DNA from: Psammoneis japonica | Lineage: Eukaryota | Length of the DNA: 64,000 nt | NCBI GenBank assembly: GCA_008632985.1 | Contig: QPGO01000017.1 | Coordinates: 558,001-622,000, forward strand | Reading direction: 5' to 3' | Part shown: piece by piece, positions 1 to 64,000 of the stretch | Position numbering within the stretch: position 1 is the first letter of the stretch | How the letters are laid out: every line of letters begins with the position of its first letter | Notes under the pieces: generated by a model | What the model was told of the DNA's origin: nothing | The model's input: the letters and a program-made list of their open reading frames with translations, nothing else | The model's database searches: none | Program-made: the position numbers and the translations under genes

Positions 1-808
1 CGCCGCGTCTGATATGCTTGAGGAGTTATCGGAGTACTGCCCAAAACTTACCTTTCAACAGGTGAGTGTTTTAAAAAGGTAATGGCTACTGTTACAGTCG
101 GATCCTTTTTCATCGGATGATTGATGTCTTGCGCTCTATTGCTCACTTCTTCGTTCATATTTGGTGAAAAGAGACTGATTGGGTTCGCTTCGTGCTTTGG
201 ATTGGGATGTATGTATTCGTTTGCTTTCAACCTGCTCGTTTTTCTGATTATAGCGTTCCTCATCCTTTCTTTCGTTATTGTTGCTGTTGTTGTCCCTCGT
301 GTTCTGTACAAACAGATTTAATAACATTCACGTCCTTTAGCTTCTTCATTGAGCTGGTCGAGGGGGATCCCATTCCGTTTGTTAGCGTATACACCATGGG
401 GAATGTGTTGGCGCTGCTTTCTTCCATGTTCCTTGTCGGGCCAAAGCGACAATTCAAGTACGTTCAATTGATGCGGAATAACTGCAGAACTCGTTTGCAT
501 TCTTTTCTTGAGTTGGAGCTCACGTTTCTTTTGATGCAATGCACAGAAACATGTTTGACAAAAAGAGAAAGTGGACTTCTGTGATTTATCTGTCGTGTCT
601 TTTTGTCACTCTGGTTGTCATTTTCATTCCACTGCCAACGGGGCTAAAGTTGTTTCTCATGCTAGTCTTGCTCATTGCACAATTCTGCGCAAGCGTGTGG
701 TACTCTCTGTCATATATCCCCTATGGTCGACGGACAGCTGCATCATGCCTCAAGAAAGCTGTGGGACTCGATGGATATGATAATGTCAGTAATAACGAGG
801 TGGTTTGA
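1..808 (+). CDS. SFT2: SFT2/Got1-family vesicle transport membrane protein, 5'-partial; exons <1-61, 172-208, 316-457, 547-808
   Basis: Spliced translation ...EYCPKLTFQQ/RLIGFASCFGLG/YLITFTSFSFF...YTMGNVLALLSSMFLVGPKRQFK/NMFDKKRKWTSVIYL...WYSLSYIPYGR matches SFT2-family motifs; all three introns are GT-AG. Confidence 0.88.
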
Positions 809-1180
809 TTCATTGATCGCACGCTCCTAAACGTCGTCTGCTGACTCTACCTGTGCCTGGTTTGGAGTGAGTTCCGCCCGGCAAAAGTATCTTGCAACGA
901 CGGCTTGATGTTTGAGGTGAATACATCTTGGCCCTTGTCTTCCATTGTAGTCTATCGTTTATCCATAGCGATGACAAAGCAAAGTCGCCAAGGAGCGGAC
1001 TAAAAATGAGCGGATGCATGACGGACAATGAACTCAGGTGCGCGCAGCTAGCTAGGTGACAGTTTTCGCGCGATAAAAATCCCGGAATCTGGATTTGCGG
1101 ATCCCAGATCCCAGATCTTTTCGTCGTCAGACGCAATCACAATGATGTTCTGACACCTGACACGTTGTCGTGGACGAGGG

Positions 1181-2573
1181 ATGCACATACTCTTCATGGT
1201 ATCAGCTGCTCCGCTGCCCTCGTTTATGAGATTCGGACTGCTGCTTTTCAGTTTTCTGGTATTTGGAACGAACGATACAATGGCTTTCCGCCTCCCAAAC
1301 AGCTTTACGACGTTTGCTCGTTTCGCCACGAAAAAGACCAAGTACTTGGCCACGAGAACGCCCAGAATAGCTGGTACAGGTATGTACTCGGAATTTCCAC
1401 CTCGAGATACGAGAAATACAAATCTTTTAACGAGGCATGCGTCGGGTGACAAGCATAATGAGGTTCATGGCGTACAACGAAACGAAGAAACGAGCGACGC
1501 CTTAGAAGCGCCTGTGTCGAGAGCCGGGTTCTTTGGCAATCTCATTCCCGTTGCCATGGCGCCTTTGGGTGTCGTCTTTGGAGTTGTTGCGCTAGGCTTG
1601 GGCCTACTTTATGCGAAACAAGATAATTTGTTGTACATACCTGGTGAGTGCTGCGGGCCAAGGTGCAAAAAAGAACGAGCCGAGATCTTGGTCTCATCAT
1701 GTTGTCTCCCTGCGATCGATTACATACGTTCTTCAATGTACGGTACTATTGTTTTCAACAGAAATCGGAGGCCTTACTCGAGACAATAACAATAACCCCC
1801 CAGGATATCGAAGCCCTGCCGAATACAAGTCTTTACGATTTGAGACTCATTACATCGAATCCAAAGATGGTGTTTCGATTCACTCTTGGTTGTTGTTGCA
1901 ACCAAGAAAGGCGCCAACCATTATTTTCTTTCACGGAAACGCCGGAAATATTGGAATTCGAATCCCGAACGCCGTTGAAATGTACGAGAACCTGGGTGCC
2001 AATGTATGCTTGGTCGAATACCGCGGATACGGTGAATCTAAACCGCCTTGGATAAAGCCGTCAGAGGCGGGCATCAAGGAAGATTCAAAAGTTGTCCTAC
2101 GCTTCATTATGGATCATCCGCATATAGATCCTGAACAGATATTTATATTTGGACAGTCACTTGGTGGGGCGGTAGGGTTTCAATTGGCTAAGTTTGCTCA
2201 AGATCAAAAGATTCATATTGCTGGCCTCATTGTTGAAAACACGTTCGTGTCTATTCGACGCATGGTAGACATCCTCCTACCTTTGATATCTCCTCTTTGT
2301 GGACTGTTGTTGAAAATGGATTGGGACAGTGGAAAGATTGCCGCTGCATTGAAGGTTCCGATTCTCTATCTTGCTGCCGAGGCAGACGAGATTGTCCCAC
2401 ACTCTCAAATGCTAGAGTTGTACGCACGCAGTCAAACATGTAGTGTGTGTGCAAGAATGCATGTAGTCAAGGGTGGAACTCACAATGAAAGCTGGATGCA
2501 AGGAGGCGCATTATATTGGGCGAGTATCAGAAGTTTCTTGAAGGAAGCAGTTGTGGAAAATTCAAGAACGTAG
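1181..2573 (+). CDS. ABHD13/Bem46-like alpha/beta hydrolase; intron ~1644-1761; start codon uncertain
   Basis: QDNLLYIP, FFHGNAGNIG, YRGYGES, GQSLGG nucleophile elbow, ENTF, DEIVP and GTHNE motifs; TM segment before the catalytic domain. Confidence 0.88.
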
Positions 2574-3201
2574 GTGGGTGCGCCCCAACAGCATGGGCCA
2601 AGATGGATTTGCAATGACATGGAACTGCCCGGTACGATCTTGACTATTACCATTCCTTGGATTTCAGGAATGCCTTGTTCATAATGAAAAGCAGGGGAAC
2701 CGTGTGCTTTGAATCAATCTAGACAAACGTGAAACGAGCTCTACACGAAGACTGATGGAGGAGTTTCATTCAACGGCCACGAACATGATGCCTGGGTTGG
2801 CAAGCCCTTTCATCCCGCTGACCAGCGTGTAGTTCCTGAGTCGTGGGCTTAAAATCGCTCCCAGATGTGTCGTAGGTCTAAGCTGAATCCACAGGATGAA
2901 CGAGACGGCGACGCGGAGAGTTGAATGTGGTTTGGTACCGGTATGAGATAAATACTTCTAATAGAGCGGACGTAGTCTCTACTAGCTAGAAGTGTACCGT
3001 CTGGTCCGTCCTAGACTCACGAGCAGAGTGCGGCTGGTCTCGTTGCTCGATGTGTGCATGTCCTTGTCAGCTCGCTTGGCGGTTTGTTTGGGTGCGAAAT
3101 GGAACATACCGGTATGCCCTACCGGTACTGTACCTATAATACAGTGTATGGTTTAGGTGTTATTATTCTGTATTTTGAAAACGCAACACGCTCCACCGAC
3201 C

Positions 3202-4405
3202 ATGACGGCGGCGTCACACAAACTGTGTCACTTACCACTTGAACCATCCGTAGTGGCAGCCTTCAATAGACGGGGTATCGTGTCAACGTCTGAGATTCAC
3301 GAGTTGGGTGACGCGACGAATCTAGCAACCGAGTTGAAATGTTCTCCCCGCCACGCACAAGAGTTGCTTCAACAAGTGGATGCGGCACTGTCAGAGGTGC
3401 AGGGTGGCGACAACATGGTAACTGCCTCGTCGCTCTTGAGTCGACTCAAAAAGAAGGAATTCTCGAAGAGGAACATCATTACTTTTTGCAAATCTATTGA
3501 TATCCTCTTGGGAGGAGGGATTGCGCTGGGGCAAGTTACAGAACTTGTGGGGCTTCCTGGGGTGGGCAAGACACAATTCGCCATGCAGCTTTGTGTCGAT
3601 ACTCGGCTTCCAAGACAACAAGGTGGAGTGCAGGGTGAAGTTGTGTACATTGACGCCGAAGGTAGTTTTAGCGCCGAACGGTGTCACGTCATGGCTGAGG
3701 TGAGAAAAATAGAAGTAGTATCGTGGAGTCTCGACACTTTACGAAGAAACTACCGCTTATACTTCTCTTTGACTGATACAGGCATTGACGTCTCATGTAC
3801 GAAATAAAACGCGACAGAGATCTTCAGTGCCTTCGTGGTTCCAGACGGAGGCTATTCTGAACGGAATTCATGTCTTTCGGGTATTCAATCAAGACGCTCA
3901 AACGGCTACAATCAAGTCACTCGAAGCTTTTCTACAGAATCGTGCTGACCGGAAATGCCCGGTTCGATTGATTGTCATTGACTCTATCGCTTTTCACTAT
4001 CGGGGTTCTCATGATGACTACATGGCGAGGACGAGATCACTTACAAGCATTGCCGGATTCTTGACTCGATTGGCAGTGAAGTTTGATGTCGCGATTGTCA
4101 CTGTCAATCAAATGACTACCAAGGTGGACTCTACTTCAAGTAGTACCAACAGCTCAAGAGTAGTTCCTGCCTTGGGGGCATCCTGGGCGCACAATTGTAC
4201 CAATCGAATCATGCTTTCTCGGGTTGACGGAGAGCCATCGACTAGTAGTACCCGCCAATGTCATCTTCTCAACTCGCCCTACAAACCCATTGGAAATGCT
4301 TACTGCACGGTGGGAGAATTCGGCATTCGTGACATTCGACAAAAGCCTGCGTTACTGGCTCGTCACACGGACTCTGCGGCAAAGCGGCCACGGACACAAT
4401 ACTAG
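3202..4405 (+). CDS. RAD51C: DNA repair protein RAD51 paralog C; intron 3700-3781
   Basis: IITFCKSIDILLGGGI, Walker A GLPGVGKTQ, YIDAEGSF, Walker B LIVIDSIAFHYR, NQMTTK, PALGASWAH. Confidence 0.9.
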
Positions 4406-4839
4406 AGACAAGATTATCAAAGCTACGTACCAAAACGGTCTTTTACTTTTAGTACCGACAGCCGTAGATTCTCATTTGTATGTGTTGTGCAGCATTCCTA
4501 CCTGGTAGTGTACTTTCTTGGAGAAGAAAAGAAAATTATCTAAGCTAGACTAGCACTCCCTCGTTGGCCGTAGCCGGCTTCTCCCCTCGACGTGTGGGGC
4601 GCCTATTCATCTTTAGTTTATCGTTTGACCAAAAACTCGGATTGCGAGCTTCTTCTCGGCCCTTTGGCGGTCAGGCTGTGCAAGGTTGCTCCATTATCCA
4701 CGCTGCTTGAAAGTCCCTTCATCCACCCTCTCTGCTCTTGAGTCCCCATCCATTGCACTTAGCTCTTGATTGCTTGGCAGTCCCCCAGGTTTCGTTGATT
4801 CTGGCATTTCGAGTTTCTAAATCCGTAGTTGTTTTGAAT

Positions 4840-5140
4840 GTAGGTACGTGTTGGCTATGCGTATGTTCTGAACTGCAGGCGCCACGAAAATTCTGGTTCG
4901 AATATCGCTGCTCACCCGACTTACCGTTCACGCACGTAACAGTCAGTGCCTGTTGGTCATTCGAGGACACGGTATCAACAAATCGCGCCAACGATAACGT
5001 CAATTCTTTCTACATCTCCACAAGCTGAACCATCCATAGTGTCTGAAAGCAGGTGCGTGTGTTGTGCATATCAATATATCCAAACTGCGGGCGCCACGAG
5101 ATTCTTCGACTAAATATCGCTGCTCACCCGAATCTTACCG
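4840..5140. repeat. Imperfect ~90 bp direct repeat, two copies (~4840-4926 and ~5050-5140)
   Basis: Both copies share aactgc(a/g)ggcgccacga..attct...aatatcgctgctcacccga..ttaccg. Confidence 0.7.
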
Positions 5141-5310
5141 ATCGCGACTTATGAAAGCAATAACACGACCATGTTCATACATACAAATGGAAGCAACTTG
5201 GGCAGTAAACAAAAACTCGAAGACAATCTTCTGGAACCAGTAAAGTAATCAAGAGCCAGTGTAATTCCGCGCCTAGTCTTCTTCGTCTTCCTGCCTGTTC
5301 ATTCACCGTT

Positions 5311-5565
5311 TGCTTGACTTCGCTTGTTATCTCCCTCTCGATCTTCGGCTCTCTCGATCTCCAACCGTCTCGAACGATCTCAAAGCTCACCCTCTATCCA
5401 CCAACTTCAAATCAACAATGGAAGCAATCGCTCTCCATCTTCGCTCTCTCTGTCATTTGCCCATTCGCTTGGCTTCTTCCTCGATCTTCGGCTCTCGATC
5501 TCTGTCTCAAACGATCTCGAAGCTCAACTCTTCACCAACCTCAAATCAACAATGGGCACAATCGT
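5311..5565. repeat. Imperfect tandem duplication, ~150 bp period
   Basis: ctcgatcttcggctctc...aacgatctc.aagctca...caccaac.tcaaatcaacaatgg occurs twice. Confidence 0.75.
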
Positions 5566-6596
5566 ACCGGATTTTCATTCCCATATTCTTCTCCTGTCAT
5601 TCCTTTTGAATAGAAGAAAATAGAAAACAGCCGTGTGAGTGAGAGCAGAGAGGATGAATCGAGAACGAGTCAATAAAGTCTGAAACACCGCAGAACCTTC
5701 ACTAAAAGGCCGCCCTCGAGCGCCGTCCGCGGTCCTTTACTAGAGAATAGGCATTCATCATGCTTTAACTTCTTGGTCTGCTCTCGTAGATTGCTCGTAG
5801 ATGAGCAGTCCGTCAGTCCCGTGTCACTTGTGTACAGTCGTTCAATCAACGCAAGCGTAATGAACGTGTTTGCTGGCACTGACAGAATGGAATGGCCCAT
5901 CGTAACCACATACGGCATTTCCTGGTATTCTTCCTTTCATTTCGACTCGACTTATATTGATACACTCAACCAAACACACAGAGGAAAGGCTCCCCAGAAC
6001 CAAATCCCCGTCAAGTCTTTCAATCAACGACAGCGTAACCATTGCCACGAGAACTCGAGATAACTCACCCTTGCGGAGCAACCTTGGTTATCGACGAACC
6101 GACGTGGTCAATCTAGAGGCACTGAACGAGTTGTTTGCCTTGTGAACGCGTGAGCGTAGTTCATTCTGTTGTGACCGCCATTTTGAAACCGCCGACGCAA
6201 AACTCGGGAAATTGTGGGCTGTCGTTGCAACGAATTTATAATGTATATGTCCCCTAATGTTACACATAATTGATATGCGAACCTTACGACGTCATAGTAT
6301 TTATTATATTCAGACATTATAACGTTTTTAAAAATAATCGCCACACTGAACACTGACCACCATGGCGTCGATCGTTTGCTCTCTTGCTTTCCCATTTCTG
6401 ATCTCGTCCCCCCTTCTACACTTTCCACGTCGATTTCTGTGAAGTAGTTTCTGTTTGATTTTGACCGAGCGGAACGAATGCAGGATCTCCGGGCACGCTT
6501 CCTTTTCCTCGTTGTCCCCAATCTTTTGAAGACTCATTCGCTTATTCTGCAAAGACAAAGCTTGCCTCTCTAAAATTTCTTTCTGATTCGCATGAT

Positions 6597-7882
6597 ATGA
6601 AGACGAAGCAAGAGATACAAAGAAAGAGAATCGTGGATGCGATCCACGGTGCTTTCGTCGCGGATGCCGCATCGCTTGGTACACATTGGTATTATGACAT
6701 GAACGAGTTGAACAGAGTCATCCCCGACATGGATGCCCCGGAGTTTAGGAATCCACCTGCACCACAATTTTATTCAAAAGAAGAATTTCCGGGGCATTAC
6801 GATTTGGGGATGCTTAGTCCTTATGGGGAACAATTGCTTTTCGTGGCGGACTATGTTGCATCGAGAAAGGAGATTGAGGGAGGGTCCATGAGTCTTGCCA
6901 TGTTGGACTGGGCGACGTCCTTTGGGGGGAGACTTGATCATGCTACCAAAATTTTTGTTGAAAACATGTCAACCGAAGATGGGAAATGGCCCAAATGCGG
7001 TGCAGACGATAATCAAGGTGAGCCGCTGCAGTAGCTAAGCATGCTTTGATCAAGCACGTCAGCATTTTTCTCACCTCACACCTCCTCTTGCATACGACTC
7101 GAAAATAGCCCACATCTACACAAAGGTTGTACCCGTAACTTGTTTGTATATGGGTAGGCCAGAACGTCGGGCCATGGTAGAAGAAGCTATCCGAGTGCAC
7201 CAAAATAATGATGAAGCGGTTGCCTTTGGCGAAGCTGCCTCCAGACTCCTCGAAGGTGTCCTGCTTGGCATGCCCATGACCAAAGTCTTGGAAGAAATTA
7301 GTGGCGATACTTCTGCTGCAGTAAAGGATGCATTCGCTACTGCATCAAACGCATCTGATAGTAATTTGACAGAGCTACTCGGAGAGGTTGGTCGTCACTG
7401 CGGACTCCCTGCGTCATTCATCGGGCCTTCCTTCCAGATTGTGACTTCCAACGTCGACTCATCTCTCAATGCCTACAGAGATGCGGTGAGAGAGAATATA
7501 CGTGCTGGTGGAGATACTTGTGGTCGGGCTATCTTCATTGGTTCCATATTTGCTGCAGCTCATGGCGGACCACCACGTTCTTGGTTAGATGAATTGAACG
7601 ACGATGTGTTGAAGCGGGTCGAGGCTGTTGCCACCGTTATCGGTGATTCTTCAATCGCCAAGTCTCACATGTACGTACGCATCTCATTTCAATTTTTTTG
7701 CTTTTGACTTTGGATGTGAAACTACATGATGTTCTCAATGATTCTTTGTCCAACGAAGACAAAAGCGTTCGGTAGATATCAGTAGTGAGATCCTGTTAGT
7801 GTGTGCTCTCGGATTGCTTTCATTCTTTTTCATACACGCTGTTGCTACTCGACGTGTTTATGGAAGACACAAAACTCGGTAA
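6597..7882 (+). CDS. ADP-ribosylglycohydrolase / crystallin J1 family protein; exons 6597-7017, 7109-7670, 7759-7882
   Basis: GAFVADAASLGTHWYYD, SPYGEQ, GADDNQA and NIRAGGDTCGRAIFIG motifs; GT-AG introns; the last exon is predicted only. Confidence 0.85.
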
Positions 7883-8199
7883 CCAAGAGACCAAGCTTGC
7901 TAGTGTTCGAAACCAATTAGTGTTCGAAACCAACTGGTGCGGATCTTGGTGCTTTCATCTCTTTTAATGAAGCACTCAAAGAGTCGCATTGCGAGTCTCC
8001 CTGTTGAGGGCGTGTTTCTGTCTTGTTGGCGCATGTGAACACCCTCCTGTCCATGGCATCTCCCTTCAGCGTAATGATTATGCTACTCTCTTGTAGGAGA
8101 GAGAAAAGCAAAGTCCAGCCTACCTACTGTACCGAACCTTTTAGAAGGGTGGGTGCCTATGAATATATAGAAATCGATTACACAGGATTATCTATAAAA

Positions 8200-8352
8200 T
8201 CGCTCTCTAGCTACTAGACTCTAGCTAGTAGAGCTAGAGTTACGACCAACGCGGAACACCGTCTACTAGTAGCTAGCTCTCTACTCTAGCTACTAGTAGC
8301 TAGTAGAGTACAGCTACTCTCTAGCTCTACTAAATCTCTAGTAGAGACTATC
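8200..8352. repeat. CTA/TAG-rich low-complexity tract upstream of NOP56
   Basis: ctagctactagactctagctagtagagctagag... A similar tract lies at ~2955-3015, upstream of RAD51C. Confidence 0.7.
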
Positions 8353-8530
8353 TCACGCATGTTGTGTCAGCGTGTCTTGCGTCTTGCTGGTGATCTTCGT
8401 ATAAAGTATTGTGTTGACACAGAACCTGATAGCGGTACAAAAAACCAACGCAGGAAGCAGCCAACAACAAAACCGATGGAGCTCTGCCCTAAAGCAACAG
8501 CAAAGTGAAGTGTTGGGTCACGTTGTCACC

Positions 8531-10184
8531 ATGGCGGACGCAAACACGCTATACACGCTTCTAGAATGTGCCGCCGGATATGCCTTATTCGAGGTAGTGG
8601 CGTTTGAAGAGATTGGAAGTCTGTTGGAAGGAAGTATGGACACTGTCACTGATCTCAAGAGGTTTGGACGGGCGGTAAAGTTGACTGCATTTCAGCCCTT
8701 TGAGAGTGCACAGGATGCTCTGGCGAACGCAAATGCTGTTTCGGAACATGCCATGAGTGGATCTCTTCATAACTTTTTGGAAATGAATCTGCCCAAGGTC
8801 AAAAAGTCGTCGAAAACTGCCCCCTTTTCGTTGGGTGTGATTGATCCGGCACTCGCTACGGCGATCTCACACGGTCTTTCTGGAGTGAGTTGTCGAAGTG
8901 ACGATACGGTGCGCGAGATTCTCAGGGGATGTCGTATGCATCTCGATACATTTGTCAAAGGATTAGAGGGGGGAGCAGCAGAAAAGGCACAGCTCGGACT
9001 GGGACATGCCTACTCTCGCTCGAAAGTAAAGTTCAACCCAGCTCGTAGCGACAATATGGTTATCCAATCCATCGCCCTTCTCGACCAGATGGATAAGGAT
9101 CTAAATACGTTCGCCATGCGCGTCAAAGAATGGTACAGTTGGCACTTTCCCGAGCTCAAGGACATTGTGAAGGACAGCTACATGTACGCTCGTTGTGCCG
9201 CGTTTATTCAAGACAAGCAAACCCTCTGCCAACACAATACCGGCGAGAGCACGGAAGAAGGAGGAGGCGATGACGAATCGGAAGCGAAAATGGCGGGACT
9301 TGTGGAAATTGTGGGAGATGAGGAGATGGCCAAGGCTATCGTGGCAGCCGCAAGAACGAGCATGGGCATGGACTGCAGCCCGGTGGATATGGTGAACATT
9401 ATCAACTTTACTCAACGCATGGTAAAGCTGGCGGAATACCGAAAGCAACTAGCCCTTTATCTGACAGAGAAAATGTCTGTTGTGGCACCTAATCTCAGTG
9501 CTCTCATTGGCGATACAGTTGCGGCCCGTCTCATTAGCAAAGTATGTTTATTCGTGTTGCTCGATTCTATTCATTGCTTCATTCTTGATGTGTTCTTACA
9601 ATTTTTTTCTCTATTGATGTTGATAGGCCGGATCATTGACTAACCTAGCCAAGGCTCCTGCATCGACGGTTCAGATCCTGGGGGCTGAAAAGGCGCTGTT
9701 TCGTGCGCTGAAAACAAAGGGGAACACTCCAAAGTATGGCCTGATTTATCACTCAACGTTTATCGGAAGAGCGGATGCCAAGAACAAGGGCCGCATCTCT
9801 CGTTATCTGGCCAACAAGTGCTCCATCGCAACCCGTATTGACTCTTTTTCGGATGAGCCAAGTCGTCTCTATGGTGAAAAGCTCCGGGATCAGGTGGAAG
9901 AACGTCTCAAATTTTACGAAACTGGAGCAGCTCCCCGTAAGAATGTTGACGTGATGGAGGAAGTGGCAAGGCAACTGGCTTCATCCAAGCCAGACAATGA
10001 CGACGAGGATATGGAAGATGTAGAGACTCCGAAACCCAAAAAGGAGAAAAAGAAAGAAAAGAGTAGTAAGAAGCGAAAGAAGGATAGCGACGATGACGAC
10101 GCAGCCAAGTCGTCCGAGAAGAAGGCGAAGAAGCACAAGAAAGAGAAGAAACAAAAGAAAGAAAAGAAAAAATCAAAATCATAG
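8531..10184 (+). CDS. NOP56: Nucleolar protein 56 (box C/D snoRNP); intron 9542-9626
   Basis: [82 protein letters not shown], Lys/Glu-rich tail. Confidence 0.96.
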
Positions 10185-10297
10185 ACAGCGCGGAGGGTCG
10201 ATAGTGATGTGCATGTATATCAGAAGATTTGTCAAAGCAGTTTAAAAGTTAGCTGAAGTCTGCATAGCAACTAGCAAGTTTTCCATCTGTCTTGGTA

Positions 10298-11569
10298 TCA
10301 AGATTGCAATGATATCTTGGCAACTACAACCGGTGCAACCAACGAGGTTTGTTCACCTCGTGCACATGCTAACATGTAGGCTTTGGGATGAAACGCAATT
10401 TCATCAGCGCCGCCTCGTCCTCGCATCATCCCACTGCCGCCCCCAGGCGAGAGATTCACATTCCCAACAAGATCACCGTTGGATGCGTCGGCCAGGTCAA
10501 TTCCGTCGTCCTCACTACTGCTTGCTAGAAGCTTGGAGTCGTGAGAAAACGAACAACTCCTGACAAATTTTGCATGTCGAATAATTGTATGAGTGCAAAC
10601 CATGGATTTCACATCCCAGAGACCAACAATTGCATCACTGCCCCCAGTTGCAAGACGCTTGCCATCCGGTGCAAACACATGCGAATAAATAGGACCAGTA
10701 TGCCCACTGTAAACGTCACTATTTTCTTCGTCAAAAGCATCGGCCTCCCACGGCCAAACTCGAATCCTTCCCATTCCACCCCCTCGTGCACTTGTCGCAG
10801 CAACCAAGTGAGTTCCGGAAGGCGAGAGCTGGCAATTCTCCACAATTTGGGGATTCAAATGAAACGAATGTATCAGAGAATTGTTGCTAATCTGCGAAGA
10901 ACCGCTCCTGGCGTTTCCTGTCATCTTGCGTGCATCATAAATGTGAACAGAGTCATCTCTCTCTGTTACAACGAGGTAAACACCTCGTTCCGTTCCAGCA
11001 CTGCATGTGCACCATTCTACCGAAGCAGGACAGGACCCGTGTCTCGGGGATGATTGAAGATCAATTCTCCCCAAAGCACGGGAAGTTGGCGTCCGAACGT
11101 CCCACAGCCGAATTGTTCGGTCTTGAGCCGTTGTGCACAGCAAAGTCGGTTCCTTTGGATGAAATCGAACGCGATCGAGAGCCGCAGCGTGACCAGAAAC
11201 GACCGTGACTTCTCGTCCCTATCGGTATCAATGCACAACTTTTTAGCATCACAGATATGAAGTATAAAGGGAGTTTGTGAATGCAAGATGTAGGCCATAC
11301 CTGACTTGATGGGCCCTCGAAGGTCCAGATCTTGGCCAGGCGATCATTTGTCGAGCCAAATGCTAGCCAGGACCCAGTGCTATTCCATGAAACGCTTCGC
11401 GACGGCTATATTCGAGAAGGTGACAACGAACGCTTAGTGATGACTTGAGAAAAGAAAACAGACGTACAGTGATGCATGAAAGGCCGGCCCTTACAGATTG
11501 CTGGCGATGCTGGCCACCACACTCATGCAGACTAACATCTCCCAATCGAAGACGCGTTCTTTGAATCAT
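10298..11569 (-). CDS. THOC3: WD40-repeat protein, THO complex subunit 3 (Tex1)-like; 3 exons (~11569-11495, ~11405-11301, ~11218-10298)
   Basis: Spliced N-terminus PSRSVSWNSTGSWLAFGS.../GREVTVVSGHAAALDRVRFHP; DRTIRLWD; LATGGSDAIVGLWDVKSMVCTHTI; SFSHDSKLLASSSED; IAFHPKAYMLACA. Confidence 0.8.
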
Positions 11570-12053
11570 TCTCGCACAGTTAGAAAGGATTCTTTCTTTA
11601 CATTTACTGTAGAAGGAAACAAATAAGATGAATCCGATGCAGTGTTAGCGGGCGCTCAAAGATCCACTCTATTGTTACGGCACCGGTAATTTGAAATTAG
11701 CGTTGGAGGGATGCCTTTCTTACAGTGTTTATGGATTTGGCCAACACTGTACAGTAAGGTTACTGGACGCTGGATGGAGGATGGACGCGTCGGAGTAGGT
11801 CGGAGGGAAAATCGCGATCTTTTCCTCCGTACAAATTCTCAGTAGATTTCTACGCGAATCATGACGAACCGAAAACCGTTCGCGTCGTGCAGTCGTCACT
11901 CATTTTCAATTTGCCTGTTGCAAGGTGTAATTGCGTCTTGAGTGATAAAGCGTATGTATGCATGTCGCAGGGGGGCTGATGTCTGTGGTGCGGGACATCG
12001 GAGCCGGCAATCCCGCAAGCTGTCTTTAAAACAAGATCGAAAAGTAAAGTTAA

Positions 12054-12587
12054 ATGGAGGAGACCAAAAGCAAGAAAGTGGAGGATGTTGATGACGAACG
12101 TGATTCCTTGAGAATTTCTTCATTTTCGTTGCCTCGGACAAAGGCGCAAATTAGCTATCACTCCCTACACTTGGAGGACACCATGTCCGTCGTCGAAGAT
12201 CAAGTTGGCGGTATTAATGAAGAAGAACAGTTTGAATGGAGCCCACTTTTAGTCTGTCAGGCAATTGCCGTATTTTGCCTTGCTGGGGTTGCAGAGATCA
12301 TGGGCGGGTGGATGATTTGGGTTGCGGTGCGGGGAAACTCCAATGGCAAGAAACCCTGGTGGTATGCTCTGGTTGGATCACTGGTGCTAATCGCATACGG
12401 ATTCATCCCAACGCTACAGCCCACCGATACTTTTGGTCGCGTCTACGCGGTCTATGGCGGGTTCTTTATTGTCTTATCTTTTATATTTGGCTGGCTCCTT
12501 GACGGCGATCCTCCTGATGCAGGAGATGCAGTAGGAGGCGCCATATCTCTTGCGGGTGTTTTGGTCATCTTGTTTTGGCCAAGATAG
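12054..12587 (+). CDS. YnfA/UPF0060 small multidrug-resistance-like membrane protein, intronless; start may be 12183
   Basis: LAGVAEIMGGWMIW, YGFIPTLQP, FGRVYAVYGGFFI, DGDPPDAGD and terminal PR match the UPF0060 pattern. Confidence 0.85.
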   Translation: MEETKSKKVEDVDDERDSLRISSFSLPRTKAQISYHSLHLEDTMSVVEDQVGGINEEEQFEWSPLLVCQAIAVFCLAGVAEIMGGWMIWVAVRGNSNGKKPWWYALVGSLVLIAYGFIPTLQPTDTFGRVYAVYGGFFIVLSFIFGWLLDGDPPDAGDAVGGAISLAGVLVILFWPR

Positions 12588-14407
12588 GAAAACACACCAA
12601 AAGGACTCCCTCTGGAGCGGACAACACGACGGCTGCACGAGCTTCGTAGCAACTGGGTAGGCCTACTACACTCCTCTAGTCTACGTGAGCTGCGGAAGAC
12701 GAGTCAGTGTGGAGCGGAGAAACGAAGCATAGTTTGACTTGCTCAATCAATGTCTCCGAACAACACAGACCGCACGAAGAATATTACTTGTTCAGCTGCG
12801 TGTGAATGTTCGAACGGCAACCAATGAAGTTCACCCAATAGGTCTCGTGACCAGTTACGGTGGGGGGAGAAGAGATTTTGAAAAGATCTGTGAGCTTGGA
12901 AAGGTAACGTATCCTTAGAATGCAGTCTCCACAGAGTGACTACTTTTTCGAGCCTCTTGGCATGGGTGTCGCCTCGTGGGTAGTGCTTTGTTCCTACGGT
13001 TTAAACCTTTCGAATTACAAAAGCAGTGTCTCTCCCTCTAATTCTCAAAAATACCGGTAGTTGTAATAAGTAGCTGACATCTCCCGGACAACTAGGCCAT
13101 AGTACTGACAAAGCTAAACAAAGAAACAGAAAAGCCAAAAGGCAATCTCAAATCGGAAGAAGACGTTCTGTCCGTCGTGTGGTCCATCCGCGTCACGCCA
13201 TATTCTTGATGCGCAATGCCCAACATACATATTGATATCACATTTTGGGGTTCGCAATTCATATTAATTGTAATCATTCTTGAATGTAAATTTTATAACG
13301 TTGAATAATAATTTAGCTACGTTGCATCATATGCAACGAGGGAGCCAATCATTATAAATATTTTCACGCTTCGATTCTATATACTTTTACATAGGCAAAT
13401 TCAGTTCCGTTGGGTTGAAGATAAATATGATTCCAACTTATCTTCCTTCCTACTGTAACATAAGGTAGAAACCATACCAGTTCCGTAGCAACGCAACGCT
13501 TGAACTATATTCAGATATGAGTATTGCAAATTCACCCAGAGTCTCCAAACTTTCGACATAATATTTTTTGTCCTTGGGGCGAGTTCACAAAGAGCGTCTC
13601 GAGTCACCGCAAGTCGCATTGCAGCCATGGCGACCGGCGTCCCTGTGCAGAAGGCACCAGAATGGGCTGCAGCTCCAAGGTAAGGAGACTTATTGTGTCG
13701 TTTTTGTCACGGAAGTCGGAGCAACGATCGTTTGCTGGCCTCTTGACATTGCGACGGACGAATGTGATTCTTATGAAACGTTCGTAGAATTTGTACGGAG
13801 TTCTACGTGTATTCGGAAGGAACGATACTCGCTGAGGTTTGGCGCGGTATGTTTACGATTGCGGCCCCATTGAATCGTTCTCCATGGCGCTCTCTGTAAA
13901 TTCCTTTGCACGCTCTTCTTCCCGCCGATGCGACTGCGTTGCGCTCTCGAGGAAGAGGAGGAACGAGATTTTCTTTACAGTATGGCATGCTGATGCCGTG
14001 ACATCGTATCACGTATCATTGGCCGTACTTTTCCGTTGGAAAAATCGTTTGCTGTCTTTTACGATCGAACCGTTATCTTTCTTGACACTGGGACACTTCA
14101 CTCTGTTGTTAAACTATCCCCATGGCCTGGGAGAAAATCGTTGCTTGCGCCGTTGTGACAGCGAAGGAGCGCCATAGGGGCCCATTGTGGTGTCGGGGTC
14201 CGTCGAGCGCCTGCCATTTTCGTGCCAATAAACACACGATATTATGCTTTATTTGTGTATGTTTATGTATTTTTCTCCTTTGTTGAAATTTCTTCTTCAT
14301 ATCTGTTGATGTTGAGTTTCCGTTGGTGACGTCATGTTACTTATAGTCGACATGCCGGTTGCGTTGCGTACGTCAAGTTGTTTTGTTTTTCTCTTTTCAC
14401 CTCAAGG

Positions 14408-17259
14408 ATGAGTTCTTTTCTCCCCCCCCCCCCCTTCAGCCCACAAGACGCGCCGAATACCAATGGATTAGAGCTGGGAATGTCGGGTATGAGCCTTGTT
14501 TCAACGCTGTCGGAAGTTAACAGACCGCCGGCTCTCTCAGGTAGCTCGGTATCGACCAGCGGTGATGCTAATGCACCTTTTCATGCCGATGGCTCGGAAC
14601 TTCAAGCGGGCCTGACACCGCCTTCACCGTCGTCACCTTTAGAGTCGGGAATAGCACAGTCCAGTACCTCACAGGGGAACTCCAATCCCGCTGTCCTAGG
14701 CATGTCGGTCCCTTCACCCATTGGAAAAAACAGCACATCAAGTAACACCAACTCCACTCCTCACCTCTCGCTAACACCCCCGTCGCCGTTCGACGGAAAC
14801 ATAGACCTTTCAAGCATGGGACAGCAAGGTTCGCCGTATTTTGAGCCTTCATCCCTTCCTGCGCCTCCTTATCTAGACAAGCCAAGCAATTCTTGGAGCG
14901 AGCAAGACGGCGTTCGCGCGTCGTTCTCCGAGAATGCTCTCGGTGGGCTTTTTCACACCACCGGAAGCTTCGACCGGGCAGAACAACACGATGGATTGCG
15001 CGGTTTAAGCGCTCTTTCATCCAGGGACCGTTCGCAGTCATCGCCTGGTCCATTCCCGACGTTGGCCGGTTCTGGGTCAGCAGCTTACTCCTCCTCTCCT
15101 GTTCTCTACAGAGAATCGTCCCCTGTACACGGAGATGGAAGTGTTGGCTCAAAGGAAGACTTTTCCGGTTCTAGTAGGGGCATGTCGTCAGATCCAAGAC
15201 GATCTCGCACCATTCCCGTAGGCAAGGCCAATAGCCGCCCCCCTCTTTCTGGTGCATCGGCTTTTGGAAACTTTCAAGGCGACCGCGCTCCTTCAGCCGG
15301 ATCACAGACCGGTTTCAGTGGCGATTGCACAAGGCACCAAGGTTTGGGCAGTGTCCCACGCCCAGAACTGCGCTACTCAGCCTCTGATTTCTCCAGTGAC
15401 AAGACAAACGGACACCGAGGGAGGTCTATGTCGCTTGGAGCGTCAGGATACAGCGAATATAGAGAACCACAAAGATCCACGAGGGATTCTTATGGTGATA
15501 GCTACCAGCAGCATATGGAGCAGATCCATGTACAGAAATTCGGGTCGCCCCAACCATTCAACCCCCATATTCAGCAGCAACGAATTCCACCTCACATGAA
15601 TCAATCTCAACAAATGCAGCCACATGGTCGCCATGTTCGGTCGTTCTCCCAACCGGGGCCCGTTCAGCACGAAGGTTACCAGATGCACGGGAACGAAGAT
15701 ATGTCTCGATATGATCTCGGCCAAGGTATTGGGAGTCATCAGCGTCATCTAGTAGAGGGCGATAGCGCTTCTTCCCTTGACAGTTCGAGATATGGGCGTT
15801 TTTCTCACCCAAGTCATCTTTCTCGATCTGTGTCGGCCGGCGCGAACCTGACTCAAGGTGCAGGTTCCGGTTTGCTATCTCGTGGTGTGAATGTCTCTCA
15901 ACCATCAGCTTTATACGAAGGACACTCCCACGGAAAATCTTCATTCCATCCTCATAATTCCCAATTCTCAGGACATGGCGCGCCCCAGGGACGCCAGCAT
16001 CCAGCCCCCCAAAGAATGGATCACCCAGACTATCATGGCCGTGTGTCAGGGTACGACGACGCTGCGATTCCTGTCATGGCTACTCCCGAAGAGATGATGA
16101 ATCATGGCATTGGAGGACACAGTGGTGATCACCATAATTCAGGTTATAGACAGGAACGACGTGTTTCGCCCTCCCAGAGCCCGCTTCACATGACAGTAGG
16201 CGGGCATCCCAGCCACGTGCGGCAGTTCAGTGACGGGACGGGAATGTCTGCCTCCCCGATGTCTATGGGTAGTGCGGTAAGTTGATCTGAATGTTTTCGT
16301 TTTTTCGGTGCCAAATTTGTATAATTTAAACAATGACGTATTCTCTCGATCCCATCGTTCAGAGAGGTATTCCTTCAGGTTACGGGACAAGCAACGAAAT
16401 CCATTCTAATCACGGATCCGGGCATCATCGATCTTCTTCATTTGATGACGACCTTACTCACCCCCTCGTCGGCGAACACATTGACGACCCTGAAGACCAA
16501 TATGGAGCGCCTTATGGAGGTGATCCGGTGTCATTTCATGGCCACCAGAGGAGTCTGTCGCATGGTAATGGATTAGACCAAATGCATCCCATGAGCGCTG
16601 GTGGCCATTATTCGATGGATGCGGTCCACCGCCATCATCCTAGTGCCTCCGCCTCTGGTCCCAAATCTGTCTATAATGTGAAATTTAAACGGTCGCAGAG
16701 ATGCTTCCTTGTCGGGGCCCGAATTGCGAGGGATCTGAAGATAGGTTGCTATGTTAAGGTAGAGGCGGACCGCGGTGAGGATCTGGGTATTGTTGTAAGC
16801 AAAGTCCCTAGTGACAAGTACAACACGACCGGGAGATCCGCTTACACCAGCGTCCTCCCAACAGCAGGTGCCGGACCTTCTGGATCGTCTGAGCTGAAGC
16901 GTATCATTCGCCTTGCAACTCGCGACGAGGTTTCGCTTCTGTCTGTGAAGCGCGAGGAAGAAGACGAATTGCTGAAGGTATGCCGTGCGAAGATTCGGCA
17001 GCGCGGACTTCCAATGAATGTAGTGGATGCCGAGTATCAGTTTGACAGGCATAAACTGACGTTCTTCTTTGAAGCTGAAGGACGCATCGACTTCCGCGAG
17101 CTTGTGAGGGATCTTTTCAGCATGTATAAGACCCGCATCTGGATGCAGCAGCTTGACAAGAGTTCAAGCAGTAGCGGTATTGTGACTCCTGCGGGTAGTG
17201 TAGAAGGAGGGAGTTCCGCTGTCATGAGCGACGAGGTTGATCCCGATGGCCATGCATAG
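14408..17259 (+). CDS. PSP1 C-terminal-domain protein with long Ser/Gly/His-rich disordered N-terminus; intron 16277-16362
   Basis: YNVKFKRS, YVKVEADRGEDLG, VVDAEYQFDRHKLTFFFEAEGRIDFRELVRDLFSMYKTRIWM. Confidence 0.9.
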
Positions 17260-17669
17260 TAATCGTTGGAAATCATAGATGCATACATTTTAGAAGGAAG
17301 TGGAGATATGGAAATGCGTTCATTGTAGGGGGAAATGCAAGACATTTTGAGGGGATGTTGGGAACGCCACTTAGCATAGTCAGCCCAGGAACACGACGAC
17401 TGAAGCTACGCAGTCGTGCTGTGTCCAAAGCATGTCTCCAACACTGTAGTGTAATAAAAGTATAAAGTAAACTTCATAAAACAGCTTTGCCATGCTCGAC
17501 ATGGACTACAGTACAATGCTGGGTAAATGGTGCTAAGTACAGTAGTCATTGAGTGATTGATTGTAATGCACCCTGATGAGATACCGGTATGGTCGGTAGA
17601 TAGATCTTGTCACTTAGCCTCGGTTCGGTACGCAGCAACGGCCCCTGCTCTCATGCTCTATATACAAGA

Positions 17670-19660
17670 GAGAAAGGTTGGCGGGGCAGGAGCTTGCACC
17701 AAGCATGCCAACAAAGCCAACAAGGAGCAGACATCCATGGAGAGGAGTTTGCTGGAGTGGAGGAAACAAAAACTTGGCTGTGCTGCTGGTGTGCTCACCA
17801 GCTGGGCCACTGATGACATTGGCGCACTGAGAGAACACAGCTTTGTAAGCAAATGAACTGTCTTGTTGAGCAACAAGTCAGAAAAGATGTTGGGCACCAA
17901 ATGGCAACAACAAAAAGCCTGTGATGACACAACAAAAGAGGAGCTGCATCACAAACACATGCAATGTGATGACAGGGTTGTGGGCTGGAGCAGACAATGA
18001 ACTGTGCAACCTGAAAAAAAATGACTTTGATTGCAAGCTCATGACTGACAAGAAACTCTCACAATGAAATTGTTGTGTGGAGTTTGCACAACATTTTCTT
18101 TGCTTTGGAGCCTTTTTGGTGAACAAAATGTGGTTTGGCAAAAACTGCAGCCTGTGCCAATGCCAACAAGTGATCTGTCAAGTGTGACACTTGTCTGGGG
18201 TTGTTGCAAAAGCACCAGTTTCAGTGCTGCAAGTTGTTTGCAGGCAACATGCAGGAGTGGCTGGAGTCATGTGTCCGTTGCTTGTCCTGTGCATGTGATG
18301 TCCACAAAGTTGACTCTTTTGGCCTTGCATCCTCAACCTCACTTTGAAGTGCTTTCTTTGCAAAATTTAAGAAACTTGCCATGCACAGCAAAGTCTCTGG
18401 GCAGAATGGTTTGTGGCAAATGACTGAGCTGCACCACAAGATGCATCAATTGGAAATTGCCAGTTGCTTGAGGGCTTTGGTGCCCCTGTCTGAGGTGCTT
18501 GTCTGGTTGCCAATGAGTCAGAAGACACTCAAAACACAGAGCCATGTGCAGGTGGGGAAGTGAGAAATCCTGCAGAACTCTCAAACTGCCACACAGTGCA
18601 CAACTTCTTTTGCAGCACTCTTGTGGTGTGCACCCCATCAACCTCTGTCAACAAGAGTCCACAGCACCAGCACTGAAAAACCAAGCCAGCAACACTTTTG
18701 CAAAGCCCCCAGCAGTGCTGGCTGGCAAGGAATTTGCCCCTTTGTGGGGCAATGAAGCAACATGGTCCATCCCCCCTGAGATGCACAGAGCACATGAATT
18801 GTTCAAAGGCAGCTGAAAAGGGTGGGACACACTGTGGTTTGCAACTCTGAGCTGTCCAGAGAGTTTTTCAATGCAAGTGTGGCCAATGGTGGCACAAACA
18901 TCAGCAAAACAACAGTGCACCACAACAGCCAGAGCAAGGCCCATTCCCCAGCATCAAGGTGTTTTCCATCAGAGGGTTTTGCTGCACAGTTTATCAACAA
19001 GAAGTGCAAACACTTGTCATTGAGTTTGTTTTCAATGTCTCTTCAGCTGCCCTCATTGAATGATTGAAAAAAATCACAATGTCTTGGAGGAACTTCTTTT
19101 GGAGCAAAACCTTGTTGTGGAGGACCAGACAAAACTTGTGCCATTTGACTTTTCTGTTTGGCTCAATTCTTCACATTGTCATTTGAATCCCAAGTGCAAC
19201 AAGAACTTTTGTGTTGCATTTTTGGGTTCACCACAATGGCCAACATTTGCTCAAACCATGGATGGTGACTGTTTCAATCTCAGTTGTTGCAGATGTGACT
19301 CAACTCAACACATGCAACTGCACTCCTGGTGAACAATGTCAACATTTTTGGCTTCAGATGGTGCAAAGTCATCTTCTTCATCTGATGACATTGTCTTGGC
19401 AACCCATGCAACTCAAGCCATTGTCAATTCCTTGCAAACTTTGCTGCTGCACCTTGTTTTGCCAATGATGTTGCTGCTCTCTTTTTGCAACCACGAGCTG
19501 TCATCCACCATTGTCATCTCATGGAAACCACTGCTGCTGGTTTTTGCAGCATCTTCCCAAGCCAAAACTTTGCTCACATCTGTTCAAGCCAAGGCATTGC
19601 AACCCAACAACCACAGCAAATGCCTCCAGTCTGACAACATTTTGAACCATTCGAGACATT
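17670..19660. mobile_element. Heavily degenerated, unclassified repeat-like sequence, depleted of TpA and CpG
   Basis: Almost no TA or CG dinucleotides; only broken Cys/His-rich ORFs; same signature as the identifiable TE relics downstream. Confidence 0.4.
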
Positions 19661-19895
19661 GAGTTTTGTGCCGTGCACGCACCTTGCTTTTTTTTTTTGG
19701 GTGAGCAGGCCAGTCTACTGCCAGCTAGAGAGTGGAGTTCTTCCAGAAGCGATTTGAGTGCAAACACTGCACAGCACATTCCCCCCTTTCAATTTTTTCT
19801 ACATTGCTCGCACTCCATTCTAAAGCAGTCAGCAACTAGCCCACAAACAGAACAGACAGTGTGATGTGACCGTGTGATCGCGCCTTTCTCAATTG

Positions 19896-22193
19896 TCAAC
19901 GCAAGACGCAACCAATCCCTGTCTCTTCCGCGCAGAGTTCAAAGATCTGTCTGAACAATGGCATGGCGTCACTCGCAAGGATTTGATCTTCTGGATTATA
20001 GGCAAGCATCTTCTTCATGCAGCCAATCAGCTCCGACCCGCCCGTCACCTCTTGAAAACATTTCAATTTGGAGTTCTCAAAGACTTTGGTGCGGAGCTTG
20101 AGGTTTGCGTCGCGAACGGGCAGCTTTCCAGTCAGAAGGCAGTGCAGAATCACGCCACAGCTGCAAATGTCGACTTTGGTGGTGGTTCCTCCAAGAGTGC
20201 TTGGGAGCAGTTCTGGAGCTCGGTGCACACCCGTTCCAGGCCCTTCTGTTCCAGCGCTGTCTTCGTGAACGGTGCGTGCCAACCCAAAATCAATCACTTT
20301 CACCTCCATTTTGTCATGGTCACGTTTGTTGCCGTCAGGGCAACCCACATCCTTTGCAAACAAAATGTTCTGCGGTTTAAGGTCGCGGTGGATCACTTGC
20401 TGGCATTCGGCTGCACTGAGAGCAATCATGAGCTGTGCCATGTAGCGAGAGAGATGCGGCGAACCATGATCATGGCATCCACTTTCTTGAAATCTGCGAC
20501 AACAACATCTGACGTAGATCTGCTGCACTCTTCCATGAGCAACGCCAGAGCAACCTCACTCTGCTCCTCCTCCTCGTCCAGTCGAACATCCAAGACAAAC
20601 CACCCATGTAAGTTGGCCACGTGGCGTACGCCATTGAGCAAAGAGTGGCAGCACATTGGTCGACATCCACATTTTGGGATGTCGTCCATCGGGTGTGCCT
20701 CCAACTTGAGGACAGCCGAGAAATTCGAGAAGGCAACCGGAACAACTGTGTGACAGGTTCCAAAAGTGCCACTGTCAACCTCATCAGCAATGTGCAAGCG
20801 GTCAAGGTTCCAGACACATCCAGCAGCTGCATGCTCTAACACATCCTTTGGTTCTGGCTTTCCAAGTCTCTTGCGTTCATCATTGAATTGCTTGATCAAG
20901 TTGGGAAGGTCTTCAAGAAAGTGATCACTTGCATCTTGATGCTCAAAGTTCTCCAGACAAGGACGAAACATGTCACTCATTGTCTGAAGTCGAACAGGGA
21001 ACAGTGGTTCCCCTTTCTCCATCATTTCTGTGATCTTTGGCGCTAATTTCGTGTCGATTGTGCCAATTTCGGTCATCTGAGAAGAAGTGGCTGCAGGGGC
21101 TGTCGAGCTCGCAGCAAGGTTGCAGTCCACAGCAAAACTGTTTCCCGCAGCAACGGTTTCTCCAGCATTGTTGAACAAGGATCCGCAGCCCAACTCATGC
21201 AGGCAAGCTTTGGAATCGTTGAGGAAACAATCAAGGATGTCATGACCCGGATTGAGCTGCTCAAGCTCCATGTGGGCAGCCTCAGTGACCGGAAAGGACC
21301 GAGATCCAAGCTTCGAGAGCAACGCATGTGGAATGGTGATGGCCTCGGGGGTCATGCGGGTGCCACAGTCATCAGAGATTTGTTCCGACACGACCATCCA
21401 TGGCCACCCAGAATCCAAAACTCGACTGGGCCACTTTCTTTGTGACCAGTGCTGACTTCAAAGCGGTCTTCAAGATCTTCCTTTGCATGCTTGAGTTTTG
21501 CAGGAAAGCTCTTGAATGCTTGCTTCATGGCTGCACAGCGAGAACCAAAGGCCTCCACAATTGCGTCCGTTCCAACTTGCCCAAAAATGGCTTCCAACAT
21601 GACTTTTTTCACTGGCGTTTTGTGCGCAAAGCCTGTTTTCTTGCGGATGGATGCAACGCGGTTCTTGAGGTGTCGGAGAGCATCTTGGCAAACGACTGTT
21701 CTTCCAGGAGCGATTTGCAATGTTTGTCCCCTTTGTCACATGGAAGGAGGCTGTCGAGAATGTAAGAAGCAAACTCAAGGATGGCGGCATTGTCGCCGGA
21801 CTTGTTGAAATGGACATCGGGCACTTTGCTCGCATCAGCAGCAATTCAAGTCAATGATTGCCACAGCTGGGAAGGTCCTGCATGTTGCTCGTGTAAGACA
21901 CAACTGGTTCGCTCTGCCTGCAATTCAGCCAACAGCAAGCTTCCTAATTTGTCTGTCTTGAGAATGAATTTTTTCCTGCAGGACACCAAAGCTTCAGTGA
22001 TGGCCTTGTCGGCATCGAGGAGTTTGTTGGTCACAGCTTGGAAAGCCCCACGCAAGTCCATTTGGGTCTTTCCGAAAACCAGAGCATCTTCTTCCTCGAA
22101 GGCAATCTTGCTGGCAATCACATGATGCTCTCTGCGGTTTTCACCCCCATTGCGGGTGTGAGGCGTGGGCGCTGTTGACAACCGCTCCGTCAT
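19896..22193 (-). pseudogene. Ser/Thr protein kinase pseudogene with long N-terminal region, frameshifted
   Basis: SGTFGTCH, HRDLKPQNIL, VKVIDFGLA, GTGVHRAPE and KVDICSCGVILHCLLTGKLP spread over several frames. Confidence 0.85.
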
Positions 22194-22309
22194 GTTTCAT
22201 TTGTTTCCAAAGCAATCCACAGTCGCGTTGGATCACTGCTTGCTGCTCTCTGGAGCTAAAAGCTTTGGCTTGCTTTTTGCTTTGGCTTGTTGCTTGATGA
22301 TTTCTTCTT

Positions 22310-22790
22310 GTCAGAAGGCGATGATTCGGCCAGAAAATTGACTGAAATCAAGGGGAATTCTGGCTAAAGTGCGATTTGGAAATTTTGCGGCAAAAGCCAG
22401 TGGACATTCTTGCCAGAAGGCGATTCGGCGAGAACATCCGACTGAAATCGAGAGAAATTCTGGCCAAAGTGCGATTTGGAAATTTTTGCCGAAGAAGCCA
22501 GTGGATGTTCTTGCCAGAAGGCGATTCGGCGAGAACATCTGACTGAAATCGAGGGAAATTCTTGCCAAAGTGCGATTTGGAAATTTTTGCCGAAGAAGCC
22601 GGTGGACATTCTTGCCAGAAGGCGATTCGGCGAGAATTTCCGACTGAAATCGAGGGAAATTCTGGCCAAAATGCGTTTTGGAAATTTTTGCCGAAGAAGC
22701 CGGTGGATGTTCTTGCCAGAAGGCTGTTCGGCGAGAATTTCCGACTGAAATCGAGGGAAATTCTGGCCAAAGTGCGATTTGGGAATTCTT
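22310..22790. repeat. Tandem repeat, 101 bp unit, ~4.7 copies
   Basis: gccagaaggc recurs at 22412, 22513, 22614 and 22715; unit gccagaaggcgattcggcgagaatttccgactgaaatcgagggaaattctggccaaagtgcgatttggaaatttttgccgaagaagccggtggacattctt. Confidence 0.95.
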
Positions 22791-22859
22791 GGCCTTTGCG
22801 CGCGCTGCCGCTTCACAGGTCACAGGGGAGACTTGTCCATCCGCCCTGCTGCGTCAACT

Positions 22860-25800
22860 CCGAAAAGGACACACGAAAGATGCGCGCGGCAACGAGGACG
22901 GTGTGCATTTAGTGGATGTGCACGGGCTGTGTCCAGGAGGCGATACGAACGTCGATGCTGGTGTCGGCTTTGTCCTGTTCATGAGGGACGACGTTGACAA
23001 AGCTGAGCTCAAGCGCACGGTGATTCATCGCAAGTTTGTCCATTTACCTTGTGTGCAGAGACAGCGTCACAAGTTGCGAGGCCGCACGGGTGCCTTGGAC
23101 CAAGCACCAATCCACTGAAGACGAGCGCAGCGTTCTTGTCATGGATGGTGACCGTGGACAAATTGATGCAAACACGGTTTCCCCACGTTGGCGGAGGCAA
23201 GGGATGAATCTGAGAATGACGAAAACTCCGGTTGGCGGTTCGATTCCCCTCCGACTTCGCTCGTTCATAAGCTCATCTACTCATGTTACAAGGCTCGGCA
23301 CCTTCCTGTCATTTATGAAAAAAAGGAACTACCCAGTGAGACCACAGCTCCTGCTCCTGTCCTTCCAGTTGATCCTGCTAACCATGAGGTCAGTCGTCTG
23401 CGCCATTCGAATCCGATGTGGCAAGCGAGTGCGGTCAAGGTTGTAGACGAGTTCATGTCTTTTGGTCCGGAGCAAATGCAACAAACCGCGCAGTTAGTTC
23501 CGATTCTGATGCAACGACTCGAGACACACAAACGTCAGCGACTCAAGAACTATGACACTCACCGCAACCACTGGACACTCCAATGGGCAGAACAGAATCT
23601 ACTGCTGATGGCGGCTTTGATGGTCAGCCGCGGCCACATCCTCCCAAACATTGAGTTTCGGAGTGGTGCTACATCCTTGTTACTCCACCCAAAGGCACAG
23701 TCTGAGAAGTGCACTGGAGATCGTCACATGAAGGAAGGTGCGTACGGATTGTGTCACTTCTGCACACCCGTTAGGTCGGGAAAGAATTCAGGTGCCAACA
23801 CAAATTTTGGAGTGCGAGACGATGAGCATCTAAAGTGCTCTAAACTCACCGAATCTAAGCATGTCAACAATGCTCTCTATTCCTCGTATCCATCCAAGGA
23901 AATCGGTCGAGACATGAAAGAGCAAATCAAGTCACAACAGAAAGGATGGTATGAGGATCTTGAGATGGTCACATTCTTTGGGTGGTCACGCAGTGATAAA
24001 GACATCACAAATTTGCTTACCTCAGAAGGCCCTGATGGCTTGTTCCAATGGGATGCCGAGACCTTGAAACACCTAGAAGAGTCTAAAGTCGGTGGTACTC
24101 TTTGGTCCAAGAAATTGGCAATGGTAGGTTATCTGGCTGAGCTTGCCCACGATCTCTGTCTCGGCGAAGACAATATCTCTAACTCCCCTGGATTCGAAAG
24201 CTTCGGGTTGCTTCAGATTCACCTGAACTAGGACCTAGAGACAAATGGTGTCCTCTGTAGCTTTGACAGCTGCTGTCTCACGCGCATTGTCCTCCGGTGC
24301 GAAGCTATCTATACGGGTCAAAAAGAACAATGAACTGCGTTAGTCTCAGTGCTAAAAGGGGATATATAATACACAACTTCTCAATCACACTTACCTTTTG
24401 CACCAAGTTCTAATCAAAAGTAGTGGCACTCTCTACTAGAGAGTTCATCCTACAATAGCGGAGACTTCTGCGCTTAGGCCGGTACCGTCTTCATTACTAT
24501 ATGGCTTCTCGCGCACAGCCGGCACCGTGCTCCCTACTGCTAGTAGAGAGATATCTTTCCTGTGTCTTAGAATAGTAGATCAGTAAGTCATCATTCGAAA
24601 TGGTGAAGTATGCACACACACACTCTACAGTAAGCATACGGTACGTACCGTCCAGAAGCAACAGCTTTTACGCCTACACTCCATCCCACATTTCATCGAA
24701 TAGTCATACATCTCTACTAGATCCGACTAGGAACTGAGAGCTCCAGGATCTGATTTCCCCATATGAGTAAAGAATATCAAAAGATATCTATCATGTAGAA
24801 TATGGGCCTGGAAATGCCACTGCAAGCTTTAACAGCCAACGATAGTCATACTGGAAAATGACAGGCAAAATTAAGATATGAGTGGAACAACGTACACAAT
24901 AACAATCCATTGGGGTTACATATCACAGTATACTCACTAGTGCACCTTTTAGAGGTAGAGCTGAGTCGCCTTACCAATTATTATGCCCCCAAGTACCATC
25001 AGCGGTTCGTGGCATACACGCATTCAAGAGGAGGCGATGAGCCCGCCAACACAAGCATCAACCTCCCCATTTTACCCATTGCAAAGCCTAGAGTCATAGT
25101 TACACCACAAAGATCTCCCAAAATAACGCGGACAATATCATGTCTTAGATAATGATGATAATGCGGTTGAAGGGTAGGTGGAAAGGGTCAAAAAGGACCA
25201 GATACCTGCACGCATGAACGAGACGCACAAAAAAAGGCTCGTGAGGTATGAGAATTTCGTCAAAACGAGTCTAAAAGCCAATCAATCACATTGTACTCAT
25301 AGGATTACCTTTTTTGGACTATGATAAGACTGTCTGACAAATGCCAATGTCGTAAATGTCCTCCAGGCTCCATCGCGTCGTTTTGTTTTCTCGGCATGCA
25401 CTTTCCAAATATTGTGACGGCCGAAAAACGACATGCCATGATTATGCGCCGACCAAGCCCCCAAGAAGGATATCAAGCGCGTCATAAATCCATATTAATA
25501 TACATAATAGGTACACCAAAGGATGTAGAGTGGGATGAGGCATAAGGCTCTCAAACGGATACGCTGTGGTGGTGCAAACGCCGCGAAAAAAACACCAACA
25601 TCACAGATGCAACAATCGACCGCACGAGACGATCAATCCACCTATGAAGCTTTAACAAAGCGCAAACAACATCTTTAGTGAGCATGTAATTGGTGTAAAA
25701 TGAGAAAACAAAGAAAGAACTTACCTCTGTAACGTTGTCGACCATTCAGATGTAGCCCGTACCGTGACGCAATCGAGTCACGAGTCGAGGCACGCAACCG

Positions 25801-25910
25801 TTTATACCGTGTGTCGCAACCGAAGCCCCCCCGGAAACCAAACCAATGTATCAACCTCTTTATAACAACAATAGAAAAAGATCCCCCAAGAAAGATACGT
25901 CAGCCCAACG
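22860..25910 (+). mobile_element. Internally deleted repeat element, probably a DNA transposon; ORF 23188-24231 plus 3' non-coding part; homologous to ~56950-59190 in inverted orientation
   Basis: Clear homology to the minus-strand copy from ~23183 onward; upstream piece has a possible DDE-like motif VLVMDGDRGQIDA; superfamily not established. Confidence 0.6.
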
Positions 25911-26181
25911 AAGTTTGCCATGTCGAGACACATCAAAGTGCAACATGCCGTTTTTTATGCCAAATCGGGAACGTTTGAGTCCAATCGACTTATTCGACTC
26001 ACGTACTTCATCGTGGTGAAATTTCAGTCACGGACGCCGGGAACGTTTGAGGCCAGCGGTAGCCTGTGTCGTCGATACCGGTAGATCTGACGTCCATTAG
26101 CTTCAAAGCTGTACCGGTATCCTCTTTAGGCTTCTTAGGTATCATTGTTGCAGTCCGTTTCTACCTTACTCATCCTTCAGT

Positions 26182-26560
26182 ATGGCGAACCGTATTCTTC
26201 CTCTCGAATTGATCGATAAAGCTATCGGATCGCAGCTGTGGATCTTGATGCGGGGAAAAACAGAGATTGTTGGCACGCTTCGAGGTTTTGATGATTACGT
26301 AAGTGACGGTACATACGTCTTACCAAATCTTTGGTTTTAATCGATGACTCATTTCGTTTTGTTCGATTCGTTTTGTGACTGTGAAGGTAAATCTTGTCCT
26401 GGATGATGCGGTTGAATATGCACCCGACGCAACAAACGAAGGACGAGTCACGAAGACGGAACTAGCAAGCGAAATTTTGCTCAACGGAAATCAGATAGCT
26501 GTGCTAGTTCCCGGGGGAGCAGGGCCACCAGAAGACTCGTTGGTGTCACGCGCCGGATAG
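26182..26560 (+). CDS. LSM5: U6 snRNA-associated Sm-like protein LSm5; exons 26182-26298 and 26387-26560
   Basis: MANRILPLELIDKAIGSQLWILMRGKTEIVGTLRGFDDY/VNLVLDDAVEY...ILLNGNQIAVLVPGG; GTAAGT...AAG intron; exon 1 is absent from the ORF track. Confidence 0.95.
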
Positions 26561-26599
26561 AAGTGACACAGTGTGGGGTCGTGACGATGACCAAATGCG

Positions 26600-28170
26600 A
26601 GGATCCGGACGACTGGGGACAATTTCGATAATCCGCACACAACTGTGTGTCGCGAATCGTCAGTGGTGATGTCATTAAAGTGCTGTAGTAGTGCATGGGA
26701 TACTGCAGTAGCATTTTTAAACGAGCGCGTCGATTCGGATGTAGGGCCCTACTTGTGAAATTGTAGAGCTGCAAATTGGCTGTAACAGCTCTTGCACGTC
26801 TCCAACCATGTTCAAAATACAACTCGCTCTTGGCTTGATGGAGTTCTGTTTCAGCACCGGCCACAAACTCCAACCTGTTTACCTTTACCGCACATACTTC
26901 AAGCTTTAAATTTCATGTTCGCCGTTGCAACCAAGTCGAGAGACAGTTCTACCGTGCGACAGACAACACAGAGCTCTCGTCGACTCTCGGAGGTTGGCAT
27001 GTCCAGGCGTCATGCATTCTCATCACGGCCAACAAATAATGCTTCAGCACGTTTCTCAAACAGACGTCCTGCCAAATTCTTGGTGAATAAATGTAGACCA
27101 CCCATTCATACTCCTCCTAGTCTCTGGATCTTTAGCATGCTCAGAGTCACTCTTGCCACTTGCCAGCCATCTCAAACAAATGATTCTTGCTGCCACCCCA
27201 CTTTGCAGTCAGCTTCAAACACAATCCTTGATTCGGAATCGGCACACAACATTTCATGGTGCACTTGAAAGCCTCAAAATCTGCCGATGCAGCTCCTCCT
27301 ATGAACCTTGACAATTCCCCAACTGAACTCAACAGCTCTGGGCATGTCCAGCATGTCATGTGCCGCAATTTTCCGACTTCAGAACGGCATTTCTTCTGTT
27401 CAGTCTTGCACAAAAGATTCCATGCTTTGCCACTCATGAGTGTAGATCCTCCTGCAGCTGGTGCAGTTGGCACCTTTCCTTCCAGCAACTCAAACTCATC
27501 TTCAAAACTCTGACTCACAGCTGGCTGAGTCAATTTTGCACTTCTGCTCTCTCGATCAATGTCAATCTTGTCAAACCCCAGACATTCTTTGAGGTCTCCA
27601 ATCTCATTGCAATTAAACAAAATTGTCATCTGCTTCTTGGCTTCTCAAACACAGTGCTTTGGTCCACAAATGAAGATGTTTTCAACCCTTGTCAACCACA
27701 TGACCAATCTGCCAACAAGCCACTTGAGTTGCAAACAGGGGTCATCAGCCTCGCTTCTCTCATGTTTCAGTTTTTTGAGAGCCTTGTTGATTTCCCGCCA
27801 GAGTGCAATGAATGTGTCATTTGCAATGATGACAATGTGACATCCCCTGAACAGAACCCTTCATGTCCTTGTGGCATTTCCATGTGCAGTTGTTTGCCCT
27901 CTGCAAATGGGCCCATGCATGATGCTCCTTGCATGTTCAACAACTGACTTGGCCCAGTGCAGTGCCCCAAGCAACGGCCCCAACAATGCAGTCCATGCAG
28001 CAATGTAATTTACAACTGGCACAGACATTTTAAATCCTTGCAGTGCTCTCCTTTCACTTGTTTGAATTCACAAGCATTCGTGTGAACCCCAAATTCTCCA
28101 CTCATGGCTTTCTGTTTTCCATCACCCAAGTCAAACTTGGAATTCTTGCATCCTCCAGGATGCCCTTGCA
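26600..28170 (-). mobile_element. Ty1/Copia remnant: RT-RNaseH 3' part and probable 3' LTR
   Basis: Decayed RT (QLLNMQGASCMGPFAEGKQLHMEMPQG; FDKIDIDRESRSAKLTQP) and pol C-terminus LFTKNLAGRLFEKRAEALFVG. Confidence 0.75.
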
Positions 28171-29539
28171 AGCACAGCAAACACTTGTGAGACACTCTTC
28201 TCTAACTGCAGAAACACTGGCTTGGAATCCCAAGGGTTTCTTCCTTGAGACCTTCTTGTCAAAAGCTGCAGGCAAGTGCTGTGTCACATTTTGTGGTGCA
28301 CCGTGTGTGTTGAAATGTCCCAAATTGACAATGCCGACATCTCACCCATGTGCAAGCCCTGCCAAAACTGCAGAAACACACCAAAGCATGAACGTTCAAT
28401 GGAGTGAATGGTGCCAGCAATGACACAACAGCGTCATGTCCTCAACAAACCACAGCATTGTTTGTGCCCAAAAAATGTCCGCAAAATAAAAGCCCTCTTC
28501 TGCCAGGTGATTTTTGGGCCTTGGCAGCAAAGCAACAACAAGTGCAACATGTCTGCAATGACAACAATGGGCAGCACTGACAAGAACAAGTTTCTAGATT
28601 GCAGCACTTTGTGAACAAGTGAACAAAAAAGTCACATTAATTTGTGCAGAAAAACTCCATGGGGCTGCATCTGCAGGTGTCTGACAAAAGATTGGAGCTT
28701 GTTGTGTGGTTGTTGCCACTGCAAAATTGGTGGGCAGTGGATGTGAACTTTGCTTTGCATTCCACAAAAGAGCGCTGTTCCAGTTCCAGCGCATGAGAGC
28801 AACAAACACACACACGCCTTTCCCTTGAATCATGTCAGAGAATTTGAATGGGTGCAAAGACATGGGCACCTTGTGATGGTGAAGTCAAGCACAAAATGGC
28901 TTTGGTGGAGTGTGAGGACAGTTTGAAGGACAATGTGCTCAGTGCAGCAGAGACAACAAGTTCTCACACCCACAAAAACAAAACAAGGTGAGGGAAATGT
29001 GACCTGGTTGGAAAATGGATTGATCCTGGGCTTTTTTGCTCTCCTGAGCTGCAAATGGGTCAAGTGTTGAGCTCATTGGACACCCACTGCAGTGAGACAA
29101 AAGGAGAGTGCCACAACCATCACTTCCAACCACACTGTGAAAAGACATTGCTTGCAGCTTGAAAGCAAAGCCATCTTTTGACATTGCATGATGGCAGGTG
29201 CAACTCAGGGGTGCTCTCAGCATCAGAGATCCCACACAGCAAGACCAGTGCTGCTGCAGCCATTGCTTTCTTCAAACACAGGGTGCTGCTTTGGCTTGTG
29301 GGTGGCAGGCTGCACTGTGCCATTGTGATTGCCCCAACATCTTGCCCTGCAAAGCACCCCAGCCACTGTCCACTGTGCTGGCTTTCAACACCCACAATTG
29401 TCGAAAGCAAGGAAAATAAAAAAAAGCAGAGCTCGTGGGCTGTCCACAATGTTTTTGCACCAAGGATGCCATTTTGTGCAAGGGCTGAAATCACTCTAAA
29501 TGGAAAAAATGCTCTTGGTTTGCAGGCCAGGCATCATGC

Positions 29540-31540
29540 AGATGATGCCCACCCTGCTGGAAGCAGACATGGGACAACAAGATTGTGCAAAGACAAGGAC
29601 AAAATTGACCAAGATGACTGAAAAGCTGCTTGAGCAAACAAGCTCTGTGCATTTGTTCCAGATGCCCTGCACTTGCCATTTTCCTTGGTTCATTGCTGCC
29701 CTTCCTGGTGCACAGACAAGGTCATTCCATGTCACCACTCTTGCCTTGTCATTTCCATGTTTCCATTCTTCCACACACCTGAAATGAGCAAAGGTTTGGT
29801 TCATTCTTGACTGCCAAGGGGCATCTTGAGCAAATGACACAGAACAATGTGCCGGTGACAACCGTTGAACAACATGGAGGTGGGTTGGTTGTGATGGGTG
29901 GGACTCTTGCCACATCGAGCACAGAAGACAAGATGACAAATGACAAAAGAAAGAAGAGGCAATGCAATGACAAAATGAATGACAGGGACAAAATTTTTTT
30001 GGAGAACTGCTGCAAGAACACCTTGTTCACACAACACCAGTTTCTGAATGAAAGGCCATCACCAACAGTGATGGCAGGGTTGCAAAGATTGTGCTGCACA
30101 AAATCAACATGCCTCAAAAAAAGAGAGCATGATTTTGGGAAATGTCGAAGGACAAGGCATGAAGGCAGATGACAAAAAAGAGGAACAATGCAAGTGGGGA
30201 ACTCAAGAAAGGATTCTTCCACAAGCACTGCATCAAAATGGAGTGTGCACAATGTGGGGCAATGGAAGATGGCTCACACACACTGCTTGGTGTTTTGCAA
30301 GTGAACAGGGCATGTGGATCATGAGAAGAGAAACACACAAGCAGATGACAATGCCAAGATGCCATCTCTGGACAAGATGCTAATAAAGGGGGAGAAAGCA
30401 TGAAGGCCCACAGCTGTTTCACCCTGCACTTCCTGCCAGCAGTTGTGGGAAAGATGATGTGGAAGAAGCACTGGCTCATGTCATGACATTGCTTGAACAA
30501 GTTGGCATCTGCGAGCAAAAAGTCATTTGGCCTGCTGGTTTTGGAGAACAGCTGGGGTGAGTGGACACACATCATGCATGGCAAAACAAAGGAAGAGTTG
30601 AGGGAGGAGGCAAAGAAGGAGGGGCTCATTCTGGAGGCAAAGCACAGCAATGGGGAGGGTGATCAAGCAAAAAGGAGTCAGGGTTGGAACAACGCAGGAC
30701 CAGAAAGGTGCAAAGAGTTGGGAAAAACAACTCACAAGCAGAGATTGAACAAGAACACAGATGAGTGCAACAAAGTTTGGTCAAGGCAGTTCTGGGAGTG
30801 CATGGATGGGACAGAAGAGACCCAAGACAATGATGGTGATCAGTTGCAAGCAGGAGACAATGAAGAGGAAGACATCAAGAGAACTTGGATTTGTGGCTCC
30901 CAGAGGTGCCACAACAGGCAGCTGTTTAAATCGACATTTGGCAACAATTTGGCAAAATGAAATCCAACAGAATCAACAGACCAGGCAAATTAAAAAGGAC
31001 AAGAACAAAACATGGATGCGGTGAGGGAGGGCACATGAGAAATGCAACAAGAGCACTAGAGTTGTTTGTGCTGTGGGACCAACATTGCAAACAAGGCACC
31101 CAAATTGTCAATGAAGCACATGGGTGTTGCTCCCTCTGTTAAATGTGGCAAAACCCCAAATGCAATGAGCCCAAAACCCACATTAAAAATGAAAGACAGA
31201 CCCAAATTGTTCAATTGCCCCCCAGGTGAATTGTTCTCCCCTCTCTGATGCCTTGCTGGCAGCAGACATGGGACAACAAGATTGCACAAAGACAAGGACA
31301 AAGTTGACCAAGATGACTGAAAAGCCACATGAACAAACAAGCTCTGTGCATTTGTTCCAGATGCCCATGCATGGGCCATTCTCCTTGGTTCATTGCTGCC
31401 CTTCCTGGTGCATGGACAAGGTCACTCCAGCATGTCACCACTTGCCTTGTCATTTCCATGTTTCCATTCTTCCACACACCTGAAATGAGCTGGGGTTTGG
31501 TTCATTCTTGATTGCCAAGGGTCATCTTGAGCAAATGCAA
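29540..31540. repeat. ~290 bp direct repeats (~29540-29835 and ~31245-31535) flanking a degenerate ORF
   Basis: gcagacatgggacaacaagattg...gctctgtgcatttgttccagatgccc...catttccatgtttccattcttccacacacctgaaatgagc occurs in both. Confidence 0.85.
29930..30900 (+). pseudogene. Degenerate TE-associated ORF, homologous to 61164-62395
   Basis: ASKKSFGLLVLENSWGEW...GWNNAGPERCKEL versus ASDEAPALLTLENCWKSW...SWKDAGIKRFNEL. Confidence 0.55.
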
Positions 31541-33014
31541 ACAGAGTCACATTGTTGTTGCAGCACCAGCTGTGCTGATGCCTGGCACACATTTTGTTCT
31601 GGAGAGTGCAAGAGTCCCAGGACAGGACCCCCACACTCTTTCTTGAACCTTGGTGCTTTAACAAAGACTGGCTGCCATGTCACTTCAAGTCATGTGGTTG
31701 AGCTGGGAGGGAGTTTGACAAATGAGAACAAGAAACAAGCGGCAGCAAACAAATCATCATTTGAATGATTTGTTCTGCCAATCTGGTGGAACACCCAACA
31801 CATTGCCAGGCTCCTTGTCTGCTTCAAAGACTTTCTCCCCCACCGGAGCAACTTCCTCCTCAGCAATGTGGTCATCATCAAAAACAGCAGAAGCAGGGCT
31901 TGAAAGGGCTCCTCAACTTCTTTCACTGGGACAATGATGGTTGCAACATTTGATGCCCTCAAACACACAGATTTTGGTTCCAATCAAGCCCAGCAGCAGT
32001 GCCACAGCCAACTGCTGATCATTTGGGATGGAAATGGCATGGGTGGAACATGGGTGCATCAAAAAATGCAGTTGGCAGCTGCATGGGACAGGGCTGGAAG
32101 AGTGTTGCCAATGTGAGCATGAGAGGCACTTGGCCTGGTCTCCATTTGACACAACCATGACCAGCTCATGCTTTGACAACAACAGCAAAGGGAGCCACAA
32201 ATTGCACACAGGAGTGCAGATGACAAAAATGCCCAGTGCATGGTTCATGCAACAACACAGGGGCAACTGCAGCAGTTCCACAAGCTCAGCCACAAAGAAG
32301 AGCAGCAAGGTCATTGACCTTCACACCATGGCGGCAGTGCAAAAAACAGGCAGCAACACCAATTGGCTTGATGGTGAGGGGGAAATGAAACACAAAAAAG
32401 CTGCAGCAAGCAAAATGAAAGCAGCAACTTTGCAGAGACCCCAACAACAAAAGATGCCAACTCCTTGATCATGCAAACAATCTTTTGCACACAGCAGCAG
32501 CCCACAAGAACACACACAAGTCCCAAAGGAAGGTGCCAACTCATCTGTGGCTCTGCTTGACATGAAATGTGCACAGCATGGGAAGTTCACAGTGTGGCCA
32601 GTGCAACAATGTGGCCATGGCAGAGGCAGTGTCATTGGCAAGCAAAGACAGATTGCATGCTTCAATTCAACAAAAGTTGGGTTTTCTTGGTTCATGAAGA
32701 TGGGGCAGAAATGCACTGGAGAAGCCTGCAGAAAACCCAACAACCCCCTCCTGCTCACAATCATCAATTTTTTGTGGGGCGTTGGTGGTGGATTCTTTGC
32801 ACAGGGTCACCCACAGGAGGCTCTGTGTGAAAGCAGCCAAAGACAAAGGTGCTTGTTGGATTTGTCCACAGCAAACTCTGAAATTGCCTTCAATGTTGGC
32901 TTGCTTTGAGTGGGCCCCATGAATTTTCCTGAAGGAGGGCTCACTGTGACATGACACACATTTTTGCAAAAAACATGGTGCACCTTTGAAGCTGTGCAAA
33001 AAAGATCCTCTCCC

Positions 33015-33159
<145 letters not shown>

Positions 33160-33169
33160 AGACCTGCCA

Positions 33170-33930
33170 TTGCACCGCCATCTTGTCTCACTGCTTCTGA
33201 AGCCTCCAAGGCTTTGGCTGCAATTTTTCTTGCTTTTTTGCAATCCTGAGTTCTTTGGGTGGGTGGCTCTCAGCTTTTTAGCACAGTGCTTTCTTGGCCC
33301 ACAAATGAAGCAACTGTCAACACTTGTCATCAACCACACGGCCAACCCATCAACAAACCACACTTGAGCTGCAAACAGGGATCAGCCTCACACACTCCTT
33401 TCAGGTTTCATTTTCTTGAAAGCCTTGTTTTGACCCCCACCAGAGTGTGGCAGCAGCTTGCCTCTGCCAACGGTCCATTCAAAAATGTGGCATGTTCAAC
33501 AACTTGGCCCAGTGCAGTGCCACAAGCATCAGCACCAGTGCCATCTGAGTGGTGATGTTGTCATTTGCAAGCAGAGCCAGCGAAGCAAGACCTTCGAGAT
33601 TCTTCTTTTTGGCACTTTTCTTCCACTTTTTGTTTGAACTCACAAGCACTTGTGCAAGCCCCAAATTCTTCATTTGCCTTTTTTGTTGCCCAGGTTGAAC
33701 TTGGAATTTGTGCATCCTCCGGGGTGTCCTTGCAACCACTCAGCTCCCAGACGTTGCGGGCAAGCCACAAACAGCTGTGTGTGGTGGTGGTGTGGTGGTG
33801 GTGTGGCCTTCTCCAACTGCTTCATCCCAGCACGGAGCATCAGATGTCTTCATGGCTTGACCATGCTTTGTCACTCTTCATTCTAACGTGTTCTTGAATC
33901 CAACGCCAGGCCCAGCTCCAACCAATGGGC
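33170..33930 (-). mobile_element. Ty1/Copia RT fragment, second copy
   Basis: Homologous to ~27600-28170 and ~44940-45680; DAQIPSSTWATKKANEEFGACTSACEFKQ resembles the Copia RT N-terminus. Confidence 0.75.
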
Positions 33931-34164
33931 AAGGGAAGTTTGACGCAAAAAGGGCAGGTGTCCTGCCAGGCAAAGCCTGTCATCGTGCGGCGCGCCAAAA
34001 ATTCTTGCTGCGGTTGACGGACGTGCGGCACCGCAGGCACCGCAAGCGCCAAAGCAACAGCAACAAGCAATGACAACAGCACAACAGCGGGTCTTCGTTG
34101 TTGCAACCTTGTGAAGTGCAGAGCTTGTCTTTGTTGTGTCTACTCCCAGTTGTGTGTGTGTGCG

Positions 34165-34850
34165 ATGCCTCCGACGAAGAAGCAGAACAGATCCCAAGCT
34201 TCCATTGACAAGCGGAACGCAACAAAGCGGGAGCAGCGAAGGTTGGCAAACGAAGAAAAGGAACGAAAGGCCCTCATCGCTGAAGCGCGCACGAAGAAGA
34301 ACACGGAACGCATGAAGAAGAAACGTGCAGAACAGAAAGCGAACGAGGGAAAGCACTCGAATGTCGGGGAGGTCCCAATGCCAGCTTCCGGTGCTGTCGC
34401 AGCACCGGCCGAAAACTTGTTTGCGGCCATTTTACCCACTCTACCGGTGAACCATCAAACTGCCATTGCTTTGTGGGATCAGCAAAACCAGCTTGACCGC
34501 GAAATTTACCAAGACGAGCTAGTCAGCATCAAGGACGTCGCGAAGGCAGTCGCGAAAGAAGCGTTTGCTCAGATGAGGCAGAGCAAGGCTGATCTCAAGT
34601 CGTCGACTGAAAATCGCACCAAGGAGATCATTGCGCTACTTACATCCTTGCAAGGAGAAGCGGAGACGGCGCCTCACCCAGCGGACGATACGGAGGAAGA
34701 GGAACAAGAGGAAGCGGAAACTCCGAAGAGTGAGCAAATGAAAAGGCATATCAAATACGTGGCATGCACTTTCTTTTCATCATGTAACTCACATATGCAC
34801 GTCGTGCCATTCCTAAATCACAGAATCTTTTCTCTCGCGCGCGGACGGTA
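34165..34850 (+). pseudogene. Unknown Lys/Arg-rich coiled-coil protein, copy 1, 3'-truncated
   Basis: MPPTKKQNRSQASIDKRNATKREQRR...; paralog at 45940; probable intron donor near 34729. Confidence 0.5.
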
Positions 34851-37361
34851 GCGAGGATTCGGTTGATGACCACGATTCTACCACGGACTCCGCTAGAGGG
34901 TGACGATTCTGCCAACAAGTCGAATCTGTAGTATTTGTTGTCATACGGAGCGGTGATTCATTTGCAGAGAAACATCTCGCTGCACTCATCGCAAGCAGCC
35001 CTGGTGCAGTATTTCAACTTGTCGATGGTCCTCGCACCGTCAACATGGTCGGTCCACAAATAGTGTAGGGTAGAAAACGTTGCTATTCTAGTAATCAGAT
35101 TGTATCGGGGAATAACTTTGTTGCTTATGTAGGACGCATTGTGATAGCACTGTGCCGGTACAGTAGTTTAATATGGAATAGTTCATTCCGCGGTTTTTGT
35201 TCGGGAACCCACGTGGCAATTGGCTTTGCGCTTCACAAACTGAAACACGTTGTGCTTCAATTACTGCACAGGCTTCGACATACGGGTAGATCATTCGCAA
35301 AACTACTGTACGTGTACCGTATTCCATACAACGAACTGAATTGATCTTACTCACTCGCTGCAGATAACGCCACACCGGCGTCCTTATCCCTGAGAACGCA
35401 AAGCGGCGTCGATAGAGCTCTGCTTTTTCTACTTACTCCCTGTGACAGAGAACATGTCATCGTGGTAGCGTTGAAATAATGCGCAACACTCCTCGAGAGC
35501 AAAACCCTTCCATTCTCGACTCTTGGCGACGTTTACCAATAATGTTGGCGTCAACAGCCACAATGTATTGACGTCAAAGTCTTTCGGGACGGAGTATGTA
35601 GACACGGTCAATGCTAAACATCCCTGCTTACAAATCGGGAGAAGGCGTACCGATTTGAATTATCATTTACCATCGCTCGGACCTAACGCATACTTTACCT
35701 CTACGTCCAAAAATCGAGGATAGCTACAACTTCCCGACTTTCCAGGACCTGAACAAACGCGTCGGAGCTCGTCTCTCATCCATAGTACTGACCAACGGAA
35801 CCGCACTGCCTTTCAACAAAAATGGGCCTTCTCTGCTTCAGAACATTCTCTTCTTCTCACCAGGTGGAAGAGTATCATTTCCCACCATACCATAGGGAAA
35901 CTGGACCACCAGAACCTTGTCAAAACAAGCTTGCTCCTCCTTTCAATCTACTCGGTGTGCTCGGACGTCGTTCTGGGACCTGGGTTCGTCATTTCCTCTT
36001 GCTTACTGATTCGACACACATTGCACAAAAGAGTGCAATGAGTTGACACAGAAGTCTCTCTTCACCATCTCAGTGTTCAACTCAACACAGAATACCCTGA
36101 ATCTGATGACGTCGAGAGGGTCGTTTAGGTCATGGTGCTGTACCGGGAAATCTAGCCCAATCAACGATCGCTATGGCCCTCTGGAGGCCTCCTCTGAATT
36201 GTGCCATCCGGCGCCCACGGTTGCAGCAGCGTGGTCAGGGGCACTTTTCGCAGCTGCCAGAAAGTTGAGGAGCATGGCAAGCATGGCTTCATGGAACACC
36301 CTTCTGTGGGTTCCGTGAAGGTCCTGTCCATGCAGGAACATGAAGACCAAGGGTCCTCATTGGCTGCAGAGGCACAGAGTGGTGCATCAGATGCTCTCAT
36401 TCAGATCAAGAGGATCAGGGGTGACCCAGCTGGTCCAAAAGGTCATGCCCAGGGTGGACAATTGTGCATTTAAATGTAGATGGGGCAGCTTGTCAACAAC
36501 ATTGGGAGATTGTGAAAGGTCTGCGTGATGCGTGTGTGCTCATTTTTGAAGTGTGGGGGTGGAGAAAAGTGCAGGAAGCACTCCATTTTGGATGGAGAGG
36601 TGGTGCTGATGGTGGAAAAAGATTTGGTGTTGCCAACAAGTGGGCAAAACATGGTCTCTGTCATTGAGTTCAGAGACTTGTGGCTCCCTCAGAGCAAGCC
36701 AGCAGCATTTTGTGGGGAAGTGCCAGTGTGGACCAACTGGCAGCAAACAATGATGCTGCAATGGCCAGAGCAAGGAAGGTGCACCCTGGTTGGTGAGTCA
36801 GCAACTTCTTGGAAGCCACTCAGGGGGGAAGGTCAATGCCATGGGATGGGCTGCTGGTGGGCACCAAACATGGCATCAGCTGGTCTGGGAAAACATGCCT
36901 GGTTGAGCACTTCCAGCCAAGTGTTGCACTGCTGGCAGCAACCAGTGGAAAATGTTCTGGGCAGGAGTTGAGAGATCTTTTTTTCCAACCAACCCACTGG
37001 CTTTGGAGCCATTTTAAGATGTGCTCCAGCTCTGGGTGAGACCCTGCGCTGCTGGACTTTGATGAACATTTTTTGATCATGCACTGCACACACATTTCTG
37101 TGCACATGCTTTTTCACATGCCGGGCAAATGGTGCCAACTTGAGCATTCATCGAGTTGTCTGATTGCAGATTGCATTCCATGCACTCTCTGGAGTGTTGG
37201 CATCATGCAATGTGTGCTGGTGCAATGCTGTGTCCATGGTGATGCAATGACAGGAAGACAGATGTTCATGCAAGTGCTTGCAGATTGTTGCCCTGGCAGT
37301 TAGCAGGTCATCAGTTGTGCATTGCATCACAGTTTTAGACAACAAGCCCATTCAAGAGCTC

Positions 37362-37661
37362 TGTCAGAATGCCTGACTGCACACTGCAAGAACAAACTGA
37401 CAATGTTTGCCAGCATGTTTGGACTGATGGAGAGTTTGGTTGTTGCAGCAAAGCAAATTCACAAATTGTGAGTGGAGGAGCAATCTCCATTTGCACTGAG
37501 CATTGAATGGATCCCCTTTCAACACTCCACAGAGGGATTCTCCTGAACATTTTGCAGTCACTTGAAATTGCAGTCAAGTCCGCAATGCCCTCATGACTGA
37601 ACATCTTCTGAACATCTTCTGCCAATGTTGTCAACTTGAGCATGATGTTGTTTGTTTGACA
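37362..37661 (-). repeat. 3' LTR of the Copia element
   Basis: TG...CA termini; homologous to 43334-43648; preceded by the polypurine tract. Confidence 0.85.
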
Positions 37662-40600
37662 CTCCCTCTTGTTCAGGACATTGGGCAGCTGCCCTTGAAA
37701 ATGAGCCAGCCAATCAGATGCCTGCAATCTGAACAGGTTTTTGAGCACTTGACACCCAGCAGACATTCAGCAAGTCCTGCAAGTGCCACCCACCCATTGC
37801 CAGAGGATGCAATGAGAGAAGAACATCTGCACCCACCAGTTTTGCAAAACAATCAACAAGCTGCTCTTTGTGGCCAGCACCAATGGGATGGATTGACATT
37901 TCTCTCCTGGATGCACAGTCCCTAAAAAGGCAGAGTTTTGCACTCAAATGTTTGGTTCTTGGATGGTGCTTGTGGGTCTTTGCAATTTCCAGAGCACTGC
38001 TGTTGTCCTCAAACATGTGACAATGAACCGTTGGCTTGCAGGCATGCACTGGGAAGCCATTGTGCTTCATTTCCTCAAGCAATTCTGCAAGTGAGAGGTG
38101 TTGCACTCCTCAATGCATTTGACAAGCCACTGTGCTCACTCTTGGTTGAACTCAAAATGCAACCTCTGTTTGAAGTTGAGATTTCCAAAGGATGAGACAT
38201 CTGGCACATGCACAATGATGTGTCCACATCTGGACCTGGCAGCATCACAACCAGCAGCTGCCTCTTGAGGATTCTAGTTGCTGCTTGAGTTGTCATCAAC
38301 ATGTGCTTCTAAGTCTGTGCCCTCTTGGGGTTCAAGCACAGTGCGTTTGTCTCTTGTGTCTTTGAGACAGCATTCTGGCCATTTGAGTGCTTGACCATTT
38401 TCATTTTGGGGTCTGCCATGAAACTTGAACATTGGTGGGGGGTGCCTGCAATGTCACTCCTTGTGGCCTTTTCCAGATGATTTAGTTTGCCATCAATGGA
38501 TCTGCTCAGTTGCTTTGTCTGTCAAACATTTTGGAGTTGGAGTGCCTGGATGGCAATTTTGATGATGAGGCTGGAGTGTCCTTGGACTTTGCACAGTCAC
38601 CATGAAGCTTCATGTCCTTTTGCATCTGGTCAATGAGGTGTGGTTGTGCAAGATGCAAGGTGCCATCACTTTTTCTTTTGATGTTGATGCCAAGGAAGTC
38701 TTGTGCATGTCCCTCTGCCATGATGTCCAGCTTGGTTGCCTTCAGTTCCTTGATGGATTGATTTTTTTGCCTTGACAAAGCACACACACTTGTTGACCTT
38801 GGACTGAGTGAAGCTGGGCTTCTTTGTTAACTTGTTGACCATGCATTTGTTCCATGCTCATCTGGCTTGTTTCTGCCCACACAGGCTCCCATGCAGGCAC
38901 AGTTCAAAGTCTTTTGAATCACCTTGATCAATTTCAAATCTCTTTTGGAATCTGCTTGTAAATTTTGTGCTCTGTTGGAGCCTGTGGGAAGCCCCCACAC
39001 ATGATCCAGCAGCTGCTTGGCATGCCAATTGTGCACTGCTGCCAAGGCATGTGGCACATGCATTGAGTTCTGGGGTGCAAGCGGGGCATGTGTTTTGCTG
39101 CAGTCAATCCCTCTGAGATGGGCAATTTGTAACATGGTGTGGAGAGATTGCTGCCAGTTAAAAATCTGTCCCTCAACATCCCCTTTGGTGCAAGCACCAA
39201 GCTCAGCTGTCAGAACTTGTGCCAACTGCTCAACTGATTGGCTCTGTTGCCCTGATCTTGTGTCACCTCTGTTGCCCTGGGCACACTGGGCAGATCAAAC
39301 TTGCAGGTGCTTCTGGAGATTTTGCCTGTTGATTTGGCTGCACCAGCAGCAAACCAACTGCTGCAGCATCACCACCATGCTCATCAGCTTTGGGTGGCCC
39401 CAGTGTTTTGTTGAAATTTTTAACATGGCTTGCATTGGACCTCTCCTCTTCTTTGATGCTCCCTCCAAGGGAGGCATTGCTCCCTCTTGCTGAGGAATGC
39501 TCTGCTTGTTGAAAGCTTCAGGTGTGAGTGGCATCTTGTTCTTGCCTTGGGTTGGCTCATTTGCCTCCCTTTGACTTGTGAATCTCCTGGCTTTTGTTTG
39601 CCAAATTGAACCAAATTTGTCCTTTTGATTAATTGGAAGCTGGGGTCATGCTGCACATGGAGCTGGGGACTTGTGTGTGCTGTTGCTCTTTTTGGAACTA
39701 AGGAGATAATTTTGCCACACATCAGGCTTGTCCCCAAGCATGTTCCAACCCTTGAGCATTGCTTCCTTTTTGTGACATTGACAGTCTTGGTTTGGAGCTG
39801 GTGGCTGGTCATCCAGTGCATGCACTGGGCATCCAAATGGGATCCAGTTCATGAGATTGCTTGAGATGTCTGTTTGCATGTGTGGTTGAGTCAGAGTGTG
39901 GTGCTCAGGATTTTGGAAGCTGGGCATTTCATTGACTGCATTGTTTGCTGTTTAGATGGCACTTGGCAGCAACACTCAAGGGCCATTGTTGGTTGGCATG
40001 CATGAGCATGCCATGGGCATGTTCCTGCAGCTCATGGATGCAGCATTCAGCAACAGCATTCATGTGGTGTGTGTTGATGCCTGCAAATGTTGGGCCTTGT
40101 CCTTGGTCCTGACATGCTTGAACCCATTGCTTTGCCTTTAATGTCCCATCATCTGCATGGCAAGCAAGGATTTTGTCTCTGCAACTTCTCACCATCAACT
40201 CAAAAGATTTCTTGCCTTCTGATGTCTTCTCCATGCTCATTGCTGTCTTTTGCAAATGCACATGGCAGAAGTGGGAGCATTGGTCAACACATGCTGTCAC
40301 ATGCTTGCATCTCAGCTTGGTTGTGAGAAACCCTGCCATTTGGGCAAACGATCCCAGTCTGAGTGAGGCCATTGTTTGGTCCATGGACACCACTTGTCTG
40401 GGCAAAGTGTTGACTTTTGTGGATTGCAAGCCTTTTTGTTGCAGTCTTGCCACTTGCACTCAGTTGCTTTTGGAAAAACATGCACAAGGAGCATGCAGAT
40501 GTGTTGCATTTTGCCAAATGTTCTTTTGGGGCAATTCCCTGTGCTGTCATTGCTTGCAGATTCTGGAATGAGGCATGTGTCCACATTTTTTGGTGTCTCA

Positions 40601-43333
40601 ACAACTCTGCCAATGCATTTTCTTTCTGCCAATCTTCCTCATATGTCGTGACTTGGGGCAGACTGGTGCTGCACCTGTGCCCTTGGGTGGTCCATCTAGA
40701 TTGAATTGAGTGACAACTGGAGATTGTCCTCCAACCCTGAGGTGTGCTTGTGCATCATTTATTGCTTGGCACAGTGCAAGATGGCCTTGATCAGATTCAA
40801 GGTCCAGGTGCATGTCACCAACCGAGAAACATCGGATTCTTGTTCCTCATTGTCTTCCTCTTTATCACTCACAATGTTTGCCTTGTTTGCTTTGACAGGA
40901 TCATTGTCTTTTCAGTGGCATCATGTGCTCCAAATTTGGTGCAAAAGGCTTTGAACTGTTGGCAGCCAGGAGCCAGGAGCATGGCCAAATGTTGCAACAT
41001 TGGTTTCTGCACCAAGGGGAACTGCAAGTTTATTTTTCTTCTGATTCCAGCACACCAGAGTGCATTGCTTGAAATCCATGATTTTCCCTGTGCCCTCAAT
41101 TGGCTCACAGTCCTTTTGTGTCTTTGCCCAGTGTTGTGGACTTGGTGGATGGATCTCACCATCAGGCACACAGTGCAAATTTGGAATCTTAAATTAGTGA
41201 GCAGCCCCATTTTCATTGCATCATTGCCAGATCAATGTGCCCATCATGACTCCTGTCACTCTTGACCCTCCCAATCCTTTCACACTGCTTGCTTGCTTGG
41301 AACAAGCTTGCTGACAAAGTCAGTGCGGCGTTGGATGCACATCAGGTGCACTGGTTGTCCATGCCTGTGGGTCTCGAATCCACACCAAATTGAGCCACAT
41401 TCTCTCATTTGAGAGCATCATTCTGGGCCATCATGCAGATTGCCAGGATGGCCCCAGTGCTGCTGTCATGCCCATTGAATGTCTTTGGCAACATTTGCTG
41501 TTGAACTTGCTCAATGGCTCTTGGGCTTGCCTGATTCTCCCTCTTTGAGATTGCTTGGCTGTGGACAGTCAATCAACTCTTCTTCTGACATGTCAACCAG
41601 CTCAGTTCCTGTCCATTGCATGCTTGACTTGGCTTGCTGCAACAATCTTTCACGTTTCTTCCAACCCTTTGATCATGGAATGCATTGCAGAACTGGGTTG
41701 GCATCAGGACATTTGCAAAAGAGAACAATGAGATGGAAAATGACAGCAGTCAGCAACACACAAGCTCCGGTGACAAATTTGATTGGAGCACCTTTTGCAA
41801 TTGCTCCCCTCTTGACAATTCACAGACTGCGATGGAGATCCAATTGCAGGACACAACTGTCTGCACAAATTGCATTGGCAGCAGCAACAGTGGCACAACC
41901 ACAAATGCAGTTGCTTGCCACATTGCAAACAACATCATGCAGAAAGCAAATCAATGGATTCCCTGATCAGAGTTGGGTTTGCCAACTTGCTCAACAAGTC
42001 ATTCTTCATTTGATGATTCAATCTCATCTGCAATGGCAGTGAGAGCTTCAGGCAGTTTCAGCAACTTGAGGTCCTTTGGAATCTTGGTTGTCAGTGCCTC
42101 ATCTCTCTTTTTGGGAGGACATTTTGCACCTCCAAGTTTCCAAGTGAGGAAGGCTTTTTCCTTTGCAGGCCAACAGTTTGTGGATCTGCTGCGTTCCATC
42201 ACATTTTCTGCCCATGTCCTTGTGACAATGACAGCACAGCTTGTCATTCCAGCATTGGGGCTCATCAAGCTGATTGTTTGTGGGTCTCTCAATTCTCCAA
42301 CCAAGCAAAAGGCTTCTAACCATGAGTCTTCTGTCCTCCTTTCTTTTGACTCTTGGCATTGCCTCTTTCTTTTTAGCATCAGATTTTTTGCCACAAGATG
42401 ATTTCTTGAAGGCATCAACTTTGGCTTCTAGAGCCAGAATCTTCTCCTTCTTCAGGGATGGAGTGCTCCACTCATCACTCTGCACCATCTTCTTGCACTT
42501 GTTTGCCACAAGTTTATGAGTTTGTTGGGGTCCATGTCATTTCCTTCATCATGCTTGCAACAGATGCAATTTACAAAGGTTTTGTCAGATGCTGCAAGGT
42601 GCCCCTCAAATTAGTTCAATTTTGAGATCTTTCACAGTCTTGCTGCCATGAGACTTGAGAGCTTGCAACAGGACTCAGGAGGAGCATGCATTGATTGAAT
42701 TTTGTGATTTCACTTGATGCTGTGCCAACGTGCTTGTCAAGATTGCTGAGTTTCATTCTGATGCTTGTCACAGCTGCATTGGTGTTGAGAGGTGACTTTC
42801 TTGAAAATTGTTGCCTTCAACAGAAGGTTTCCCAATGGACATGTCTTGTTGTTCTTGAGAATTTTACACTGTTTCCCCCAGACCGGAATTCTTGTCTTTC
42901 CTTCTTCAGAAAGTGCACTCACAGGAAGGTGACAAAGAGCATCCTTGTGTCTTGTGCTGGCCTCACCAGTTGGTTGATGCACATGTGCTTGCAGCCATTG
43001 ATGGATGAGGTCCTTTTCAATTTGACCACAGTGTGTCAATGAATTGGCGGCATCAAATGTGGTGTCCATTGGATCATGAGGAATCATCAAGATCCCATTT
43101 TCTTCATTCCAACCATTTTTGGCAGCTCTGTCTTCAAGAGTCTTGAGGAACTGAACAAGTTTCTCCTGTGAACAGTCAAAGCCATTTGGGGCATGATTTT
43201 CTTGACTGCCTTGTTGCAAATGGCTCAATGTGCCTTTTCCACAAAGTCAAGAATGCCTGTGATGGCCTGAGCAGGTGTCAGAGAAAATGCCATGATGCCC
43301 AACCATCTGTTCTGTCTCACCACAGAGGAAGCT

Positions 43334-43648
43334 TGTTAAAATGCCTGACCACTGAATGTCCAAACTAACTGACAATGTCAGCCAGTGTGTTTCAACTGAT
43401 GGAGAGTTCAGCTGTCACAGGAAGAAAAATCACAAATTGTGAGCATGGAGCAGAGCAATTTTCCACTCACTTTGAGGAGCATTGAACGGATCACTTTCAA
43501 TGCTCAATGGAGGAATTTGGAACATTTTGCAGTCCCTTCAAATTGCAGTCAATCAATTCACAGGGGCCATTGGTCAAATGTCCACAATGTCCTCATGACC
43601 AAACATCTGCCAATGTTGCAACTTGAGCATGATGTCATTCATTTGACA
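43334..43648 (-). repeat. 5' LTR of the Copia element
   Basis: Shares aactgacaatg, ctgatggagagtt, aacattttgcagtc, aaattgcagtcaa and aacttgagcatgatgt with 37362-37661. Confidence 0.85.
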
Positions 43649-43768
43649 GAGAGCACAATGTTTTCAGTGTTGTCTGTTGCCACACATGGCAGCAGCTTCA
43701 AAGCTGTGTTGTTTGTGCTGGTTGTGCATCATTGTTGCAGCTCATTTCCACCTCACTCAGCTCTCAGC

Positions 43769-44118
43769 ATGGCAAATGGTGGCCCTCTTCCTCTTGAGTT
43801 GACCAACAAAGCTGTCAGATCACAGCTGTGGATGTTGATGTGAAAAAAAAGACATTGTTGGCTCACTTCACCTCCAGGTTTTGGCATTTGTGCAAGTTGC
43901 AGCACACGCTTGTTGCCAAATCTTTCTTTTCAACAGATGAGTTGTTCCTTTTTGCTTTGCTTCATTGCTTTGTGGCCATGAAAGTGAATCTTTTCTTGGA
44001 TGATGCAATCAATTGTGCACCCAAGGCAAGAAACAAAGGACGAGTCACTGTGAGATGCTGGCAAGCAAATTTTGCTCAACAGGAATCAGACAAAAATGGT
44101 GCTCTGGGGGGGGGGGGT
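43769..44118 (+). pseudogene. LSm5 pseudogene (genomic duplicate retaining the intron)
   Basis: LPLELTNKAVRSQLWMLM* and VNLFLDDAINCAPKARNKGRVT; premature TGA and frameshifts. Confidence 0.9.
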
Positions 44119-44129
44119 TCATGACCATT

Positions 44130-45680
44130 GACTGTGACAGAATCCTCACACAACCATGTTTCACAAATTGCCAGTGGCCACATCAATGACAGTGTGTGGG
44201 AAACCACAGCAGCATCACAAACAAGCATGTTGATTTGGACATGCTTGTGAAATTTCAATGTTGTGACAGCTCTTGCACATCTCCAACCATGCTCAAAATG
44301 CAACTCACTCTTGGCTTGGTGCAGTCCTGTCTTAGCACCAGCAACAAACTCTGACATGTTTGCCTTTGCCATGCATTCTGCATGCTTCAAATTTCATGTT
44401 TGCCATTGCAACCAAGTCACAAGACAATTCTGCCATGTGACAGACAATGCAGAGTGGTTGGTGTGCATTCATCATGACCAACAAATGCTTCAGCATGTTT
44501 CTCAAACAGCTGGCCTGCCAAAGTCTTGGCAATCAAATGATGTGGACCACCCACCCACACTCCTCCCACAGTCTTTGGATCTTTGGCATGCTCAGTCACT
44601 CTTGTTGTGAGCAATCTCAAATGAATGATTCTTGCTGTCACCCCATGCTTTGCCCTCAGCTTCAAACACAATCTTTGATTTGGAGTCACCAGCATCATGG
44701 TGCACTGAACAGATTCCATGCTTTGCCACTCATGAACACAGATCCTCCTGCAGCAAGATGCAATTGGTGCTGTTCCTTCCAGCAACTCAAAGTCATCTTC
44801 AAAACTCCAGCTGACAGCTGGCAGAATCAATTTTTGCCCTTTTGTTCTCTTGGTCAATGTCAATTTTGCATCCCAAATTTATTTGAGTTCTTCTGTGTTG
44901 TCACAATCAAACAAATTCTTCATCTGCTTCATTGTTTGCTTCTTGAACACAGTGCTTTGGTCCACAAATGAACCAGTCATCAACCCATGTTGTCAACTGT
45001 GTGGCTGACCCATCAAAAACCACTTGAATTGCAAACAGGGATTGGTGTTGCTCTTTTTATCTTTCACTTTTATGGAAGCTTTGTTGATTTCCCACTGGAG
45101 TGCAATGGCAGCTTGCTTCAGCCCATGTGTTGTTTGCAATGAAGATGGCACAACATCTCCTGAATGGAGTCTTTCAAATCCTTGTGACACTTCCATGTGT
45201 GCAGTTGTTGTTCATTCTCTAAAATTGGGCCATTGAAAATGCTCCACATGCATCCAACAACTGGGCCCAGTGCACATCAGTGCCAACAATGCTGCCCATG
45301 CAGTGACGTCATTTGCAGCTGGCACAATTTGTTGAGCTCCTTGCAGTGCTCTCCCTCCACTTGTGTTTTTGAACAATCTCCACAAGCATTTGTGTGAGCC
45401 CAAAATTCTCAATTTGCCTTCTGTTTTATCACCCAAGTTGAGCTTGGAATTCTTGCATCCTCCGGAATGTCCTTGTGATTGCTCAGCTCCCAGACGCTGT
45501 GTGCGCTGCTGCAAACTTGTGACGCACCCTCTTCTCCAGCTGGTGCTTCACAGCACTCCCAGGCAGCGTGGAACGTTGGCTGTCTTCACAGCTTCAACAT
45601 CATGTTTCATGACTTTTAATTCTGAAGTGTTCTTGAATCCACCGCCCAGTCCAGCTGCACAGCTCCAACCAATGGCTGAT
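44130..45680 (-). mobile_element. Ty1/Copia remnant, third copy
   Basis: Colinear with 26600-28170 and 33170-33930; AKTLAGQLFEKHAEAFVGHDEC; MEVSQGFERLHSGDVV. Confidence 0.78.
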
Positions 45681-45939
45681 CAGGCAATTCTGGCGCAAAA
45701 AAGGGCAGGTCCCGCCCCCCATCCAGGCGAAGCCTGCATGGACACGCACTGTACACTTGAACACCTGTGTCGTCGCGGCGCGCCAAAAATTTTTGCCGCG
45801 GCGGTCGACGGTCGCGCGGCACCGCCGCATCTCCTCGCTCTGCAAGCAGCAAGCAGTGACAGGTGACAGCGTAGCGGGTGTTCTCGTTGTTGTGCAGTAC
45901 TGTCTTTGTTGTGTCTACTCCCAGTTGTGTGTGTGTGCG

Positions 45940-47325
45940 ATGCCTCCAAAGAAGAAGCAGAACAGATCCCAAGCTTCCATTGACAAGCGGAACGCAACAA
46001 AGCGGGAGCAGCGAAGGTTGGCAAACGAAGAAAAGGAACGAAAGGCCCTCATGGCTGAAGCGCGCACGAAGAAGAACACGGAGCGGATGAGGAAGAAACG
46101 CGCAGAAGAGAAAGCGAACGAGGGAAAGCACTCCAATGCTGGCGAGATCCCAGTGCCAGCCTCCGGTGCTGTCATGGAACCCAGTGCCGCTGCTGCTGTC
46201 GTGCCCGCTGCCGGAACGGCGGTCGTGCCCGCTGATGCTGCTGTTGAACTACCGACCGAAAACATGATTGCGGCCATTGTACCCACTCTTCCTGTGAACC
46301 ATCAAACTGCCATTGCTTTGGTGGCTCAGCAGAACGAGTTTGACCGCGCAATTTACCAAGACGAAGCAGCCAGCATCAAGGACGTCGCGGAATCAGTCGC
46401 GGAGGCAGTCGCGAGTAAAGTCGTGAAAGAAGCGTTTGCTGAGATGAGGCAGAGCAAGGCTGATCTCAAGTCGTCGACTGAAAATCGCTCCAAGGAGATC
46501 ATTGCGCTACTTACGCCGGCCAAATCGGCGCCGACTCCTCTCCGTCCGGCGGAGAACATTGAGGAGATTCCTCCAACTCCGGCTCCCACGGCGGTCGCCA
46601 CGAATGAAATCGTCTGAAAGACGATGAAGCGTTCATGACGCCACCCTCGCAAGGAGAAGAGGAGACGGTGCCTCACCTGGCGGACGATACGGAGAAAGAG
46701 GAACAAGAGGCAGTGGAAACTCCGAGGAGTAAGTAAATGAACAGGCACATCAAATACATGGCATATACTTTCTTTTCATCATGTAACTGACACATGTGCG
46801 TCGTGTCATTCCGACATCACAGAATCTTTTCTCTCTCGCGTTTCGGGTGCCGTCTCCTATGTTTTTACTCCTAGAAAGGAGGAGACTGATGCTCAAGGGT
46901 CTGAAAATTCTTCGGACGGTAGCAAGGAATCGGTTGATGACCACGATTCTACCAGGGACTCCGATACAGCGGGTGACGATTTTGCCAACGATTCCGAGGT
47001 TTCTGTGGTCGAGCAAGATTTTGCCGAGGGCGCTGACTCCGAGAATGAAACTTCTGTCGAAGGTGAAGAGGCCTCTGTTGGCGAGGAGGGGTTCCTCATG
47101 GACAATTCTGATGTCAACAAATCCGACGGCTCTGATTCGGAGGATGATGAGGATACCGACGATGGTATTGGTGTCAACAATTCCGGCGACGCCGATTCGG
47201 AGTCTTCGTCCAGTGGCACCGATTCGACGGATGGCCATTCTGTCGACAGCGTGCCGATGACCTCCCCGGTCTGCAACAGGTTCAATCTTCGTCCTCGGCG
47301 TGCCGCCAAGAACTACATCTCCTGA
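45940..47325 (+). pseudogene. Unknown coiled-coil protein, copy 2, with acidic Asp/Ser/Glu-rich 3' part; stop at 46617 suggests disruption
   Basis: MPPKKKQNRSQASIDKRNATKREQRR...; paralog of 34165; acidic ORF ending FNLRPRRAAKNYIS at 47325. Confidence 0.5.
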
Positions 47326-48565
47326 ATCTGTAGTATTTGTTGTCATATGGAGTGGTGATTCATTCGCAGAGAAGCATGTCGCTGCACTCATCGCAAGCAG
47401 CCCTGAAACTTCATTTTCTGTACTCACTTGGTGCCGTACTTTTTCAACTTGTCGATGGTCCTTGCACCGTCAGCATGGTCGGTCCGCAAGTAGTAGTGTA
47501 GGGTAGAAAAAGTTTCTATTCTAGTAACCAGATTGTATCAGGGAAAAACAGTGTTGCTCACATAGGATACATTGTGATAGCACTGTGCCGGTACATTAGA
47601 TTAAGATGGAATAGTTCATTCCGCGGTTTTTGTTCGGAAACCCACACGGTAAGTTGCGTTGCGCTTCACAGGATGAAAAACGCTACGCTTGAATTGCTGC
47701 ACAGGCTTCCACATAGATCATTCACAAAATTAAGTGTATTCCATACAGCGAACTGAATTGACCTTACTCACTCGATACTCGCTACAGATAACGCCACATC
47801 GTCGTCCTTATCCCAGAGAAAGAAAAGCGGCGTCGATAGAGCTCTGCTTTTTCCACTTACTCCTCATGGCAGAGAATATATCATTGTGATATAGTTGAAA
47901 TAATACGCAACACTCAATGGGTCTGCAGATTTCACATGCTCTGCAGCATTTGCTTCCTCGAGAGCCAAACCCTTCCATTCTCGACTCTTGGCGAAGTTTA
48001 CCAATAATGTTGGCGTCAGCAGTCACAATGTATTTACGTCAAAGTCTTTCGGGTCGGAGCATACAGACACGGTCAATGCTGAACATCCCTGCTTGCAAGT
48101 GGGAGCAAGCGTACCGATTCGCACTATCTATAAAAATCGAGTATAGCTACAACTTTCCGACTTTCCGCTGCCTTTCAACAACAACGGACCTTCTCTGCTG
48201 CAGCACATTCTTCTTCTTACCACCGTGGAAGAGTATTATCTCCCGCCATACTACAGGAAAATTGAACATCCAGAGCCTTGTCAAAACAAGGCTTGCTCTT
48301 CCTTTCAATCGATTCGGTGTGCTCGGACATCGTTCTGACACCTGCATTAGTCAACCCTTGCTTACTGATTCGAGACATGTTGCGCAGAAGAGTGCAATGA
48401 GTTGGCACAGAAGTCTCTCACCATCTCAGTGCTCGACCCAACACAGAAACTCTAAATCTGATGACGTCGGGAGGGTCGTTTAGGTCATGGTGCTGTAGAC
48501 AGCGGGAAATCCAGCCCAATGATCGCTGGGCCTCCCCTGAATTGTGCCATCCGCGCCCACGGTTC
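47325..48565. repeat. Duplicate of ~34923-36230, with no intact ORF
   Basis: gaatctgtagtatttgttgtcat...gtgatagcactgtgccggtaca...ctgaattgtgccatccg occurs in both. Confidence 0.9.
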
Positions 48566-49699
48566 CCATCTCATTTCGAAAAATGCCACACGTCTATCTT
48601 GTAACGACAACAAGCGTAGGTTGGAAGCAATCGTCAAGGGAAATAGCTTTTCACGAGCGCTCTTGTTGATGTGCCAACACTGCCCCTTCTCCCGTAAGAG
48701 GCTTTCTTGTTTCACGCCGTCATCTGACCAAGTCAACTTGCACTGTAGTCTCACTTTTGCAATGTGCACCAAGCTTGGCTGCGCAGACCCGGCGATAACA
48801 ATTCGAAACATAGGACAGTAATTGCACCGTTGTTTGTTCAACTTTGCCTTGCAACATGCCGCACACGGTGGGTCATCAACTGCATGTCCTCCAAGCGGCG
48901 ATTTCCACTGGCTGGAGATTTTATCTTTTCGCTCCAGAGCAACCGACTCGTCTCTTCTTAAAAATGTGCTGTCTGCTGTCTAGCTAGAAGAATCCGTAAT
49001 GGGCACTGAAGCTCCCGCATCATTTTCTTTTAAAGACCTTTGTGCGAACTGCCTCATTTAAGACCAGATGTTTCGAACGTCGACACAAACGCTGCTCGGT
49101 GGTGGTGTGATGCGTGATTGTCGGAGGGATTGAGCTCGAATTATCGCAAAAGCACGATCAACGTTCATTCCGCGCTTTTTCTGCTGTTTCACCTGACGCC
49201 AACTGGCCCAGCTCTGAGCAACAGTTTCTTTTGCAGCCGAACGACGAATTTGTAAGATCGAAGAATCGGCAGGTGCGTGTGCAGTGTGTTGTCGGAGACA
49301 GCTGGCTTGAAACGAATAAGACGTCATGGTCGATTTTCGGGCTGGGGGTGATGCGATGTGATGTGCGGCCTTCGAGCGTCCGTCAGGCGGCGTGGAGCGT
49401 CCGACCTGCCTCCGTAAAATCCGGGTATCTTTCTGCTGAGGTGTGCGCATTTTGTGCGCATTCTGTGCGCATTTTGTGCGCAGGCCTTGCACGCGGCATT
49501 TTGATGTGTTTCAGGACAAACCTGTTGTCATGCGTGGGACTCCTTCTTCAGCTGGAAGACAACAGTTCTTAAATGCAGACAATTTGTGACAGACACACTC
49601 ACTCATTCAGCTTGCGATCAGCAGCTGGCTGGGCTTGGCCCCGCAGCCTTGCTGCCTGGGCGGCGCAGCTGGCAGCTGTGCACTTCCCGCTGGGTGTCT

Positions 49700-51320
49700 T
49701 GCCTTGAAGCTCTTCACAAGTTTTTTCTTGACCAAGCTCTTGCAATGTTTCCTGGTTTTGGTGCTCATCTTCTGTGCTGCAGAGCGCGGTGCTGCCGTGC
49801 TCTTCACCTTTCAGAGGGCTGCCGGACGGGCTCCAGTCCTGGGCGGGACTTTTTGTGACATTGGGCCCGCAGAATTCTACGTGCGAGCTCCGCATTACAA
49901 AAATTTAATCAATGGATGCTTTTGTCTTCAACATCAAATGAACACCAAGTTTGTGGCACAAGTGTGGCCATTGCTGCTTGACGTTTTTGCAAACGCGCCT
50001 GCCCTGCCCCATTCTCAAGACATTTGCGAATGGCGTGGAAGAAAAAAATGTCAAAAGTTGTTGGACGGATCACTCAACAAGTGCACCATAAAATGACACC
50101 AAACGTGGTGCGATCCAAAAAACTCTCGATGTCACAGTTCAGCGGTGCGAGGTCCCACCTGACGTGTTCCAGCTGCACGTAACCCAAATCGTGCACAAAA
50201 ACGACATTTGCGCGATTTTTGCGCGGTCTCTGACTTGCGAACAGTTTTTCACCACCAAAAGCACAGATTTGCTCAAATTCTAATGTTTTGCAACACTGAC
50301 AAGACTCGTGTGAGTGTTGCAAAATCATTGTCATTGTGCCATCAATGTTTTTCATTGCGACAAACGAGTCGCAACACAACGGATGATTTTCGGCGAAATC
50401 ATTGCCGTCATTTGGATGTCAACTGAGTGTGTCTTTCTACGATGCTTTTCAGTGCATTTGCTGCTTACAAAGAAATTTCTGTGTGAAGAGTGCGGATGTG
50501 CAATCAGTGCTCAGTCTGCTGAGGAAGTTTGTGATGCATGTGTCATGAGGAACTCGACACCCAACAAAAAACTGTTTGATTCTTCACAATCATGCATGCT
50601 CTAGATGCCTGTAAAAGCCAATCTGCCTGAGCATTTTACATGAAAATGCTGCATGCACTAAGAGATGCATGATTTATGTTCAAAGTCGATTGTCGTTTTG
50701 TGTGTCACCTGGGACTGGAACACGTCACCTGGAGCTGGAACGCATCGCCGGCAGCCCTCGTGCAGCTGGGGGCTGCAGATGTGGAGACCAGCCTTGCGCT
50801 GGAGAGCAGCACAGCCAAGCTTGTGGGGCCAATGCTTTCTGTCTTTGTTCAGTCTCATGTGGCACCTCTTGCCCAAATGCCATGCTTGGTGATGTCCTCT
50901 GCCAGTGCAAATTTTTTGGCACCTGGGTTGCCAGCCAATGAAGGCCAAACGACGACGTTTTGTGATGTTTGGCCCGCAGAATTCTGCGTGCGAGCTCTGC
51001 AGTGCAAGAATCTAATCAATGGATGTTTTTGTCTTCAACATCAAATGCAACAGCCAAGTTTGTGGCACATTTGTGCCTGTCCACACTCGAAGTTTTCGGT
51101 TGTCCGCCTGCCCTGCGCCATTCTAAAGACATTTGCAAATGGCGCAGAAGAAAAAAATGTTAAAAGTTGTTGAATGGATCGCTCAACAATTGTGCTGCAA
51201 AATGATGCAAAATTCCACCAAAGTCACGTAGAAATGTGTGTGCGCGACATGCGGCACGATTCAAAAAACCATCCATGTCACAGTTCAGCAGTGCAAGGTC
51301 CCACCCAGAGCTGGAACATG
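49700..51320. repeat. Diverged direct repeat (~49700-50170 and ~50830-51320)
   Basis: ggcccgcagaattct(a/g)cgtgcgagctc...aatcaatggatg.ttttgtcttcaacatcaaatg occurs in both. Confidence 0.85.
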
Positions 51321-51329
51321 TCAAACAGC

Positions 51330-52620
51330 CCTCATCTGCTTTGACATGATTGCAACTTTGTGCGCCCACCACCGCACGTGCTCCCCACAAGAATGACACT
51401 CACACAAATCCCAGAGCACTTGGTCAGAATTTTGGCATTTTTTGGGCAAGTGCACAAAACATGTGCACAGCCAACGGCATTTTGAGGCCTTTTTCTGACC
51501 ATCTTGGCTGGTGTGAAGATCCAAGGCTGGCCCTGTCTACCCCCCCAGTCAATTGTTTTGGATTGTGCCCACCCTTCTTGTCCAATGGAGTCTGTGACAG
51601 AGCTGCAAAGCAAGCACTCTTGTACACTCACAATCGCAGCAACTCTGAGCTCCCCTCTGGAGCCCACAAGGACACCACACACAAAGCAAAACACGAAGTG
51701 GCCAAACGGAAAGCAAGGACACATGAGGCAACACTCAGATTGATTTTCAGCTCTTTGCCCAAGAACAACAAGGCCAGAGCTGTCAAGAATGATGCCAAAG
51801 CAGGAGCATGGCTGTTGCGCACAACCCTTTGATGCTGAGCTGCACAGAGCTCTTGTGCAAACAGCTCTGCAATGTTTTTGTTTGTGGTGCAGCAAGGCCT
51901 TGCCTGATCTCCTTGAGCACTGCAGTGGATGTGGGCACAAGCTCTTTGCAAACCATGCCCTTCAATGTGGGGAGGGCATGGCTGGGTTGTTGGGCGGCAT
52001 GACAAAGTGAGCGGCAACCCAAGTGGCCCAGTTGGAGAGGCTTGCAGGCTGTCCTGTGCGAATGACAAACCTGCCATTGAGAACCCTGCTGTTGGTCATG
52101 TCATCTTGGCAAGCCCAAGCAACTTGGGCAATCCATCAAGTGACAAAAGTTCCAAAGTGCCCAAGGATGGCAACTGTGGAGATGTTCCAGCATGCAGACT
52201 CTGGGGCAGAAGGGCAGACATGGTCATGGTTGTGGATGTCTGAGCTCCAGGCATGGGAGCAGGCAAGATTGTGCCCACCCAAGGCACTGGGGCAAGCTCC
52301 AGCAGACCATGAACAAGATGAAAAGCACAAGCAATGAGAGAAAAAGTGCAAGCACCTCAATGAGAGAAAAAGTGCAAGCACCAAGCACCTCGTGCCCCGC
52401 CTTGAGCAACGTTGCCACTTTTCTCCTGCCCTTTGCAGCACCAGGATGCCCGGCAGAGAGAGGCCAGAGAGGTGCTCTGAACAATTGCTTCAAGGATGCT
52501 TGACAAGCAACAAAAGCTGTGCTTGGAGGTGTGTGGCCACGCTGATGCAAGAATGAGCACCGCACAATGGCAAGGGCAGCCCTGCAGCATTGCCGCTGCC
52601 CAGTGGGATCATGCACTCCC
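51330..52620 (+). mobile_element. Degenerate 3' part of an RLE-type (CRE-like) non-LTR retrotransposon
   Basis: AGAWL, Zn-knuckle CSGCGHKLFANHALQC, then GDVPACRLWGRRADMVMVVDV resembling the restriction-like endonuclease region. Confidence 0.6.
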
Positions 52621-53749
52621 TCATCTCAGAGCTGATGGTTTTTGCTCAGAGCCACTTGTGTTTCCCAGGGGGTTTCAAATCAAGTGTTTGCACCAGACAT
52701 CTGATGCATGAGAAATTTTCAATGTTTGCTGGCACAGACCATGCAGATTGCATGCCAGAGATGGTCCAATGCCCACGCTGTCATGCTGAACGCCATTTTT
52801 GCAATCTGTCAAACAAGCTTGTTCACATTTTGTGTCAGCAAGAATTGTGGATTTGTGGTTGTCCAAAGTGTGCCAAAAAATTGATTGTGCAATGACTCAA
52901 GGCAGGTTGGTGCTGTTTCAATTGTCACAGGTGCTTTCACCAATTTTCCTGCTTCTTTTTTGTTTTCACAAATCTTTGTCCATTTCAGAAAAGTCAAGGG
53001 CATGGAGCATTTTTGTGGTGATCTAAGTGCAATCACGTTGCTGTGGGCAGGAGCTGCAATCCTTGCCAGCATGCACTGGGAATGAGTGCATGCAACGGTG
53101 TCAGCTTGTGCAGGAGACAGGTCAGCAGGTCAGCACTGTCTCTTGTGGGCTTCTGCTGAACAATGGGGAAAAAGGGGCCAAGACAGGAGATTACAGAAAA
53201 GGTCAACCCGCTTGACCGACACTTCAACATGTTTGTGCTGCACAGCTTGCATTGGCTGCTCATCTCATTTTGTTCCCAGTTCTTGAGCTGACCAACATCA
53301 GAGTCAGCATTTTGACTTCATTGTCATGCGTCACCCACTGTGTGTGCTCAACAATGCAGCTGGAGAGTCTTCTCCTTTCTGCCATCAGATGCAGCTGCTG
53401 CTGAGCAAGAAACATCTCCTCCTCAACCGTGCAAAGAAATGCTTCAGCTTTGTGAACCAGCTGCAATTGTGGGTGCAGCAGCAGAGGAAAGAAACTTGGA
53501 TTCAGCCAATTGGAGCTTCGCGATGAAAATTTGAGCTTCGCACACAAAAACACGCAATTGTCTCCGAATTTGTAGTGAGCAGTCTTACAGTGCACCGGAC
53601 GCGCACGTGACGCTCCAAAAAATTTGCTGGGGGAGCTCTGAAGAGACACGGATTTTTGCTTTCACTGCACGCAATGATCGCAACATCGCAGCCGTGATGC
53701 AACACAACACCGCATGCAACGCGCATCGAGTCAATTGTGCCTTGACAGC

Positions 53750-56015
53750 ATGGAGCCGGTGACAGTGTCTTCATTGAAAGATGATCCAAGGAGGTGGGGA
53801 GAAAATGATGTGTGCGTTTGCAGCTGGGGTGATGCACACCATGAGATTCAGAAACAATTTTGTGCTCTTGCCATTGCTGGAGAGTGTGAACCTCACGCTG
53901 GTTGGTGCAAGCGACTGCAGCTTTTGGGAGACTCAGAGAAACAGTTGAAATGGAGAGGTGCTGTGCTGTTGAACCTTGGCACATCTGAAGATTTGGTTGC
54001 CAACATGGAATCGGTCCCGGCAGCGAGACAGCATTGGACGGCTAGACAGTTGGAGTTTTTTGACAAAGGCAAGAAAGCATTCACGCCCCTCCCTGCAACA
54101 GAAATGAAGGCACTTGCTGTCACCTTTGACCAGCAGTTTAGCATTGCAAAGAAAGGAAAGAAACACTGTTTTCATTGCCCCAACGTGTCAAAGGAATCAC
54201 TTCTTGCCGAGACAGCAAGGTCGCCGCGCGATTGCCACAAGGAAGCACGTGATGAGCAAGTGGCATTTGCAAAGCTTGGCAATTGTCATCAGGCTTTCAA
54301 GGAGCAACACACTTTCTGATTTTGTCAATGAAAATGAAGGCTCCAACAAGGAAAATGACAAACCAGCACCGGTGACACCAAATGCATCATTGCAGGGAAA
54401 GGATTTTGCAGTGTCAAATGAAGCTCAGGCCAAGGTGAAGTGCCTGAAGGGAAGCAAGCGGACAGCAAGCTGCAGGAAGCGCAAAGCCAGCAATCCTCCT
54501 CCTCCTTCTGAACCTTCATTTGTTGCTGATGAGGTGGAAGATTTCTTGACAAATTTTCTTGACAGCAACTCGGCGTGTTGGCACCAGCTGACGTCAAGAG
54601 AATGGCATGCCAACAATCCCGAAGCAGCCAAGGACTTGTTTGGATTTCAGTCTCTTGATGAGGCAAAGCGGTGCATGTCTGCATTCTTTGCCGATGTGCC
54701 TGTGCATGTTCCAACAATCAAGTTTGTTGCCAAAGAGAAGAAGCTCATGTACGACCCACCGGATCCCACTGCGTTTGAACAGGTGCTAATTGCGAAATGC
54801 TTTGTGCACCACTGTCCAGTCGGAAAGACAACGGGATGGGTTTTTGGGGTGGTTCCGACTGCAGCGTTGAAGCATCTGAACAAGTGGGCCCCATGTTGGG
54901 GCAAGCATGGCGAGTTTCTTTCTATCTTGCCGACACCTCCCGACCATTTTGACAAGGAGCTGCTGGATGAATTTGTTGAGCAGAATCTTGACAAAACTGC
55001 TGTGTTGCTGGATGGCAAGGACACACCAACAGACACCATGCGGAAGGATGATGCAGCACATCGTAAACAAAACAGCAACAAGATGGGCTGCTCTGCATTT
55101 CATTTTATGAATTTTGCATCAGCGTGCACATTGTCGCATGAGCACACAAGGGCGCATGGGGCTTGAGTTGATGAGAAATGTCTTGTGGAGGCAATCGGTT
55201 CATGCCAAAAGGAGAAAGCTCCCATTCATGAGTGGAAAGACCATGCCAAAGAAAACAAGGTTCAAAAAGAGCTCAGGCACTGGATGGTGCGGGATGACTT
55301 GGTGGTGGGGAAGGAGCTGGAGGAAGCAGTGGTGGCGACAGATTCCCACAAGGCTCAGGAGACGGATGATGCAAACAACAGATGGGCCAGTTCTAGAGTT
55401 GTTGAGTTTTCAGATTTTGATTTTGGGCCCAAGAGTGATGACAGCAGCAGTGAGAGTGACCAGAGTGGCCCCAGCAACACCGACTACAATTCGGACTCGG
55501 AAAGCATCGCAACGGCCGCCTCCTCCGCTGCAGATGATCTCAATCCGAAAGATTGTCAACACATTGTGGATCACATTGACAAGTGGTTCAATGAGTGGCT
55601 GGAAATTGTTTGCATGGATGGAAAGCTGTGTGAAGCTGGCTTGGACAAGGTCACGCCAATGCTGAGCAAGAATTGCAACCAAATGAAGGCCATGAGCAAG
55701 AAGGCGCTGCATTTGTTGCCCCAGAACTCTCCGGAGAAATTGCTGCAGCAACTTGAGCTGTTTGAGAGACTGCACAAGTTGCATGACCAAAACACAATTA
55801 AAAGGTGCATCCTGAGTGCACACTTGGAAATGATGAAAGAGCTCCAGTGGGATTTGTCATGCTGGCTTGGCAGCGAGTTGAAACCAGGAGGTCGCGTTTT
55901 GGACAACAATGGCGAGGCTCCCAGGGATGCATTTTTGCGCCTGTGCAAGATGCCACCAAATGAAGATGGTCTTGGAGACAAGGGGTTTGAGAAAACAGAT
56001 GTTTGTTTTGACTGA
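53750..56015 (+). mobile_element. PIF/Harbinger-ISL2EU-like (DDE_Tnp_4) transposase pseudogene, 3'-truncated
   Basis: HTH-like TAFEQVLIAKCF...VFGV, then VLLDGKD...KQNSNKM...HEHTRAHGA*VDE and LGDKGF; stops and frameshifts. Confidence 0.65.
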
Positions 56016-56215
56016 AGAGCGGTCAATGAGCTCTTTGGCGGATGTGTTGGATCCGACATCACACACTGTGCCGCAACATCCTTGTGACAGTTCTTGTGCA
56101 GCCAAACTGAAATGTTGACCCCAAGTCTCTTTCCTTGGGCGTCACTGAAGGGAATGGAGGGTTGAGCATTGACAGGGCCAAGCGTCTTGAGCCACAGACC
56201 TCCGACACCCATCAT
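56012..56215 (-). pseudogene. N-terminal fragment of an XPG/FEN1/Exo1-family nuclease
   Basis: MGVGGLWLKTLGP...GKRLGVNISVWLH fits the XPG_N pattern MG(V/I).GL...GK...(V/I)D.S.WL. Confidence 0.65.
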
Positions 56216-56949
56216 GCGTGATGAGTTGTGTCATGGTCGCTGCGTTGCAAATCTTGTGTGAAGCAAGGAAAAAATCGGCAATTTTTTCATGTTCATGGCC
56301 GATTGAAGGCAAAGGGAAAAAAGGAGGGGATTCCAACAGTTGAACACACACACACAATTTGACCATCATCAGAGGCCGCAATGTGGTGTTGTTCACTTTC
56401 CTTTGGAAAAATCGGAACATTTGATTTAATGAAAGCATGGCATTGTCAGTTAAGTTCAATTTCAAATGCAATGGTCAACTTGAATTTGTTGTCACCTTTT
56501 TATGTCTGCAATTGTCGCCGTTTTCTTTTGAATTAAATTCGCCAAAGACTGTCAACACATCTTTTGTTGTTGAACAATGCATTTTGTGTTGATTGGTTTT
56601 TCACATGTTTGTTGAAACGTTAACTTTGACAGTGCTTTTCAACAGCTCCACCGCAGTCTTGCATCACCACAGACAATGGCATTTCTTGCACACCCAAGTC
56701 GGCCACGTGATCACCTGGCTCATCATTTCCACCTGCACCCACCAGTTTTCCAGTCAGCAGCTCCCTGCCTGCCTTTTGGCACCCACTCCACATGCGCAAT
56801 TCTCCACCCATTTCATGACAGCACACCCTCTCCCCAAAAAGCATTTGACAAGAGGGTGTGCTGTTGTGATTCCTGCACATTCTACGTGAATCGGCATCTG
56901 ACTGTTGGCCATGGCGTCTAACGACTTTACCCCGTCTCACGATGCATGG

Positions 56950-59900
56950 ATCGTTGGGTCGATGCATCTTTCATTTGGGATCTTTTTCTGGTGTTGTTAT
57001 GAAGAGGTTGACACATTGGTTTGGTTTTCTGGGGGGATTTGGTTTTGACACACGGTGCAAACGGTGACGTGCCTTGACTCGTGACTCGATTGCTGCAGTG
57101 CACGTGTAAACACATGAATGGTCGACAATGTCGCGACGGCAAGTTCTCTTTGTGTTTTCTCAATTTACATCGTTTTCCTGTTCACTGAAGATCATTGTTG
57201 TTTTTTGTTACAGCATGTAAGGTCGATTGATCGTCTCGTACGGTCGATTGTTGCATCTGTGATGTTGGTGTCTTTCTCATGGCGTTTGCACCACCACAGC
57301 ATGTCCGTTTGGGAGCCTCATGCTTCATCTCACTCTTTGTCCTTTGGTGCATCTATTTGCACCATTTGTTTGCACTCGTGACGAGCTTGGTGTGTTTTTG
57401 GATGTCTTGGTCGGCTCGCAATTACAGCATGTCGTTTTTCGGCGACAACAATTTCTTGACAGTGCACACCTTCAGAATGAAACGATGCGAATGAGCATCG
57501 AGGACACCTGTGGCGCTGACATTTGTCGTGCACTCGCACCATAAACCAAAGTAGCTATGGCTGTGAGCATGTTGTGATTGTTTGAGTTTTGAACTCGTTT
57601 TGACGAAACTCGCATGCCTCGCTAGTGTTTTTTGGTGTGTCCACTTCAAAGTGCAGGCATGTGGTCTATGACAACCCTTTCTTCCTGCTCTGCAAAGGCA
57701 TTGTCATCACCATCTAAGACATTATGTTGCCCACGCTATTTTGGGAGATCTTGGCAGTGTGACGACTTGTCTGGGCTTTGCAATGGGTGAAATGGGGAGG
57801 TGGAGGCTTGCATGGCCGGGCTCCTCGCCTGCTCTTGCATGCGTTGACACAGCGAACCGCTGGTGGCACTTGGCGCCAGGAAATTTGGCAGGGCGACTCA
57901 GAACTGACTGTGAAAGGTGCCCCAGTGAGCACACTGTGACATGCAACCCCAATGGATTGTTGTTGTGTACGTTGTTCCACTCACATTTTCATTTTGCATG
58001 TCACTTTCCAGTGTGACTGTCGTTGACCGTTAAAGCTTGCAGTGGCATTTCCAGGCCCACATTCTACATGATCAACATGTTTTGATGCTCTTTGCTCACA
58101 TGGGGAAATCAGATCCTGGAGTGCTCAGTTCCTAGTTGGATCTAGATTAGAGATGTGTGGCTGTTTGATGAAATGTGGGATGGAGTGTGGGCGCAAGCTC
58201 TGTTGCTTCTGGATGGCACGCACCACATGCGCACTGTAGAGTGTGTGTGTGCACCATTTCAAATGATGCTTGCCGATCTGCCATTCAATGCACAGGAAAG
58301 ACATTTCTCTAGCAGAAGTGGGGAGCACGGTGCCGGCAGTGCGTGAAAAGAAACACAGTGATGAAGACGGTGCCGGCCTGAGCACAGAAGTCTAAAGAAT
58401 GTGACCATCTCAAGATCCTCATGCCATCCTTTCTGTTGTGACTTGATTTGCTCTTTCATGTCTCGATCGATTTCCTTGGATGGACATGAGGAATGGAGAG
58501 CATTGTTGATGTGCTTTGATTCGGTGAGCTTGGAGCACTTTAGATGCTCATCGTCTCGCACTCCAAAATTTGCATTGGCACCTGAATTCTTTCCCGACCT
58601 AGCGGGTGTGCAGAAGTGACACAATCCACAGGCACCTTCCTTCATGCGATGATCTCCAGTGCACTTCTCAGACTCTGCCTTTGGTTGGAGCAACAAGGAT
58701 GTAGCACCACTCCAAAACTCAATGTTTGGGAGGACATGGCCGCGGCTGACCATCATGGCCACCATCAGCGGTAGATTCTGTTCTGCCCATTGGAGTGTCC
58801 AGTGGTTGCGTGAGTGTCACAGTTCTTGAGTCGCTGACGTTTGTGTGTCTTGAGTCGTTGCATCAGAATCGGAACCAACTGAGCGGTTTGTTGCATTTGC
58901 TCCGGACCAAAAGACATGAAATCGTCTGCAACCTTGACTGCACTTGCTTGCCACATCGGATTCTCACAGAGAGGATGCCCAACCTCATGGTCAGCAGGAT
59001 CAACTGGAAGGACAGGAGCAGGAGCTGTGGTCTCACTGGGCAGTTCCTTTTTTTCACAAATGACAGGAAGGCGCCGAGCCTTGTAACGTGAGTGGATGAG
59101 CTTATGAACGAGTGAAGTCGGTGGGGAATGGAACCGCCTGCCGGAGTTTTCGTCATTCTCAGATTCATCCCTTGCCTCCGCCAACATGCCTTTGTTTGCA
59201 CAAAACTTTGACGGCTTGTCTTTCATTGATCGGAAGAAGCGTGCATTCACAAATGACTGCAACTGTGAAACGGCAAGTTTTGCGTACATGTCGATCAATG
59301 CCTGTGCCACAATTGGTCTGTCTGACTCATCCATAAGTTGAAGACTCTCGTCGCTGCTCATCATGTCCAGCATTTTAGATTCCGCTGCCACAGCTTCATC
59401 ATGTGCTTTGTTGTGCGCTGCAATTTCACGGACAAGTTTTGCCTGCTTCTCGGCCCGCAGGCAATCCTGTCGTTCCTTCCGGGCTGCCCTTTGACCAGCA
59501 GAGTTAAGAAGTTTGGCATGCTGCAGGGGTTCTTGTGAAACACCGGCATCACACCGGTGTGGGATCACGGTCCTTGGGGAACTCGAGTTCATCAAAAACT
59601 GTTTCGGGGATGTGACCCCCGTTGTCATCCCACGCTTTCATCAAGGTGGGGAAGGATCGGAGGCAAAGATCGCATTCTTCTTGGGAGACTTGCCGTTTGA
59701 CAGCAGACATGACGGATTCAAAATCAGGACAACACAGAGTTTTCTGGTCAATGACACCAGAGACCACGAATCCCTTCAGAATCTTCTTCCATTGTAACGA
59801 CTGAGTCAGGATTGACGGAAGCTTGGTGAGCAAGTCGACGATTGTATCCTTGTCCTTTCCAAGCTGAAGGGGAGTCTTTTCCAGGGCTCTTGTAGCCTCC

Positions 59901-60010
59901 AACTTGTTTGTGTGAGCATGGACGTCTAACTCTGTGGTGGTGGCTTGTTTCTTCAGGACAGATTTTGCAGCGCTGAAGACATCACAGAAGCAATTGAGTG
60001 CATGCACGCC
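56950..60010 (-). mobile_element. Inverted, TpA-depleted copy of the 22860-25910 element with ~0.8 kb extra 5' coding sequence and a deletion equivalent to ~23980-24460
   Basis: ORFs 58765-59628 and 58259-58765 align with 23188-24231; non-coding homology extends to ~25910. Confidence 0.8.
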
Positions 60011-60830
60011 AGCACAGGCATGTTCTCAATTCACAATGACCTGGACTGGTTGAAAAGCATCGTCAACCATGGGATTGATGCTCACCAGCACCCGGAGCAT
60101 TGGGACCACGTCGCGACTCACCAAGACAGGCAAGGAAGGATGTGCTGCATCTGCAGCACTTGGCACGACAAAGGAGAGAAAGAACTGAGGGATCAATTTG
60201 CAGTGGGTGCGTGTGATGACACAAAACCAGTCATTGACAGGGGAGACGTTTCGAGATTGAGACGGAATTCGAGCGTCAGCTTGCCAAACCTGTGGCATGG
60301 ACGAGACTGGCACTTGCGGACCGTTGGGAGAAACATCAGCAAGGGGAGGCACTTGCGGACTGGTGATGGACAAGAAGGGCATTGTTTGCGATGCATTAAA
60401 ACTGGCGAAGTGGTTCCAGGGTGACATCGTGCAAGACAACCATGAAAGACTTTGGTTCTGTGAGCAAATGGAGTTCTTCAGGTTGTCTCCAGGGAAAGTC
60501 AATGAATGGATGCTGGACATTGTCCGAAGGAGGATGGTGAGCGGGAAAAATTTCAAAGCAGGAGAAAGGAAAAGTGTTGGGTGGAGAGACATCGTCGTGT
60601 TGAAGTTAACGAATTCGTGAGAATGGTCGGAGTGGAGACAAGGGCTTTCACCCACATGACTGACTGTTCCGACAGCGGGCGACACATCAGGTTTAGAGTT
60701 ACGAAGTTAGAGGGTGATGACGAGTTGGACCAGAAAAAACGATTTGGCGCCAAAAAGGATGGATGTGCTTGGGCCCCAACAGCAAACCGGAGTGACGTTA
60801 AAGCAGGTGAGGGGTGTGTTCATTGCAGCT
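60010..60830 (+). pseudogene. Degenerate unknown ORF, probably TE-borne
   Basis: Frameshifted, protein-like frames 59945-60424, 60297-60620 and 60506-60832; TpA-depleted. Confidence 0.3.
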
Positions 60831-61163
60831 AAAACAACTTCCACAGGTGCATGTTTCACAATGATGTTTTGAACAAAATGCTTTTGCAAGCAATTTACAC
60901 TGTGGAAGTGGATTTCGAAATTGCAGCAAAAGAGAGGTTTGAACTGGAATTCGCAATGATTCAAAATTTTCACAAGACAACAAGGAGTGGTAAAATGGAC
61001 AAATTGTGTGCACATTTAAAGATTTGGTTGATTCTCCATTGTGTTGCATTTGAGAAAAAGGAATCATTGTTGGCAACTGTGAGATTTTTAGTGTCAAAGA
61101 GAGGTTTGAAAATTTCCCAACGACGAAAATCACTGGGGACACAAGGCCTGGAGCCAACCACAA

Positions 61164-62395
61164 TTGGCGACAGTGGCACAGGCAATGGCCAGGAAGAAGA
61201 GGAAAGAAGATCAACCGACAAGCCCAAGGCCAGCCACAGGGTTGGTGCGGGTGGGAGCCACTGGGGATCACCAGTCTACAAAGAGAGAGGTGGAAGAGGT
61301 GGCTCGGAAGGAACTTTTCCCAAAGGCAAAATTCCTTGTCAAGGCGGACATGGCAAGCAGTGGCAAAGTGTCGCGGCTCATCAGGAAAAAGACAGCCGGA
61401 GGCAATTGCAGCAAGCAAGACTGGGCGGGAGCGTGGGAAGACTGGGCAAAGAAGTGCGTCATGCATGCAATTAACGTGAAAAGGAGCACGGTCACTCAGG
61501 CGATCAAGAACAATGCAGCGGCTGGCAAGTGTTTTGTGGTGCACGGCATGTTGAGTGCAGTTGCACTTGACACAGCTGCACCTTTATTTGCTGAAGTCGT
61601 GTTGACAGAGAATGAAGCAGAGGAGACACACAGTCAGAAGGAGCCGGCAGCAAAGGGCAGACGTGGGAAGAAGAGCAAGAAGAGGAAGAAAAACAATTGC
61701 ACGGAAGAGGAAGAGCCATTCCTGGCAACTTGGGGTGAGGAGACAGTGACAACGATTGTGGAGGACAAGCGCAAGAACAAGGAAGCACATGCTTGGTTCT
61801 ATGAAAACATCCTGAAATTCACAAAGAGCACCACCACATGGAGAAGGAAGGTGGAGTCGGGTGAGACGAAGGCAACTGGTCTGGCTGCAGCAAGCGACGA
61901 GGCTCCAGCACTGTTGACATTGGAAAACTGCTGGAAGAGTTGGGAGCACAAGGCACGTCATGACAAGACTGTTGCAGCAGGGGGAGGTTCGGACAAAGAA
62001 GATGAGGAAGAGTCGGAACCAACACCCAAGCACATGGACCCGTCGAGGCAATGAGACTCCTGGAAGGATGCAGGGATCAAGCGATTCAACGAACTGCTTG
62101 CGGAAGTAAAGAAAGACAGGTTGAGTGAGGAGGGCATGCAGTTCAACACATGGCACAGCAAAGGCAAGAAAAGGAAGAGTGACGAAAGAGGCAAGGGATC
62201 AAAAAGAAAGAAAAAGCCCCGGTGGAGGAGGCAAGAACACAGGCAATGACAGAGCTTTCAAGTGACAACAAGGAGAAGGAGGAAGAGGCAATGGACGAGA
62301 ACAGAGGAGACGAGGACAGCGAGGAAGAGGAGGACGAAAGTGATGCGGGCAGCAACACGAATGTAGATGCAGAGGTTGAGCGAGCTGCGGTGTGA
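61164..62395 (+). pseudogene. TE-associated protein with SDEA.ALL.LEN.W motif and acidic tail; in-frame TGA at 62052-62054
   Basis: 296-aa ORF continues after the stop as DSWKDAGIKRFNELLAEVKKDR; paralog at ~30 kb. Confidence 0.55.
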
Positions 62396-62829
62396 AAAGG
62401 CAGCGGAGGCTTTTGTGAGTGTGACAATGGAAAGAGGACAAGCAATGTAGCAGGTTTCAATGCCAACAGTTGCAAGGTTTAATGAAGCATTTTAGGAATC
62501 ATTGGTTTGTGATCTAACCTTTCGTTTGACAACCAGTGCAAGCAATGGAACCAGTGCACACAACAAAAGGTTCTTAAACCAATGCAACGCAAAGATTGGC
62601 ATTAATTTGTCATTGGCCAAAACATTGTGAACATTGCTTTCAAAAGGTAAAAAGTGACGGAATTCTGACAGTTGAGGGAGGGGTCCCACAGGCAAAGGAG
62701 GGGTCCCATGGTGAAAAATGGTGCACTGTGATGTGTGACAAAAAATCACGTTCTACACAACTCTCTCAAAAGGATGGTTGTGTGTTTTGCACATGCAATG
62801 GCATTAAAAATCACCTGTAAGAAGGGTGG

Positions 62830-64000
62830 TCAGGATCACCATGTTTCGCGCTCTGATGATGCAACCAGGGCCAGAGTTGCACTGGCTTCTTTTGGTCCAG
62901 GTTGGTTGCTGCAGGTGCAAAGAGTGGGGCACATTGCAGCTGCAGGAGGGTGACAATGTGACTCTGAGTGTGTGCTGCCAAGCTGAGAATTCCAGCTTGG
63001 TTGTGAGTGCCAAGCCCTGCCAGGCCAGCTGCCCTGGCTCAAGCTGCTCCTCCCAGTGTGTGCGTCAATTGTTGAAGGAGCACCACATTGACTCAAAGGC
63101 TGTGTTTTTGGTGGAACACAGAGGGAAAAAAATGTTGTCTTGACTGGTGCTTGCTTCAGACCCTGCATCATGAGCACAAGCTCCTCTTGAGAAATGAGCA
63201 AGGGATGCTTCACACAGTCATTTTTGGTGCCTCACTTTGGTTGCTCACTTGGCATTGCCAACAAACTCTTGAACCCCACCTCACTCACAGTTTCTTCACT
63301 CTTCAACCACAAAAGCAGGCTCAACTTTTTGTTGGCTTCTTTGTGGCCGGGGGTCACTGTTGCAGGCACAGGTGGTGGGCACATTGCCCCACGTGGGTGG
63401 CTCTGCTTGGCAACAATGTGATGCCAAGCAAGCATGTGCTGCACACCAAGGAGCCAAGCAGCCCAGCTCAGCTTTGAATGGAGCCCCAGGACAGCAGCAA
63501 GCTCTGGGTGCTCCCAGAATGGCTTGCTTGCTCAAGCTGTGCTGCATTCACCCCACAATGCTCTGTGTTGTGGTGGCTTCTTACAAGCCGTGAGGAATCT
63601 GCAGTTGGCCAGGGGCCCATTTTGTGAAGGCCACACATGTTGTGTGAGGGGCCAGATGCAGGGATCTGCAACAATGGCTTTGTGGCTGTTGGTGCCAACT
63701 TGGCATTTGATTGGGAGCCAGTGCTGAGGGGCTGTGAAGTGTGGGGTCAGGAGCCCAGCCAGCTCACACTCTCTTGTTGTCACAAAGTGCTGTCACAGCT
63801 GTCTTTGCATTGCAACCAGCCAGGTGCAGTTGGTCCCAAGCTGGCATTTGATTTGGAATGACTGCCAAGGAACTGCAAAGTGTGGGGTTGGGCAGTCCAG
63901 CCAGCTCGCACTCTTTGCGGACAGCAGAAAGTGCTGTTGCACACCTGTCATTGCACTGCCTGTGGCGCCAGCCAGGCACACATGGCCAGAGCAGCCTTGG
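62830..64000. mobile_element. Heavily degenerated repeat containing a ~141 bp-period duplication (~63689-63780 and ~63830-63920)
   Basis: TpA and CpG nearly absent; tggcatttgatt...aagtgtggggt...cagccagctc.cactct occurs twice. Confidence 0.45.

Follow-up and report, generated by a model that had tools for sequence, protein, structure and literature searches.

Evidence for domain-confined TpA-to-TpG/CpA hypermutation of transposon relics in a window of a diatom genome

Introduction

What could remove a single dinucleotide, TpA, almost completely from the transposon relics of a diatom while the genes next to them keep it at a normal frequency? The question is raised by a window of 64,000 nucleotides (the whole stretch of DNA analysed here) from Psammoneis japonica, in which a block of host genes is followed, from position 17670 to the end, by a repeat-rich region. 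[quoted passage not shown] Here we count what has been lost, establish the direction, context and strand symmetry of the change, and weigh the processes that could produce it.

Results

The gene block provides an internal control, with 768 TpA for 1189 expected and 1003 CpG for 1014 expected (observed/expected ratios, o/e, are in Table 1). Its Pfam matches are abhydrolase, Rad51, ADP-ribosylglycohydrolase, Nop56, WD40/THOC3, UPF0060 and PSP1, with no deaminase or TET/JBP domain among them, and the named homologues of its Nop56 are from diatoms. Beyond this block the TpA o/e drops from 0.65 to 0.02-0.06 in five cores (3/128, 21/427, 40/632, 4/105 and 4/67), which bears out the contrast between genes and relics first noticed by eye, and CpG is lost in the same cores (3/92, 34/348, 27/487, 20/113 and 9/89). 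The span 17670..64000 as a whole has 588 TA for 3075 expected. TG and CA stand at about 1.6-2.0 times expectation, and their excess amounts to 73-96% of the missing TA plus CG in all seven zones tested, while the GC content of depleted zones is 0.44-0.53. Erasure is 93-98% complete and shows gradients as well as sharp borders, the TpA o/e falling from 0.53 to 0.03 across 250 bp at 17.5-17.75 kb. In the LTR element the estimate of about 30 TA made by eye proved to be the exact count, and stops that survive there are indeed mostly TGA: both strands of 37362-43648 contain 33 TAA, 16 TAG and 345 TGA trinucleotides (304, 358 and 648, respectively, in the gene block), and one frame of the element has 67 stops.

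Table 1. Features of the window; TA and CG counts are observed/expected.
Feature	Positions	Strand	Observations
Host gene block, internal control	1..17600		TpA o/e 0.65, CpG o/e 0.99
Core 1, TpA and CpG both gone	17751..19500		TA 3/128, CG 3/92; left edge sharp, ~17.5-17.75 kb
TpA-only zone	19501..23000		TA 21/216 but CG 162/221
Protein-kinase fragment, within 19501..23000	19899-20555	-	
101-bp tandem repeat, within 19501..23000	22305-22791		
Element A, copy 1	23184..25911	+	TpA near normal; used as ancestral-like reference
Element X, copy 1, left part	26099..28168	+	TpA normal to ~27.0 kb, then falling toward insertion
TpA/CpG-erased core	27251-33500		TA 21/427, CG 34/348
5.4-kb insertion splitting X copy 1	28169..33621		Mostly inside core 27251-33500; one N at 33015, (CA)72 at 33016-33159
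Element X, copy 1, right part	33622..36222	+	CpG back by ~34.0 kb, TpA only by ~34.5-34.75 kb
LTR element relic	37362..43648	-	TA 30/440, CG 19/338; LTRs 37362-~37672 and 43334-43648
Element X, copy 2, unbroken	43694..48564	+	TpA fully depleted beside LTR element
Core	51501..53250		TA 4/105, CG 20/113
TpA-only zone	53251..56500		TA 14/214, CG 96/190
635-codon reading frame, within 53251..56500	54108-56012		Interrupted by a single TGA
Element A, copy 2, depleted	56951..59188	-	79/119 reference TpA read TG (42) or CA (37); 22 kept
TpA-only zone	58001..62500		TA 42/281, CG 158/270
Core, runs off window end	62751..64000		TA 4/67, CG 9/89

The same element had been labelled Copia. Its two LTRs end in TG..CA and are 72-79% identical. 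For the family, which is a tentative assignment, domain search of the element gave two collinear RVT_2 matches on the minus strand (~38596-38938; E 0.17 and 0.013, scores 11.9 and 15.5, below the cut-off of 31.6 bits) and found neither gag nor integrase (rve). The flanking pentamers differ where a 5-bp target-site duplication was looked for, which is weak evidence after so much mutation.

The assembled bases are supported by reads: contigs built from a public run (word depth ~120; possibly the same sample as the assembly, library type not on record) cover 34-54 kb at an identity of at least 99%, a 1773-base piece having no difference from the window and a 2487-base piece 17. Among the 40 differences listed, out of 124, 17 are CpG<->TpG/CpA and 7 are TpA<->TpG/CpA, although TpA is rare in this region; these 7 are the sole hint of ongoing activity.

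The direction of the change was read from copies within the window, the copy with normal TpA serving as the reference for its depleted partner. In pair A, the 119 reference TpA had become TG 42 times and CA 37 times, with 22 kept and 18 otherwise changed; in pair C none of the 45 was kept, and 40 had become TG (21) or CA (19). Reverse changes numbered only 2 and 3, respectively, in agreement with the direction originally proposed. The change is specific for TpA. Per site, A>G reaches 0.356 after T in pair A (84/236), against 0.068 for ApA, 0.091 for CpA and 0.040 for GpA, and 0.46 in pair C (40/87), against 0.09-0.14 in other contexts (0.086 for ApA). The two pairs, which are independent, thus agree in a 4-9-fold enrichment at TpA over the three other contexts; the A>G that remains outside TpA is expected for old copies. 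The reversed comparison has no TpA peak (4/59), and transversions at TpA in pair A (A>C 0.025, A>T 0.047) are the same as in other contexts. At the protein level, the ORF 23167-24228 of element A copy 1 has 9 Tyr codons. Of the 8 that can be aligned, the depleted copy has replaced 7, 4 by Cys and 3 by His, as had been described. Outgroups offer only anecdotal support for Tyr loss in the window, with a single column that has Tyr in 3/3 outgroups and His here. Element A itself gave a weak RAG1/Transib-like lead and nothing stronger.

The first-pass annotation had staked its proposal on enrichment of A>G at TpA, on raw-read support for the bases and on family members that are not themselves TpA-poor. 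All three outcomes favour the proposal: the first two are given above, and for the third the less mutated copies (copy 1 of A and of X) and two of two environmental relatives have normal TpA; the relatives, being TpA-normal, carry no information on how widespread the process is.

Flanking bases matter. A 3' pyrimidine follows 104 of the 346 TpA half-sites that survive, whereas normal zones have one at 1152 of 2022 (p=1.5e-20), and in direct pairs TAY was mutated at 83/178 sites and TAR at 41/145 (p=8e-4). Survival relative to the average is 7.2 times for TTAA and 0.14 times for ATAT. The preferred site is 5'-T-A-Y-3' (full site R-T-A-Y), and TTAA and CTAA are spared. TadA and ADAT2-ADAT3 act on tRNA A34, which follows U33; the natural site of bacterial TadA, U-A-C-G, has a 3' pyrimidine and matches the T-A-Y preference, while a purine occupies this position in most tRNA targets of eukaryotic ADAT2/3.

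Several observations place the change on DNA, after insertion. The two LTRs of one element, and likewise both copies of central X, show opposite outcomes (TG in one, CA in the other) at the same sites. Such TG<->CA pairs number 10, 39 and 17 in pairs E, C and B, and exceed all 500 column shuffles in six pairs of six; between the LTRs they make up 10 of the 21 double differences (shuffle mean 0.76, maximum 4), and LTR divergence is 0.303 at YpR positions versus 0.093 elsewhere. Outcomes are balanced between strands (42 TG versus 37 CA in pair A, 21 versus 19 in pair C; 4611 TG versus 4713 CA across 17670..64000), as expected from the strand-symmetric A:T>G:C transition process that had been postulated. 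They are also interleaved, the number of runs (40 and 23) being close to that for independent sites (40.3 and 21.0). The TpA change is thus DNA-level, post-insertional, strand-symmetric and not strand-coordinated. Kataegis of the APOBEC/AID type was considered and rejected for lack of strand-coordinated runs in these two comparisons, with the reservation that saturation could blur old bursts.

TpA loss and CpG loss can be separated. Four zones have a TA o/e of 0.07-0.32 with a CG o/e of 0.5-1.0, no CpG-only zone was found in the window, and pair A retains 22/119 TA versus 63/109 CG. C>T is raised at CpG (0.147 versus ~0.055 in pair A; 0.416 versus ~0.15 in pair C), and the CpG loss of the cores is, as judged from the sequence, a second, separable process, ordinary 5mC>T decay. 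TpA loss at least roughly keeps pace with CpG decay and proceeds almost to saturation. The separation from CpG decay and the polarity opposite to RIP, both part of the original proposal, are upheld by the TpA-only zones and by the TA to TG/CA direction.

TpA loss extends 0.75-3.5 kb past CpG-depleted cores. In X copy 2 depletion is partial at 45.5-47.2 kb, where CpG is normal, and TpA is normal past ~47.25 kb. We infer from three or four borders in this one window that the loss spreads beyond cores, and the TpA-only zones could just as well reflect domains of different age. In both A and X-left, TpA persists in copy 1, whereas copy 2 has lost 79/119 and 40/45; in the X bins of 26.1-28.2 kb, 40 sites were lost in copy 2 only and no site has TA in both copies. 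Depletion also crosses element borders and takes in the kinase fragment and the tandem repeat. Since one copy can be normal while its twin is erased, and since borders are crossed, targeting looks domain-based rather than homology-based. The term 'repeat-targeted' therefore holds in that the repeat-rich part of the window is affected, but not in the sense that it has for RIP.

Discussion

This work describes what is very probably a hypermutation of DNA in this diatom, confined to defined chromosomal domains that hold transposon relics together with whatever lies in or next to them, by which TpA becomes TpG or CpA (A:T>G:C). It acts after insertion, equally on both strands and on one site at a time, destroys Tyr codons and TAA/TAG stops and leaves GC content unchanged; it appears to be of the same kind as the process seen de novo in Bigelowiella natans. 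For targeting, we propose a repressive chromatin domain nucleated on transposons and extending past the CpG-depleted core, unless the TpA-only zones are simply younger domains. As for the chemistry, a candidate TadA/ADAT2-like deaminase recruited to repressive chromatin may convert adenine to hypoxanthine, which is then read as G. This chemistry, taken by itself, is a tentative assignment, although we favour it over the others; the whole statement, with process, chromatin targeting and adenine-deaminase chemistry, we regard as reasonably probable.

The main rival of adenine deamination starts from the other base of the dinucleotide. A TET/JBP-type dioxygenase with the same domain targeting would oxidise the T of TpA to 5hmU or 5fU, and the oxidised T would mispair with G or be mis-repaired, giving T>C, that is TpA>CpA, and TpA>TpG from the other strand. 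As TpA is self-complementary, all our sequence results fit a T modification equally well, R-T-A is an equivalent reading of T-A-Y, and sequence alone cannot separate the two chemistries. 5-formyluracil pairs with G and the 5hmU of dinoflagellates favours TpA, but 5hmU mostly pairs with A and is, to our knowledge, not a strong T>C mutagen. According to the available text of the two articles concerned, the 5hmU made by a TET/JBP homologue of dinoflagellates is concentrated in repeats and has a role in transposon silencing (PMC11572971), and hmU at TpA on both strands is treated as a lesion, the excision of which should give breaks and indels (PMC11804724). Here, in contrast, the changes are mainly clean transitions, with no rise in transversions at TpA. 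Thymine oxidation is unlikely in our view, and adenine deamination is favoured. The case is weaker still for another of the candidates first put forward, a Y-family polymerase of the Pol eta type (WA hotspot) that would be called to heterochromatin again and again for error-prone repair synthesis, for instance when deaminated 5mC is repaired, the heavy CpG decay of the cores supplying lesions. A>G changes at WA motifs are a known product of Pol eta, and its signature combines hot TpA and ApA with A>T and A>C transversions. However, ApA is not hot in either pair (0.068 versus 0.356 for TpA in pair A, 0.086 versus 0.46 in pair C), transversions of A at TpA do not exceed the background, and patch synthesis would hardly reach near-complete loss of one dinucleotide; moreover, TpA has also disappeared from stretches with intact CpG (19.5-23 kb and 45.5-47 kb), hence without dependence on CpG lesions. 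This candidate fits poorly and is very improbable.

A-to-I hyper-editing of retrotransposon transcripts by an ADAR- or ADAT-like enzyme, fixed by reverse transcription before integration, would account for the 5' U preference, which such editors share (bioRxiv 10.64898/2026.01.13.699255, main text), and the most depleted block does contain an LTR retroelement relic. Nevertheless, LTRs are identical at integration, and their 10 TG<->CA pairs already contradict RNA editing, as do the strand symmetry, the crossing of borders, the depletion of the kinase fragment and the tandem repeat, the depletion of a single copy where elements without RT occur twice, and the in situ differences between read-derived contigs and window, which still fall at TpA; we give it hardly any weight. 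Equally little weight goes to selection, for instance to escape transposases or nucleases that target TA or TTAA, and to GC-biased gene conversion among repeats. TpA is admittedly under-represented in most genomes, and in the gene block (0.65), but this DNA is dead, with its 67 stops in one frame and its Tyr codons destroyed, which makes selection implausible; TTAA, the classic target site, survives best, the opposite of what avoidance would give, and biased gene conversion would lift A>G in all contexts, whereas it is 0.04-0.09 outside TpA. The least credible explanation is an error of sequencing, base-calling or polishing at modified bases, with 5mCpG read as TpG and modified TpA as TpG or CpA. 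Both lost dinucleotides are possible modification sites, nanopore base-calling makes systematic errors at methylated motifs, and the supporting run may share its sample with the assembly; against this, the read-derived contigs agree across depleted blocks, an erasure of 93-98% has gradients and sharp borders, and clean and erased copies also diverge by 8-15% at non-YpR positions.

If the rest of the genome resembles this window, TpA>TpG/CpA hypermutation occurs in a second major algal lineage, and an ecologically dominant one, and what was a one-species curiosity, known from a single Bigelowiella preprint, becomes a candidate for a widespread genome defence. The window adds that erasure can be near complete and can hit transposon relics after their insertion, that it is separable from CpG decay, has a longer reach and is not homology-triggered like RIP, and that T-A-Y is preferred and TTAA spared, two properties required of every candidate enzyme. 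In practice, TpA erasure escapes GC plots and RIP indices, transposon and domain annotation fails on erased DNA (150 ORFs searched gave one Pfam family above Pfam's cut-off), the loss of TAA and TAG stops inflates spurious ORFs, and dating by LTR divergence will return ages that are far too old, given a divergence of 0.30 at YpR positions versus 0.09 elsewhere. Base editing, too, would have a use for a natural enzyme capable of clean A:T>G:C changes in chromatin. A broader and more speculative reading, which we hold to be rather doubtful, is that diatoms and chlorarachniophytes have in common an old, possibly SAR-wide, chromatin-directed base-modifying defence, in which an adenine deaminase or a thymine oxidase recruited to silenced transposons and integrated viruses would rewrite R-T-A-Y faster than methylated CpG decays. 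Were it true, this defence would be a eukaryotic equivalent of RIP, reversed in polarity, and at the same time a natural A:T>G:C editor of double-strand DNA, and much 'unclassifiable' repeat DNA of such genomes would be transposons made unrecognisable by the process.

Comparison with known systems

RIP of ascomycetes has in common with the present process a dinucleotide-specific transition hypermutation that causes missense and nonsense changes in transposons, a potential to leak into neighbouring sequence and a defence logic. As described in the parts of the literature consulted, RIP is C>T, mostly CpA>TpA, so that it makes TpA and lowers GC (PMC2621366, PMC7296669), and it mutates both copies of a duplication (PMC2621366). 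Fungal RIP was rejected here by its chemistry, TpA being destroyed and not created with GC at 0.44-0.53, and by its trigger, one copy of A and of X-left having kept TpA. Deamination of 5mC accounts for the CpG>TpG/CpA half of the change in cores but cannot remove TpA, as the four TpA-only zones illustrate. A-to-I deaminases (TadA/ADAT2-ADAT3, ADAR and TadA-derived base editors) share with it an A read as G and a 5' T/U preference, according to the main text of the B. natans preprint (bioRxiv 10.64898/2026.01.13.699255), and differ in that their natural substrates are RNA, while the substrate here is DNA; DNA adenine deamination by amphioxus ADAT2 is cited in the same preprint. The TET/JBP system of dinoflagellates, another SAR lineage, modifies T, is enriched in repeats and is tied to transposon silencing, but the available text of that article describes 5hmU as an epigenetic mark and not a mutator, and mentions neither TpA>CpA decay nor diatoms (PMC11572971).

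The closest system is that of B. natans. According to the main text of the preprint (Mettrop et al., bioRxiv 10.64898/2026.01.13.699255), mutation-accumulation lines gained 231 mutations in two viral inserts, 230 of them A>G or T>C changes, all at TpA, with a rate of ~6e-7 per site per generation; the process is episodic and raises the de novo rate ~1000-fold in living lines. Its long-term trace is low TpA with high CpA+TpG, RT and DDE domains are over-represented among TpA-poor coding sequences, and ADAT2 is the enzyme that the authors propose. The first-pass annotation had known of no description of such a process; this part of it does not stand, although no report of TpA hypermutation in a diatom was found in the literature searched. 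The two cases differ in host, a chlorarachniophyte (Rhizaria) versus a diatom (Stramenopila), and in evidence, de novo mutations versus comparison of old copies. Depletion is mild in B. natans (the NCLDV insert has a Rho TpA of 0.45, the cut-off for clusters is <=0.43, and the virophage region is undepleted), whereas here it is near-saturated in five cores and extends over tens of kb of transposon relics. CpG erasure coincides with it here, a point on which the main text of the preprint is silent, and the flank preference, the post-insertion evidence from LTRs and the reach past CpG-depleted cores are likewise particular to this window with respect to that text. Common to both are changes almost exclusively A>G/T>C, at TpA, with TpG and CpA as products on both strands, and confinement to foreign or selfish DNA, here by the contrast of cores with gene block in one 64-kb window; as the same signature arises de novo in B. 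natans, the kind of process is already known.

Results

Dinucleotide observed/expected ratios (o/e), computed in 2-kb and 500-bp windows along the whole window, distinguish three composition states. In the block of host genes (1–17600), used as an internal control, TpA o/e is 0.65 (768 observed, 1189 expected) and CpG o/e is 0.99 (1003/1014). The two other states are cores that have lost both dinucleotides and four TpA-only zones in which CpG is mostly retained despite TpA loss (see table); no zone of the window is depleted in CpG and not in TpA. In the LTR element at 37362–43648 (minus strand), TA occurs 30 times for 440 expected, exactly the number (about 30) that the first-pass annotation had counted by eye, and TG (783/451) and CA (660/330) are both raised. 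The missing TA and CG are matched at 73–96% by the excess of TG and CA in 7/7 zones tested, and GC remains between 0.44 and 0.53 throughout despite the depletion. The claim that surviving stops are mostly TGA is borne out in this element, where TGA makes up 345 of 394 stop trinucleotides on both strands, compared with 648/1310 in the gene block.

Composition zones, repeat copies and kinase fragment (TA and CG as observed/expected counts)
Feature	Position	Strand	TA	CG	Remarks
Core, TpA and CpG lost	17751–19500		3/128	3/92	
Core, TpA and CpG lost	27251–33500		21/427	34/348	
Core, TpA and CpG lost	36251–45250		40/632	27/487	
Core, TpA and CpG lost	51501–53250		4/105	20/113	
Core, TpA and CpG lost	62751–64000		4/67	9/89	
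TpA-only zone	19501–23000		21/216	162/221	
TpA-only zone	45501–47000		24/76	113/112	
TpA-only zone	53251–56500		14/214	96/190	
TpA-only zone	58001–62500		42/281	158/270	
Element A, copy 1	23184–25911				near-normal TpA
Element A, copy 2	56951–59188				inverted, depleted
Element X, copy 1	26099–28168 + 33622–36222				5.4-kb insertion between
Element X, copy 2	43694–48564				uninterrupted
Protein-kinase fragment	19899–20555	minus			Pfam Pkinase E 9e-26, within TpA-only zone

Repeat pairs inside the window, with one normal and one TpA-depleted copy, served as internal controls for the direction of the change. Element A has 119 TpA in its normal copy; in the depleted copy these read TG (42), CA (37), TA (22) or another dinucleotide (18), with only 2 changes in the opposite direction; in the left-hand comparison of element X (X-left), 40 of 45 TpA became TG or CA, none was kept, and 3 changes are opposite. 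The TA to TG/CA direction proposed earlier thus holds, with 79/119 and 40/45 changes against 2 and 3 reverse ones. With both strands pooled, A>G between the copies of element A occurs at 84/236 sites (0.356) when the preceding base is T, compared with 0.068 after A, 0.091 after C and 0.040 after G, and in X-left it is 0.46 after T versus 0.09–0.14 in other contexts. This peak vanishes when the direction of comparison is reversed, and transversions of an A that follows T (to C or to T) do not rise above background. C>T at CpG is also elevated (0.147 versus ~0.055 in element A and 0.416 versus ~0.15 in X-left). At the protein level, 7 of the 8 alignable Tyr codons of the element A ORF (23167–24228) have been replaced in the depleted copy, 4 by Cys and 3 by His, the very replacements that the first-pass annotation had noted.

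Survival of TpA in depleted zones is non-random with respect to the flanking bases: compared with normal zones, TTAA is enriched 7.2-fold and CTAA 2.7-fold among the survivors, while ATAT (0.14), ATAC (0.23) and ATAG (0.27) are under-represented. A 3' pyrimidine is found at 104/346 surviving half-sites versus 1152/2022 in normal zones (p=1.5e-20), and in direct repeat pairs T-A-Y is mutated at 83/178 sites and T-A-R at 41/145 (p=8e-4). Since survivors and direct pairs both point to a 3' pyrimidine, R-T-A-Y is the best target.

Both strands are affected equally, as the earlier claim of a strand-symmetric A:T to G:C process required: TG and CA outcomes number 42:37 in element A and 21:19 in X-left, and 4611 versus 4713 over the span. 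These outcomes are interleaved at random (40 runs for 40.3 expected; 23 for 21.0) and no clustering of retained TpA was found, so that the runs of outcomes give no hint of strand-coordinated bursts.

The two LTRs (37357–37661 and 43330–43648) provide information on timing, because changes made at an RNA stage before integration would be common to both. Of the 21 double differences between them, 10 are opposite outcomes in which TG in one LTR faces CA in the other; column shuffling yields 0.76 such positions on average and 4 at most. LTR divergence is 0.303 within YpR dinucleotides and 0.093 at other positions. An excess of opposite outcomes is present in 6/6 repeat pairs. As the LTRs differ in outcome at common sites, the process acts on integrated DNA.

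Depletion tracks position. In element A and in X-left, TpA is retained in one copy and erased in the other; duplication itself is therefore not the trigger, unlike in RIP. In copy 1 of element X, depletion has the inserted 5.4-kb block at its centre and tapers off within ~1 kb to each side; in copy 2 it is complete beside the LTR element, partial at 45.5–47.2 kb and absent further out. Another partly depleted zone lies at 56.5–58 kb, and islands with normal TpA lie at 23.2–27, 34.5–36 and 47.3–48.5 kb. At three borders TpA depletion outreaches CpG depletion by 0.75–3.5 kb, and in element A 22/119 TpA survive versus 63/109 CpG.

The sequence at 37362–43648 is an LTR retroelement relic. Its earlier assignment to Copia stands in part: the LTR pair and its TG..CA ends are present and the type is likely to be Copia, judging from two collinear RVT_2 matches in adjacent minus-strand frames (profile 104–152, then 183–235), which are sub-threshold and do not establish it; the flanking pentamers differ from each other. 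In whole-frame read-through no match reached E≤0.01, and relaxing the limit to E≤1 brought up nothing beyond weak RVT_2. This element is barely recognizable because the mutation process itself degraded it. Of the 156 ORFs of at least 100 aa in 17.5–64 kb, the longest 150 were compared with Pfam; the kinase domain is the only match above cut-off, accompanied by two weak sub-threshold matches; no Rfam family was found in the window. The kinase match covers profile positions 99–257 of 263, the C-terminal 60% of the domain, in an ORF with 3 Tyr in 219 aa, and may be a piece of a host-type gene caught in the mutated domain. In the same TpA-only zone, a tandem repeat (22305–22791; 101-bp unit, 4.8 copies, 90% match) is TpA-poor yet has a CpG o/e of 1.07–1.23.

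The element A ORF (plus strand, 354 aa) matches no Pfam family and has only two weak metagenomic homologues; comparison by a language model likens it to RAG1/Transib-type transposase fragments (score 0.92, 155 shared features, and a low recognition of 1647), a lead that element A may be a DNA transposon. For the element X ORF, viral_contigs contains no relative. The homologues of the frame at 54108–56012 are a single entry of the protein collection and two metagenome loci, all 33–40% identical and so distant that at most one Tyr column is informative; the two loci are TpA-normal and uninformative on the process in other organisms. The stretch 49341–51341 holds an element in very high copy number that repeats every ~1.1 kb: summed contig word depth is 18,000–42,000 versus ~120 in neighbours, many contig joints jump ~1.1 kb, and direct repeats occur at 49847–50096 and 50954–51205. 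It matches no Rfam family and is only partially TpA-depleted (o/e 0.11–0.20; CpG o/e 0.47–1.08). Within an erased core, a single N at 33015 is directly followed by (CA)72 up to 33159 (98% purity), probably an ordinary microsatellite (33016–33159) beside an assembly gap.

One public run, which may be the assembly's own sample and whose library type is not on record, contains 81% of sampled words of 40000–49999, and its contigs (word depth ~120) span 34–54 kb; runs X2 and X3 cover 12/30 and 1/30 bins. Contig pieces of 1773, 1374 and 2487 bases show 0, 2 and 17 differences from the window. Transitions predominate among the differences (24 A>G, 31 T>C, 21 C>T and 20 G>A, for 26 transversions); among 40 listed of 124, 17 are CpG<->TpG/CpA and 7 TpA<->TpG/CpA, although these dinucleotides are scarce there, consistent with the process being active, now or recently, between haplotypes or strains. 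Word depth falls to 60 at 35334–36667, from ~120–130 on either side, possibly a hemizygous or haplotype-specific stretch. Relative to the window, two runs have contigs with 24 additional GC-rich bases after 46197, either a read/assembly structural difference or a haplotype difference.

In the gene block, the Nop56 ORF (8405–9640) is 76–86% identical to its best matches; those named to organism are all diatoms (Pseudo-nitzschia, Stephanodiscus), and no protein among the matches listed is at least 90% identical. Rad51 (3157–4402, plus strand; profile 7–83, then 87–243) and Nop56 (8405–10181, plus strand; Nop profile 1–133, then 134–227) are each spread over two overlapping frames, for which short introns, in genes that otherwise have few, are the simplest explanation. 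A 651-aa open frame with 36 His and no Pfam family (14330–16282, plus strand) adjoins a PSP1-domain ORF (16330–17256).

Discussion

The TpA erasure described in the first-pass annotation is confirmed and the core of its interpretation holds. The process consists of post-insertional, DNA-level, strand-symmetric and site-independent transitions specific to TpA; it prefers R-T-A-Y, stays within domains and can be separated from CpG decay. We propose that a mutator would be recruited by repressive chromatin and that its chemistry would be adenine deamination. The mark that recruits it may extend past the methylated core, which would account for the wider TpA depletion; alternatively, the TpA-only zones may be younger, with TpA decaying faster, and both readings fit.

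The sequence data are equally compatible with thymine oxidation by a TET/JBP enzyme, because TpA is self-complementary and modification of T looks the same as deamination of A; moreover, a dinoflagellate TET/JBP homologue is described as making 5hmU that is enriched in repeats and tied to TE silencing (PMC11572971). Pol eta, one of the annotation's candidates, fits poorly, as ApA is not hot and transversions are not in excess. Editing of RNA before integration is contradicted by the opposite outcomes at common sites of the two LTRs, and the data likewise contradict a sequencing artefact, selection and biased gene conversion. In line with the annotation's statement that the enzyme is not encoded in the window, the scanned ORFs of the window contain no deaminase, TET/JBP or polymerase domain.

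Full-text searches, covering few subscription journals, turned up no account of diatom TpA erasure, and none appeared in two diatom TE papers (PMC2806351; 10.1101/2025.10.24.684338) or a chromatin paper (PMC4504042). The annotation knew of no description of such a process; this is superseded by one preprint, since a process of this kind was very recently described in another lineage, in mutation-accumulation lines of the chlorarachniophyte Bigelowiella natans (bioRxiv, 2026; 10.64898/2026.01.13.699255). There, 231 of 302 nuclear mutations fell in two integrated viral regions. Of these 231, 230 changed A to G or T to C, without exception at TpA; the rate was ~6e-7 per site per generation, and only some lines were affected. 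The same preprint reports 124 clusters of TpA-poor, CpA+TpG-rich windows and an enrichment of RT and DDE domains in TpA-poor CDS, and proposes an ADAT2 homologue as the enzyme; its main text makes no mention of diatoms, CpG, trinucleotides or flanks. Our window adds mechanistic constraints to this known process and implies a possibly broad distribution: the TpA signature is common to both, here in another supergroup-level lineage, whereas the diatom window is far more saturated, the targets are transposon relics and CpG is erased alongside.

Follow-up and report, generated by a model that had tools for sequence, protein, structure and literature searches.

RIP, known from Neurospora and other fungi, is a hypermutation by transitions that strikes only repeat or silent DNA. 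It converts CpA to TpA (C to T), raising TpA and AT content, and may spill into adjacent unique sequence and kill genes. In animals, APOBEC and ADAR edit retroelements and viruses; working during replication, on single-stranded cDNA or double-stranded RNA, they leave strand-biased marks on new copies. The publication closest to the present case is a preprint on the chlorarachniophyte Bigelowiella natans; in its available text, integrated giant-virus and virophage DNA undergoes A:T to G:C hypermutation at TpA only (Mettrop et al. 2026, bioRxiv 10.64898/2026.01.13.699255). Diatom genomes contain CG-methylated islands of transposable elements (TEs), of which the younger TEs are direct targets according to the available portion of Hoguin et al. 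2023 (PMC9998398).

The window analysed here is a 64,000-nucleotide stretch of a diatom genome. Set against the available text of the B. natans preprint, it shares the targeting of TpA alone, giving TpG or CpA by strand; CpA+TpG enrichment coupled to TpA depletion; and confinement to particular regions, ordinary genes being normal in composition. However, the host is a diatom, and the changes are fixed substitutions rather than new mutations in mutation-accumulation lines. The affected DNA is a kinase pseudogene, a duplicated open reading frame (ORF), and an inverted-repeat element, with nothing recognisably viral; and depletion is far deeper (observed/expected ratio, o/e, 0.02-0.17, against a Rho of 0.45 in the B. 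natans viral region). CpG decay and its relation to TpA loss, both seen here, are absent from that available text.

As in RIP, repeat or silent DNA undergoes transition hypermutation, which can reach neighbouring unique sequence and disable genes, but in the window it is TpA that disappears, and GC goes up; moreover, duplication alone is not sufficient, since the copy A described below and the P2d genes are duplicated yet untouched. As with APOBEC and ADAR, the signatures are context-specific, deaminase-like, and directed against mobile DNA, but here resident DNA is altered on both strands. The CpG changes resemble those of the diatom TE islands, as far as the available portion of that study describes them: CG becomes TG/CA in repeat islands, and host genes stay at CpG o/e 1.0. 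They differ in being near-total, with 98% of CpG gone at a neutral divergence of about 6.6% per lineage, the methylation here being presumed. By estimate, such loss requires a CpG rate about 30 times the background transition rate.

TA and CG composition of the window

Throughout, o/e relates the observed dinucleotide count to the expectation from base composition. Host genes at 1-17 kb have TA o/e 0.64, CG 1.00, and TG+CA 1.12. A preliminary description singled out 19.7-23.1 kb, 33.9-34.4 kb, and much of 53.5-62.4 kb as TA-poor and CpG-rich, and the counts agree. Positions 19670-23180 hold 22 TA against 213 expected (0.10) and 173 CG against 225.5 (0.77), with TG+CA at 1.41 and the strands balanced (TG 307, CA 310); 53500-62400 hold 76 TA against 576 (0.13) and 312 CG against 528 (0.59), with TG+CA at 1.57. 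Within the DNA singled out, a 101-bp tandem array and positions 34113-34400 are natively TA-poor (see below). Within 19670-22304, 18 TA stand against about 103 expected at the gene baseline (Poisson P = 7.5e-25). The same description had both dinucleotides lost at 17.7-19.6, 27.2-33, and 36.3-45.5 kb, as is indeed the case: TA and CG o/e are 0.02 and 0.03 in the first, 0.05 and 0.10 in the second, and 0.06 and 0.06 in the third (41 TA and 30 CG at 36300-45500), and TG+CA reaches 1.84-1.94. The summed frequency of TA, CG, TG, and CA is alike across classes, mostly 0.22-0.26 and, in the 101-bp array, 0.19-0.22, as conversion of TA and CG to TG/CA predicts.

The window was surveyed in 128 non-overlapping 500-bp segments, scored TA-low or CG-low at o/e below 0.3. 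Thirty-five are TA-low with CpG o/e of at least 0.3, and 40 are low in both; the sole CG-low segment (of 41) that is not TA-low is the boundary segment at 17501. CpG loss is nested within TpA loss. Among the 75 TA-low segments CpG o/e is bimodal (38 below 0.2, five at 0.2-0.4, 32 at 0.4 or above), and the TA and CG that remain in the CpG-kept segments are uncorrelated (rho 0.04); two discrete states fit this pattern as well as two ages. The preliminary description spoke of TE copies, a label left without protein-domain support in any stretch: a Pfam scan of 387 ORFs found no TE protein domains in the TA-poor blocks.

Mutated copies and their paralogues

The kinase pseudogene and the first duplicated unit, P1, lie as follows.

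17700..19513: both-lost block adjoining the kinase block; TA 3 (0.02), CG 3 (0.03), TG+CA 1.95
19514..22304, minus strand: kinase pseudogene block with TpA erased and most CpG kept; TA 18 (0.10), CG 110 (0.63), TG+CA 1.51
19899-20555, minus strand: kinase C-lobe ORF in that block (Pfam Pkinase, E = 9e-26)
20429-21457, minus strand: ORF upstream of the C-lobe ORF, within the same block
22305..22791: 101-bp tandem array, 4.8 copies (TRF period 101), natively TA-poor and CpG-rich
23184..25911, plus strand: P1 copy A, unmutated (self-BLAST); TA o/e about 1.0 at 24-25 kb
23184-23979, plus strand: P1a of copy A, inside the intact ORF 23167-24228
24462-25911, plus strand: P1b of copy A, non-coding (self-BLAST)
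56951..59188, minus strand: P1 copy B, TpA erased, CpG kept (paralogue comparison with copy A)

Copy A, being unmutated, controls for ancestral composition, so the uncoupling of the two losses is real. Copy B has TG or CA at 79 of the 101 TA sites of copy A and keeps 22, with 2 changes in the reverse direction; it has converted 30 of 93 CG sites, against 13 of 76 lost by copy A in the reverse comparison over an equal span of time (P = 0.03). With ancestry thus accounted for, the two depletions fail to scale together (79/101 against 30/93, Fisher P = 9e-11), which bears out the earlier view of TpA conversion as a process of its own, ahead of CpG loss. Judged from sequence, TpA loss and CpG loss are separate processes. 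Conversions in P1b fall almost equally on the strands (34 TG, 32 CA), and A-to-G change runs at 0.36 per base after T, compared with 0.07-0.10 after any other base. Seven Tyr codons have become His or Cys in copy B, which also, when aligned with copy A, shows a 1-bp deletion and a gap of 482 bp. At other sites the copies differ far less in P1a (21/795, 2.6%) than in the adjoining non-coding P1b (191/1440, 13.3%; P = 5e-19), indicating that copy B was conserved until late. The protein of ORF 23167-24228 has only two distant relatives, at 33% identity.

In the kinase pseudogene, one frame change separates the C-lobe ORF from the upstream ORF, and the HRD (HRDLKPQN), DFG, and APE motifs are retained. 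All three columns with Tyr in at least 30% of 148 homologues read His, Cys, and His, and Cys stands at 6.4%, where the homologues have 1.1%. The adjoining both-lost block holds 26 ORFs of 60-119 aa, none with a Pfam match. TpA loss was rejected for the 101-bp array, with its single TA, 31 CG (o/e 1.23), and TG+CA at 0.97: the unit offers no more than two columns that could once have been TA, and one of them varies CA/TG/CA/TG between copies. The array is an amplified unit, natively TA-poor.

A second unit, P2, shows both losses.

26099..27086, plus strand: P2a copy X, paralogue of 43694-44532, normal composition; CpG o/e 1.0-1.46, TA 0.6-0.8
27634..33735: 6.1-kb direct-repeat-flanked element, like an LTR retrotransposon, both lost; TA 18 (0.04), CG 32 (0.09)
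27634-28171 and 33267-33735: direct repeats of that element (self-comparison)
33871..34400, plus strand: TA-poor, CpG-rich, largely native stretch; promoter and 5' region, then a Lys/Arg/Glu-rich frame (ATG at 34165)
36250..45600: large both-lost block, including a second repeat-flanked element, 37354-43648
43694..44532, plus strand: P2a copy Y, both lost (compared with copy X)

Relative to copy X, P2a of copy Y has converted all 37 TA sites and 42 CG sites, keeping one CG, at 13.2% divergence elsewhere; across the 729 aligned bases of P2b, 25 TG/CA sites are discordant. Both processes therefore post-date the X/Y duplication. Copy Y carries a single copy of the 6.1-kb element's repeat (44935-45478); the scanned ORFs of that element contain no Pfam domain, and transversions between the repeats of the second element amount to 7.3%. 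Near 33870 the discordant sites end and CpG resumes, so that TA and CG boundaries coincide; beyond this point there are 0-2 discordant TG/CA sites per 150 columns. The coding part of 33871..34400 has no TA, 21 CG, and TG+CA o/e 1.01. Positions 34113-34400 are about 97% identical to their paralogue at 45890-46177, and TpA loss was rejected for both on that identity and the lack of discordant sites; they are a natively TA-poor coding start, conserved between paralogues.

Order of the losses and rival readings

Since CpG loss is nested in TpA loss, TpA erasure was earlier, wider, or both. The reading preferred here, which we hold at somewhat better than even, is that two mutational processes act on the silent DNA of the window, and that mutation reached the TA-poor, CpG-kept blocks later than the doubly depleted ones. 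The blocks toward the right end of the window are these.

49250..51250: TA-poor, CpG-kept block with a short high-copy repeat; TA 22 (0.17), CG 95 (0.78)
49847-50096 and 50954-51205: copies of that repeat, within the block
51251..53250: low-in-both block between two CpG-kept blocks; TA 4 (0.03), CG 26 (0.20)
53250..56359: TA-erased block, intermediate CpG; TA 12 (0.06), CG 94 (0.51)
56360..62858: 6.5-kb insert with 11-bp terminal inverted repeats (CATCATCAGAG), containing copy B; TA 0.17, CG 0.60
62859..64000: right host flank of the insert, both lost; TA 1 (0.02), CG 7 (0.08), TG+CA 1.93

The terminal motif is exact at 56364 (plus) and 62851 (minus), and a Pfam scan of the insert found no domains. 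One contig connects 56359 directly with 62859; this empty site shows the host uninterrupted, and the insert is necessarily younger than that host DNA. Its nesting, CpG-kept, beside DNA that has lost both lends some indirect support to the order TA first, then CG, with TA-poor, CG-rich DNA being young; so do the 2.6% of other changes in P1a of copy B and the catalytic motifs retained by the kinase pseudogene. The left host flank retains CpG (o/e 0.58) to within 59 bases of the junction, in contrast to the right; this reflects either a composite host at the insert site or patchy CpG loss. The right flank, at summed contig depth 3100-4150, is multi-copy at 90% likeness although both-lost, so copy similarity is no proxy for age. 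An inverted-repeat-like end at 53288 is possible (53288-53314 against 56359-56385: 21/26 bases alike, score 16 against a shuffle maximum of 14, which is marginal). All sequencing runs compared with the window derive from a single sample, which is probably also the one that was assembled. Among their contigs, one of 1822 bases differs from a doubly depleted block at 11 places, five with CG in the contig and TG/CA in the window, implying that CpG loss there is still ongoing.

The preliminary description went further and proposed a two-stage clock, which is not supported: the TA/CG ratio is not a calibrated clock. Pairs of equal divergence at other sites differ in CpG loss (P1b, 13.3% and 32-33%; P2a, 13.2% and 98%), so that paralogue divergence, taken as age, fails to predict CpG state and counts against the time order; transversion divergence overlaps between non-coding TA-lost, CG-kept pairs (7.2-8.8%) and both-lost pairs (3.1-10.5%); CpG is bimodal; and three stretches are native. 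The distance between A and B may stem from lineages within a mobile family and not from how long copy B has been in place.

The bimodal CpG, the unequal CpG loss at equal divergence, and the overlapping transversions favour a rival reading, possible though distinctly less probable, in which the classes are fixed states: a TpA mutator would act on all silenced DNA (bearing, for example, repressive histone marks), and CG methylation with CpG decay on a subset only, for instance islands of LTR retrotransposons and the DNA caught between them, the CpG-kept blocks staying CpG-rich indefinitely. Intermediates are few (5 of 75), and CpG steps sharply within continuous TA-erased DNA at about 19.5, 51.25, 53.25, and 62.5-62.9 kb. 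CpG has been kept in a pseudogene, in an inverted-repeat element, and in short repeats, whereas both repeat-flanked 6-kb elements are doubly depleted; and copy B exceeds copy A only modestly in CpG loss. Repressive chromatin could exceed 5-methylcytosine in breadth, given that in Phaeodactylum H3K9me2, H3K9me3, and H3K27me3 each mark about 40% of TEs (available portion of Veluchamy et al. 2015, PMC4504042). However, P2a copy Y lost both although its counterpart X is ordinary, compositionally normal DNA, so CpG loss is not tied to sequence class; the CpG-kept insert beside its CpG-lost right flank is what a time order predicts; and the inactivation of copy B and of the kinase looks recent.

An unlikely alternative is that composition is native or inherited, the blocks being TA-poor from the start or copied from an already scrubbed master, so that TA content says nothing of their own age. 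This does apply to the 101-bp array, 34113-34400, and the paralogue at about 45.9-46.2 kb. In the multi-copy part of the insert (58.8-62.6 kb), moreover, the best 40 of 403 contig differences include five places with TG/CA in the window and CG in the contig and none with TG/CA against TA, hinting at a TA-free state common to the copies; resting on 40 of 403 read differences, this sharing argument is weak. Against this alternative stand the 79 TA lost by copy B and retained by A (2 opposite), the kinase Tyr columns, TG+CA raised to 1.49-1.65 in the main blocks, and the short repeats at 49.8 and 51.0 kb (where summed depth is 18000-42000, compared with about 120-330 in the surroundings), whose six discordant TG/CA sites in 250 bases resemble independent conversion. 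RNA-level editing, in which ADAR-like A-to-I changes on double-stranded transcripts are fixed through reverse transcription and CpG decay is unrelated background, is highly improbable: T before the edited A matches the ADAR 5' neighbour preference (available discussion of Mettrop et al.), but the strands are near-equal in P1b and 19670-23180, the pseudogene, non-coding DNA, and DNA-type inverted-repeat element have no reverse-transcription stage, and paralogues diverged in place after duplication.

Under the preferred reading of two processes, the first would be a TpA-specific A:T to G:C hypermutation, turning TA into TG or CA on either strand. It would work blockwise with sharp edges, fast and near all-or-none per block (70-100% conversion with few other changes), on repeat or transposon-like DNA and on gene copies in or beside it, such as the kinase pseudogene and copy B. 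The second would be a decay of CpG to TpG/CpA, complete in only some TpA-erased blocks. It may be the deamination of 5-methylcytosine in CG-methylated islands, at a rate that probably depends on the methylation density of each block.

Gene content and dinucleotide composition

The window has a compact, eukaryotic gene organisation, and its ordinary genes include a Nop56 frame whose best named relatives are from diatoms (Pseudo-nitzschia, 80% identity; Stephanodiscus, 76%). Composition is undisturbed in the genes at 1–17, 24–27, 34.4–36 and 46.3–49 kb. The Pfam scan used stop-free open reading frames, 387 in total: 106 of the 128 with at least 120 residues; all 141 with 60–119 residues in 17.5–19.7, 27–33.6 and 36–45.6 kb; and 140 of 143 of that size in 19.7–23.2 and 49–64 kb, the three omitted frames running past the window end. 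No frame among the 387 matched a TE or viral domain in Pfam, and transposase, reverse transcriptase and integrase were all absent from them; a few weak matches (E 0.002–0.003) fall under the curated cut-offs. A self-comparison in a purine/pyrimidine alphabet, which sees through transitions, added no homologies to the ordinary BLAST set.

Features referred to in the text
1–17 kb: ordinary genes (Got1/Sft2, alpha/beta hydrolase, Rad51 paralogue, Nop56/58, THOC3-like WD40, PSP1 and others; Pfam and open reading frames)
19514–22304, minus strand: protein kinase with a single frame change (Pfam E = 9e-26)
23184–23979 and 24462–25911, plus strand: copy A of duplicated unit P1, normal composition
59188–56951, inverted: copy B of unit P1, TA-poor with CpG kept
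26099–28168 and 33273–36222: copy X of a second duplication, from self-comparison
43694–48564: copy Y of the same duplication

Dinucleotide counts over those expected from base composition (o/e)
19670–23180: TA 22 against 213 (0.10); CG 173 against 225.5 (0.77); TG+CA 1.41
53500–62400: TA 76 against 576 (0.13); CG 312 against 528 (0.59); TG+CA 1.57
17.7–19.6 kb: TA 0.02; CG 0.03; TG+CA 1.94
27.2–33 kb: TA 0.05; CG 0.10; TG+CA 1.84
36.3–45.5 kb: TA 0.06; CG 0.06; TG+CA 1.87
Host genes, 1–17 kb: TA 0.64; CG 1.00; TG+CA 1.12

Classes were assigned to 128 non-overlapping 500-bp windows (TA-low, o/e <0.3; CpG cut, 0.3): 51 are normal, 40 are low in both dinucleotides, and 35 are TA-low with CpG o/e of at least 0.3. 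The remaining two are a boundary window at 17501, low in CG only, and one with normal TA and intermediate CpG. The TA-low windows, 75 of 128, are contiguous. Forty of the 41 CG-low windows are also TA-low, so CpG loss is nested within TpA loss. In the TA-low set of 75, CpG o/e has two modes: 38 windows lie below 0.2, five at 0.2–0.4 and 32 at 0.4 or above. Sharp CpG steps occur within TA-erased DNA.

In the blocks with TA erased and CpG kept (19.5–22.3, 49.3–51.3 and 53.3–62.9 kb), TG+CA o/e is 1.41–1.65, versus 1.12 in genes. The summed frequency of TA, CG, TG and CA is alike across classes, mostly 0.22–0.26 (0.19–0.22 in an array of 101-bp repeats). Such a near-constant sum is the expectation if TA and CG were converted into TG and CA.

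Paralogues as ancestry controls

Because parts of the window are duplicated, it supplies its own ancestry controls. Across both parts of unit P1, coding P1a and non-coding P1b, 79 TA sites of copy A read TG or CA in copy B and 22 are kept; only two sites show the reverse. CG in A has become TG or CA in B at 30 of 93 sites, and the reverse holds at 13 of 76 (CG loss, B versus A: P = 0.03). Within copy B the difference between TA and CG conversion is pronounced (Fisher P = 9e-11). A>G change in copy B runs at 0.36 per base after T versus 0.07–0.10 after C, A or G, and non-TpA A>G change is symmetric between the copies (30 versus 26), with no excess in B. The mutator is specific to TpA. Seven Tyr codons of A's intact reading frame are His or Cys in B; a 1-bp deletion and the absence of 482 bases set B further apart. 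The preliminary description had proposed from composition that TpA loss is uncoupled from CpG loss. With ancestry controlled, the two depletions do not scale together (79 of 101 TA against 30 of 93 CG in copy B); the uncoupling is therefore real.

Copies A and B differ at other sites by 21 of 795 in P1a and by 191 of 1440 in P1b (P = 5e-19). The low P1a divergence implies either that copy B was conserved until late or that A and B come from lineages of a mobile family. The intact frame of copy A (23167–24228, 354 residues) belongs to no Pfam family; its only two relatives are distant (33% identity) and metagenomic.

For the kinase block, protein homologues serve as the comparison. At the three columns where Tyr occupies at least 30% of 148 homologues, the window encodes His, Cys and His, and the kinase frame contains 6.4% Cys versus 1.1% in homologues; TA erasure in this block is genuine. 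CpG o/e is 0.63. With HRD, DFG and APE motifs all preserved, the kinase looks like a recently killed gene. A search for relatives of its N-terminal frame returned none, and all C-lobe relatives are at most 49% identical, so ancestral CpG is not reconstructible here. The adjoining 101-bp array (22305–22791) contains a single TA, and its TG+CA o/e is 0.97. Its unit offers at most two candidate ancestral TA sites, one of which (CA/TG/CA/TG across copies) points to conversion; the TA poverty of the array is mostly native. The reading of 19.7–23.1 kb as TpA loss with CpG kept holds for the kinase and largely lapses for the array.

X and Y form an old segmental duplication (about 13–15% neutral divergence) that carries a paralogous Lys/Arg/Glu-rich gene outside any Pfam family. 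The copies differ by a 129-bp indel at 46515–46644, and a repeat-flanked 6.1-kb element in X is a single repeat in Y. A (CA)72 microsatellite (33015–33159), preceded by the window's single N, lies within a doubly depleted element. In unit P2a of this duplication, copy X is normal (CpG o/e 1.0–1.46) and copy Y has lost 37 of 37 TA and 42 of 43 CpG, with CpG conversion at 0.40 per base versus 0.11–0.16 for other G>A changes. Ordinary DNA between two repeat-flanked elements can thus lose both dinucleotides.

In unit P2b, X and Y are both depleted, with 25 discordant TG/CA sites in 729 aligned bases. Discordant sites are the mark of independent conversion in the two copies, so most conversion postdates the duplication. 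They extend as far as about 33870 in X and 45610 in Y, where they stop and CpG returns; TA and CG losses thus share one boundary there. Beyond them, at 34113–34400, the copies are about 97% identical over the start of the Lys/Arg/Glu-rich frame, which is natively free of TA. Most of 33.9–34.4 kb, previously taken for TpA loss with CpG kept, is therefore native composition by these alignments, as is 45.9–46.2 kb in Y. (Column-by-column comparison likewise ruled out 33.5–34.25 and 45.25–46.25 kb as a fringe of TA loss beyond CG loss.)

Relative age and the evidence of sample contigs

The preliminary description also read the two signals as a two-stage clock, with TA-poor, CG-rich DNA young and doubly depleted DNA old. 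Divergence outside TA, CG, TG and CA sites is 13.2% for P2a and 13.3% for P1b (P = 1.0), and CpG loss is 98% versus 33% (P = 2e-14). Transversion divergence overlaps as well: 3.1–10.5% for pairs in which both dinucleotides are lost, and 7.2–8.8% for non-coding, CpG-kept pairs. Paralogue age therefore does not predict CpG state, and CpG loss does not rise with this independent measure of age. As a dating tool, the TA/CG ratio fails the single test possible in the window, with the proviso that paralogue divergence is not equivalent to time in the mutated state.

Transition/transversion ratios outside the TA, CG, TG and CA steps are 0.95–3.5 in both-lost pairs (for example, 27415–28171/44711–45478 and 27634–28171/33267–33735); 0.4–0.5 in the CpG-kept pairs P1a, P1b and d; 0.7–1.3 in normal gene pairs; and 1.0–1.5 between copies of the 101-bp array. 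Non-CpG cytosine deamination is one possibility for the extra transitions in both-lost pairs.

Contigs from three runs of one sample in one study, probably the source of the assembly, provide further evidence. One contig joins 56359 straight to 62859, and the skipped 6.5 kb terminates in exact 11-bp inverted repeats; thus 56360–62858, copy B included, is an inserted element. The joining contig is an empty site, showing that another copy or allele in the same sample lacks the insert, and the target duplication is possibly 2 bp. Pfam and reading-frame searches detected no transposase domain in the insert. Since a homologue of copy A's reading frame sits inside this inverted-repeat element, the gene may be element-borne or captured. 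In the insert, o/e is 0.17 for TA and 0.60 for CpG. The CpG value is 0.08 in the host DNA on its right, in keeping with a time order, and 0.58 in the flank on its left, where CpG is kept up to 59 bases from the junction; either CpG loss is patchy or the host is composite on that side.

The segment 53288–53314 resembles the left end of the insert at 21 of 26 bases, with one mismatch in the inverted-repeat core; the likeness is marginal (score 16 versus a shuffle maximum of 14). It sits exactly where CpG returns after the doubly depleted 51.25–53.25 kb. The kinase block (19514–23183) and the right arm of the insert (59189–62858) both adjoin unit P1 and are both about 3670 bases long. Neither blastn nor tblastx found similarity between them, ruling out the one as counterpart of the other, and the equal length is treated as coincidence.

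Summed depth is about 120–330 over 44–49.3 and 51.3–56 kb; 18000–42000 at 49.3–51.3 kb; and 1000–4150 over 56–64 kb, including the both-lost flank at 62.9–64 kb, with the exception of two bins at 58.7–60.0 kb (387–675). The stretch 49337–51337 holds a short, very high-copy unit (49847–50096 and 50954–51205), and joints between its copies skip about 1.1 kb. By depth and joints, then, the repeat pair at 49.8 and 51.0 kb is a high-copy short unit, its copies perhaps non-identical on arrival, and was rejected as an LTR-type clock.

Among 40 of the 403 differences between window and contigs, 15 have TG or CA in the window versus CG in the contig; nine, TA versus TG or CA; three, CA versus TA; and one, CG versus TG; five are other transitions and seven are transversions. 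Within block Y, which has lost both dinucleotides, a contig of 1822 bases departs from the window at 11 positions. At five of these the contig has CG and the window TG or CA, so CpG is still being lost in that block.

At 46730–46784, next to the Y gene and in DNA that is normal otherwise, a contig has five TA>CA differences in 55 bases, all T>C on the plus strand and without CpG change. It accounts for about 19% of local depth in the data labelled X1 and is the sole X2 contig there. The patch looks like fresh, strand-coherent TpA conversion in an allele or paralogue, and is suggestive only.

Two processes of conversion

The DNA struck by TA erasure includes the inverted-repeat element, repeat-flanked elements and the kinase pseudogene. 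One of the two processes at work is a fast, TpA-specific A:T>G:C hypermutation working block by block. It matches the process that Mettrop et al. (2026, bioRxiv 10.64898/2026.01.13.699255) measured by mutation accumulation in Bigelowiella natans, so far the only published case. The two agree in that A>G or T>C change is confined almost wholly to TpA (0.36 versus 0.07–0.10) and that clustered regions combine TpA depletion with CpA+TpG enrichment. CpG is undiscussed in the portions of that preprint consulted. Fungal RIP differs. It makes C>T changes at CpA in duplicated DNA and produces TpA excess and AT enrichment, whereas here TpA is removed, GC is 0.49–0.51 in TA-erased blocks, and duplicated copy A and unit P2d of the X/Y duplication are unmutated.

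The other process is CpG decay, most likely 5mC deamination, with methylation inferred: diatom genomes contain CG-methylated TE islands, with younger TEs as direct targets, according to the portions of Hoguin et al. (2023, PMC9998398) consulted. As in 5mC-driven decay, change of CG to TG or CA exceeds other transitions (42 of 43 CpG in copy Y of P2a).

Under these two processes the TA-poor, CpG-kept blocks may well be the more recently hit. That they form a stable unmethylated class seems rather unlikely. Quite improbable is a third account, in which CpG loss, instead of passive 5mC decay, would be the work of a deaminase-based defence that also erases TpA and has a switchable second arm for CG: one machinery would drive TA and CG, both self-complementary pyrimidine-purine steps, to TG/CA, the A arm acting first and widely and the C arm all-or-none on a subset of blocks. 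It is allowed by the bimodal CpG, the sharp steps within TA-erased DNA, the nesting (40 of 41 windows), and the loss of 98% of CpG where neutral divergence per lineage is about 6.6%. According to work cited by Mettrop et al., ADAT2-type enzymes deaminate A as well as C in DNA.

A search of full-text literature turned up no description of diatom TpA erasure, nor of how such erasure relates to CpG decay. New here are the paralogue control within the window, the native origin of some TA-poor, CpG-rich stretches, and the finding that the clock fails when set against paralogue divergence. TA-poor, CpG-rich composition alone proves neither hypermutation nor youth.

If TpA erasure and CpG decay are layers that differ in speed or reach, diatom repeat islands hold two independent silencing records. 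As separate layers, the first would mark DNA that the cell has identified as foreign or silent, with host gene copies beside repeats caught up in it; the second would mark CG-methylated DNA and the duration of its methylation. This view provides a testable link between the A:T>G:C hypermutation, only recently described, and the established 5mC system, and shows how the two processes may be separated in transposon dating.

Follow-up and report, generated by a model that had tools for sequence, protein, structure and literature searches.

Why do the two copies of one inverted duplicate differ so strongly in their TpA content, and which of them has changed? The question is raised by a locus in a single 64 kb window, the whole stretch of genomic DNA covered by this analysis. 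Self-BLAST of the window resolves the duplicate into copy A (23184-25911, plus strand) and copy B (59188-56951, minus strand), which align in two parts: 23184-23979 with 59188-58394 (92.5% identity, 796 columns) and 24462-25911 with 58393-56951 (78.0% identity, 1458 columns). The duplicate includes the following segments.

23184..23979, plus strand: left part of copy A, TpA partly retained (20 TA in 796 b)
23980..24461, plus strand: 482 b specific to copy A, including the 3' end of ORF A and missing from copy B
24462..25911, plus strand: right part of copy A, non-coding, TpA normal (101 TA in 1450 b)
58394..59188, minus strand: left part of copy B, 6 TA in 795 b; a 1-base deletion breaks the frame
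56951..58393, minus strand: right part of copy B, 24 TA in 1443 b

Contigs of two sequencing runs, X1 and X2, were used for comparison; both runs come from one sample and are possibly the assembly's own data, and they are not independent support. A spliced X2 contig (24126-24308 joined to 24395-24530) crosses the right edge of the 482 b segment of copy A, which indicates a deletion in copy B. The right part of copy A is also covered by X2 contigs with minus-strand splicing. Transversions between the copies amount to 15 in 795 aligned bases of the left part and 126 in 1440 of the right part. Such a difference in rates indicates that the duplicate is composite, with parts of unlike ages or histories.

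The preliminary description of this DNA drew attention to two 40-mers, one from each copy, with six differences: none of the five TpA in copy A is intact in B (three have become CA, two TG), and one of three CpG is altered (to TG). These figures were reproduced, and the context counts over the full alignment extend them. In a strict dinucleotide table, the 119 aligned TA of copy A correspond in copy B to TA (22), CA (37), TG (42), CG (2) and other dinucleotides (16). TA in A stands opposite CA or TG in B at 79 sites and the reverse is found at two (binomial p 2.7e-21); a looser count, using the context of B alone, gives 101 versus 19. For CG the corresponding numbers are 30 and 13 (p 0.014). 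In the right part, 66 of the 99 aligned TA of A are CA or TG in B. The near-equal numbers of TA>CA and TA>TG changes bear out the earlier claim that both strands were changed. From A to B, T>C occurs at 40 of 118 sites before A and at 29 of 385 before C, G or T (Fisher p 1.9e-11), and A>G at 44 of 118 sites after T and at 35 of 571 after A, C or G (Fisher p 3.4e-17). The RIP indices of copy A are ordinary (TpA/ApT 0.43-0.83; (CA+TG)/(AC+GT) 1.13-1.27), and those of copy B are atypical (0.12-0.28 and 1.49-1.70).

The direction of change is given by the open reading frame shared by the copies.

23188..24231, plus strand: ORF A, 347 codons, unnamed marine-eukaryote protein family
58262..59637, minus strand: ORF of copy B, in two frames (58768-59637 and 58262-58816)

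ORF A has 391 relatives at E<=1e-3, and its C-terminal domain looks like a candidate GIY-YIG nuclease; the ORF of copy B reaches 5' past the end of the homology with A. Over the 264 common codons, seven of the eight Tyr of ORF A correspond in B to His (3) or Cys (4), in agreement with the preliminary description, with Tyr186>Cys, Tyr231>His, Tyr234>Cys and Tyr255>His among the changes. Fungal RIP makes TpA from CpA and TpG and affects both copies of a duplicate. If it had acted here in its classical direction, CA and TG would be ancestral and copy A would have gained TpA via C>T at CpA on both strands, the outcome that the preliminary description had set against its own reading. However, among 27 relatives of the ORF from outside the window, Tyr is present at position 186 in 26 of 26 cases, at 231 in 25 of 27 and at 234 in 22 of 27. 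Since they have Tyr where A does, TpA was lost by B and not gained by A, which is not RIP, and the preliminary reading of an unequal change between the copies stands. The direct polarisation comes from these three informative codons; the non-coding right part, for which there is no outgroup, accounts for 66 of the 79 TA events.

The composition of the proteins also argues against the RIP direction. Tyr makes up 2.6% of ORF A, close to the family median of 2.9% (150 relatives), but 1.0% and 0% of the two fragments of B, and His plus Cys reach 13% in the second fragment versus a family median of 5.1%. None of the 18 Gln/Trp codons of B, which RIP would convert, is a stop in A, while seven of the 23 His/Cys codons of B are Tyr in A (Fisher 0.012). 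The (CA+TG)/(AC+GT) ratio of A resembles that of the normal DNA of the window. In favour of the RIP direction, TA o/e is high in the right part of copy A (1.02 in 24001-25000, the highest of any kilobase in the window), and at 24849-24850 a transcribed relative (a spliced X2 contig) and copy B have CA where A has TA; some gain of TA in copy A may have occurred. A further site that runs against the main direction is 23046, with TG in the reads opposite TA of A. At 24148 the window has CA where 10 of 10 contigs have TA. Copy A also has CpG decay of its own: at residues 139 and 151 the relatives side with the state of B.

The surroundings of the two copies differ in the same way as the copies themselves.

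17664..23267: zone 1, TA o/e 0.07, CG o/e 0.55
23268..27133: normal island, TA o/e 0.73, CG o/e 0.94; contains copy A and the LSM5 gene
27134..34432: zone 2, TA o/e 0.05, CG o/e 0.20
36173..46687: zone 3, TA o/e 0.07, CG o/e 0.22; includes a decayed LSM5 copy
49060..63999: zone 4, TA o/e 0.12, CG o/e 0.51; includes copy B and reaches the end of the window

The four depleted zones sum to about 38.4 of the 64 kb, with TpA o/e of 0.05-0.12, CpG o/e of 0.20-0.55 and CpA/TpG o/e of 1.6-1.9. Their edges are sharp, within tens of bases; the left edge of zone 1 lies ~220 b beyond the final X2 contig of the PSP1 gene. Zone 1 contains a 101-b tandem repeat that is CpG-rich yet free of TA. The longest TA-free run is 1620 b (31659-33279, zone 2), versus 202 b within the normal zone of 17.7 kb. 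Copy B belongs to a TpA-poor zone of 14.9 kb that extends well past the repeat, copy A to a normal island of 3.9 kb, and each copy has the composition of its surroundings. The persistence of B's composition for kilobases beyond the repeat is a further point against the RIP direction. Total YpR frequency is equal in normal (0.2424) and depleted (0.2412) DNA, and the loss of TA+CG (0.0727) matches the gain of CA+TG (0.0714), which fits transitions in place. TpA loss is partly independent of CpG loss: positions 22001-23000 have a TA o/e of 0.07 but a CG o/e of 1.03.

Modified bases or processing might have caused TA and CG to be read as CA and TG regionally. The sequencing platform is off record, the shared sample of the two runs may be the source of the assembly, and both lost dinucleotides yield identical products. 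Nevertheless, depleted sequence is present in X1 contigs made of run reads (26032-29664 with 3 other letters, 31461-32841 with 4), the losses of TA and CG are uncoupled in places, and the pattern varies with the flanking base. Besides, diverged copies have CA versus TG at the same site, and copy B bears a frameshift and the 482 b deletion, which indicates heritable divergence and no read-out error. Such an artefact is highly improbable. A conserved ORF pair (34018-34851 and 45637-46617) lies partly within TA-poor DNA, so the zones are not junk throughout. Among 204 ORFs of the 17-64 kb region, a kinase domain alone was found, with no viral or transposon domain, which leaves the idea of a defence against foreign DNA without support in this window; the identified targets are copies of host-type genes and the multi-copy ORF.

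Two of these copies serve as further internal controls.

26182..26560, plus strand: LSM5 gene; exon 26182-26298, GT..AG intron 26299-26386, exon 26387-26557 plus stop
43769..44100, plus strand: decayed LSM5 copy, reading MANGGPLPLELTNKAVRSQLWMLM*
19899..20555, minus strand: protein-kinase domain remnant in zone 1, with stops upstream

The LSM5 gene, identified by its similarity to LSm5 chains of solved structure (E 5.5e-12 and 4.4e-07), has normal TpA and CpG in both exons and the intron. Aligned to the locus 26100-27100, the decayed copy keeps 0 of 37 TA and 1 of 51 CG. With the intron included, 34 changes from gene to decayed copy are TA>CA/TG versus one reverse, and 40 are CG>CA/TG versus none. 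As one LSM5 copy is intact in exon and intron, symmetric damage of the RIP type is contradicted. For a relative of the kinase remnant, present in contigs of both X1 and X2, 20 differences from the window are listed; at 16 of these the relative has TA (12) or CG (4) opposite CA/TG of the window, and at one the reverse holds (p 2.7e-4). The negative control, a pair whose copies both lie in normal islands, is symmetric (7 versus 8) and retains 32 of 42 TA. In each duplicate pair a single member was struck. The LSM5 and kinase pairs lose TA in the depleted-zone copy, again contrary to the RIP direction, which is largely refuted for A and B and deserves almost no credence. The preference of the preliminary description for a position-dependent process over RIP-style pairing is thus upheld by the match of the copies to their surroundings and by the intact LSM5 copy. 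In pairs with both members depleted, CA<->TG swaps (55 of 385) exceed the AC<->GT control (11 of 161; p 0.014), which suggests independent decay after duplication. At 17721-18870, five adjacent double changes have TG in reads opposite CA in the window.

It is possible, though rather doubtful, that age and not place distinguishes the copies, the whole 17.7-64 kb block having been affected and copy A being a recent insertion that was not hit. The normal island begins no more than 84 b from the left end of copy A, and at each listed place in its right part 3-10 different X1 contigs occur, few places being different in all, a pattern of a young family. However, the island also contains LSM5, with normal intron and flanks and no sign of a young insertion, and copy A itself is partly decayed, as seen from 14 CA<->TG swaps with B and from the CA of the window at 24148. 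Copy A may occupy a protected place or may be a younger copy, the two not being separable.

The residual TA of the depleted zones follow a flank rule. TTAA occurs 39 times in depleted and 32 times in normal zones, and ATAT once versus 89 times; the pattern is multiplicative by flank. Per adenine, A>G affects 79 of 151 before C or T and 38 of 119 before A or G (p 8.6e-4), and in these counts it makes no difference which base stands two positions upstream. The process prefers TA with a pyrimidine next. TA is self-reverse-complementary, so T>C and A>G on the opposite strand are indistinguishable, and the rule can equally be read as a preference for purine-T-A. The thymine of 5'-TA-3' might accordingly be the base attacked, becoming oxidised and pairing with G to give T>C; 5-hydroxymethyl- or 5-formyluracil, produced by an enzyme of the TET/JBP type, mispairs with G. 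No evidence here favours thymine over adenine deamination, and thymine chemistry has a slim chance of being correct.

A real but passive bias in silent DNA, dependent on chromatin or repair (for instance, a poorly repaired TpA lesion) and involving no editing enzyme or defence, seems unlikely. It would agree with the lack of a named candidate enzyme, with zones carrying copies of host genes and not recognisable foreign DNA, and with the accompanying CpG decay, itself passive. Against it stand the extreme specificity, with ATAT nearly eliminated and TTAA spared, the near saturation of TA loss and the sharp zone edges. In addition, the comparable signature of Bigelowiella natans is described as switched on in some lines only, at ~1000x the background rate, and so looks regulated (Mettrop et al., bioRxiv 10.64898/2026.01.13.699255, 2026).

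It is probable that copy B represents a multi-copy element in decayed form, lying in a zone of TpA and CpG transition processes, and that copy A sits in a spared island. Two context-specific processes would be near completion in the zone of copy B: TpA>CpA/TpG, that is, A>G at the adenine of 5'-TA-3' in either strand, fastest before a pyrimidine, and the familiar decay of CpG to TpG/CpA. The first may be an enzyme-driven editing of DNA directed against silent or unwanted sequences, with an enzyme and a targeting rule that we infer; the simplest chemistry, by analogy with the proposal for B. natans, would be adenine deamination, the resulting hypoxanthine being read as G. The CpG loss could reflect 5-methylcytosine deamination within the same silenced chromatin. 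Neither process would have acted in the island of copy A, so that A would retain the normal sequence of its family; its escape may be due to being transcribed, younger, or both.

Of the known systems, RIP, by its general features and those given in PMC9998398, likewise changes a single dinucleotide densely, by transitions on both strands, wrecking repeated genes and erasing homology. However, RIP creates the TpA that is destroyed here and strikes both copies, whereas here one copy per pair is spared and the zones overrun the repeat ends. Decay of 5-methylcytosine also converts CG to TG/CA regionally, on both strands, in silent-looking DNA, and diatoms are described as methylating transposons at CpG (PMC9998398). 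It accounts for the CpG half only, as TpA loss is deeper and is present with CpG intact (22-23 kb). To our knowledge, TpA loss has no connection to cytosine methylation. ADAR, ADAT2/3 and TadA convert A to I, read as G, and U33-A34 of tRNA is an ADAT substrate. The 3' preference of ADAR is for G, which mismatches the pyrimidine preference here. ADAR is noted to favour U/T before the edited A (bioRxiv 10.64898/2026.01.13.699255). As a rule these are RNA enzymes, and RNA editing marks one strand, whereas both DNA strands are equal here. Animal APOBEC is likewise a host mutator of invading DNA that leaves context-specific transition clusters in genomic copies; however, its chemistry is that of cytosine in other contexts, the process proposed here being on adenine, and it acts on single-stranded replication intermediates and not on resident chromosomal zones.

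The literature search found no diatom report of a TpA-only signature, the known precedent being B. natans. Its mutation-accumulation lines are described as gaining ~6e-7 changes per site per generation, TpA>TpG/CpA only, in two regions of integrated viral DNA that are silent (Mettrop et al., bioRxiv 10.64898/2026.01.13.699255, 2026). As in the window, A>G/T>C falls at TpA only, on both strands and regionally; the long-term trace is TpA depletion with CpA/TpG gain in clustered windows, and the target is stated to be transcriptionally silent, as the present zones look to be. The depletion is deeper here (TA o/e 0.05-0.12 versus a Rho of 0.45 in a B. natans viral region), and the reported target is integrated viral DNA, whereas the zones hold host-type copies and a multi-copy ORF. 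Strong CpG decay and a 3'-neighbour rule accompany TpA loss here; the main text of that preprint does not mention CpG and gives no such rule, although its Table S2 may contain one, and the rate reported there was measured in lines, where the window offers sequence traces. B. natans belongs to Rhizaria, and the nearest named relatives of the window are diatoms, of another supergroup; targeted DNA mutation of this kind has so far been reported in this one unrelated alga only.

The window was zoned from 1-kb profiles and by segmenting the occurrence of TA into two states, which revealed four TpA-depleted zones of 5.6–14.9 kb each, 38.4 kb in all, with normal islands between them.

Normal and TpA-depleted DNA in the window
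Normal DNA: 1–17663, 23268–27133, 34433–36172 and 46688–49059; TA o/e 0.57–0.73, CG o/e 0.94–1.08
Depleted zones 1 to 4: 17664–23267, 27134–34432, 36173–46687 and 49060–63999; TA o/e 0.05–0.12, CG o/e 0.20–0.55

In the depleted zones, the o/e values of CA and TG are 1.55–1.89, and the longest TA-free run reaches 1620 b versus 202 b in the normal first 17.7 kb. The edge at 17664 is sharp, within tens of bases. The YpR total is unchanged (0.2424 in normal and 0.2412 in depleted DNA), and the loss of TA and CG (0.0727) equals the gain of CA and TG (0.0714), as in-place transitions predict. G+C is nearly equal in the two classes, since the rise due to one process is offset by the fall due to the other. 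The losses of TpA and CpG are partly independent of each other, as at 22001–23000, where the TA o/e is 0.07 and the CG o/e is 1.03. The clearest site of TpA loss without CpG loss is a 101-b tandem repeat at 22305–22791 (4.8 copies, 90% matches), which is CpG-rich with TA almost nil. At 33015–33159, the only N of the window (33015) directly precedes a (CA)72 microsatellite within a depleted zone and probably marks a gap in the assembly at this simple repeat. Since the zones have lost TAA and TAG and keep TGA as the sole stop, they abound in long chance ORFs: beyond 17 kb, 208 stop-to-stop frames have at least 90 codons.

One copy of the inverted duplicate lies in a normal island and the other in the last zone.

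23184–25911, plus strand: copy A of the duplicate
59188–56951, minus strand: copy B, the inverted duplicate
23188–24228, plus strand: ORF A, within copy A; the same ORF is broken into two fragments in B
26182–26560, plus strand: LSM5 gene
Near 43.77 kb: decayed copy of LSM5

The left edge of the island is at most 84 b from the left end of A. Copy B is somewhat less depleted than the DNA surrounding it, and its zone measures 14.9 kb versus 2.2 kb of repeat. As was found by self-BLAST, the duplicate is composite: the left block (23184–23979 and 59188–58394) shows 92.5% identity over 796 columns with transversions at 15 of 795 bases, and the right block (24462–25911 and 58393–56951) 78.0% over 1458 columns with transversions at 126 of 1440. 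The 482 bases between the blocks are present in A only. A contig of sequencing run X2 spans the right edge of this stretch in spliced form, which indicates a deletion in B, not an insertion in A; X2 is taken to comprise spliced transcripts because, at ORF breaks, its contigs skip stretches of 86–103 b that have GT..AG or CT..AC ends. The 5′ part of the ORF is present in B and missing from A, and the 3′ part is present in A and missing from B, so both are fragments of a longer element. The B copy of the ORF also carries a one-base deletion. No terminal or long terminal repeats were found flanking A, and a 31-base block common to A and B had no exact match in metagenome_contigs or viral_contigs.

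The two 40-mers quoted in the preliminary description do carry six differences, which involve every one of the five TpA in the 24.4-kb copy (three to CA, two to TG) and one CpG of three (to TG). The alignment of A with B, with changes counted per dinucleotide, extends this contrast to the whole duplicate. By a strict dinucleotide table, the 119 aligned TA of A correspond in B to 22 TA, 37 CA, 42 TG, 2 CG and 16 other dinucleotides. Thus, TA in A faces CA or TG in B at 79 sites, and the opposite case occurs at 2 (p = 2.7e-21); CG in A faces CA or TG in B at 30 sites, and the opposite case at 13. From A to B, T>C is seen at 40/118 sites if A is next and at 29/385 otherwise, and A>G at 44/118 after T and 35/571 otherwise. 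The changes fall on both strands, as had been proposed: CA and TG number 37 and 42 in the duplicate and 15 and 19 at the LSM5 locus, and zone-wide CA stands at 0.1061 and TG at 0.1069. In the shared ORF, the eight Tyr of A are three His, four Cys and one Tyr in B, matching the earlier list.

The opposite direction, in which TG/CA is ancestral and A gained TpA, was weighed with outside sequences. Among 1.84 billion representatives, an exhaustive HMMER search recovered 391 relatives of ORF A (E ≤ 1e-3; best E 3.6e-29), and ORF A and the two B fragments were aligned with the 27 best-scoring relatives, very long ones being left out.

Tyrosines of ORF A that are changed in copy B, and the residues of relatives
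Tyr186: Cys (TGT) in B; Tyr in 26/26 relatives
Tyr231: His (CAT) in B; Tyr in 25/27 relatives
Tyr234: Cys in B; Tyr in 22/27 relatives, Phe in 5
Tyr255: His in B; Phe 20, Trp 3, Arg 2, His 2 in relatives (not decisive)
Tyr31, Tyr43, Tyr122: His, Cys, Cys in B; outside the conserved part, uninformative

At all three informative codons, TA is thus the ancestral state and the CA/TG of B the derived one. Tyr makes up 2.6% of A, with a family median of 2.9% (150 relatives), and 1.0% and 0% of the B fragments, and His and Cys together reach 13% in the second B fragment versus a family median of 5.1%. No Tyr-free relative of ORF A was found among these 150, the lowest Tyr fraction being 1.0%. Seven of 23 His/Cys codons of B are Tyr in A, and 0 of 18 Gln/Trp codons of B are stops in A (Fisher 0.012). 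The usual RIP indices are unremarkable for A, and those of B stand out. The relatives used for polarising cover the ORF, that is, the left block, and 66 of the 79 events belong to the right block. There is a counter-example at 24849–24850, where B and an X2 transcript contig share CA and A has TA, and some CpG decay within A itself counts against a loss confined to B.

The left block encodes a part of an ORF from a widespread, unnamed family of marine eukaryote transcriptome and metagenome proteins. A word-based search for proteins resembling ORF A gave no match, and a protein atlas gave no usable one. The AlphaFold (AF2) model of ORF A (pLDDT 83.5) had no Foldseek match at E ≤ 1e-3. With VIA-align, which itself grades Z values under 8 as middling, the catalytic domain of I-TevI (1ln0_A) ranked second (Z 5.4, rmsd 2.5 Å, 88/92 residues), followed by T4 EndoII (Z 5.3), Hpy188I (4.8) and the UvrC N-domain (3.8). 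The Pfam GIY-YIG family (PF01541) was above threshold in none of 30 ORF A family members, two of which matched (best E 0.18), and the family profile found nothing below E 0.63 among solved chains. The near-invariant columns of the family are G184, Y186, R196, S197, G198, R210, H214, E318 and N329, which we take to stand in the order of the GIY-YIG (I-TevI) catalytic residues: G-x-Y, x-x-G, Arg, His/Tyr, Glu, Asn. A putative GIY-YIG nuclease is thus a lead suggested by the model, not a membership; if it is true, the change of Tyr186 to Cys is predicted to have removed a catalytic tyrosine from B.

The right block of A appears to be non-coding as far as seen, with no long reading frame in A or B. 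On the minus strand (24126–25900), X2 contigs are spliced at four CT..AC introns (GT..AG on that strand) of 86–103 b. From three to ten different contigs of run X1 lie over single places of the block in A; the number of distinct contigs was used as the measure of repetitiveness in place of the summed word depth, which is about 20x higher over 24461–26152 than in adjoining DNA and is not a copy number. The spliced RNA may be of the non-coding kind, or it may be an untranslated region belonging to a multi-copy element. Pfam domains of viruses or transposons were not found in the 204 ORFs of 17–64 kb, which gave only a kinase domain and a few sub-threshold chance rows; heavy mutation may conceal such domains in the zones, and the ORF A family, with its possible GIY-YIG-like domain, is multi-copy. 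Rfam and tRNA scans found nothing.

The window also encodes eukaryotic housekeeping genes: Nop56/58, a THOC3-like WD40 protein, PSP1 and LSM5. The best named relatives of the Nop ORF are diatoms (Asterionellopsis glacialis, 83%; Pseudo-nitzschia pungens, 80%; Stephanodiscus triporus, 76%), with other matches at 84–86%. In the PSP1-domain gene, an X2 contig shows that an 86-b GT..AG intron (16276–16361) joins the ORFs 14378–16285 and 16333–17259. All introns seen in the window are 86–103 b long.

LSM5 provides a second internal control. The gene is an LSm5 gene by its match over both exons (solved LSm5 chains 6ppn_E, E 5.5e-12, and 3jcm_f, E 4.4e-07) and its spliced transcript, an X2 contig joining 26298 to 26387 with GT..AG ends and zero differences from the window. 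The diverged copy in the depleted zone reads MANGGPLPLELTNKAVRSQLWMLM*. Across the aligned locus, none of the 37 TA on the gene side is kept in the copy, where 34 are CA or TG (15 and 19), with one opposite case; one of 51 CG is kept and 40 are CA or TG, with no opposite case. In the gene, intron and exons are equally normal, so protein-level selection cannot explain the contrast with the copy. LSM5 and its neighbours are carried by a direct segmental duplication (26099–37661 and 43330–48564, blocks 71–88% identical), the first copy of which is broken by about 5 kb (28.2–33.3 kb); this duplication supplies several more pairs for the study of decay.

A third pair involves a kinase-domain remnant in zone 1 with stops upstream. 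At 19811–20348, a relative represented by X1 and X2 contigs has TA at 12 and CG at 4 sites that read CA/TG in the window, and there is one case of the opposite kind (p = 2.7e-4), in a comparison resting on 20 listed differences (40 of 367 differences being listed overall). In a negative control pair with both members in normal islands, 32 of 42 TA are kept and the changes are symmetric (7 vs 8). Where both members of a pair are depleted, CA faces TG at 55/385 CA/TG sites versus 11/161 for the control AC/GT swap (p = 0.014), and at 17721–18870 there are five adjacent double differences, CA in the window and TG in the read. Such swaps indicate that the same ancestral TA or CG was resolved differently after the separation of the copies.

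Two paralogous ORFs, 34018–34851 and 45637–46617 (277 and 326 codons), share a near-identical basic start (MPP.KKQNRSQASIDKRNATKREQRRLANEEKERKAL...) and are about 80% identical in their DNA, with 29 shared CpG kept and TA almost absent. They have no Pfam family match and may be live genes within or bordering TpA-poor DNA.

The residual TA sites reveal a flank rule. Counts in 38.4 kb of depleted versus 25.6 kb of normal DNA are 39 and 32 for TTAA, 46 and 90 for CTAA, 15 and 64 for CTAG, 9 and 76 for GTAC, 3 and 175 for ATAC, and 1 and 89 for ATAT; the ratios are described by multiplying one factor for each flank. ATAG, like ATAT and ATAC, is almost gone from the depleted zones, and TTAA is barely reduced. 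In the two polarised pairs, A>G per adenine amounts to 43/83 and 36/68 with C and T next, and to 20/61 and 18/58 with A and G next, or 79/151 before a pyrimidine versus 38/119 before a purine (p = 8.6e-4). The base two positions upstream of the adenine has no effect. Since TA is self-complementary, a preference of T>C for a preceding purine is an alternative description of these data.

A misreading in sequencing or assembly is a very unlikely source of the loss of TA and CG. Contigs of X1 match depleted DNA almost letter for letter, with three other letters at 26032–29664, where one contig bridges normal and depleted DNA, four at 31461–32841, and none in two shorter contigs over depleted stretches. 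X1 and X2 come from one sample, with no platform on record, and may be the assembly's own data, so this agreement shows only that the reads concur. Stronger evidence against an artefact is given by the heritable divergence between copies (CA versus TG at one site, indels, a frameshift), by the uncoupling of TA loss from CG loss, and by the flank rule. The comparison with X1 and X2 contigs covered a stretch beside the (CA)n repeat at 33016–33155, in which copy A lies and copy B does not. X2 contigs with zero differences lie in normal DNA (16001–17440 and 26387–27097), and those over zone 1, with 83 and 28 differing letters, therefore derive from a relative. X2 gives no cover over 17693–19384 and 27281–32900, and a third run, X3, gives none at all; missing cover does not count as silence.

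The earlier finding is confirmed and its interpretation supported: the copies changed unequally, B having lost TpA and A having kept it (79 vs 2, with Tyr ancestral at 3/3 informative codons). B lost TpA and a part of its CpG through its location or length of stay there, not through pairing with A. The decay in the window is regional, directional and context-specific; we infer from it an editing enzyme aimed at silent DNA. In diatoms, chromatin-aimed DNA editing would deaminate adenine in 5′-TA-Y-3′ on both strands of silenced DNA and, together with CpG methylation decay, would erase unwanted gene copies and mobile elements in a chromosome that is normal elsewhere. Given that a rhizarian alga shows this signature in active form, the pathway would be common to the SAR supergroup, or older, and would be a eukaryotic counterpart of RIP with adenine in place of cytosine. 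This joint reading is put forward tentatively, as a possibility that falls somewhat short of probable.

Several features make the window useful for further work. It contains three clean pairs with one copy hit and one spared, two of them polarised by outside sequences, and its zone edges are sharp enough for comparison with chromatin marks. The preference for TA-pyrimidine and the sparing of TTAA are a requirement for any candidate enzyme, and the process is separable, at least partly, from CpG decay. Pseudogenes and mobile elements become hidden from homology searches because Tyr turns into His or Cys and TAA/TAG stops vanish, and the depleted zones create long false ORFs. The zones are invisible in G+C plots because the TpA and CpG processes cancel in base composition.

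Among the known systems, fungal-type RIP, which depends on a RID/DNMT4-type enzyme and a sexual phase, was rejected, as it differs in three defining features. RIP changes C>T at CpA and G>A at TpG and raises TpA, whereas here the mutated copy B lost an ancestral TpA and gained CpA/TpG (79 vs 2). RIP mutates both copies, and here one is mutated (LSM5, 34 vs 1 for TA and 40 vs 0 for CG; A/B, 79 vs 2). RIP is confined to the duplicated stretch, and here the zone of 14.9 kb extends far past the 2.2-kb repeat and an X1 contig bridges normal and depleted DNA. A position-dependent process, as preferred in the preliminary description, therefore fits better than RIP-style pairing. ADAR-like RNA editing fixed via retrotransposition was rejected as well: it changes the RNA strand only, whereas both DNA strands are hit equally here, and the 3′ preference of ADAR is G, whereas a 3′ pyrimidine is favoured here (79/151 vs 38/119). 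CpG decay through 5-methylcytosine agrees with the companion process, in which CG>TG/CA changes are found (40/51 in the LSM5 copy) together with a low CpG o/e (0.20–0.55 in the zones vs 0.94–1.08).

In a literature search, with most subscription journals outside its reach, no paper describing a loss of TpA in diatoms came up. The available passages of a mutation-accumulation study of P. tricornutum describe a GC>AT bias and do not mention TpA (PMC6604790).

The closest known case, as far as the accessible part of a 2026 preprint goes, is the chlorarachniophyte Bigelowiella natans, the one organism for which a TpA-only mutator has been reported so far, with a mild long-term trace. There, two integrated viral regions took 231 of the 302 new mutations that arose in 15 lines; all but one of these 231 were A>G or T>C, every one of them at TpA, the rate was about 6e-7 per site per generation, and the mutations arose in only some lines (bioRxiv 10.64898/2026.01.13.699255). 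A DNA adenine deaminase of the ADAT2-like kind, acting as a defence, is the mechanism its authors suggest (bioRxiv 10.64898/2026.01.13.699255). Judged from the same part of the preprint, the two cases share A>G/T>C changes at TpA (here T>C 40/118 vs 29/385 and A>G 44/118 vs 35/571), the involvement of both strands with CpA and TpG in similar numbers (37 vs 42; 15 vs 19), and the regional clustering of TpA-poor, CpA+TpG-rich DNA, here in four zones. They differ in lineage, the nearest named relatives here being diatoms; in the degree of depletion, with TA o/e 0.05–0.12 here and Rho 0.45 in the B. natans viral region (bioRxiv 10.64898/2026.01.13.699255); and in the companion CpG decay, CpG being absent from the main text of the preprint (bioRxiv 10.64898/2026.01.13.699255). 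The targets described in B. natans are integrated viral DNA, said to be transcriptionally silent, whereas the 204 ORFs here have no recognisable viral or transposon domain and the victims include host-type gene copies; the flank rule is a further difference. The window shows the same signature at saturation, in a genome with diatoms as its nearest named relatives, a group of great ecological weight with genetic tools.

What the first reader, a model, noticed from the sequence alone, without database searches (positions are those of the whole stretch)
37362..43648. Surviving TpA sites are mostly YTAR, implying a 5'-TAY-3' target preference
Seen (hand count, approximate): about 20 of 29 residual TA sites in the Copia element are TTAA, CTAG, TTAG or CTAA (e.g. 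~37922 cctaaa, ~38274 tctagt, ~38827 gttaac, ~40696 tctaga, ~41189 cttaaattag). About a quarter would be expected by chance. YTAR is the only class with no TAC/TAT on either strand. It is not immune (cttagg>ctcagg in the 24/58 kb pair). Established: TadA acts on UACG in tRNA and its DNA-editing derivatives favour a 5' T, while Pol eta targets WA including AA. Inference: an enzyme-like motif preference, fitting a deaminase better than general mutation bias or biased gene conversion.
Basis: partly seen in the sequence, partly recalled or inferred. Interest (0 to 1): 0.8.

Follow-up and report, generated by a model that had tools for sequence, protein, structure and literature searches.

The report
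Context-biased TpA loss in diatom transposons
In the dead transposons of this diatom almost every TA has been turned into TG or CA, and the few TAs left sit mostly in a YTAR context because a TA followed by a pyrimidine is destroyed several times faster, the kind of fingerprint a DNA-modifying enzyme would leave.

Summary
Confirmed. The Copia-type element (37362-43648, minus strand) holds 30 TA: 20 YTAR, 9 mixed, 1 RTAY, p<=4e-5 against three nulls. The skew recurs in the other 31.9 kb of TA-depleted DNA (84/195 YTAR, against 184/1137 in undepleted DNA).

Three paralogue pairs with one TA-rich and one TA-poor copy give the direction. TA goes to TG or CA by transitions: 38% of A/T inside TA changed, against 8% elsewhere, with transversions flat. 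AA is not raised and there is no general W>S drift.

Per adenine, A>G is 51% with a 3' pyrimidine and 31% with a purine (p=0.001). Rate ratios are 2.2-2.4 from the pairs and 3.3-5.5 from survivor counts. In mixed sites the base pair next to the pyrimidine flank is the one changed (37:19), and the products show the same bias. Conserved Tyr codons of the element now read Cys or His (10 of 16).

A 5'-TAY-3' (= 5'-RTA-3') preference is therefore real but quantitative. A deaminase is plausible, not shown; thymine modification fits equally. My searches found no paper describing this.

The parts
37362..43648 (-). Degenerate Ty1/Copia-type LTR retrotransposon, the element of the finding. It holds 30 residual TA, 20 of them YTAR.
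   Evidence: Pfam gives only a weak RVT_2 match (E=0.32). A phmmer search of its RT-RNaseH stretch finds 1049 relatives, best E=8e-50, many of them 1300-1440 aa polyproteins. tblastn of 31 of these covers 37786-41292.
37362..37661 (.). Left LTR (TGT...ACA), with no TA left.
   Evidence: It aligns with 43330-43648 at 79% identity. Differences are mostly transitions, with TG opposite CA at the same dinucleotide.
43334..43648 (.). Right LTR, with 2 TA left, both YTAR (43337 TTAA, 43366 CTAA).
17798..23179 (.). TA-depleted segment 1: TA o/e 0.07, CG o/e 0.55. From 20.0 kb on, only TA is depleted.
   Evidence: Of 25 TA, 11 are YTAR, 12 mixed and 2 RTAY.
27096..34468 (.). TA-depleted segment 2: TA o/e 0.06, CG o/e 0.20.
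   Evidence: Of 28 TA, 17 are YTAR, 10 mixed and 1 RTAY. It contains a second Copia fragment at 27153-27818.
35926..46530 (.). TA-depleted segment 3, which contains the element and its depleted flanks.
   Evidence: Of 59 TA, 29 are YTAR, 24 mixed and 6 RTAY.
49182..64000 (.). TA-depleted segment 4: TA o/e 0.12, CG o/e 0.50.
   Evidence: Of 113 TA, 47 are YTAR, 59 mixed and 7 RTAY.
24462..25911 (+). TA-rich copy of paralogue pair P1. Its partner is 56951-58393 on the minus strand, which is TA-poor.
   Evidence: 78% identity, TA 101 against 24, CG 69 against 58. Used to polarise the changes.
56951..58393 (-). TA-poor copy of pair P1.
   Evidence: Of its 24 TA, 16 are shared with the TA-rich copy.
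26099..27265 (+). TA-rich copy of pair P2. Its partner is 43694-44706, which is fully depleted.
   Evidence: TA 46 against 1, CG 65 against 2. None of 44 aligned TA is kept.
43694..44706 (+). TA-poor copy of pair P2.
23184..23979 (+). TA-richer copy of pair P3. Its partner is 58394-59188 on the minus strand.
   Evidence: 93% identity, TA 20 against 6.
58394..59188 (-). TA-poor copy of pair P3.
   Evidence: All 6 of its TA are shared with the partner.
19899..21457 (-). Protein-kinase gene relic lying inside DNA that is depleted of TA but not of CG.
   Evidence: Pkinase E=9e-26 on 19899-20555. The N-lobe and C-lobe are in different frames. The conserved Tyr before APE reads His (GTGVHRAPE) and VILYxLLTG reads VILHCLLTG (motifs recalled).

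Best explanation
The YTAR skew is a survivorship footprint. In this diatom, repeat-rich and silent stretches of nuclear DNA undergo a strand-symmetric transition process that turns TpA into TpG or CpA. It is an A:T>G:C change confined to the TA step.

Each of the two A:T pairs of a TA step is hit independently. The rate is about 2-5 times higher when the adenine is followed by a pyrimidine (5'-TAY-3', which reads 5'-RTA-3' on the other strand). YTAR has two slow halves, RTAY two fast halves, and the mixed classes one of each. As depletion proceeds, what remains therefore becomes YTAR-rich.

Shown here: the direction of change, its restriction to TA, the flank effect, which base pair is hit, the additivity of the two halves, and independence from CpG decay.

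Inferred: that the agent is an enzyme acting on DNA in place. Deamination of adenine to hypoxanthine by a deaminase-fold protein is the most economical chemistry (my odds about 40%). These data cannot tell it from modification of the paired thymine.
For: 1. Counts. The element has 20 YTAR, 9 mixed and 1 RTAY. All depleted DNA has 104/105/16 of 225, against 184/614/339 of 1137 in undepleted DNA (chi-square p=1e-26).

2. Polarised pairs P1-P3.
- TA kept: YTAR 7/30, YTAY 6/38, RTAR 7/46, RTAY 1/49.
- Fisher test of YTAR against RTAY in the two partly depleted pairs: 6/16 against 1/33, p=0.003.
- Per adenine, A>G is 77/150 with a 3' Y and 37/118 with a 3' R, p=0.0012.
- The competing-risk fit gives kY/kR of 2.2, 2.4 and 2.2 in the three pairs. 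The pooled likelihood-ratio p is 4e-4, and four separate rates fit no better.

3. Which base pair is hit. In mixed sites the adenine next to the pyrimidine is the one changed, 37 against 19, p=0.022. On the product side, YTGY/RCAR against YCAY/RTGR is 2585:1673 in depleted DNA and 682:494 where only TA is depleted, against 979:907 in undepleted DNA (p=1e-10 and 1e-3).

4. Specificity.
- Transitions affect 121/317 A/T inside TA, 113/1404 A/T elsewhere, 74/326 G/C in CpG and 91/1160 other G/C. Transversions are 5-9% in every class.
- Control pairs with both copies undepleted show no TA excess (12/127).
- AA, CA and GA contexts run at 0.03-0.13, against TAY at 0.45-0.48 and TAR at 0.28.

5. Additivity. 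The -ln(survival) of mixed sites is predicted at 2.61 and observed at 2.81 in the element; for all depleted DNA it is 2.20 predicted and 2.16 observed.

6. Polarity inside the element. Of 16 columns where Copia relatives agree on Tyr, the element has Cys 5, His 5 and Tyr 1. By contrast, Cys is kept in 11/13, Asn in 12/15 and Gln in 16/19. Tyr makes up 4 of 6285 codons over the three frames.

7. Retention rather than novelty. Of 31 TAs in the depleted copies, 22 are shared with the TA-rich copy. The 9 others are 2 YTAR, 6 mixed and 1 RTAY.

8. Action in place. Segmental duplicates, a kinase relic and LTR-LTR differences all carry the signature. A>G and T>C are balanced: 64/57, 44/46 and 15/12.
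Against: - The ratio from the pairs (2.2-2.4) predicts only 38% YTAR at the element's level of depletion, against 67% seen (p=0.002). Something more contributes: the +2 effect, rate heterogeneity, noise in the pair alignments, or new sites.
- Polarity in the pairs rests on taking the TA-rich copy as ancestral. There is no outgroup.
- Only 10 of the element's 30 TAs could be interpreted against Copia relatives. About 6 are compatible with retention (only one, a Tyr codon, is unambiguous) and 3-4 look new.
- The Tyr-codon test of direction has no power (YTAY: 2 Cys, 2 His).
- The baseline for ancestral contexts is mostly genic DNA, although the TA-rich repeat copies give the same class shares (30/84/49 of 163).
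- This is one 64-kb window. No genome is held, no enzyme gene has been seen and no chemistry measured.
Confidence: 0.75

Rival explanations
1. The process and footprint are the same, but the enzyme attacks the thymine. A TET/JBP-type dioxygenase, or another thymine modifier, acts on T in 5'-RTA-3' in silenced repeats, and the modified base (5hmU or 5fU) is occasionally read as C, giving T>C.
For: The mutated base pair is the one next to the discriminating flank, which reads equally as A in TAY or as T in RTA. In dinoflagellates 5hmU is enriched at repeat elements, overlaps 5mC there, and earlier work found thymine replaced preferentially in TA and TC (PMC11572971, passages seen). Here TA loss and CpG loss also share the same regions.
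Against: The outcome is almost purely transitional: 121 transitions against 19 transversions at TA. That fits deamination better than an oxidised base removed by repair. TC is not affected (TC o/e 0.96 in the element). That 5hmU is mutagenic towards C, and that diatoms carry it, is not established by anything I saw. TA loss also occurs where CpG is intact (20-23 kb).
Confidence: 0.17
2. No dedicated enzyme is involved. The cause is a regional mutation bias of replication or repair in heterochromatin, for example a translesion polymerase or lack of mismatch repair, that happens to favour A>G at TA.
For: The depleted state is regional and includes non-transposon DNA such as the kinase relic. One copy of a repeat can be spared while the other is depleted (pair P1). 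This fits a chromatin domain effect.
Against: Thirty-eight percent of A/T inside TA changed, against 8% elsewhere, with an added flank effect and no rise in transversions. AA is not raised, unlike the Pol eta WA pattern (recalled). There is no general W>S drift. Boundaries are sharp at the 100-bp scale, for example 6 TA per 100 bp falling to 0 at about 17.7 kb. TA loss outruns CpG loss (TA 101>24 while CG 69>58).
Confidence: 0.12
3. The residual TAs are mostly new mutations, and the YTAR skew reflects how TAs are created (from TG, CA, TT or AA), not how they are lost.
For: In the element 3-4 of about 10 interpretable TAs look new, for example TTA where 27 of 27 relatives have Phe, and TAA where 11 of 15 have Arg. 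The deepest pair keeps none of 44 old TAs, and its single TA is new and YTAR.
Against: Precursor contexts are not YTAR-rich (YTGR 0.23-0.28, YCAR 0.22-0.25). The 9 new TAs in the pairs are 2 YTAR, 6 mixed and 1 RTAY. Of 31 TAs in the depleted copies, 22 are retained old sites. Old sites are kept in the order YTAR > mixed > RTAY. Even at creation-loss equilibrium the skew needs context-dependent loss.
Confidence: 0.05
4. The changes were made on RNA (ADAR-type hyper-editing of double-stranded transposon transcripts) and fixed by reverse transcription.
For: A>G hypermutation of retroelements through RNA editing is known in animals (recalled). The element is a retrotransposon.
Against: The two LTRs, identical at insertion, now differ at 21% of positions, mostly by transitions with TG opposite CA. 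The flanks, segmental duplicates and a kinase relic are depleted in place. Both strands are hit equally. AA is not raised and a 3' pyrimidine is favoured, unlike ADAR neighbour preferences (recalled).
Confidence: 0.02
5. Sequencing or assembly artefact: modified bases in repeats are miscalled so that TA and CG are read as TG or CA.
For: Depletion is near total and confined to repeats, where DNA modification is expected. The window differs from the run's contigs mainly by A>G and T>C (22 of the 28 differences listed between 33.3 and 45.8 kb).
Against: Contigs of a public run with word depth 60-300 reproduce the depleted sequence with 0-17 differences per piece of 0.8-2.5 kb. Frames are broken, and Tyr reads Cys or His in a way that matches real mutation. 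The run's technology is not on record, so this is not airtight.
Confidence: 0.02

Closest known systems
Repeat-induced point mutation (RIP) of ascomycete fungi
   Same: Region-limited, dinucleotide-specific, transition-only hypermutation of repeats in place. It ruins coding capacity and has sharp borders.
   Different: RIP makes C>T at CpA and so creates TpA (the RIP papers appeared only in the listings; the description is recalled). Here TpA is destroyed by A:T>G:C. One copy of a repeat can be spared (pair P1). The organism is a diatom.
CpG decay by deamination of 5-methylcytosine
   Same: It occurs in the same regions and yields the same products, TG and CA. Conserved Arg codons of the element read His, Cys or stop.
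   Different: The target dinucleotide and base differ. It shows almost no flank effect on survival. It is separable in space and time: at 20-23 kb TA o/e is 0.08 with CG o/e 0.78, and pair P1 lost TA 101>24 while CG went 69>58.
TadA/ADAT2-type adenosine deaminases and the laboratory adenine base editors derived from TadA
   Same: The natural substrate is A34 after the invariant U33, that is a 5'-UA step, and in bacterial tRNA-Arg it is followed by C (recalled; Tad2/TadA wobble deamination is stated in PMC3239186, passages seen). The footprint here needs a 5' T and favours a 3' pyrimidine.
   Different: They act on tRNA; activity on DNA was obtained by directed evolution (recalled). Here a G at +2 has no effect, T equals C at +1, both strands of duplex DNA are affected, and no gene is in hand.
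5-hydroxymethyluracil at repeats in dinoflagellates (TET/JBP homologues)
   Same: A base modification that sits at TpA (and TpC) and at repeat elements alongside 5mC, and is linked to transposon silencing (PMC11572971, passages seen).
   Different: That paper does not report it as mutagenic in the passages I saw. TC is untouched here. The lineage is different, and the modification is not known to me in diatoms.
APOBEC3 hypermutation of retroelements
   Same: A deaminase with a dinucleotide preference leaves a context-biased footprint in retroelement copies (PMC4866542, abstract in the listings).
   Different: It is C>U on nascent single-stranded cDNA, strand-asymmetric (G>A) and occurs before integration. 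Here the change is A:T>G:C, strand-symmetric and occurs in place.
Pol eta WA mutagenesis (second phase of somatic hypermutation)
   Same: It mutates A preferentially after T.
   Different: It also targets AA and gives many transversions (recalled). Here AA is at background and transversions are not raised.

Membership tests
Ty1/Copia LTR retrotransposon (the element itself) | Copia-type reverse transcriptase, RNase H and integrase homology | tested here: met
   Pfam RVT_2 is only E=0.32. However, phmmer finds 1049 relatives, best E=8e-50, including 1300-1440 aa polyproteins, and tblastn covers 37786-41292.
Ty1/Copia LTR retrotransposon (the element itself) | Two direct LTRs ending TG...CA | tested here: met
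   37362-37661 and 43334-43648 both run TGT...ACA and are 79% identical. No clear target-site duplication was seen (read).
Fungal RIP | C>T at CpA, so that TpA accumulates and CpA/TpG fall | tested here: not met
   The opposite is seen: TA o/e 0.07, CA 2.0 and TG 1.74.
Fungal RIP | Triggered by duplication, with both copies mutated | tested here: inconclusive
   Pair P1 has one copy at TA o/e of about 1.0 and the other at 0.12-0.25. The timing of the duplication relative to the mutation is unknown.
Fungal RIP | RID/Dim-2 type cytosine methyltransferase homologue required | not testable with these tools
   No genome is held for this window.
TadA/ADAT-like adenine deamination footprint | Target adenine directly preceded by T (U) | tested here: met
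   A>G is 0.28-0.48 after T, against 0.03-0.13 after A, C or G.
TadA/ADAT-like adenine deamination footprint | 3' context C-G, as in the bacterial tRNA-Arg loop (UACG; recalled) | tested here: not met
   C and T at +1 are equal (42/83 and 35/67; one search printed these rows before its error). TACG at 8/14 against TACH at 34/69, p=0.77.
TadA/ADAT-like adenine deamination footprint | Pure A>G outcome (hypoxanthine pairs with C) | tested here: met
   At TA there are 121 transitions and 19 transversions, and the transversion rate equals background.
TadA/ADAT-like adenine deamination footprint | A deaminase-fold gene and hypoxanthine in repeat DNA | not testable with these tools
   No genome. Stramenopile-specific predicted nucleic-acid deaminases exist, including one fused to SAM and Tudor domains (PMC3239186, passages seen). 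This is a lead only.
Pol eta WA signature | AA targeted as well as TA, with frequent transversions | tested here: not met
   AAN runs at 0.03-0.12, the same as CAN and GAN. Transversions at TA are 6.0% against 5.4% elsewhere.
GC-biased gene conversion | All W>S changes favoured regardless of neighbour | tested here: not met
   W>S outside TA is 8.0%, against S>W outside CpG at 7.8%. G+C of depleted DNA is 0.44-0.51, like the rest of the window.
ADAR-type RNA hyper-editing | Changes made before integration, on transcripts | tested here: not met
   LTR-LTR divergence, flanks, segmental duplicates and a kinase relic carry the signature in place.

The most novel reading that the evidence does not exclude
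Diatoms possess a genome-defence or heterochromatin-linked DNA editor that deaminates adenine in duplex nuclear DNA at 5'-TAY-3'. It would be a natural counterpart of laboratory adenine base editors and an A:T>G:C mirror image of fungal RIP. It erases TA (and with it Tyr codons, TATA-like and AT-rich signals) from transposons faster than methyl-CpG decay does.
Probability: 0.35. Interest if true: 0.95.

Novelty: new variant of a known kind. Interest (0 to 1): 0.8.

Why it matters
A repeat-limited process that removes TpA by A:T>G:C transitions was not found in print. Seven full-text searches returned no description, though the library lacks most subscription journals.

The flank preference is the first mechanistic handle on this process:
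- It says the agent reads three to four bases (T-A-Y, with a weaker effect at +2).
- It says the agent acts on each strand independently.
- It says the agent changes the base pair next to the pyrimidine flank.

That rules out biased gene conversion, Pol eta-like synthesis and RNA editing. It narrows the search to enzymes that modify A in TAY or T in RTA.

If the enzyme is an adenine deaminase acting on double-stranded DNA, it would be a new class of natural DNA editor and a new kind of transposon control. In practice the footprint also offers:
- a simple index (TA o/e together with the YTAR share) for dating and mapping silenced DNA in diatom genomes;
- a warning that ORF finders will call long false ORFs in such DNA, because TAA and TAG stops are erased.

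Tried and rejected
- Whole genome: none is held, so there was no genome-wide NTAN table, no many-copy consensus and no search for the enzyme.
- Earlier notes of this scan: nothing for this genome or for these words.
- Rfam: no match in the window.
- Sequencing runs: two DNA holders from one sample, and no RNA holder listed.
- Laying run contigs at 80% likeness to obtain other copies of the element: only 40 of 571 difference rows were shown. These were mostly from the locus's own contigs, so they could not be used to build a copy-to-consensus spectrum.
- Direction test on conserved Tyr codons (Cys = TGY against His = CAY, by preceding base): only 4 informative YTAY sites, split 2:2.
- Search for an intact paralogue of the kinase relic to polarise changes at protein level: the best hit was only 40% identical.
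- Looking for the same signature elsewhere: 11 of 150 Copia relatives have under 1% Tyr, and 4 of those are also rich in Cys and His. Their sources are unnamed. The one metagenome locus retrieved with such a protein (L001, 73% identical) is not TA-depleted, with TA o/e 0.89. Generality beyond this window is therefore untested.
- Protein Atlas gave only the family of Nop56.
- A preprint on a Bacillus deaminase toxin proved to concern cytidine, not adenine.
- A Nitzschia genome paper and two Phaeodactylum papers say nothing on TA depletion in the passages found.
- An extended UACG-like motif was tested and rejected.


Full report
WHAT THE WINDOW IS

The first 17.8 kb carry ordinary, intron-poor eukaryotic genes: an alpha/beta hydrolase, Nop56, a THOC3-like WD40 protein and a PSP1-domain protein. 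The Nop56 ORF is 76-86% identical to diatom proteins, and the named hits are Pseudo-nitzschia, Nitzschia inconspicua and Stephanodiscus. The window is therefore diatom nuclear DNA. No whole genome is held for it.

From 17.8 kb on, 38.2 kb in four segments have lost nearly all TpA (o/e 0.06-0.12) and, to a varying degree, CpG (o/e 0.20-0.55). TG and CA are in excess. Undepleted DNA has TA o/e of about 0.5-0.9 and CG of about 1. Borders are sharp at the 100-bp scale.

THE ELEMENT

Region 37362-43648 is a degenerate Ty1/Copia-type retrotransposon on the minus strand.
- It has LTRs of about 300 bp (TGT...ACA) that are now only 79% identical.
- Pfam barely sees it (RVT_2, E=0.32).
- A full HMMER search of its RT-RNase H stretch, with X at stops, finds 1049 relatives, best E=8e-50. 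tblastn with 31 long relatives covers 37786-41292.
- Over its three frames it has 4 Tyr codons in 6285, but 339 Cys and 299 His.

CHECKING THE OBSERVATION

The element has 30 TA: 20 YTAR, 6 YTAY, 3 RTAR and 1 RTAY.

The expected YTAR share is 0.16-0.30, depending on the null model: TA sites of undepleted DNA, a uniform model, first-order neighbours, or the contexts of TG/CA precursors. The binomial p is 9e-10 to 4e-5.

The skew is not peculiar to the element.
- The other depleted DNA has 84 YTAR, 96 mixed and 15 RTAY of 195.
- Undepleted DNA has 184, 614 and 339 of 1137 (p=1.6e-20).
- Each of the four depleted segments shows it.

The gradient by the base after the A, folded over both strands, is A > G > C > T. 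Shares relative to undepleted DNA are 2.13, 1.16, 0.74 and 0.33. There is a weaker enrichment of A at +2 (1.69) and nothing by +4. CpG survivors show almost no such flank effect.

DIRECTION OF CHANGE

The window contains natural experiments. Three paralogue pairs have one copy with normal TA content and one depleted copy:
- 24462-25911 against 58393-56951: TA 101 against 24, CG 69 against 58.
- 26099-27265 against 43694-44706: TA 46 against 1, CG 65 against 2.
- 23184-23979 against 59188-58394: TA 20 against 6.

Taking the TA-rich copy as the older state, TA becomes TG or CA.
- Transitions affect 121 of 317 A/T inside TA, but 113 of 1404 A/T elsewhere.
- They affect 74 of 326 G/C in CpG and 91 of 1160 other G/C.
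- Transversions are 5-9% in every class.
- Control pairs in which both copies are undepleted show no TA excess.

That the depleted state is the derived one is shown independently at protein level.
- Of 16 alignment columns where Copia relatives agree on Tyr, the element reads Cys in 5, His in 5 and Tyr in 1. Conserved Cys, Asn, Lys and Gln are mostly kept.
- Conserved Arg often reads His, Cys or stop, which is the CpG signature.
- A protein-kinase relic at 19899-21457 has His where kinases carry the Tyr before APE (motif recalled).

THE FLANK EFFECT, MEASURED THREE WAYS

1. Fate of old TA sites in the pairs.
- Kept: YTAR 7/30, YTAY 6/38, RTAR 7/46, RTAY 1/49.
- In the two partly depleted pairs, YTAR 6/16 against RTAY 1/33, p=0.003.
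- Per adenine, A>G is 77/150 before a pyrimidine and 37/118 before a purine, p=0.0012. C and T behave alike, and so do A and G.
- A competing-risk likelihood treats each TA as two targets. It gives kY/kR of 2.2, 2.4 and 2.2 in the three pairs, with pooled p=4e-4. Four separate rates fit no better.

2. Survivor counts against the density of each class in undepleted DNA.
- The ratio is 5.5 in the element and 3.3-3.6 elsewhere.
- The loss of mixed sites is what the sum of one slow half and one fast half predicts: 2.61 predicted against 2.81 observed, and 2.20 against 2.16.

3. Products.
- If the A next to the pyrimidine is the one changed, YTAY gives YTGY and RTAR gives RCAR.
- These products outnumber YCAY/RTGR by 2585:1673 in depleted DNA, and by 682:494 where only TA is depleted.
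- In undepleted DNA the figure is 979:907 (p=1e-10 and 1e-3).
- Directly, in mixed sites of the pairs, the changed base pair is the one next to the pyrimidine flank in 37 cases against 19, p=0.022.

The base on the far side of the T has no effect of its own beyond this competition.

Equal depletion of all NTAN contexts is rejected (above).

New sites do not explain the skew.
- Of 31 TAs in the depleted copies, 22 are shared with the TA-rich partner. The 9 others are 2 YTAR, 6 mixed and 1 RTAY.
- Precursor contexts are not YTAR-rich.
- In the element itself only about 10 of 30 TAs can be judged against relatives. About 6 are compatible with retention (one Tyr codon unambiguously) and 3-4 look new.
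- Even if many are new, a creation-loss balance still needs context-dependent loss to give the skew.

AA>AG is not raised (0.03-0.12), so this is not a WA (Pol eta-like) pattern.

LIMITS

- The ratio from the pairs under-predicts the element's 67% YTAR. It predicts 38% (p=0.002), so the true preference is probably nearer 3-5, or other factors add to it. One candidate is the protective A at +2: 24/77 against 90/191, p=0.02.
- YTAR is not immune. The deepest pair kept 0 of 9.
- There is no outgroup, only one window, and a mostly genic baseline. The TA-rich repeat copies do have the same class shares (30/84/49 of 163).

WHAT KIND OF PROCESS

The process has these properties:
- It acts in place. 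LTRs have diverged after insertion, with TG opposite CA at the same dinucleotide, and flanks, segmental duplicates and a gene relic are all affected.
- It acts on both strands equally: A>G against T>C is 64/57, 44/46 and 15/12.
- It is regional, with sharp borders.
- It can spare one copy of a repeat (pair P1).
- It is independent of CpG decay and faster than it.

General W>S drift, and so biased gene conversion, is excluded. RNA editing before integration is excluded by the in-place evidence.

An artefact is unlikely. High-depth contigs of a public run reproduce the depleted sequence, although the technology of that run is not on record. The run's contigs differ from the window mostly by A>G and T>C (22 of the 28 differences listed between 33.3 and 45.8 kb). 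Four of these are at TA, and eight create a CpG in the run's contig. They may be alleles, and they cannot be polarised.

MECHANISM

Shown: a three-to-four-base preference (T, A, then Y, with a weak +2 effect), a pure transition outcome, and independent action on the two halves of the palindromic TA step.

Inferred: an enzyme that flips out and modifies one base.

Adenine deamination to hypoxanthine gives exactly A>G. tRNA adenosine deaminases of the Tad2/TadA clade act at the wobble position (PMC3239186, passages), which follows the invariant U33 (recalled). A relative turned to DNA would therefore start with a TA preference. The same paper predicts stramenopile-specific nucleic-acid deaminases, one of them fused to SAM and Tudor domains. 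This is a lead only.

The rival is modification of the thymine in 5'-RTA-3'. In dinoflagellates 5hmU made by TET/JBP homologues is enriched at repeats together with 5mC, and older work found it at TA and TC (PMC11572971, passages). Against the rival here are the purity of transitions and the untouched TC.

My odds are:
- adenine deamination, about 40%;
- thymine modification, about 17%;
- a polymerase or repair bias of silent chromatin, about 12%;
- the remainder spread over other or unknown causes.

COMPARISON AND NOVELTY

The process works like RIP: it is repeat-limited, dinucleotide-specific and transition-only. It is not RIP, because the dinucleotide, the base change and the lineage all differ. 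It is also not CpG decay, APOBEC, ADAR or Pol eta mutagenesis.

Seven full-text searches and passages of four diatom or deaminase papers gave no description of TA loss in diatom repeats. Subscription journals and bioRxiv supplements were not searchable.

I file it as a new variant of repeat-directed hypermutation. If the enzyme proves to be a DNA adenine deaminase, it would be a new category.

Noticed in passing
window 19899-21457 (minus strand): A protein-kinase gene relic (Pkinase E=9e-26) lies in DNA depleted of TA but not of CpG. Its two lobes are in different frames, and conserved Tyr positions read His. The TA-loss process is therefore not limited to transposons.
   Followed up: partly
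window 20000-23179 and 49182-63000: TA depletion occurs without matching CpG depletion (TA o/e 0.08-0.16 with CG o/e 0.58-0.78), whereas 27-33.5 kb and 36-45.5 kb have lost both. In pair P1, TA fell from 101 to 24 while CG fell only from 69 to 58. The two decays are separate, and TA loss is the faster.
   Followed up: partly
window 26099-36222 versus 43694-48564: A segmental duplication in several collinear blocks (71-89% identity) brackets the Copia element. The first copy carries an extra ~5.4 kb (28.2-33.6 kb). Parts of both copies are undepleted (34.5-35.9 kb and 46.5-49.2 kb). A run contig joins 36160 to 48555 and another joins 46246 back to 34403, which suggests alternative arrangements or further copies.
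   Followed up: no
window 26099-27265: The border between normal and depleted DNA (about 27.1 kb) falls inside a duplicated unit whose other copy is depleted throughout. The depleted domain is therefore not defined by the repeat unit's ends.
   Followed up: no
pairs P1-P3 (coordinates in parts): The fate of CpG also looks flank-dependent, but in the opposite sense: YCGY gives CA 17 against TG 4, and RCGR gives TG 8 against CA 10. The cytosine preceded by a purine is thus hit in 25 cases against 14. This was not tested further.
   Followed up: no
window 22305-22791 and 33016-33159: There are tandem repeats: about 4.8 copies of a 101-bp unit (84-91% identity), and a short high-copy array that blocked read laying.
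   Followed up: no
window 33327-45753: Contigs of run X1 at this locus differ from the window at 28 listed places. Of these, 22 are A>G or T>C in the direction window to run, 4 are at TA, and 8 make a CpG in the run's contig. They may be allelic differences carrying the same two signatures. A further 531 difference rows were not shown.
   Followed up: partly
window 18000-64000, both strands: Because TAA and TAG are erased, stop-to-stop ORFs of 110-350 aa abound on both strands of dead DNA: 128 ORFs of at least 110 aa end beyond 17.8 kb. Of the 107 scanned, only the kinase relic matched Pfam above its cut-off. Gene finders would over-call here.
   Followed up: partly
proteins P0158, P0167, P0241, P0243 (relatives of the element from other unnamed assemblies): Some Copia relatives in public data have under 1% Tyr with raised Cys and His, for example P0158 (919 aa: Tyr 0.76%, Cys 3.2%, His 4.9%). 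This is as expected if TA-depleted copies exist in other assemblies. Their DNA could not be fetched.
   Followed up: partly
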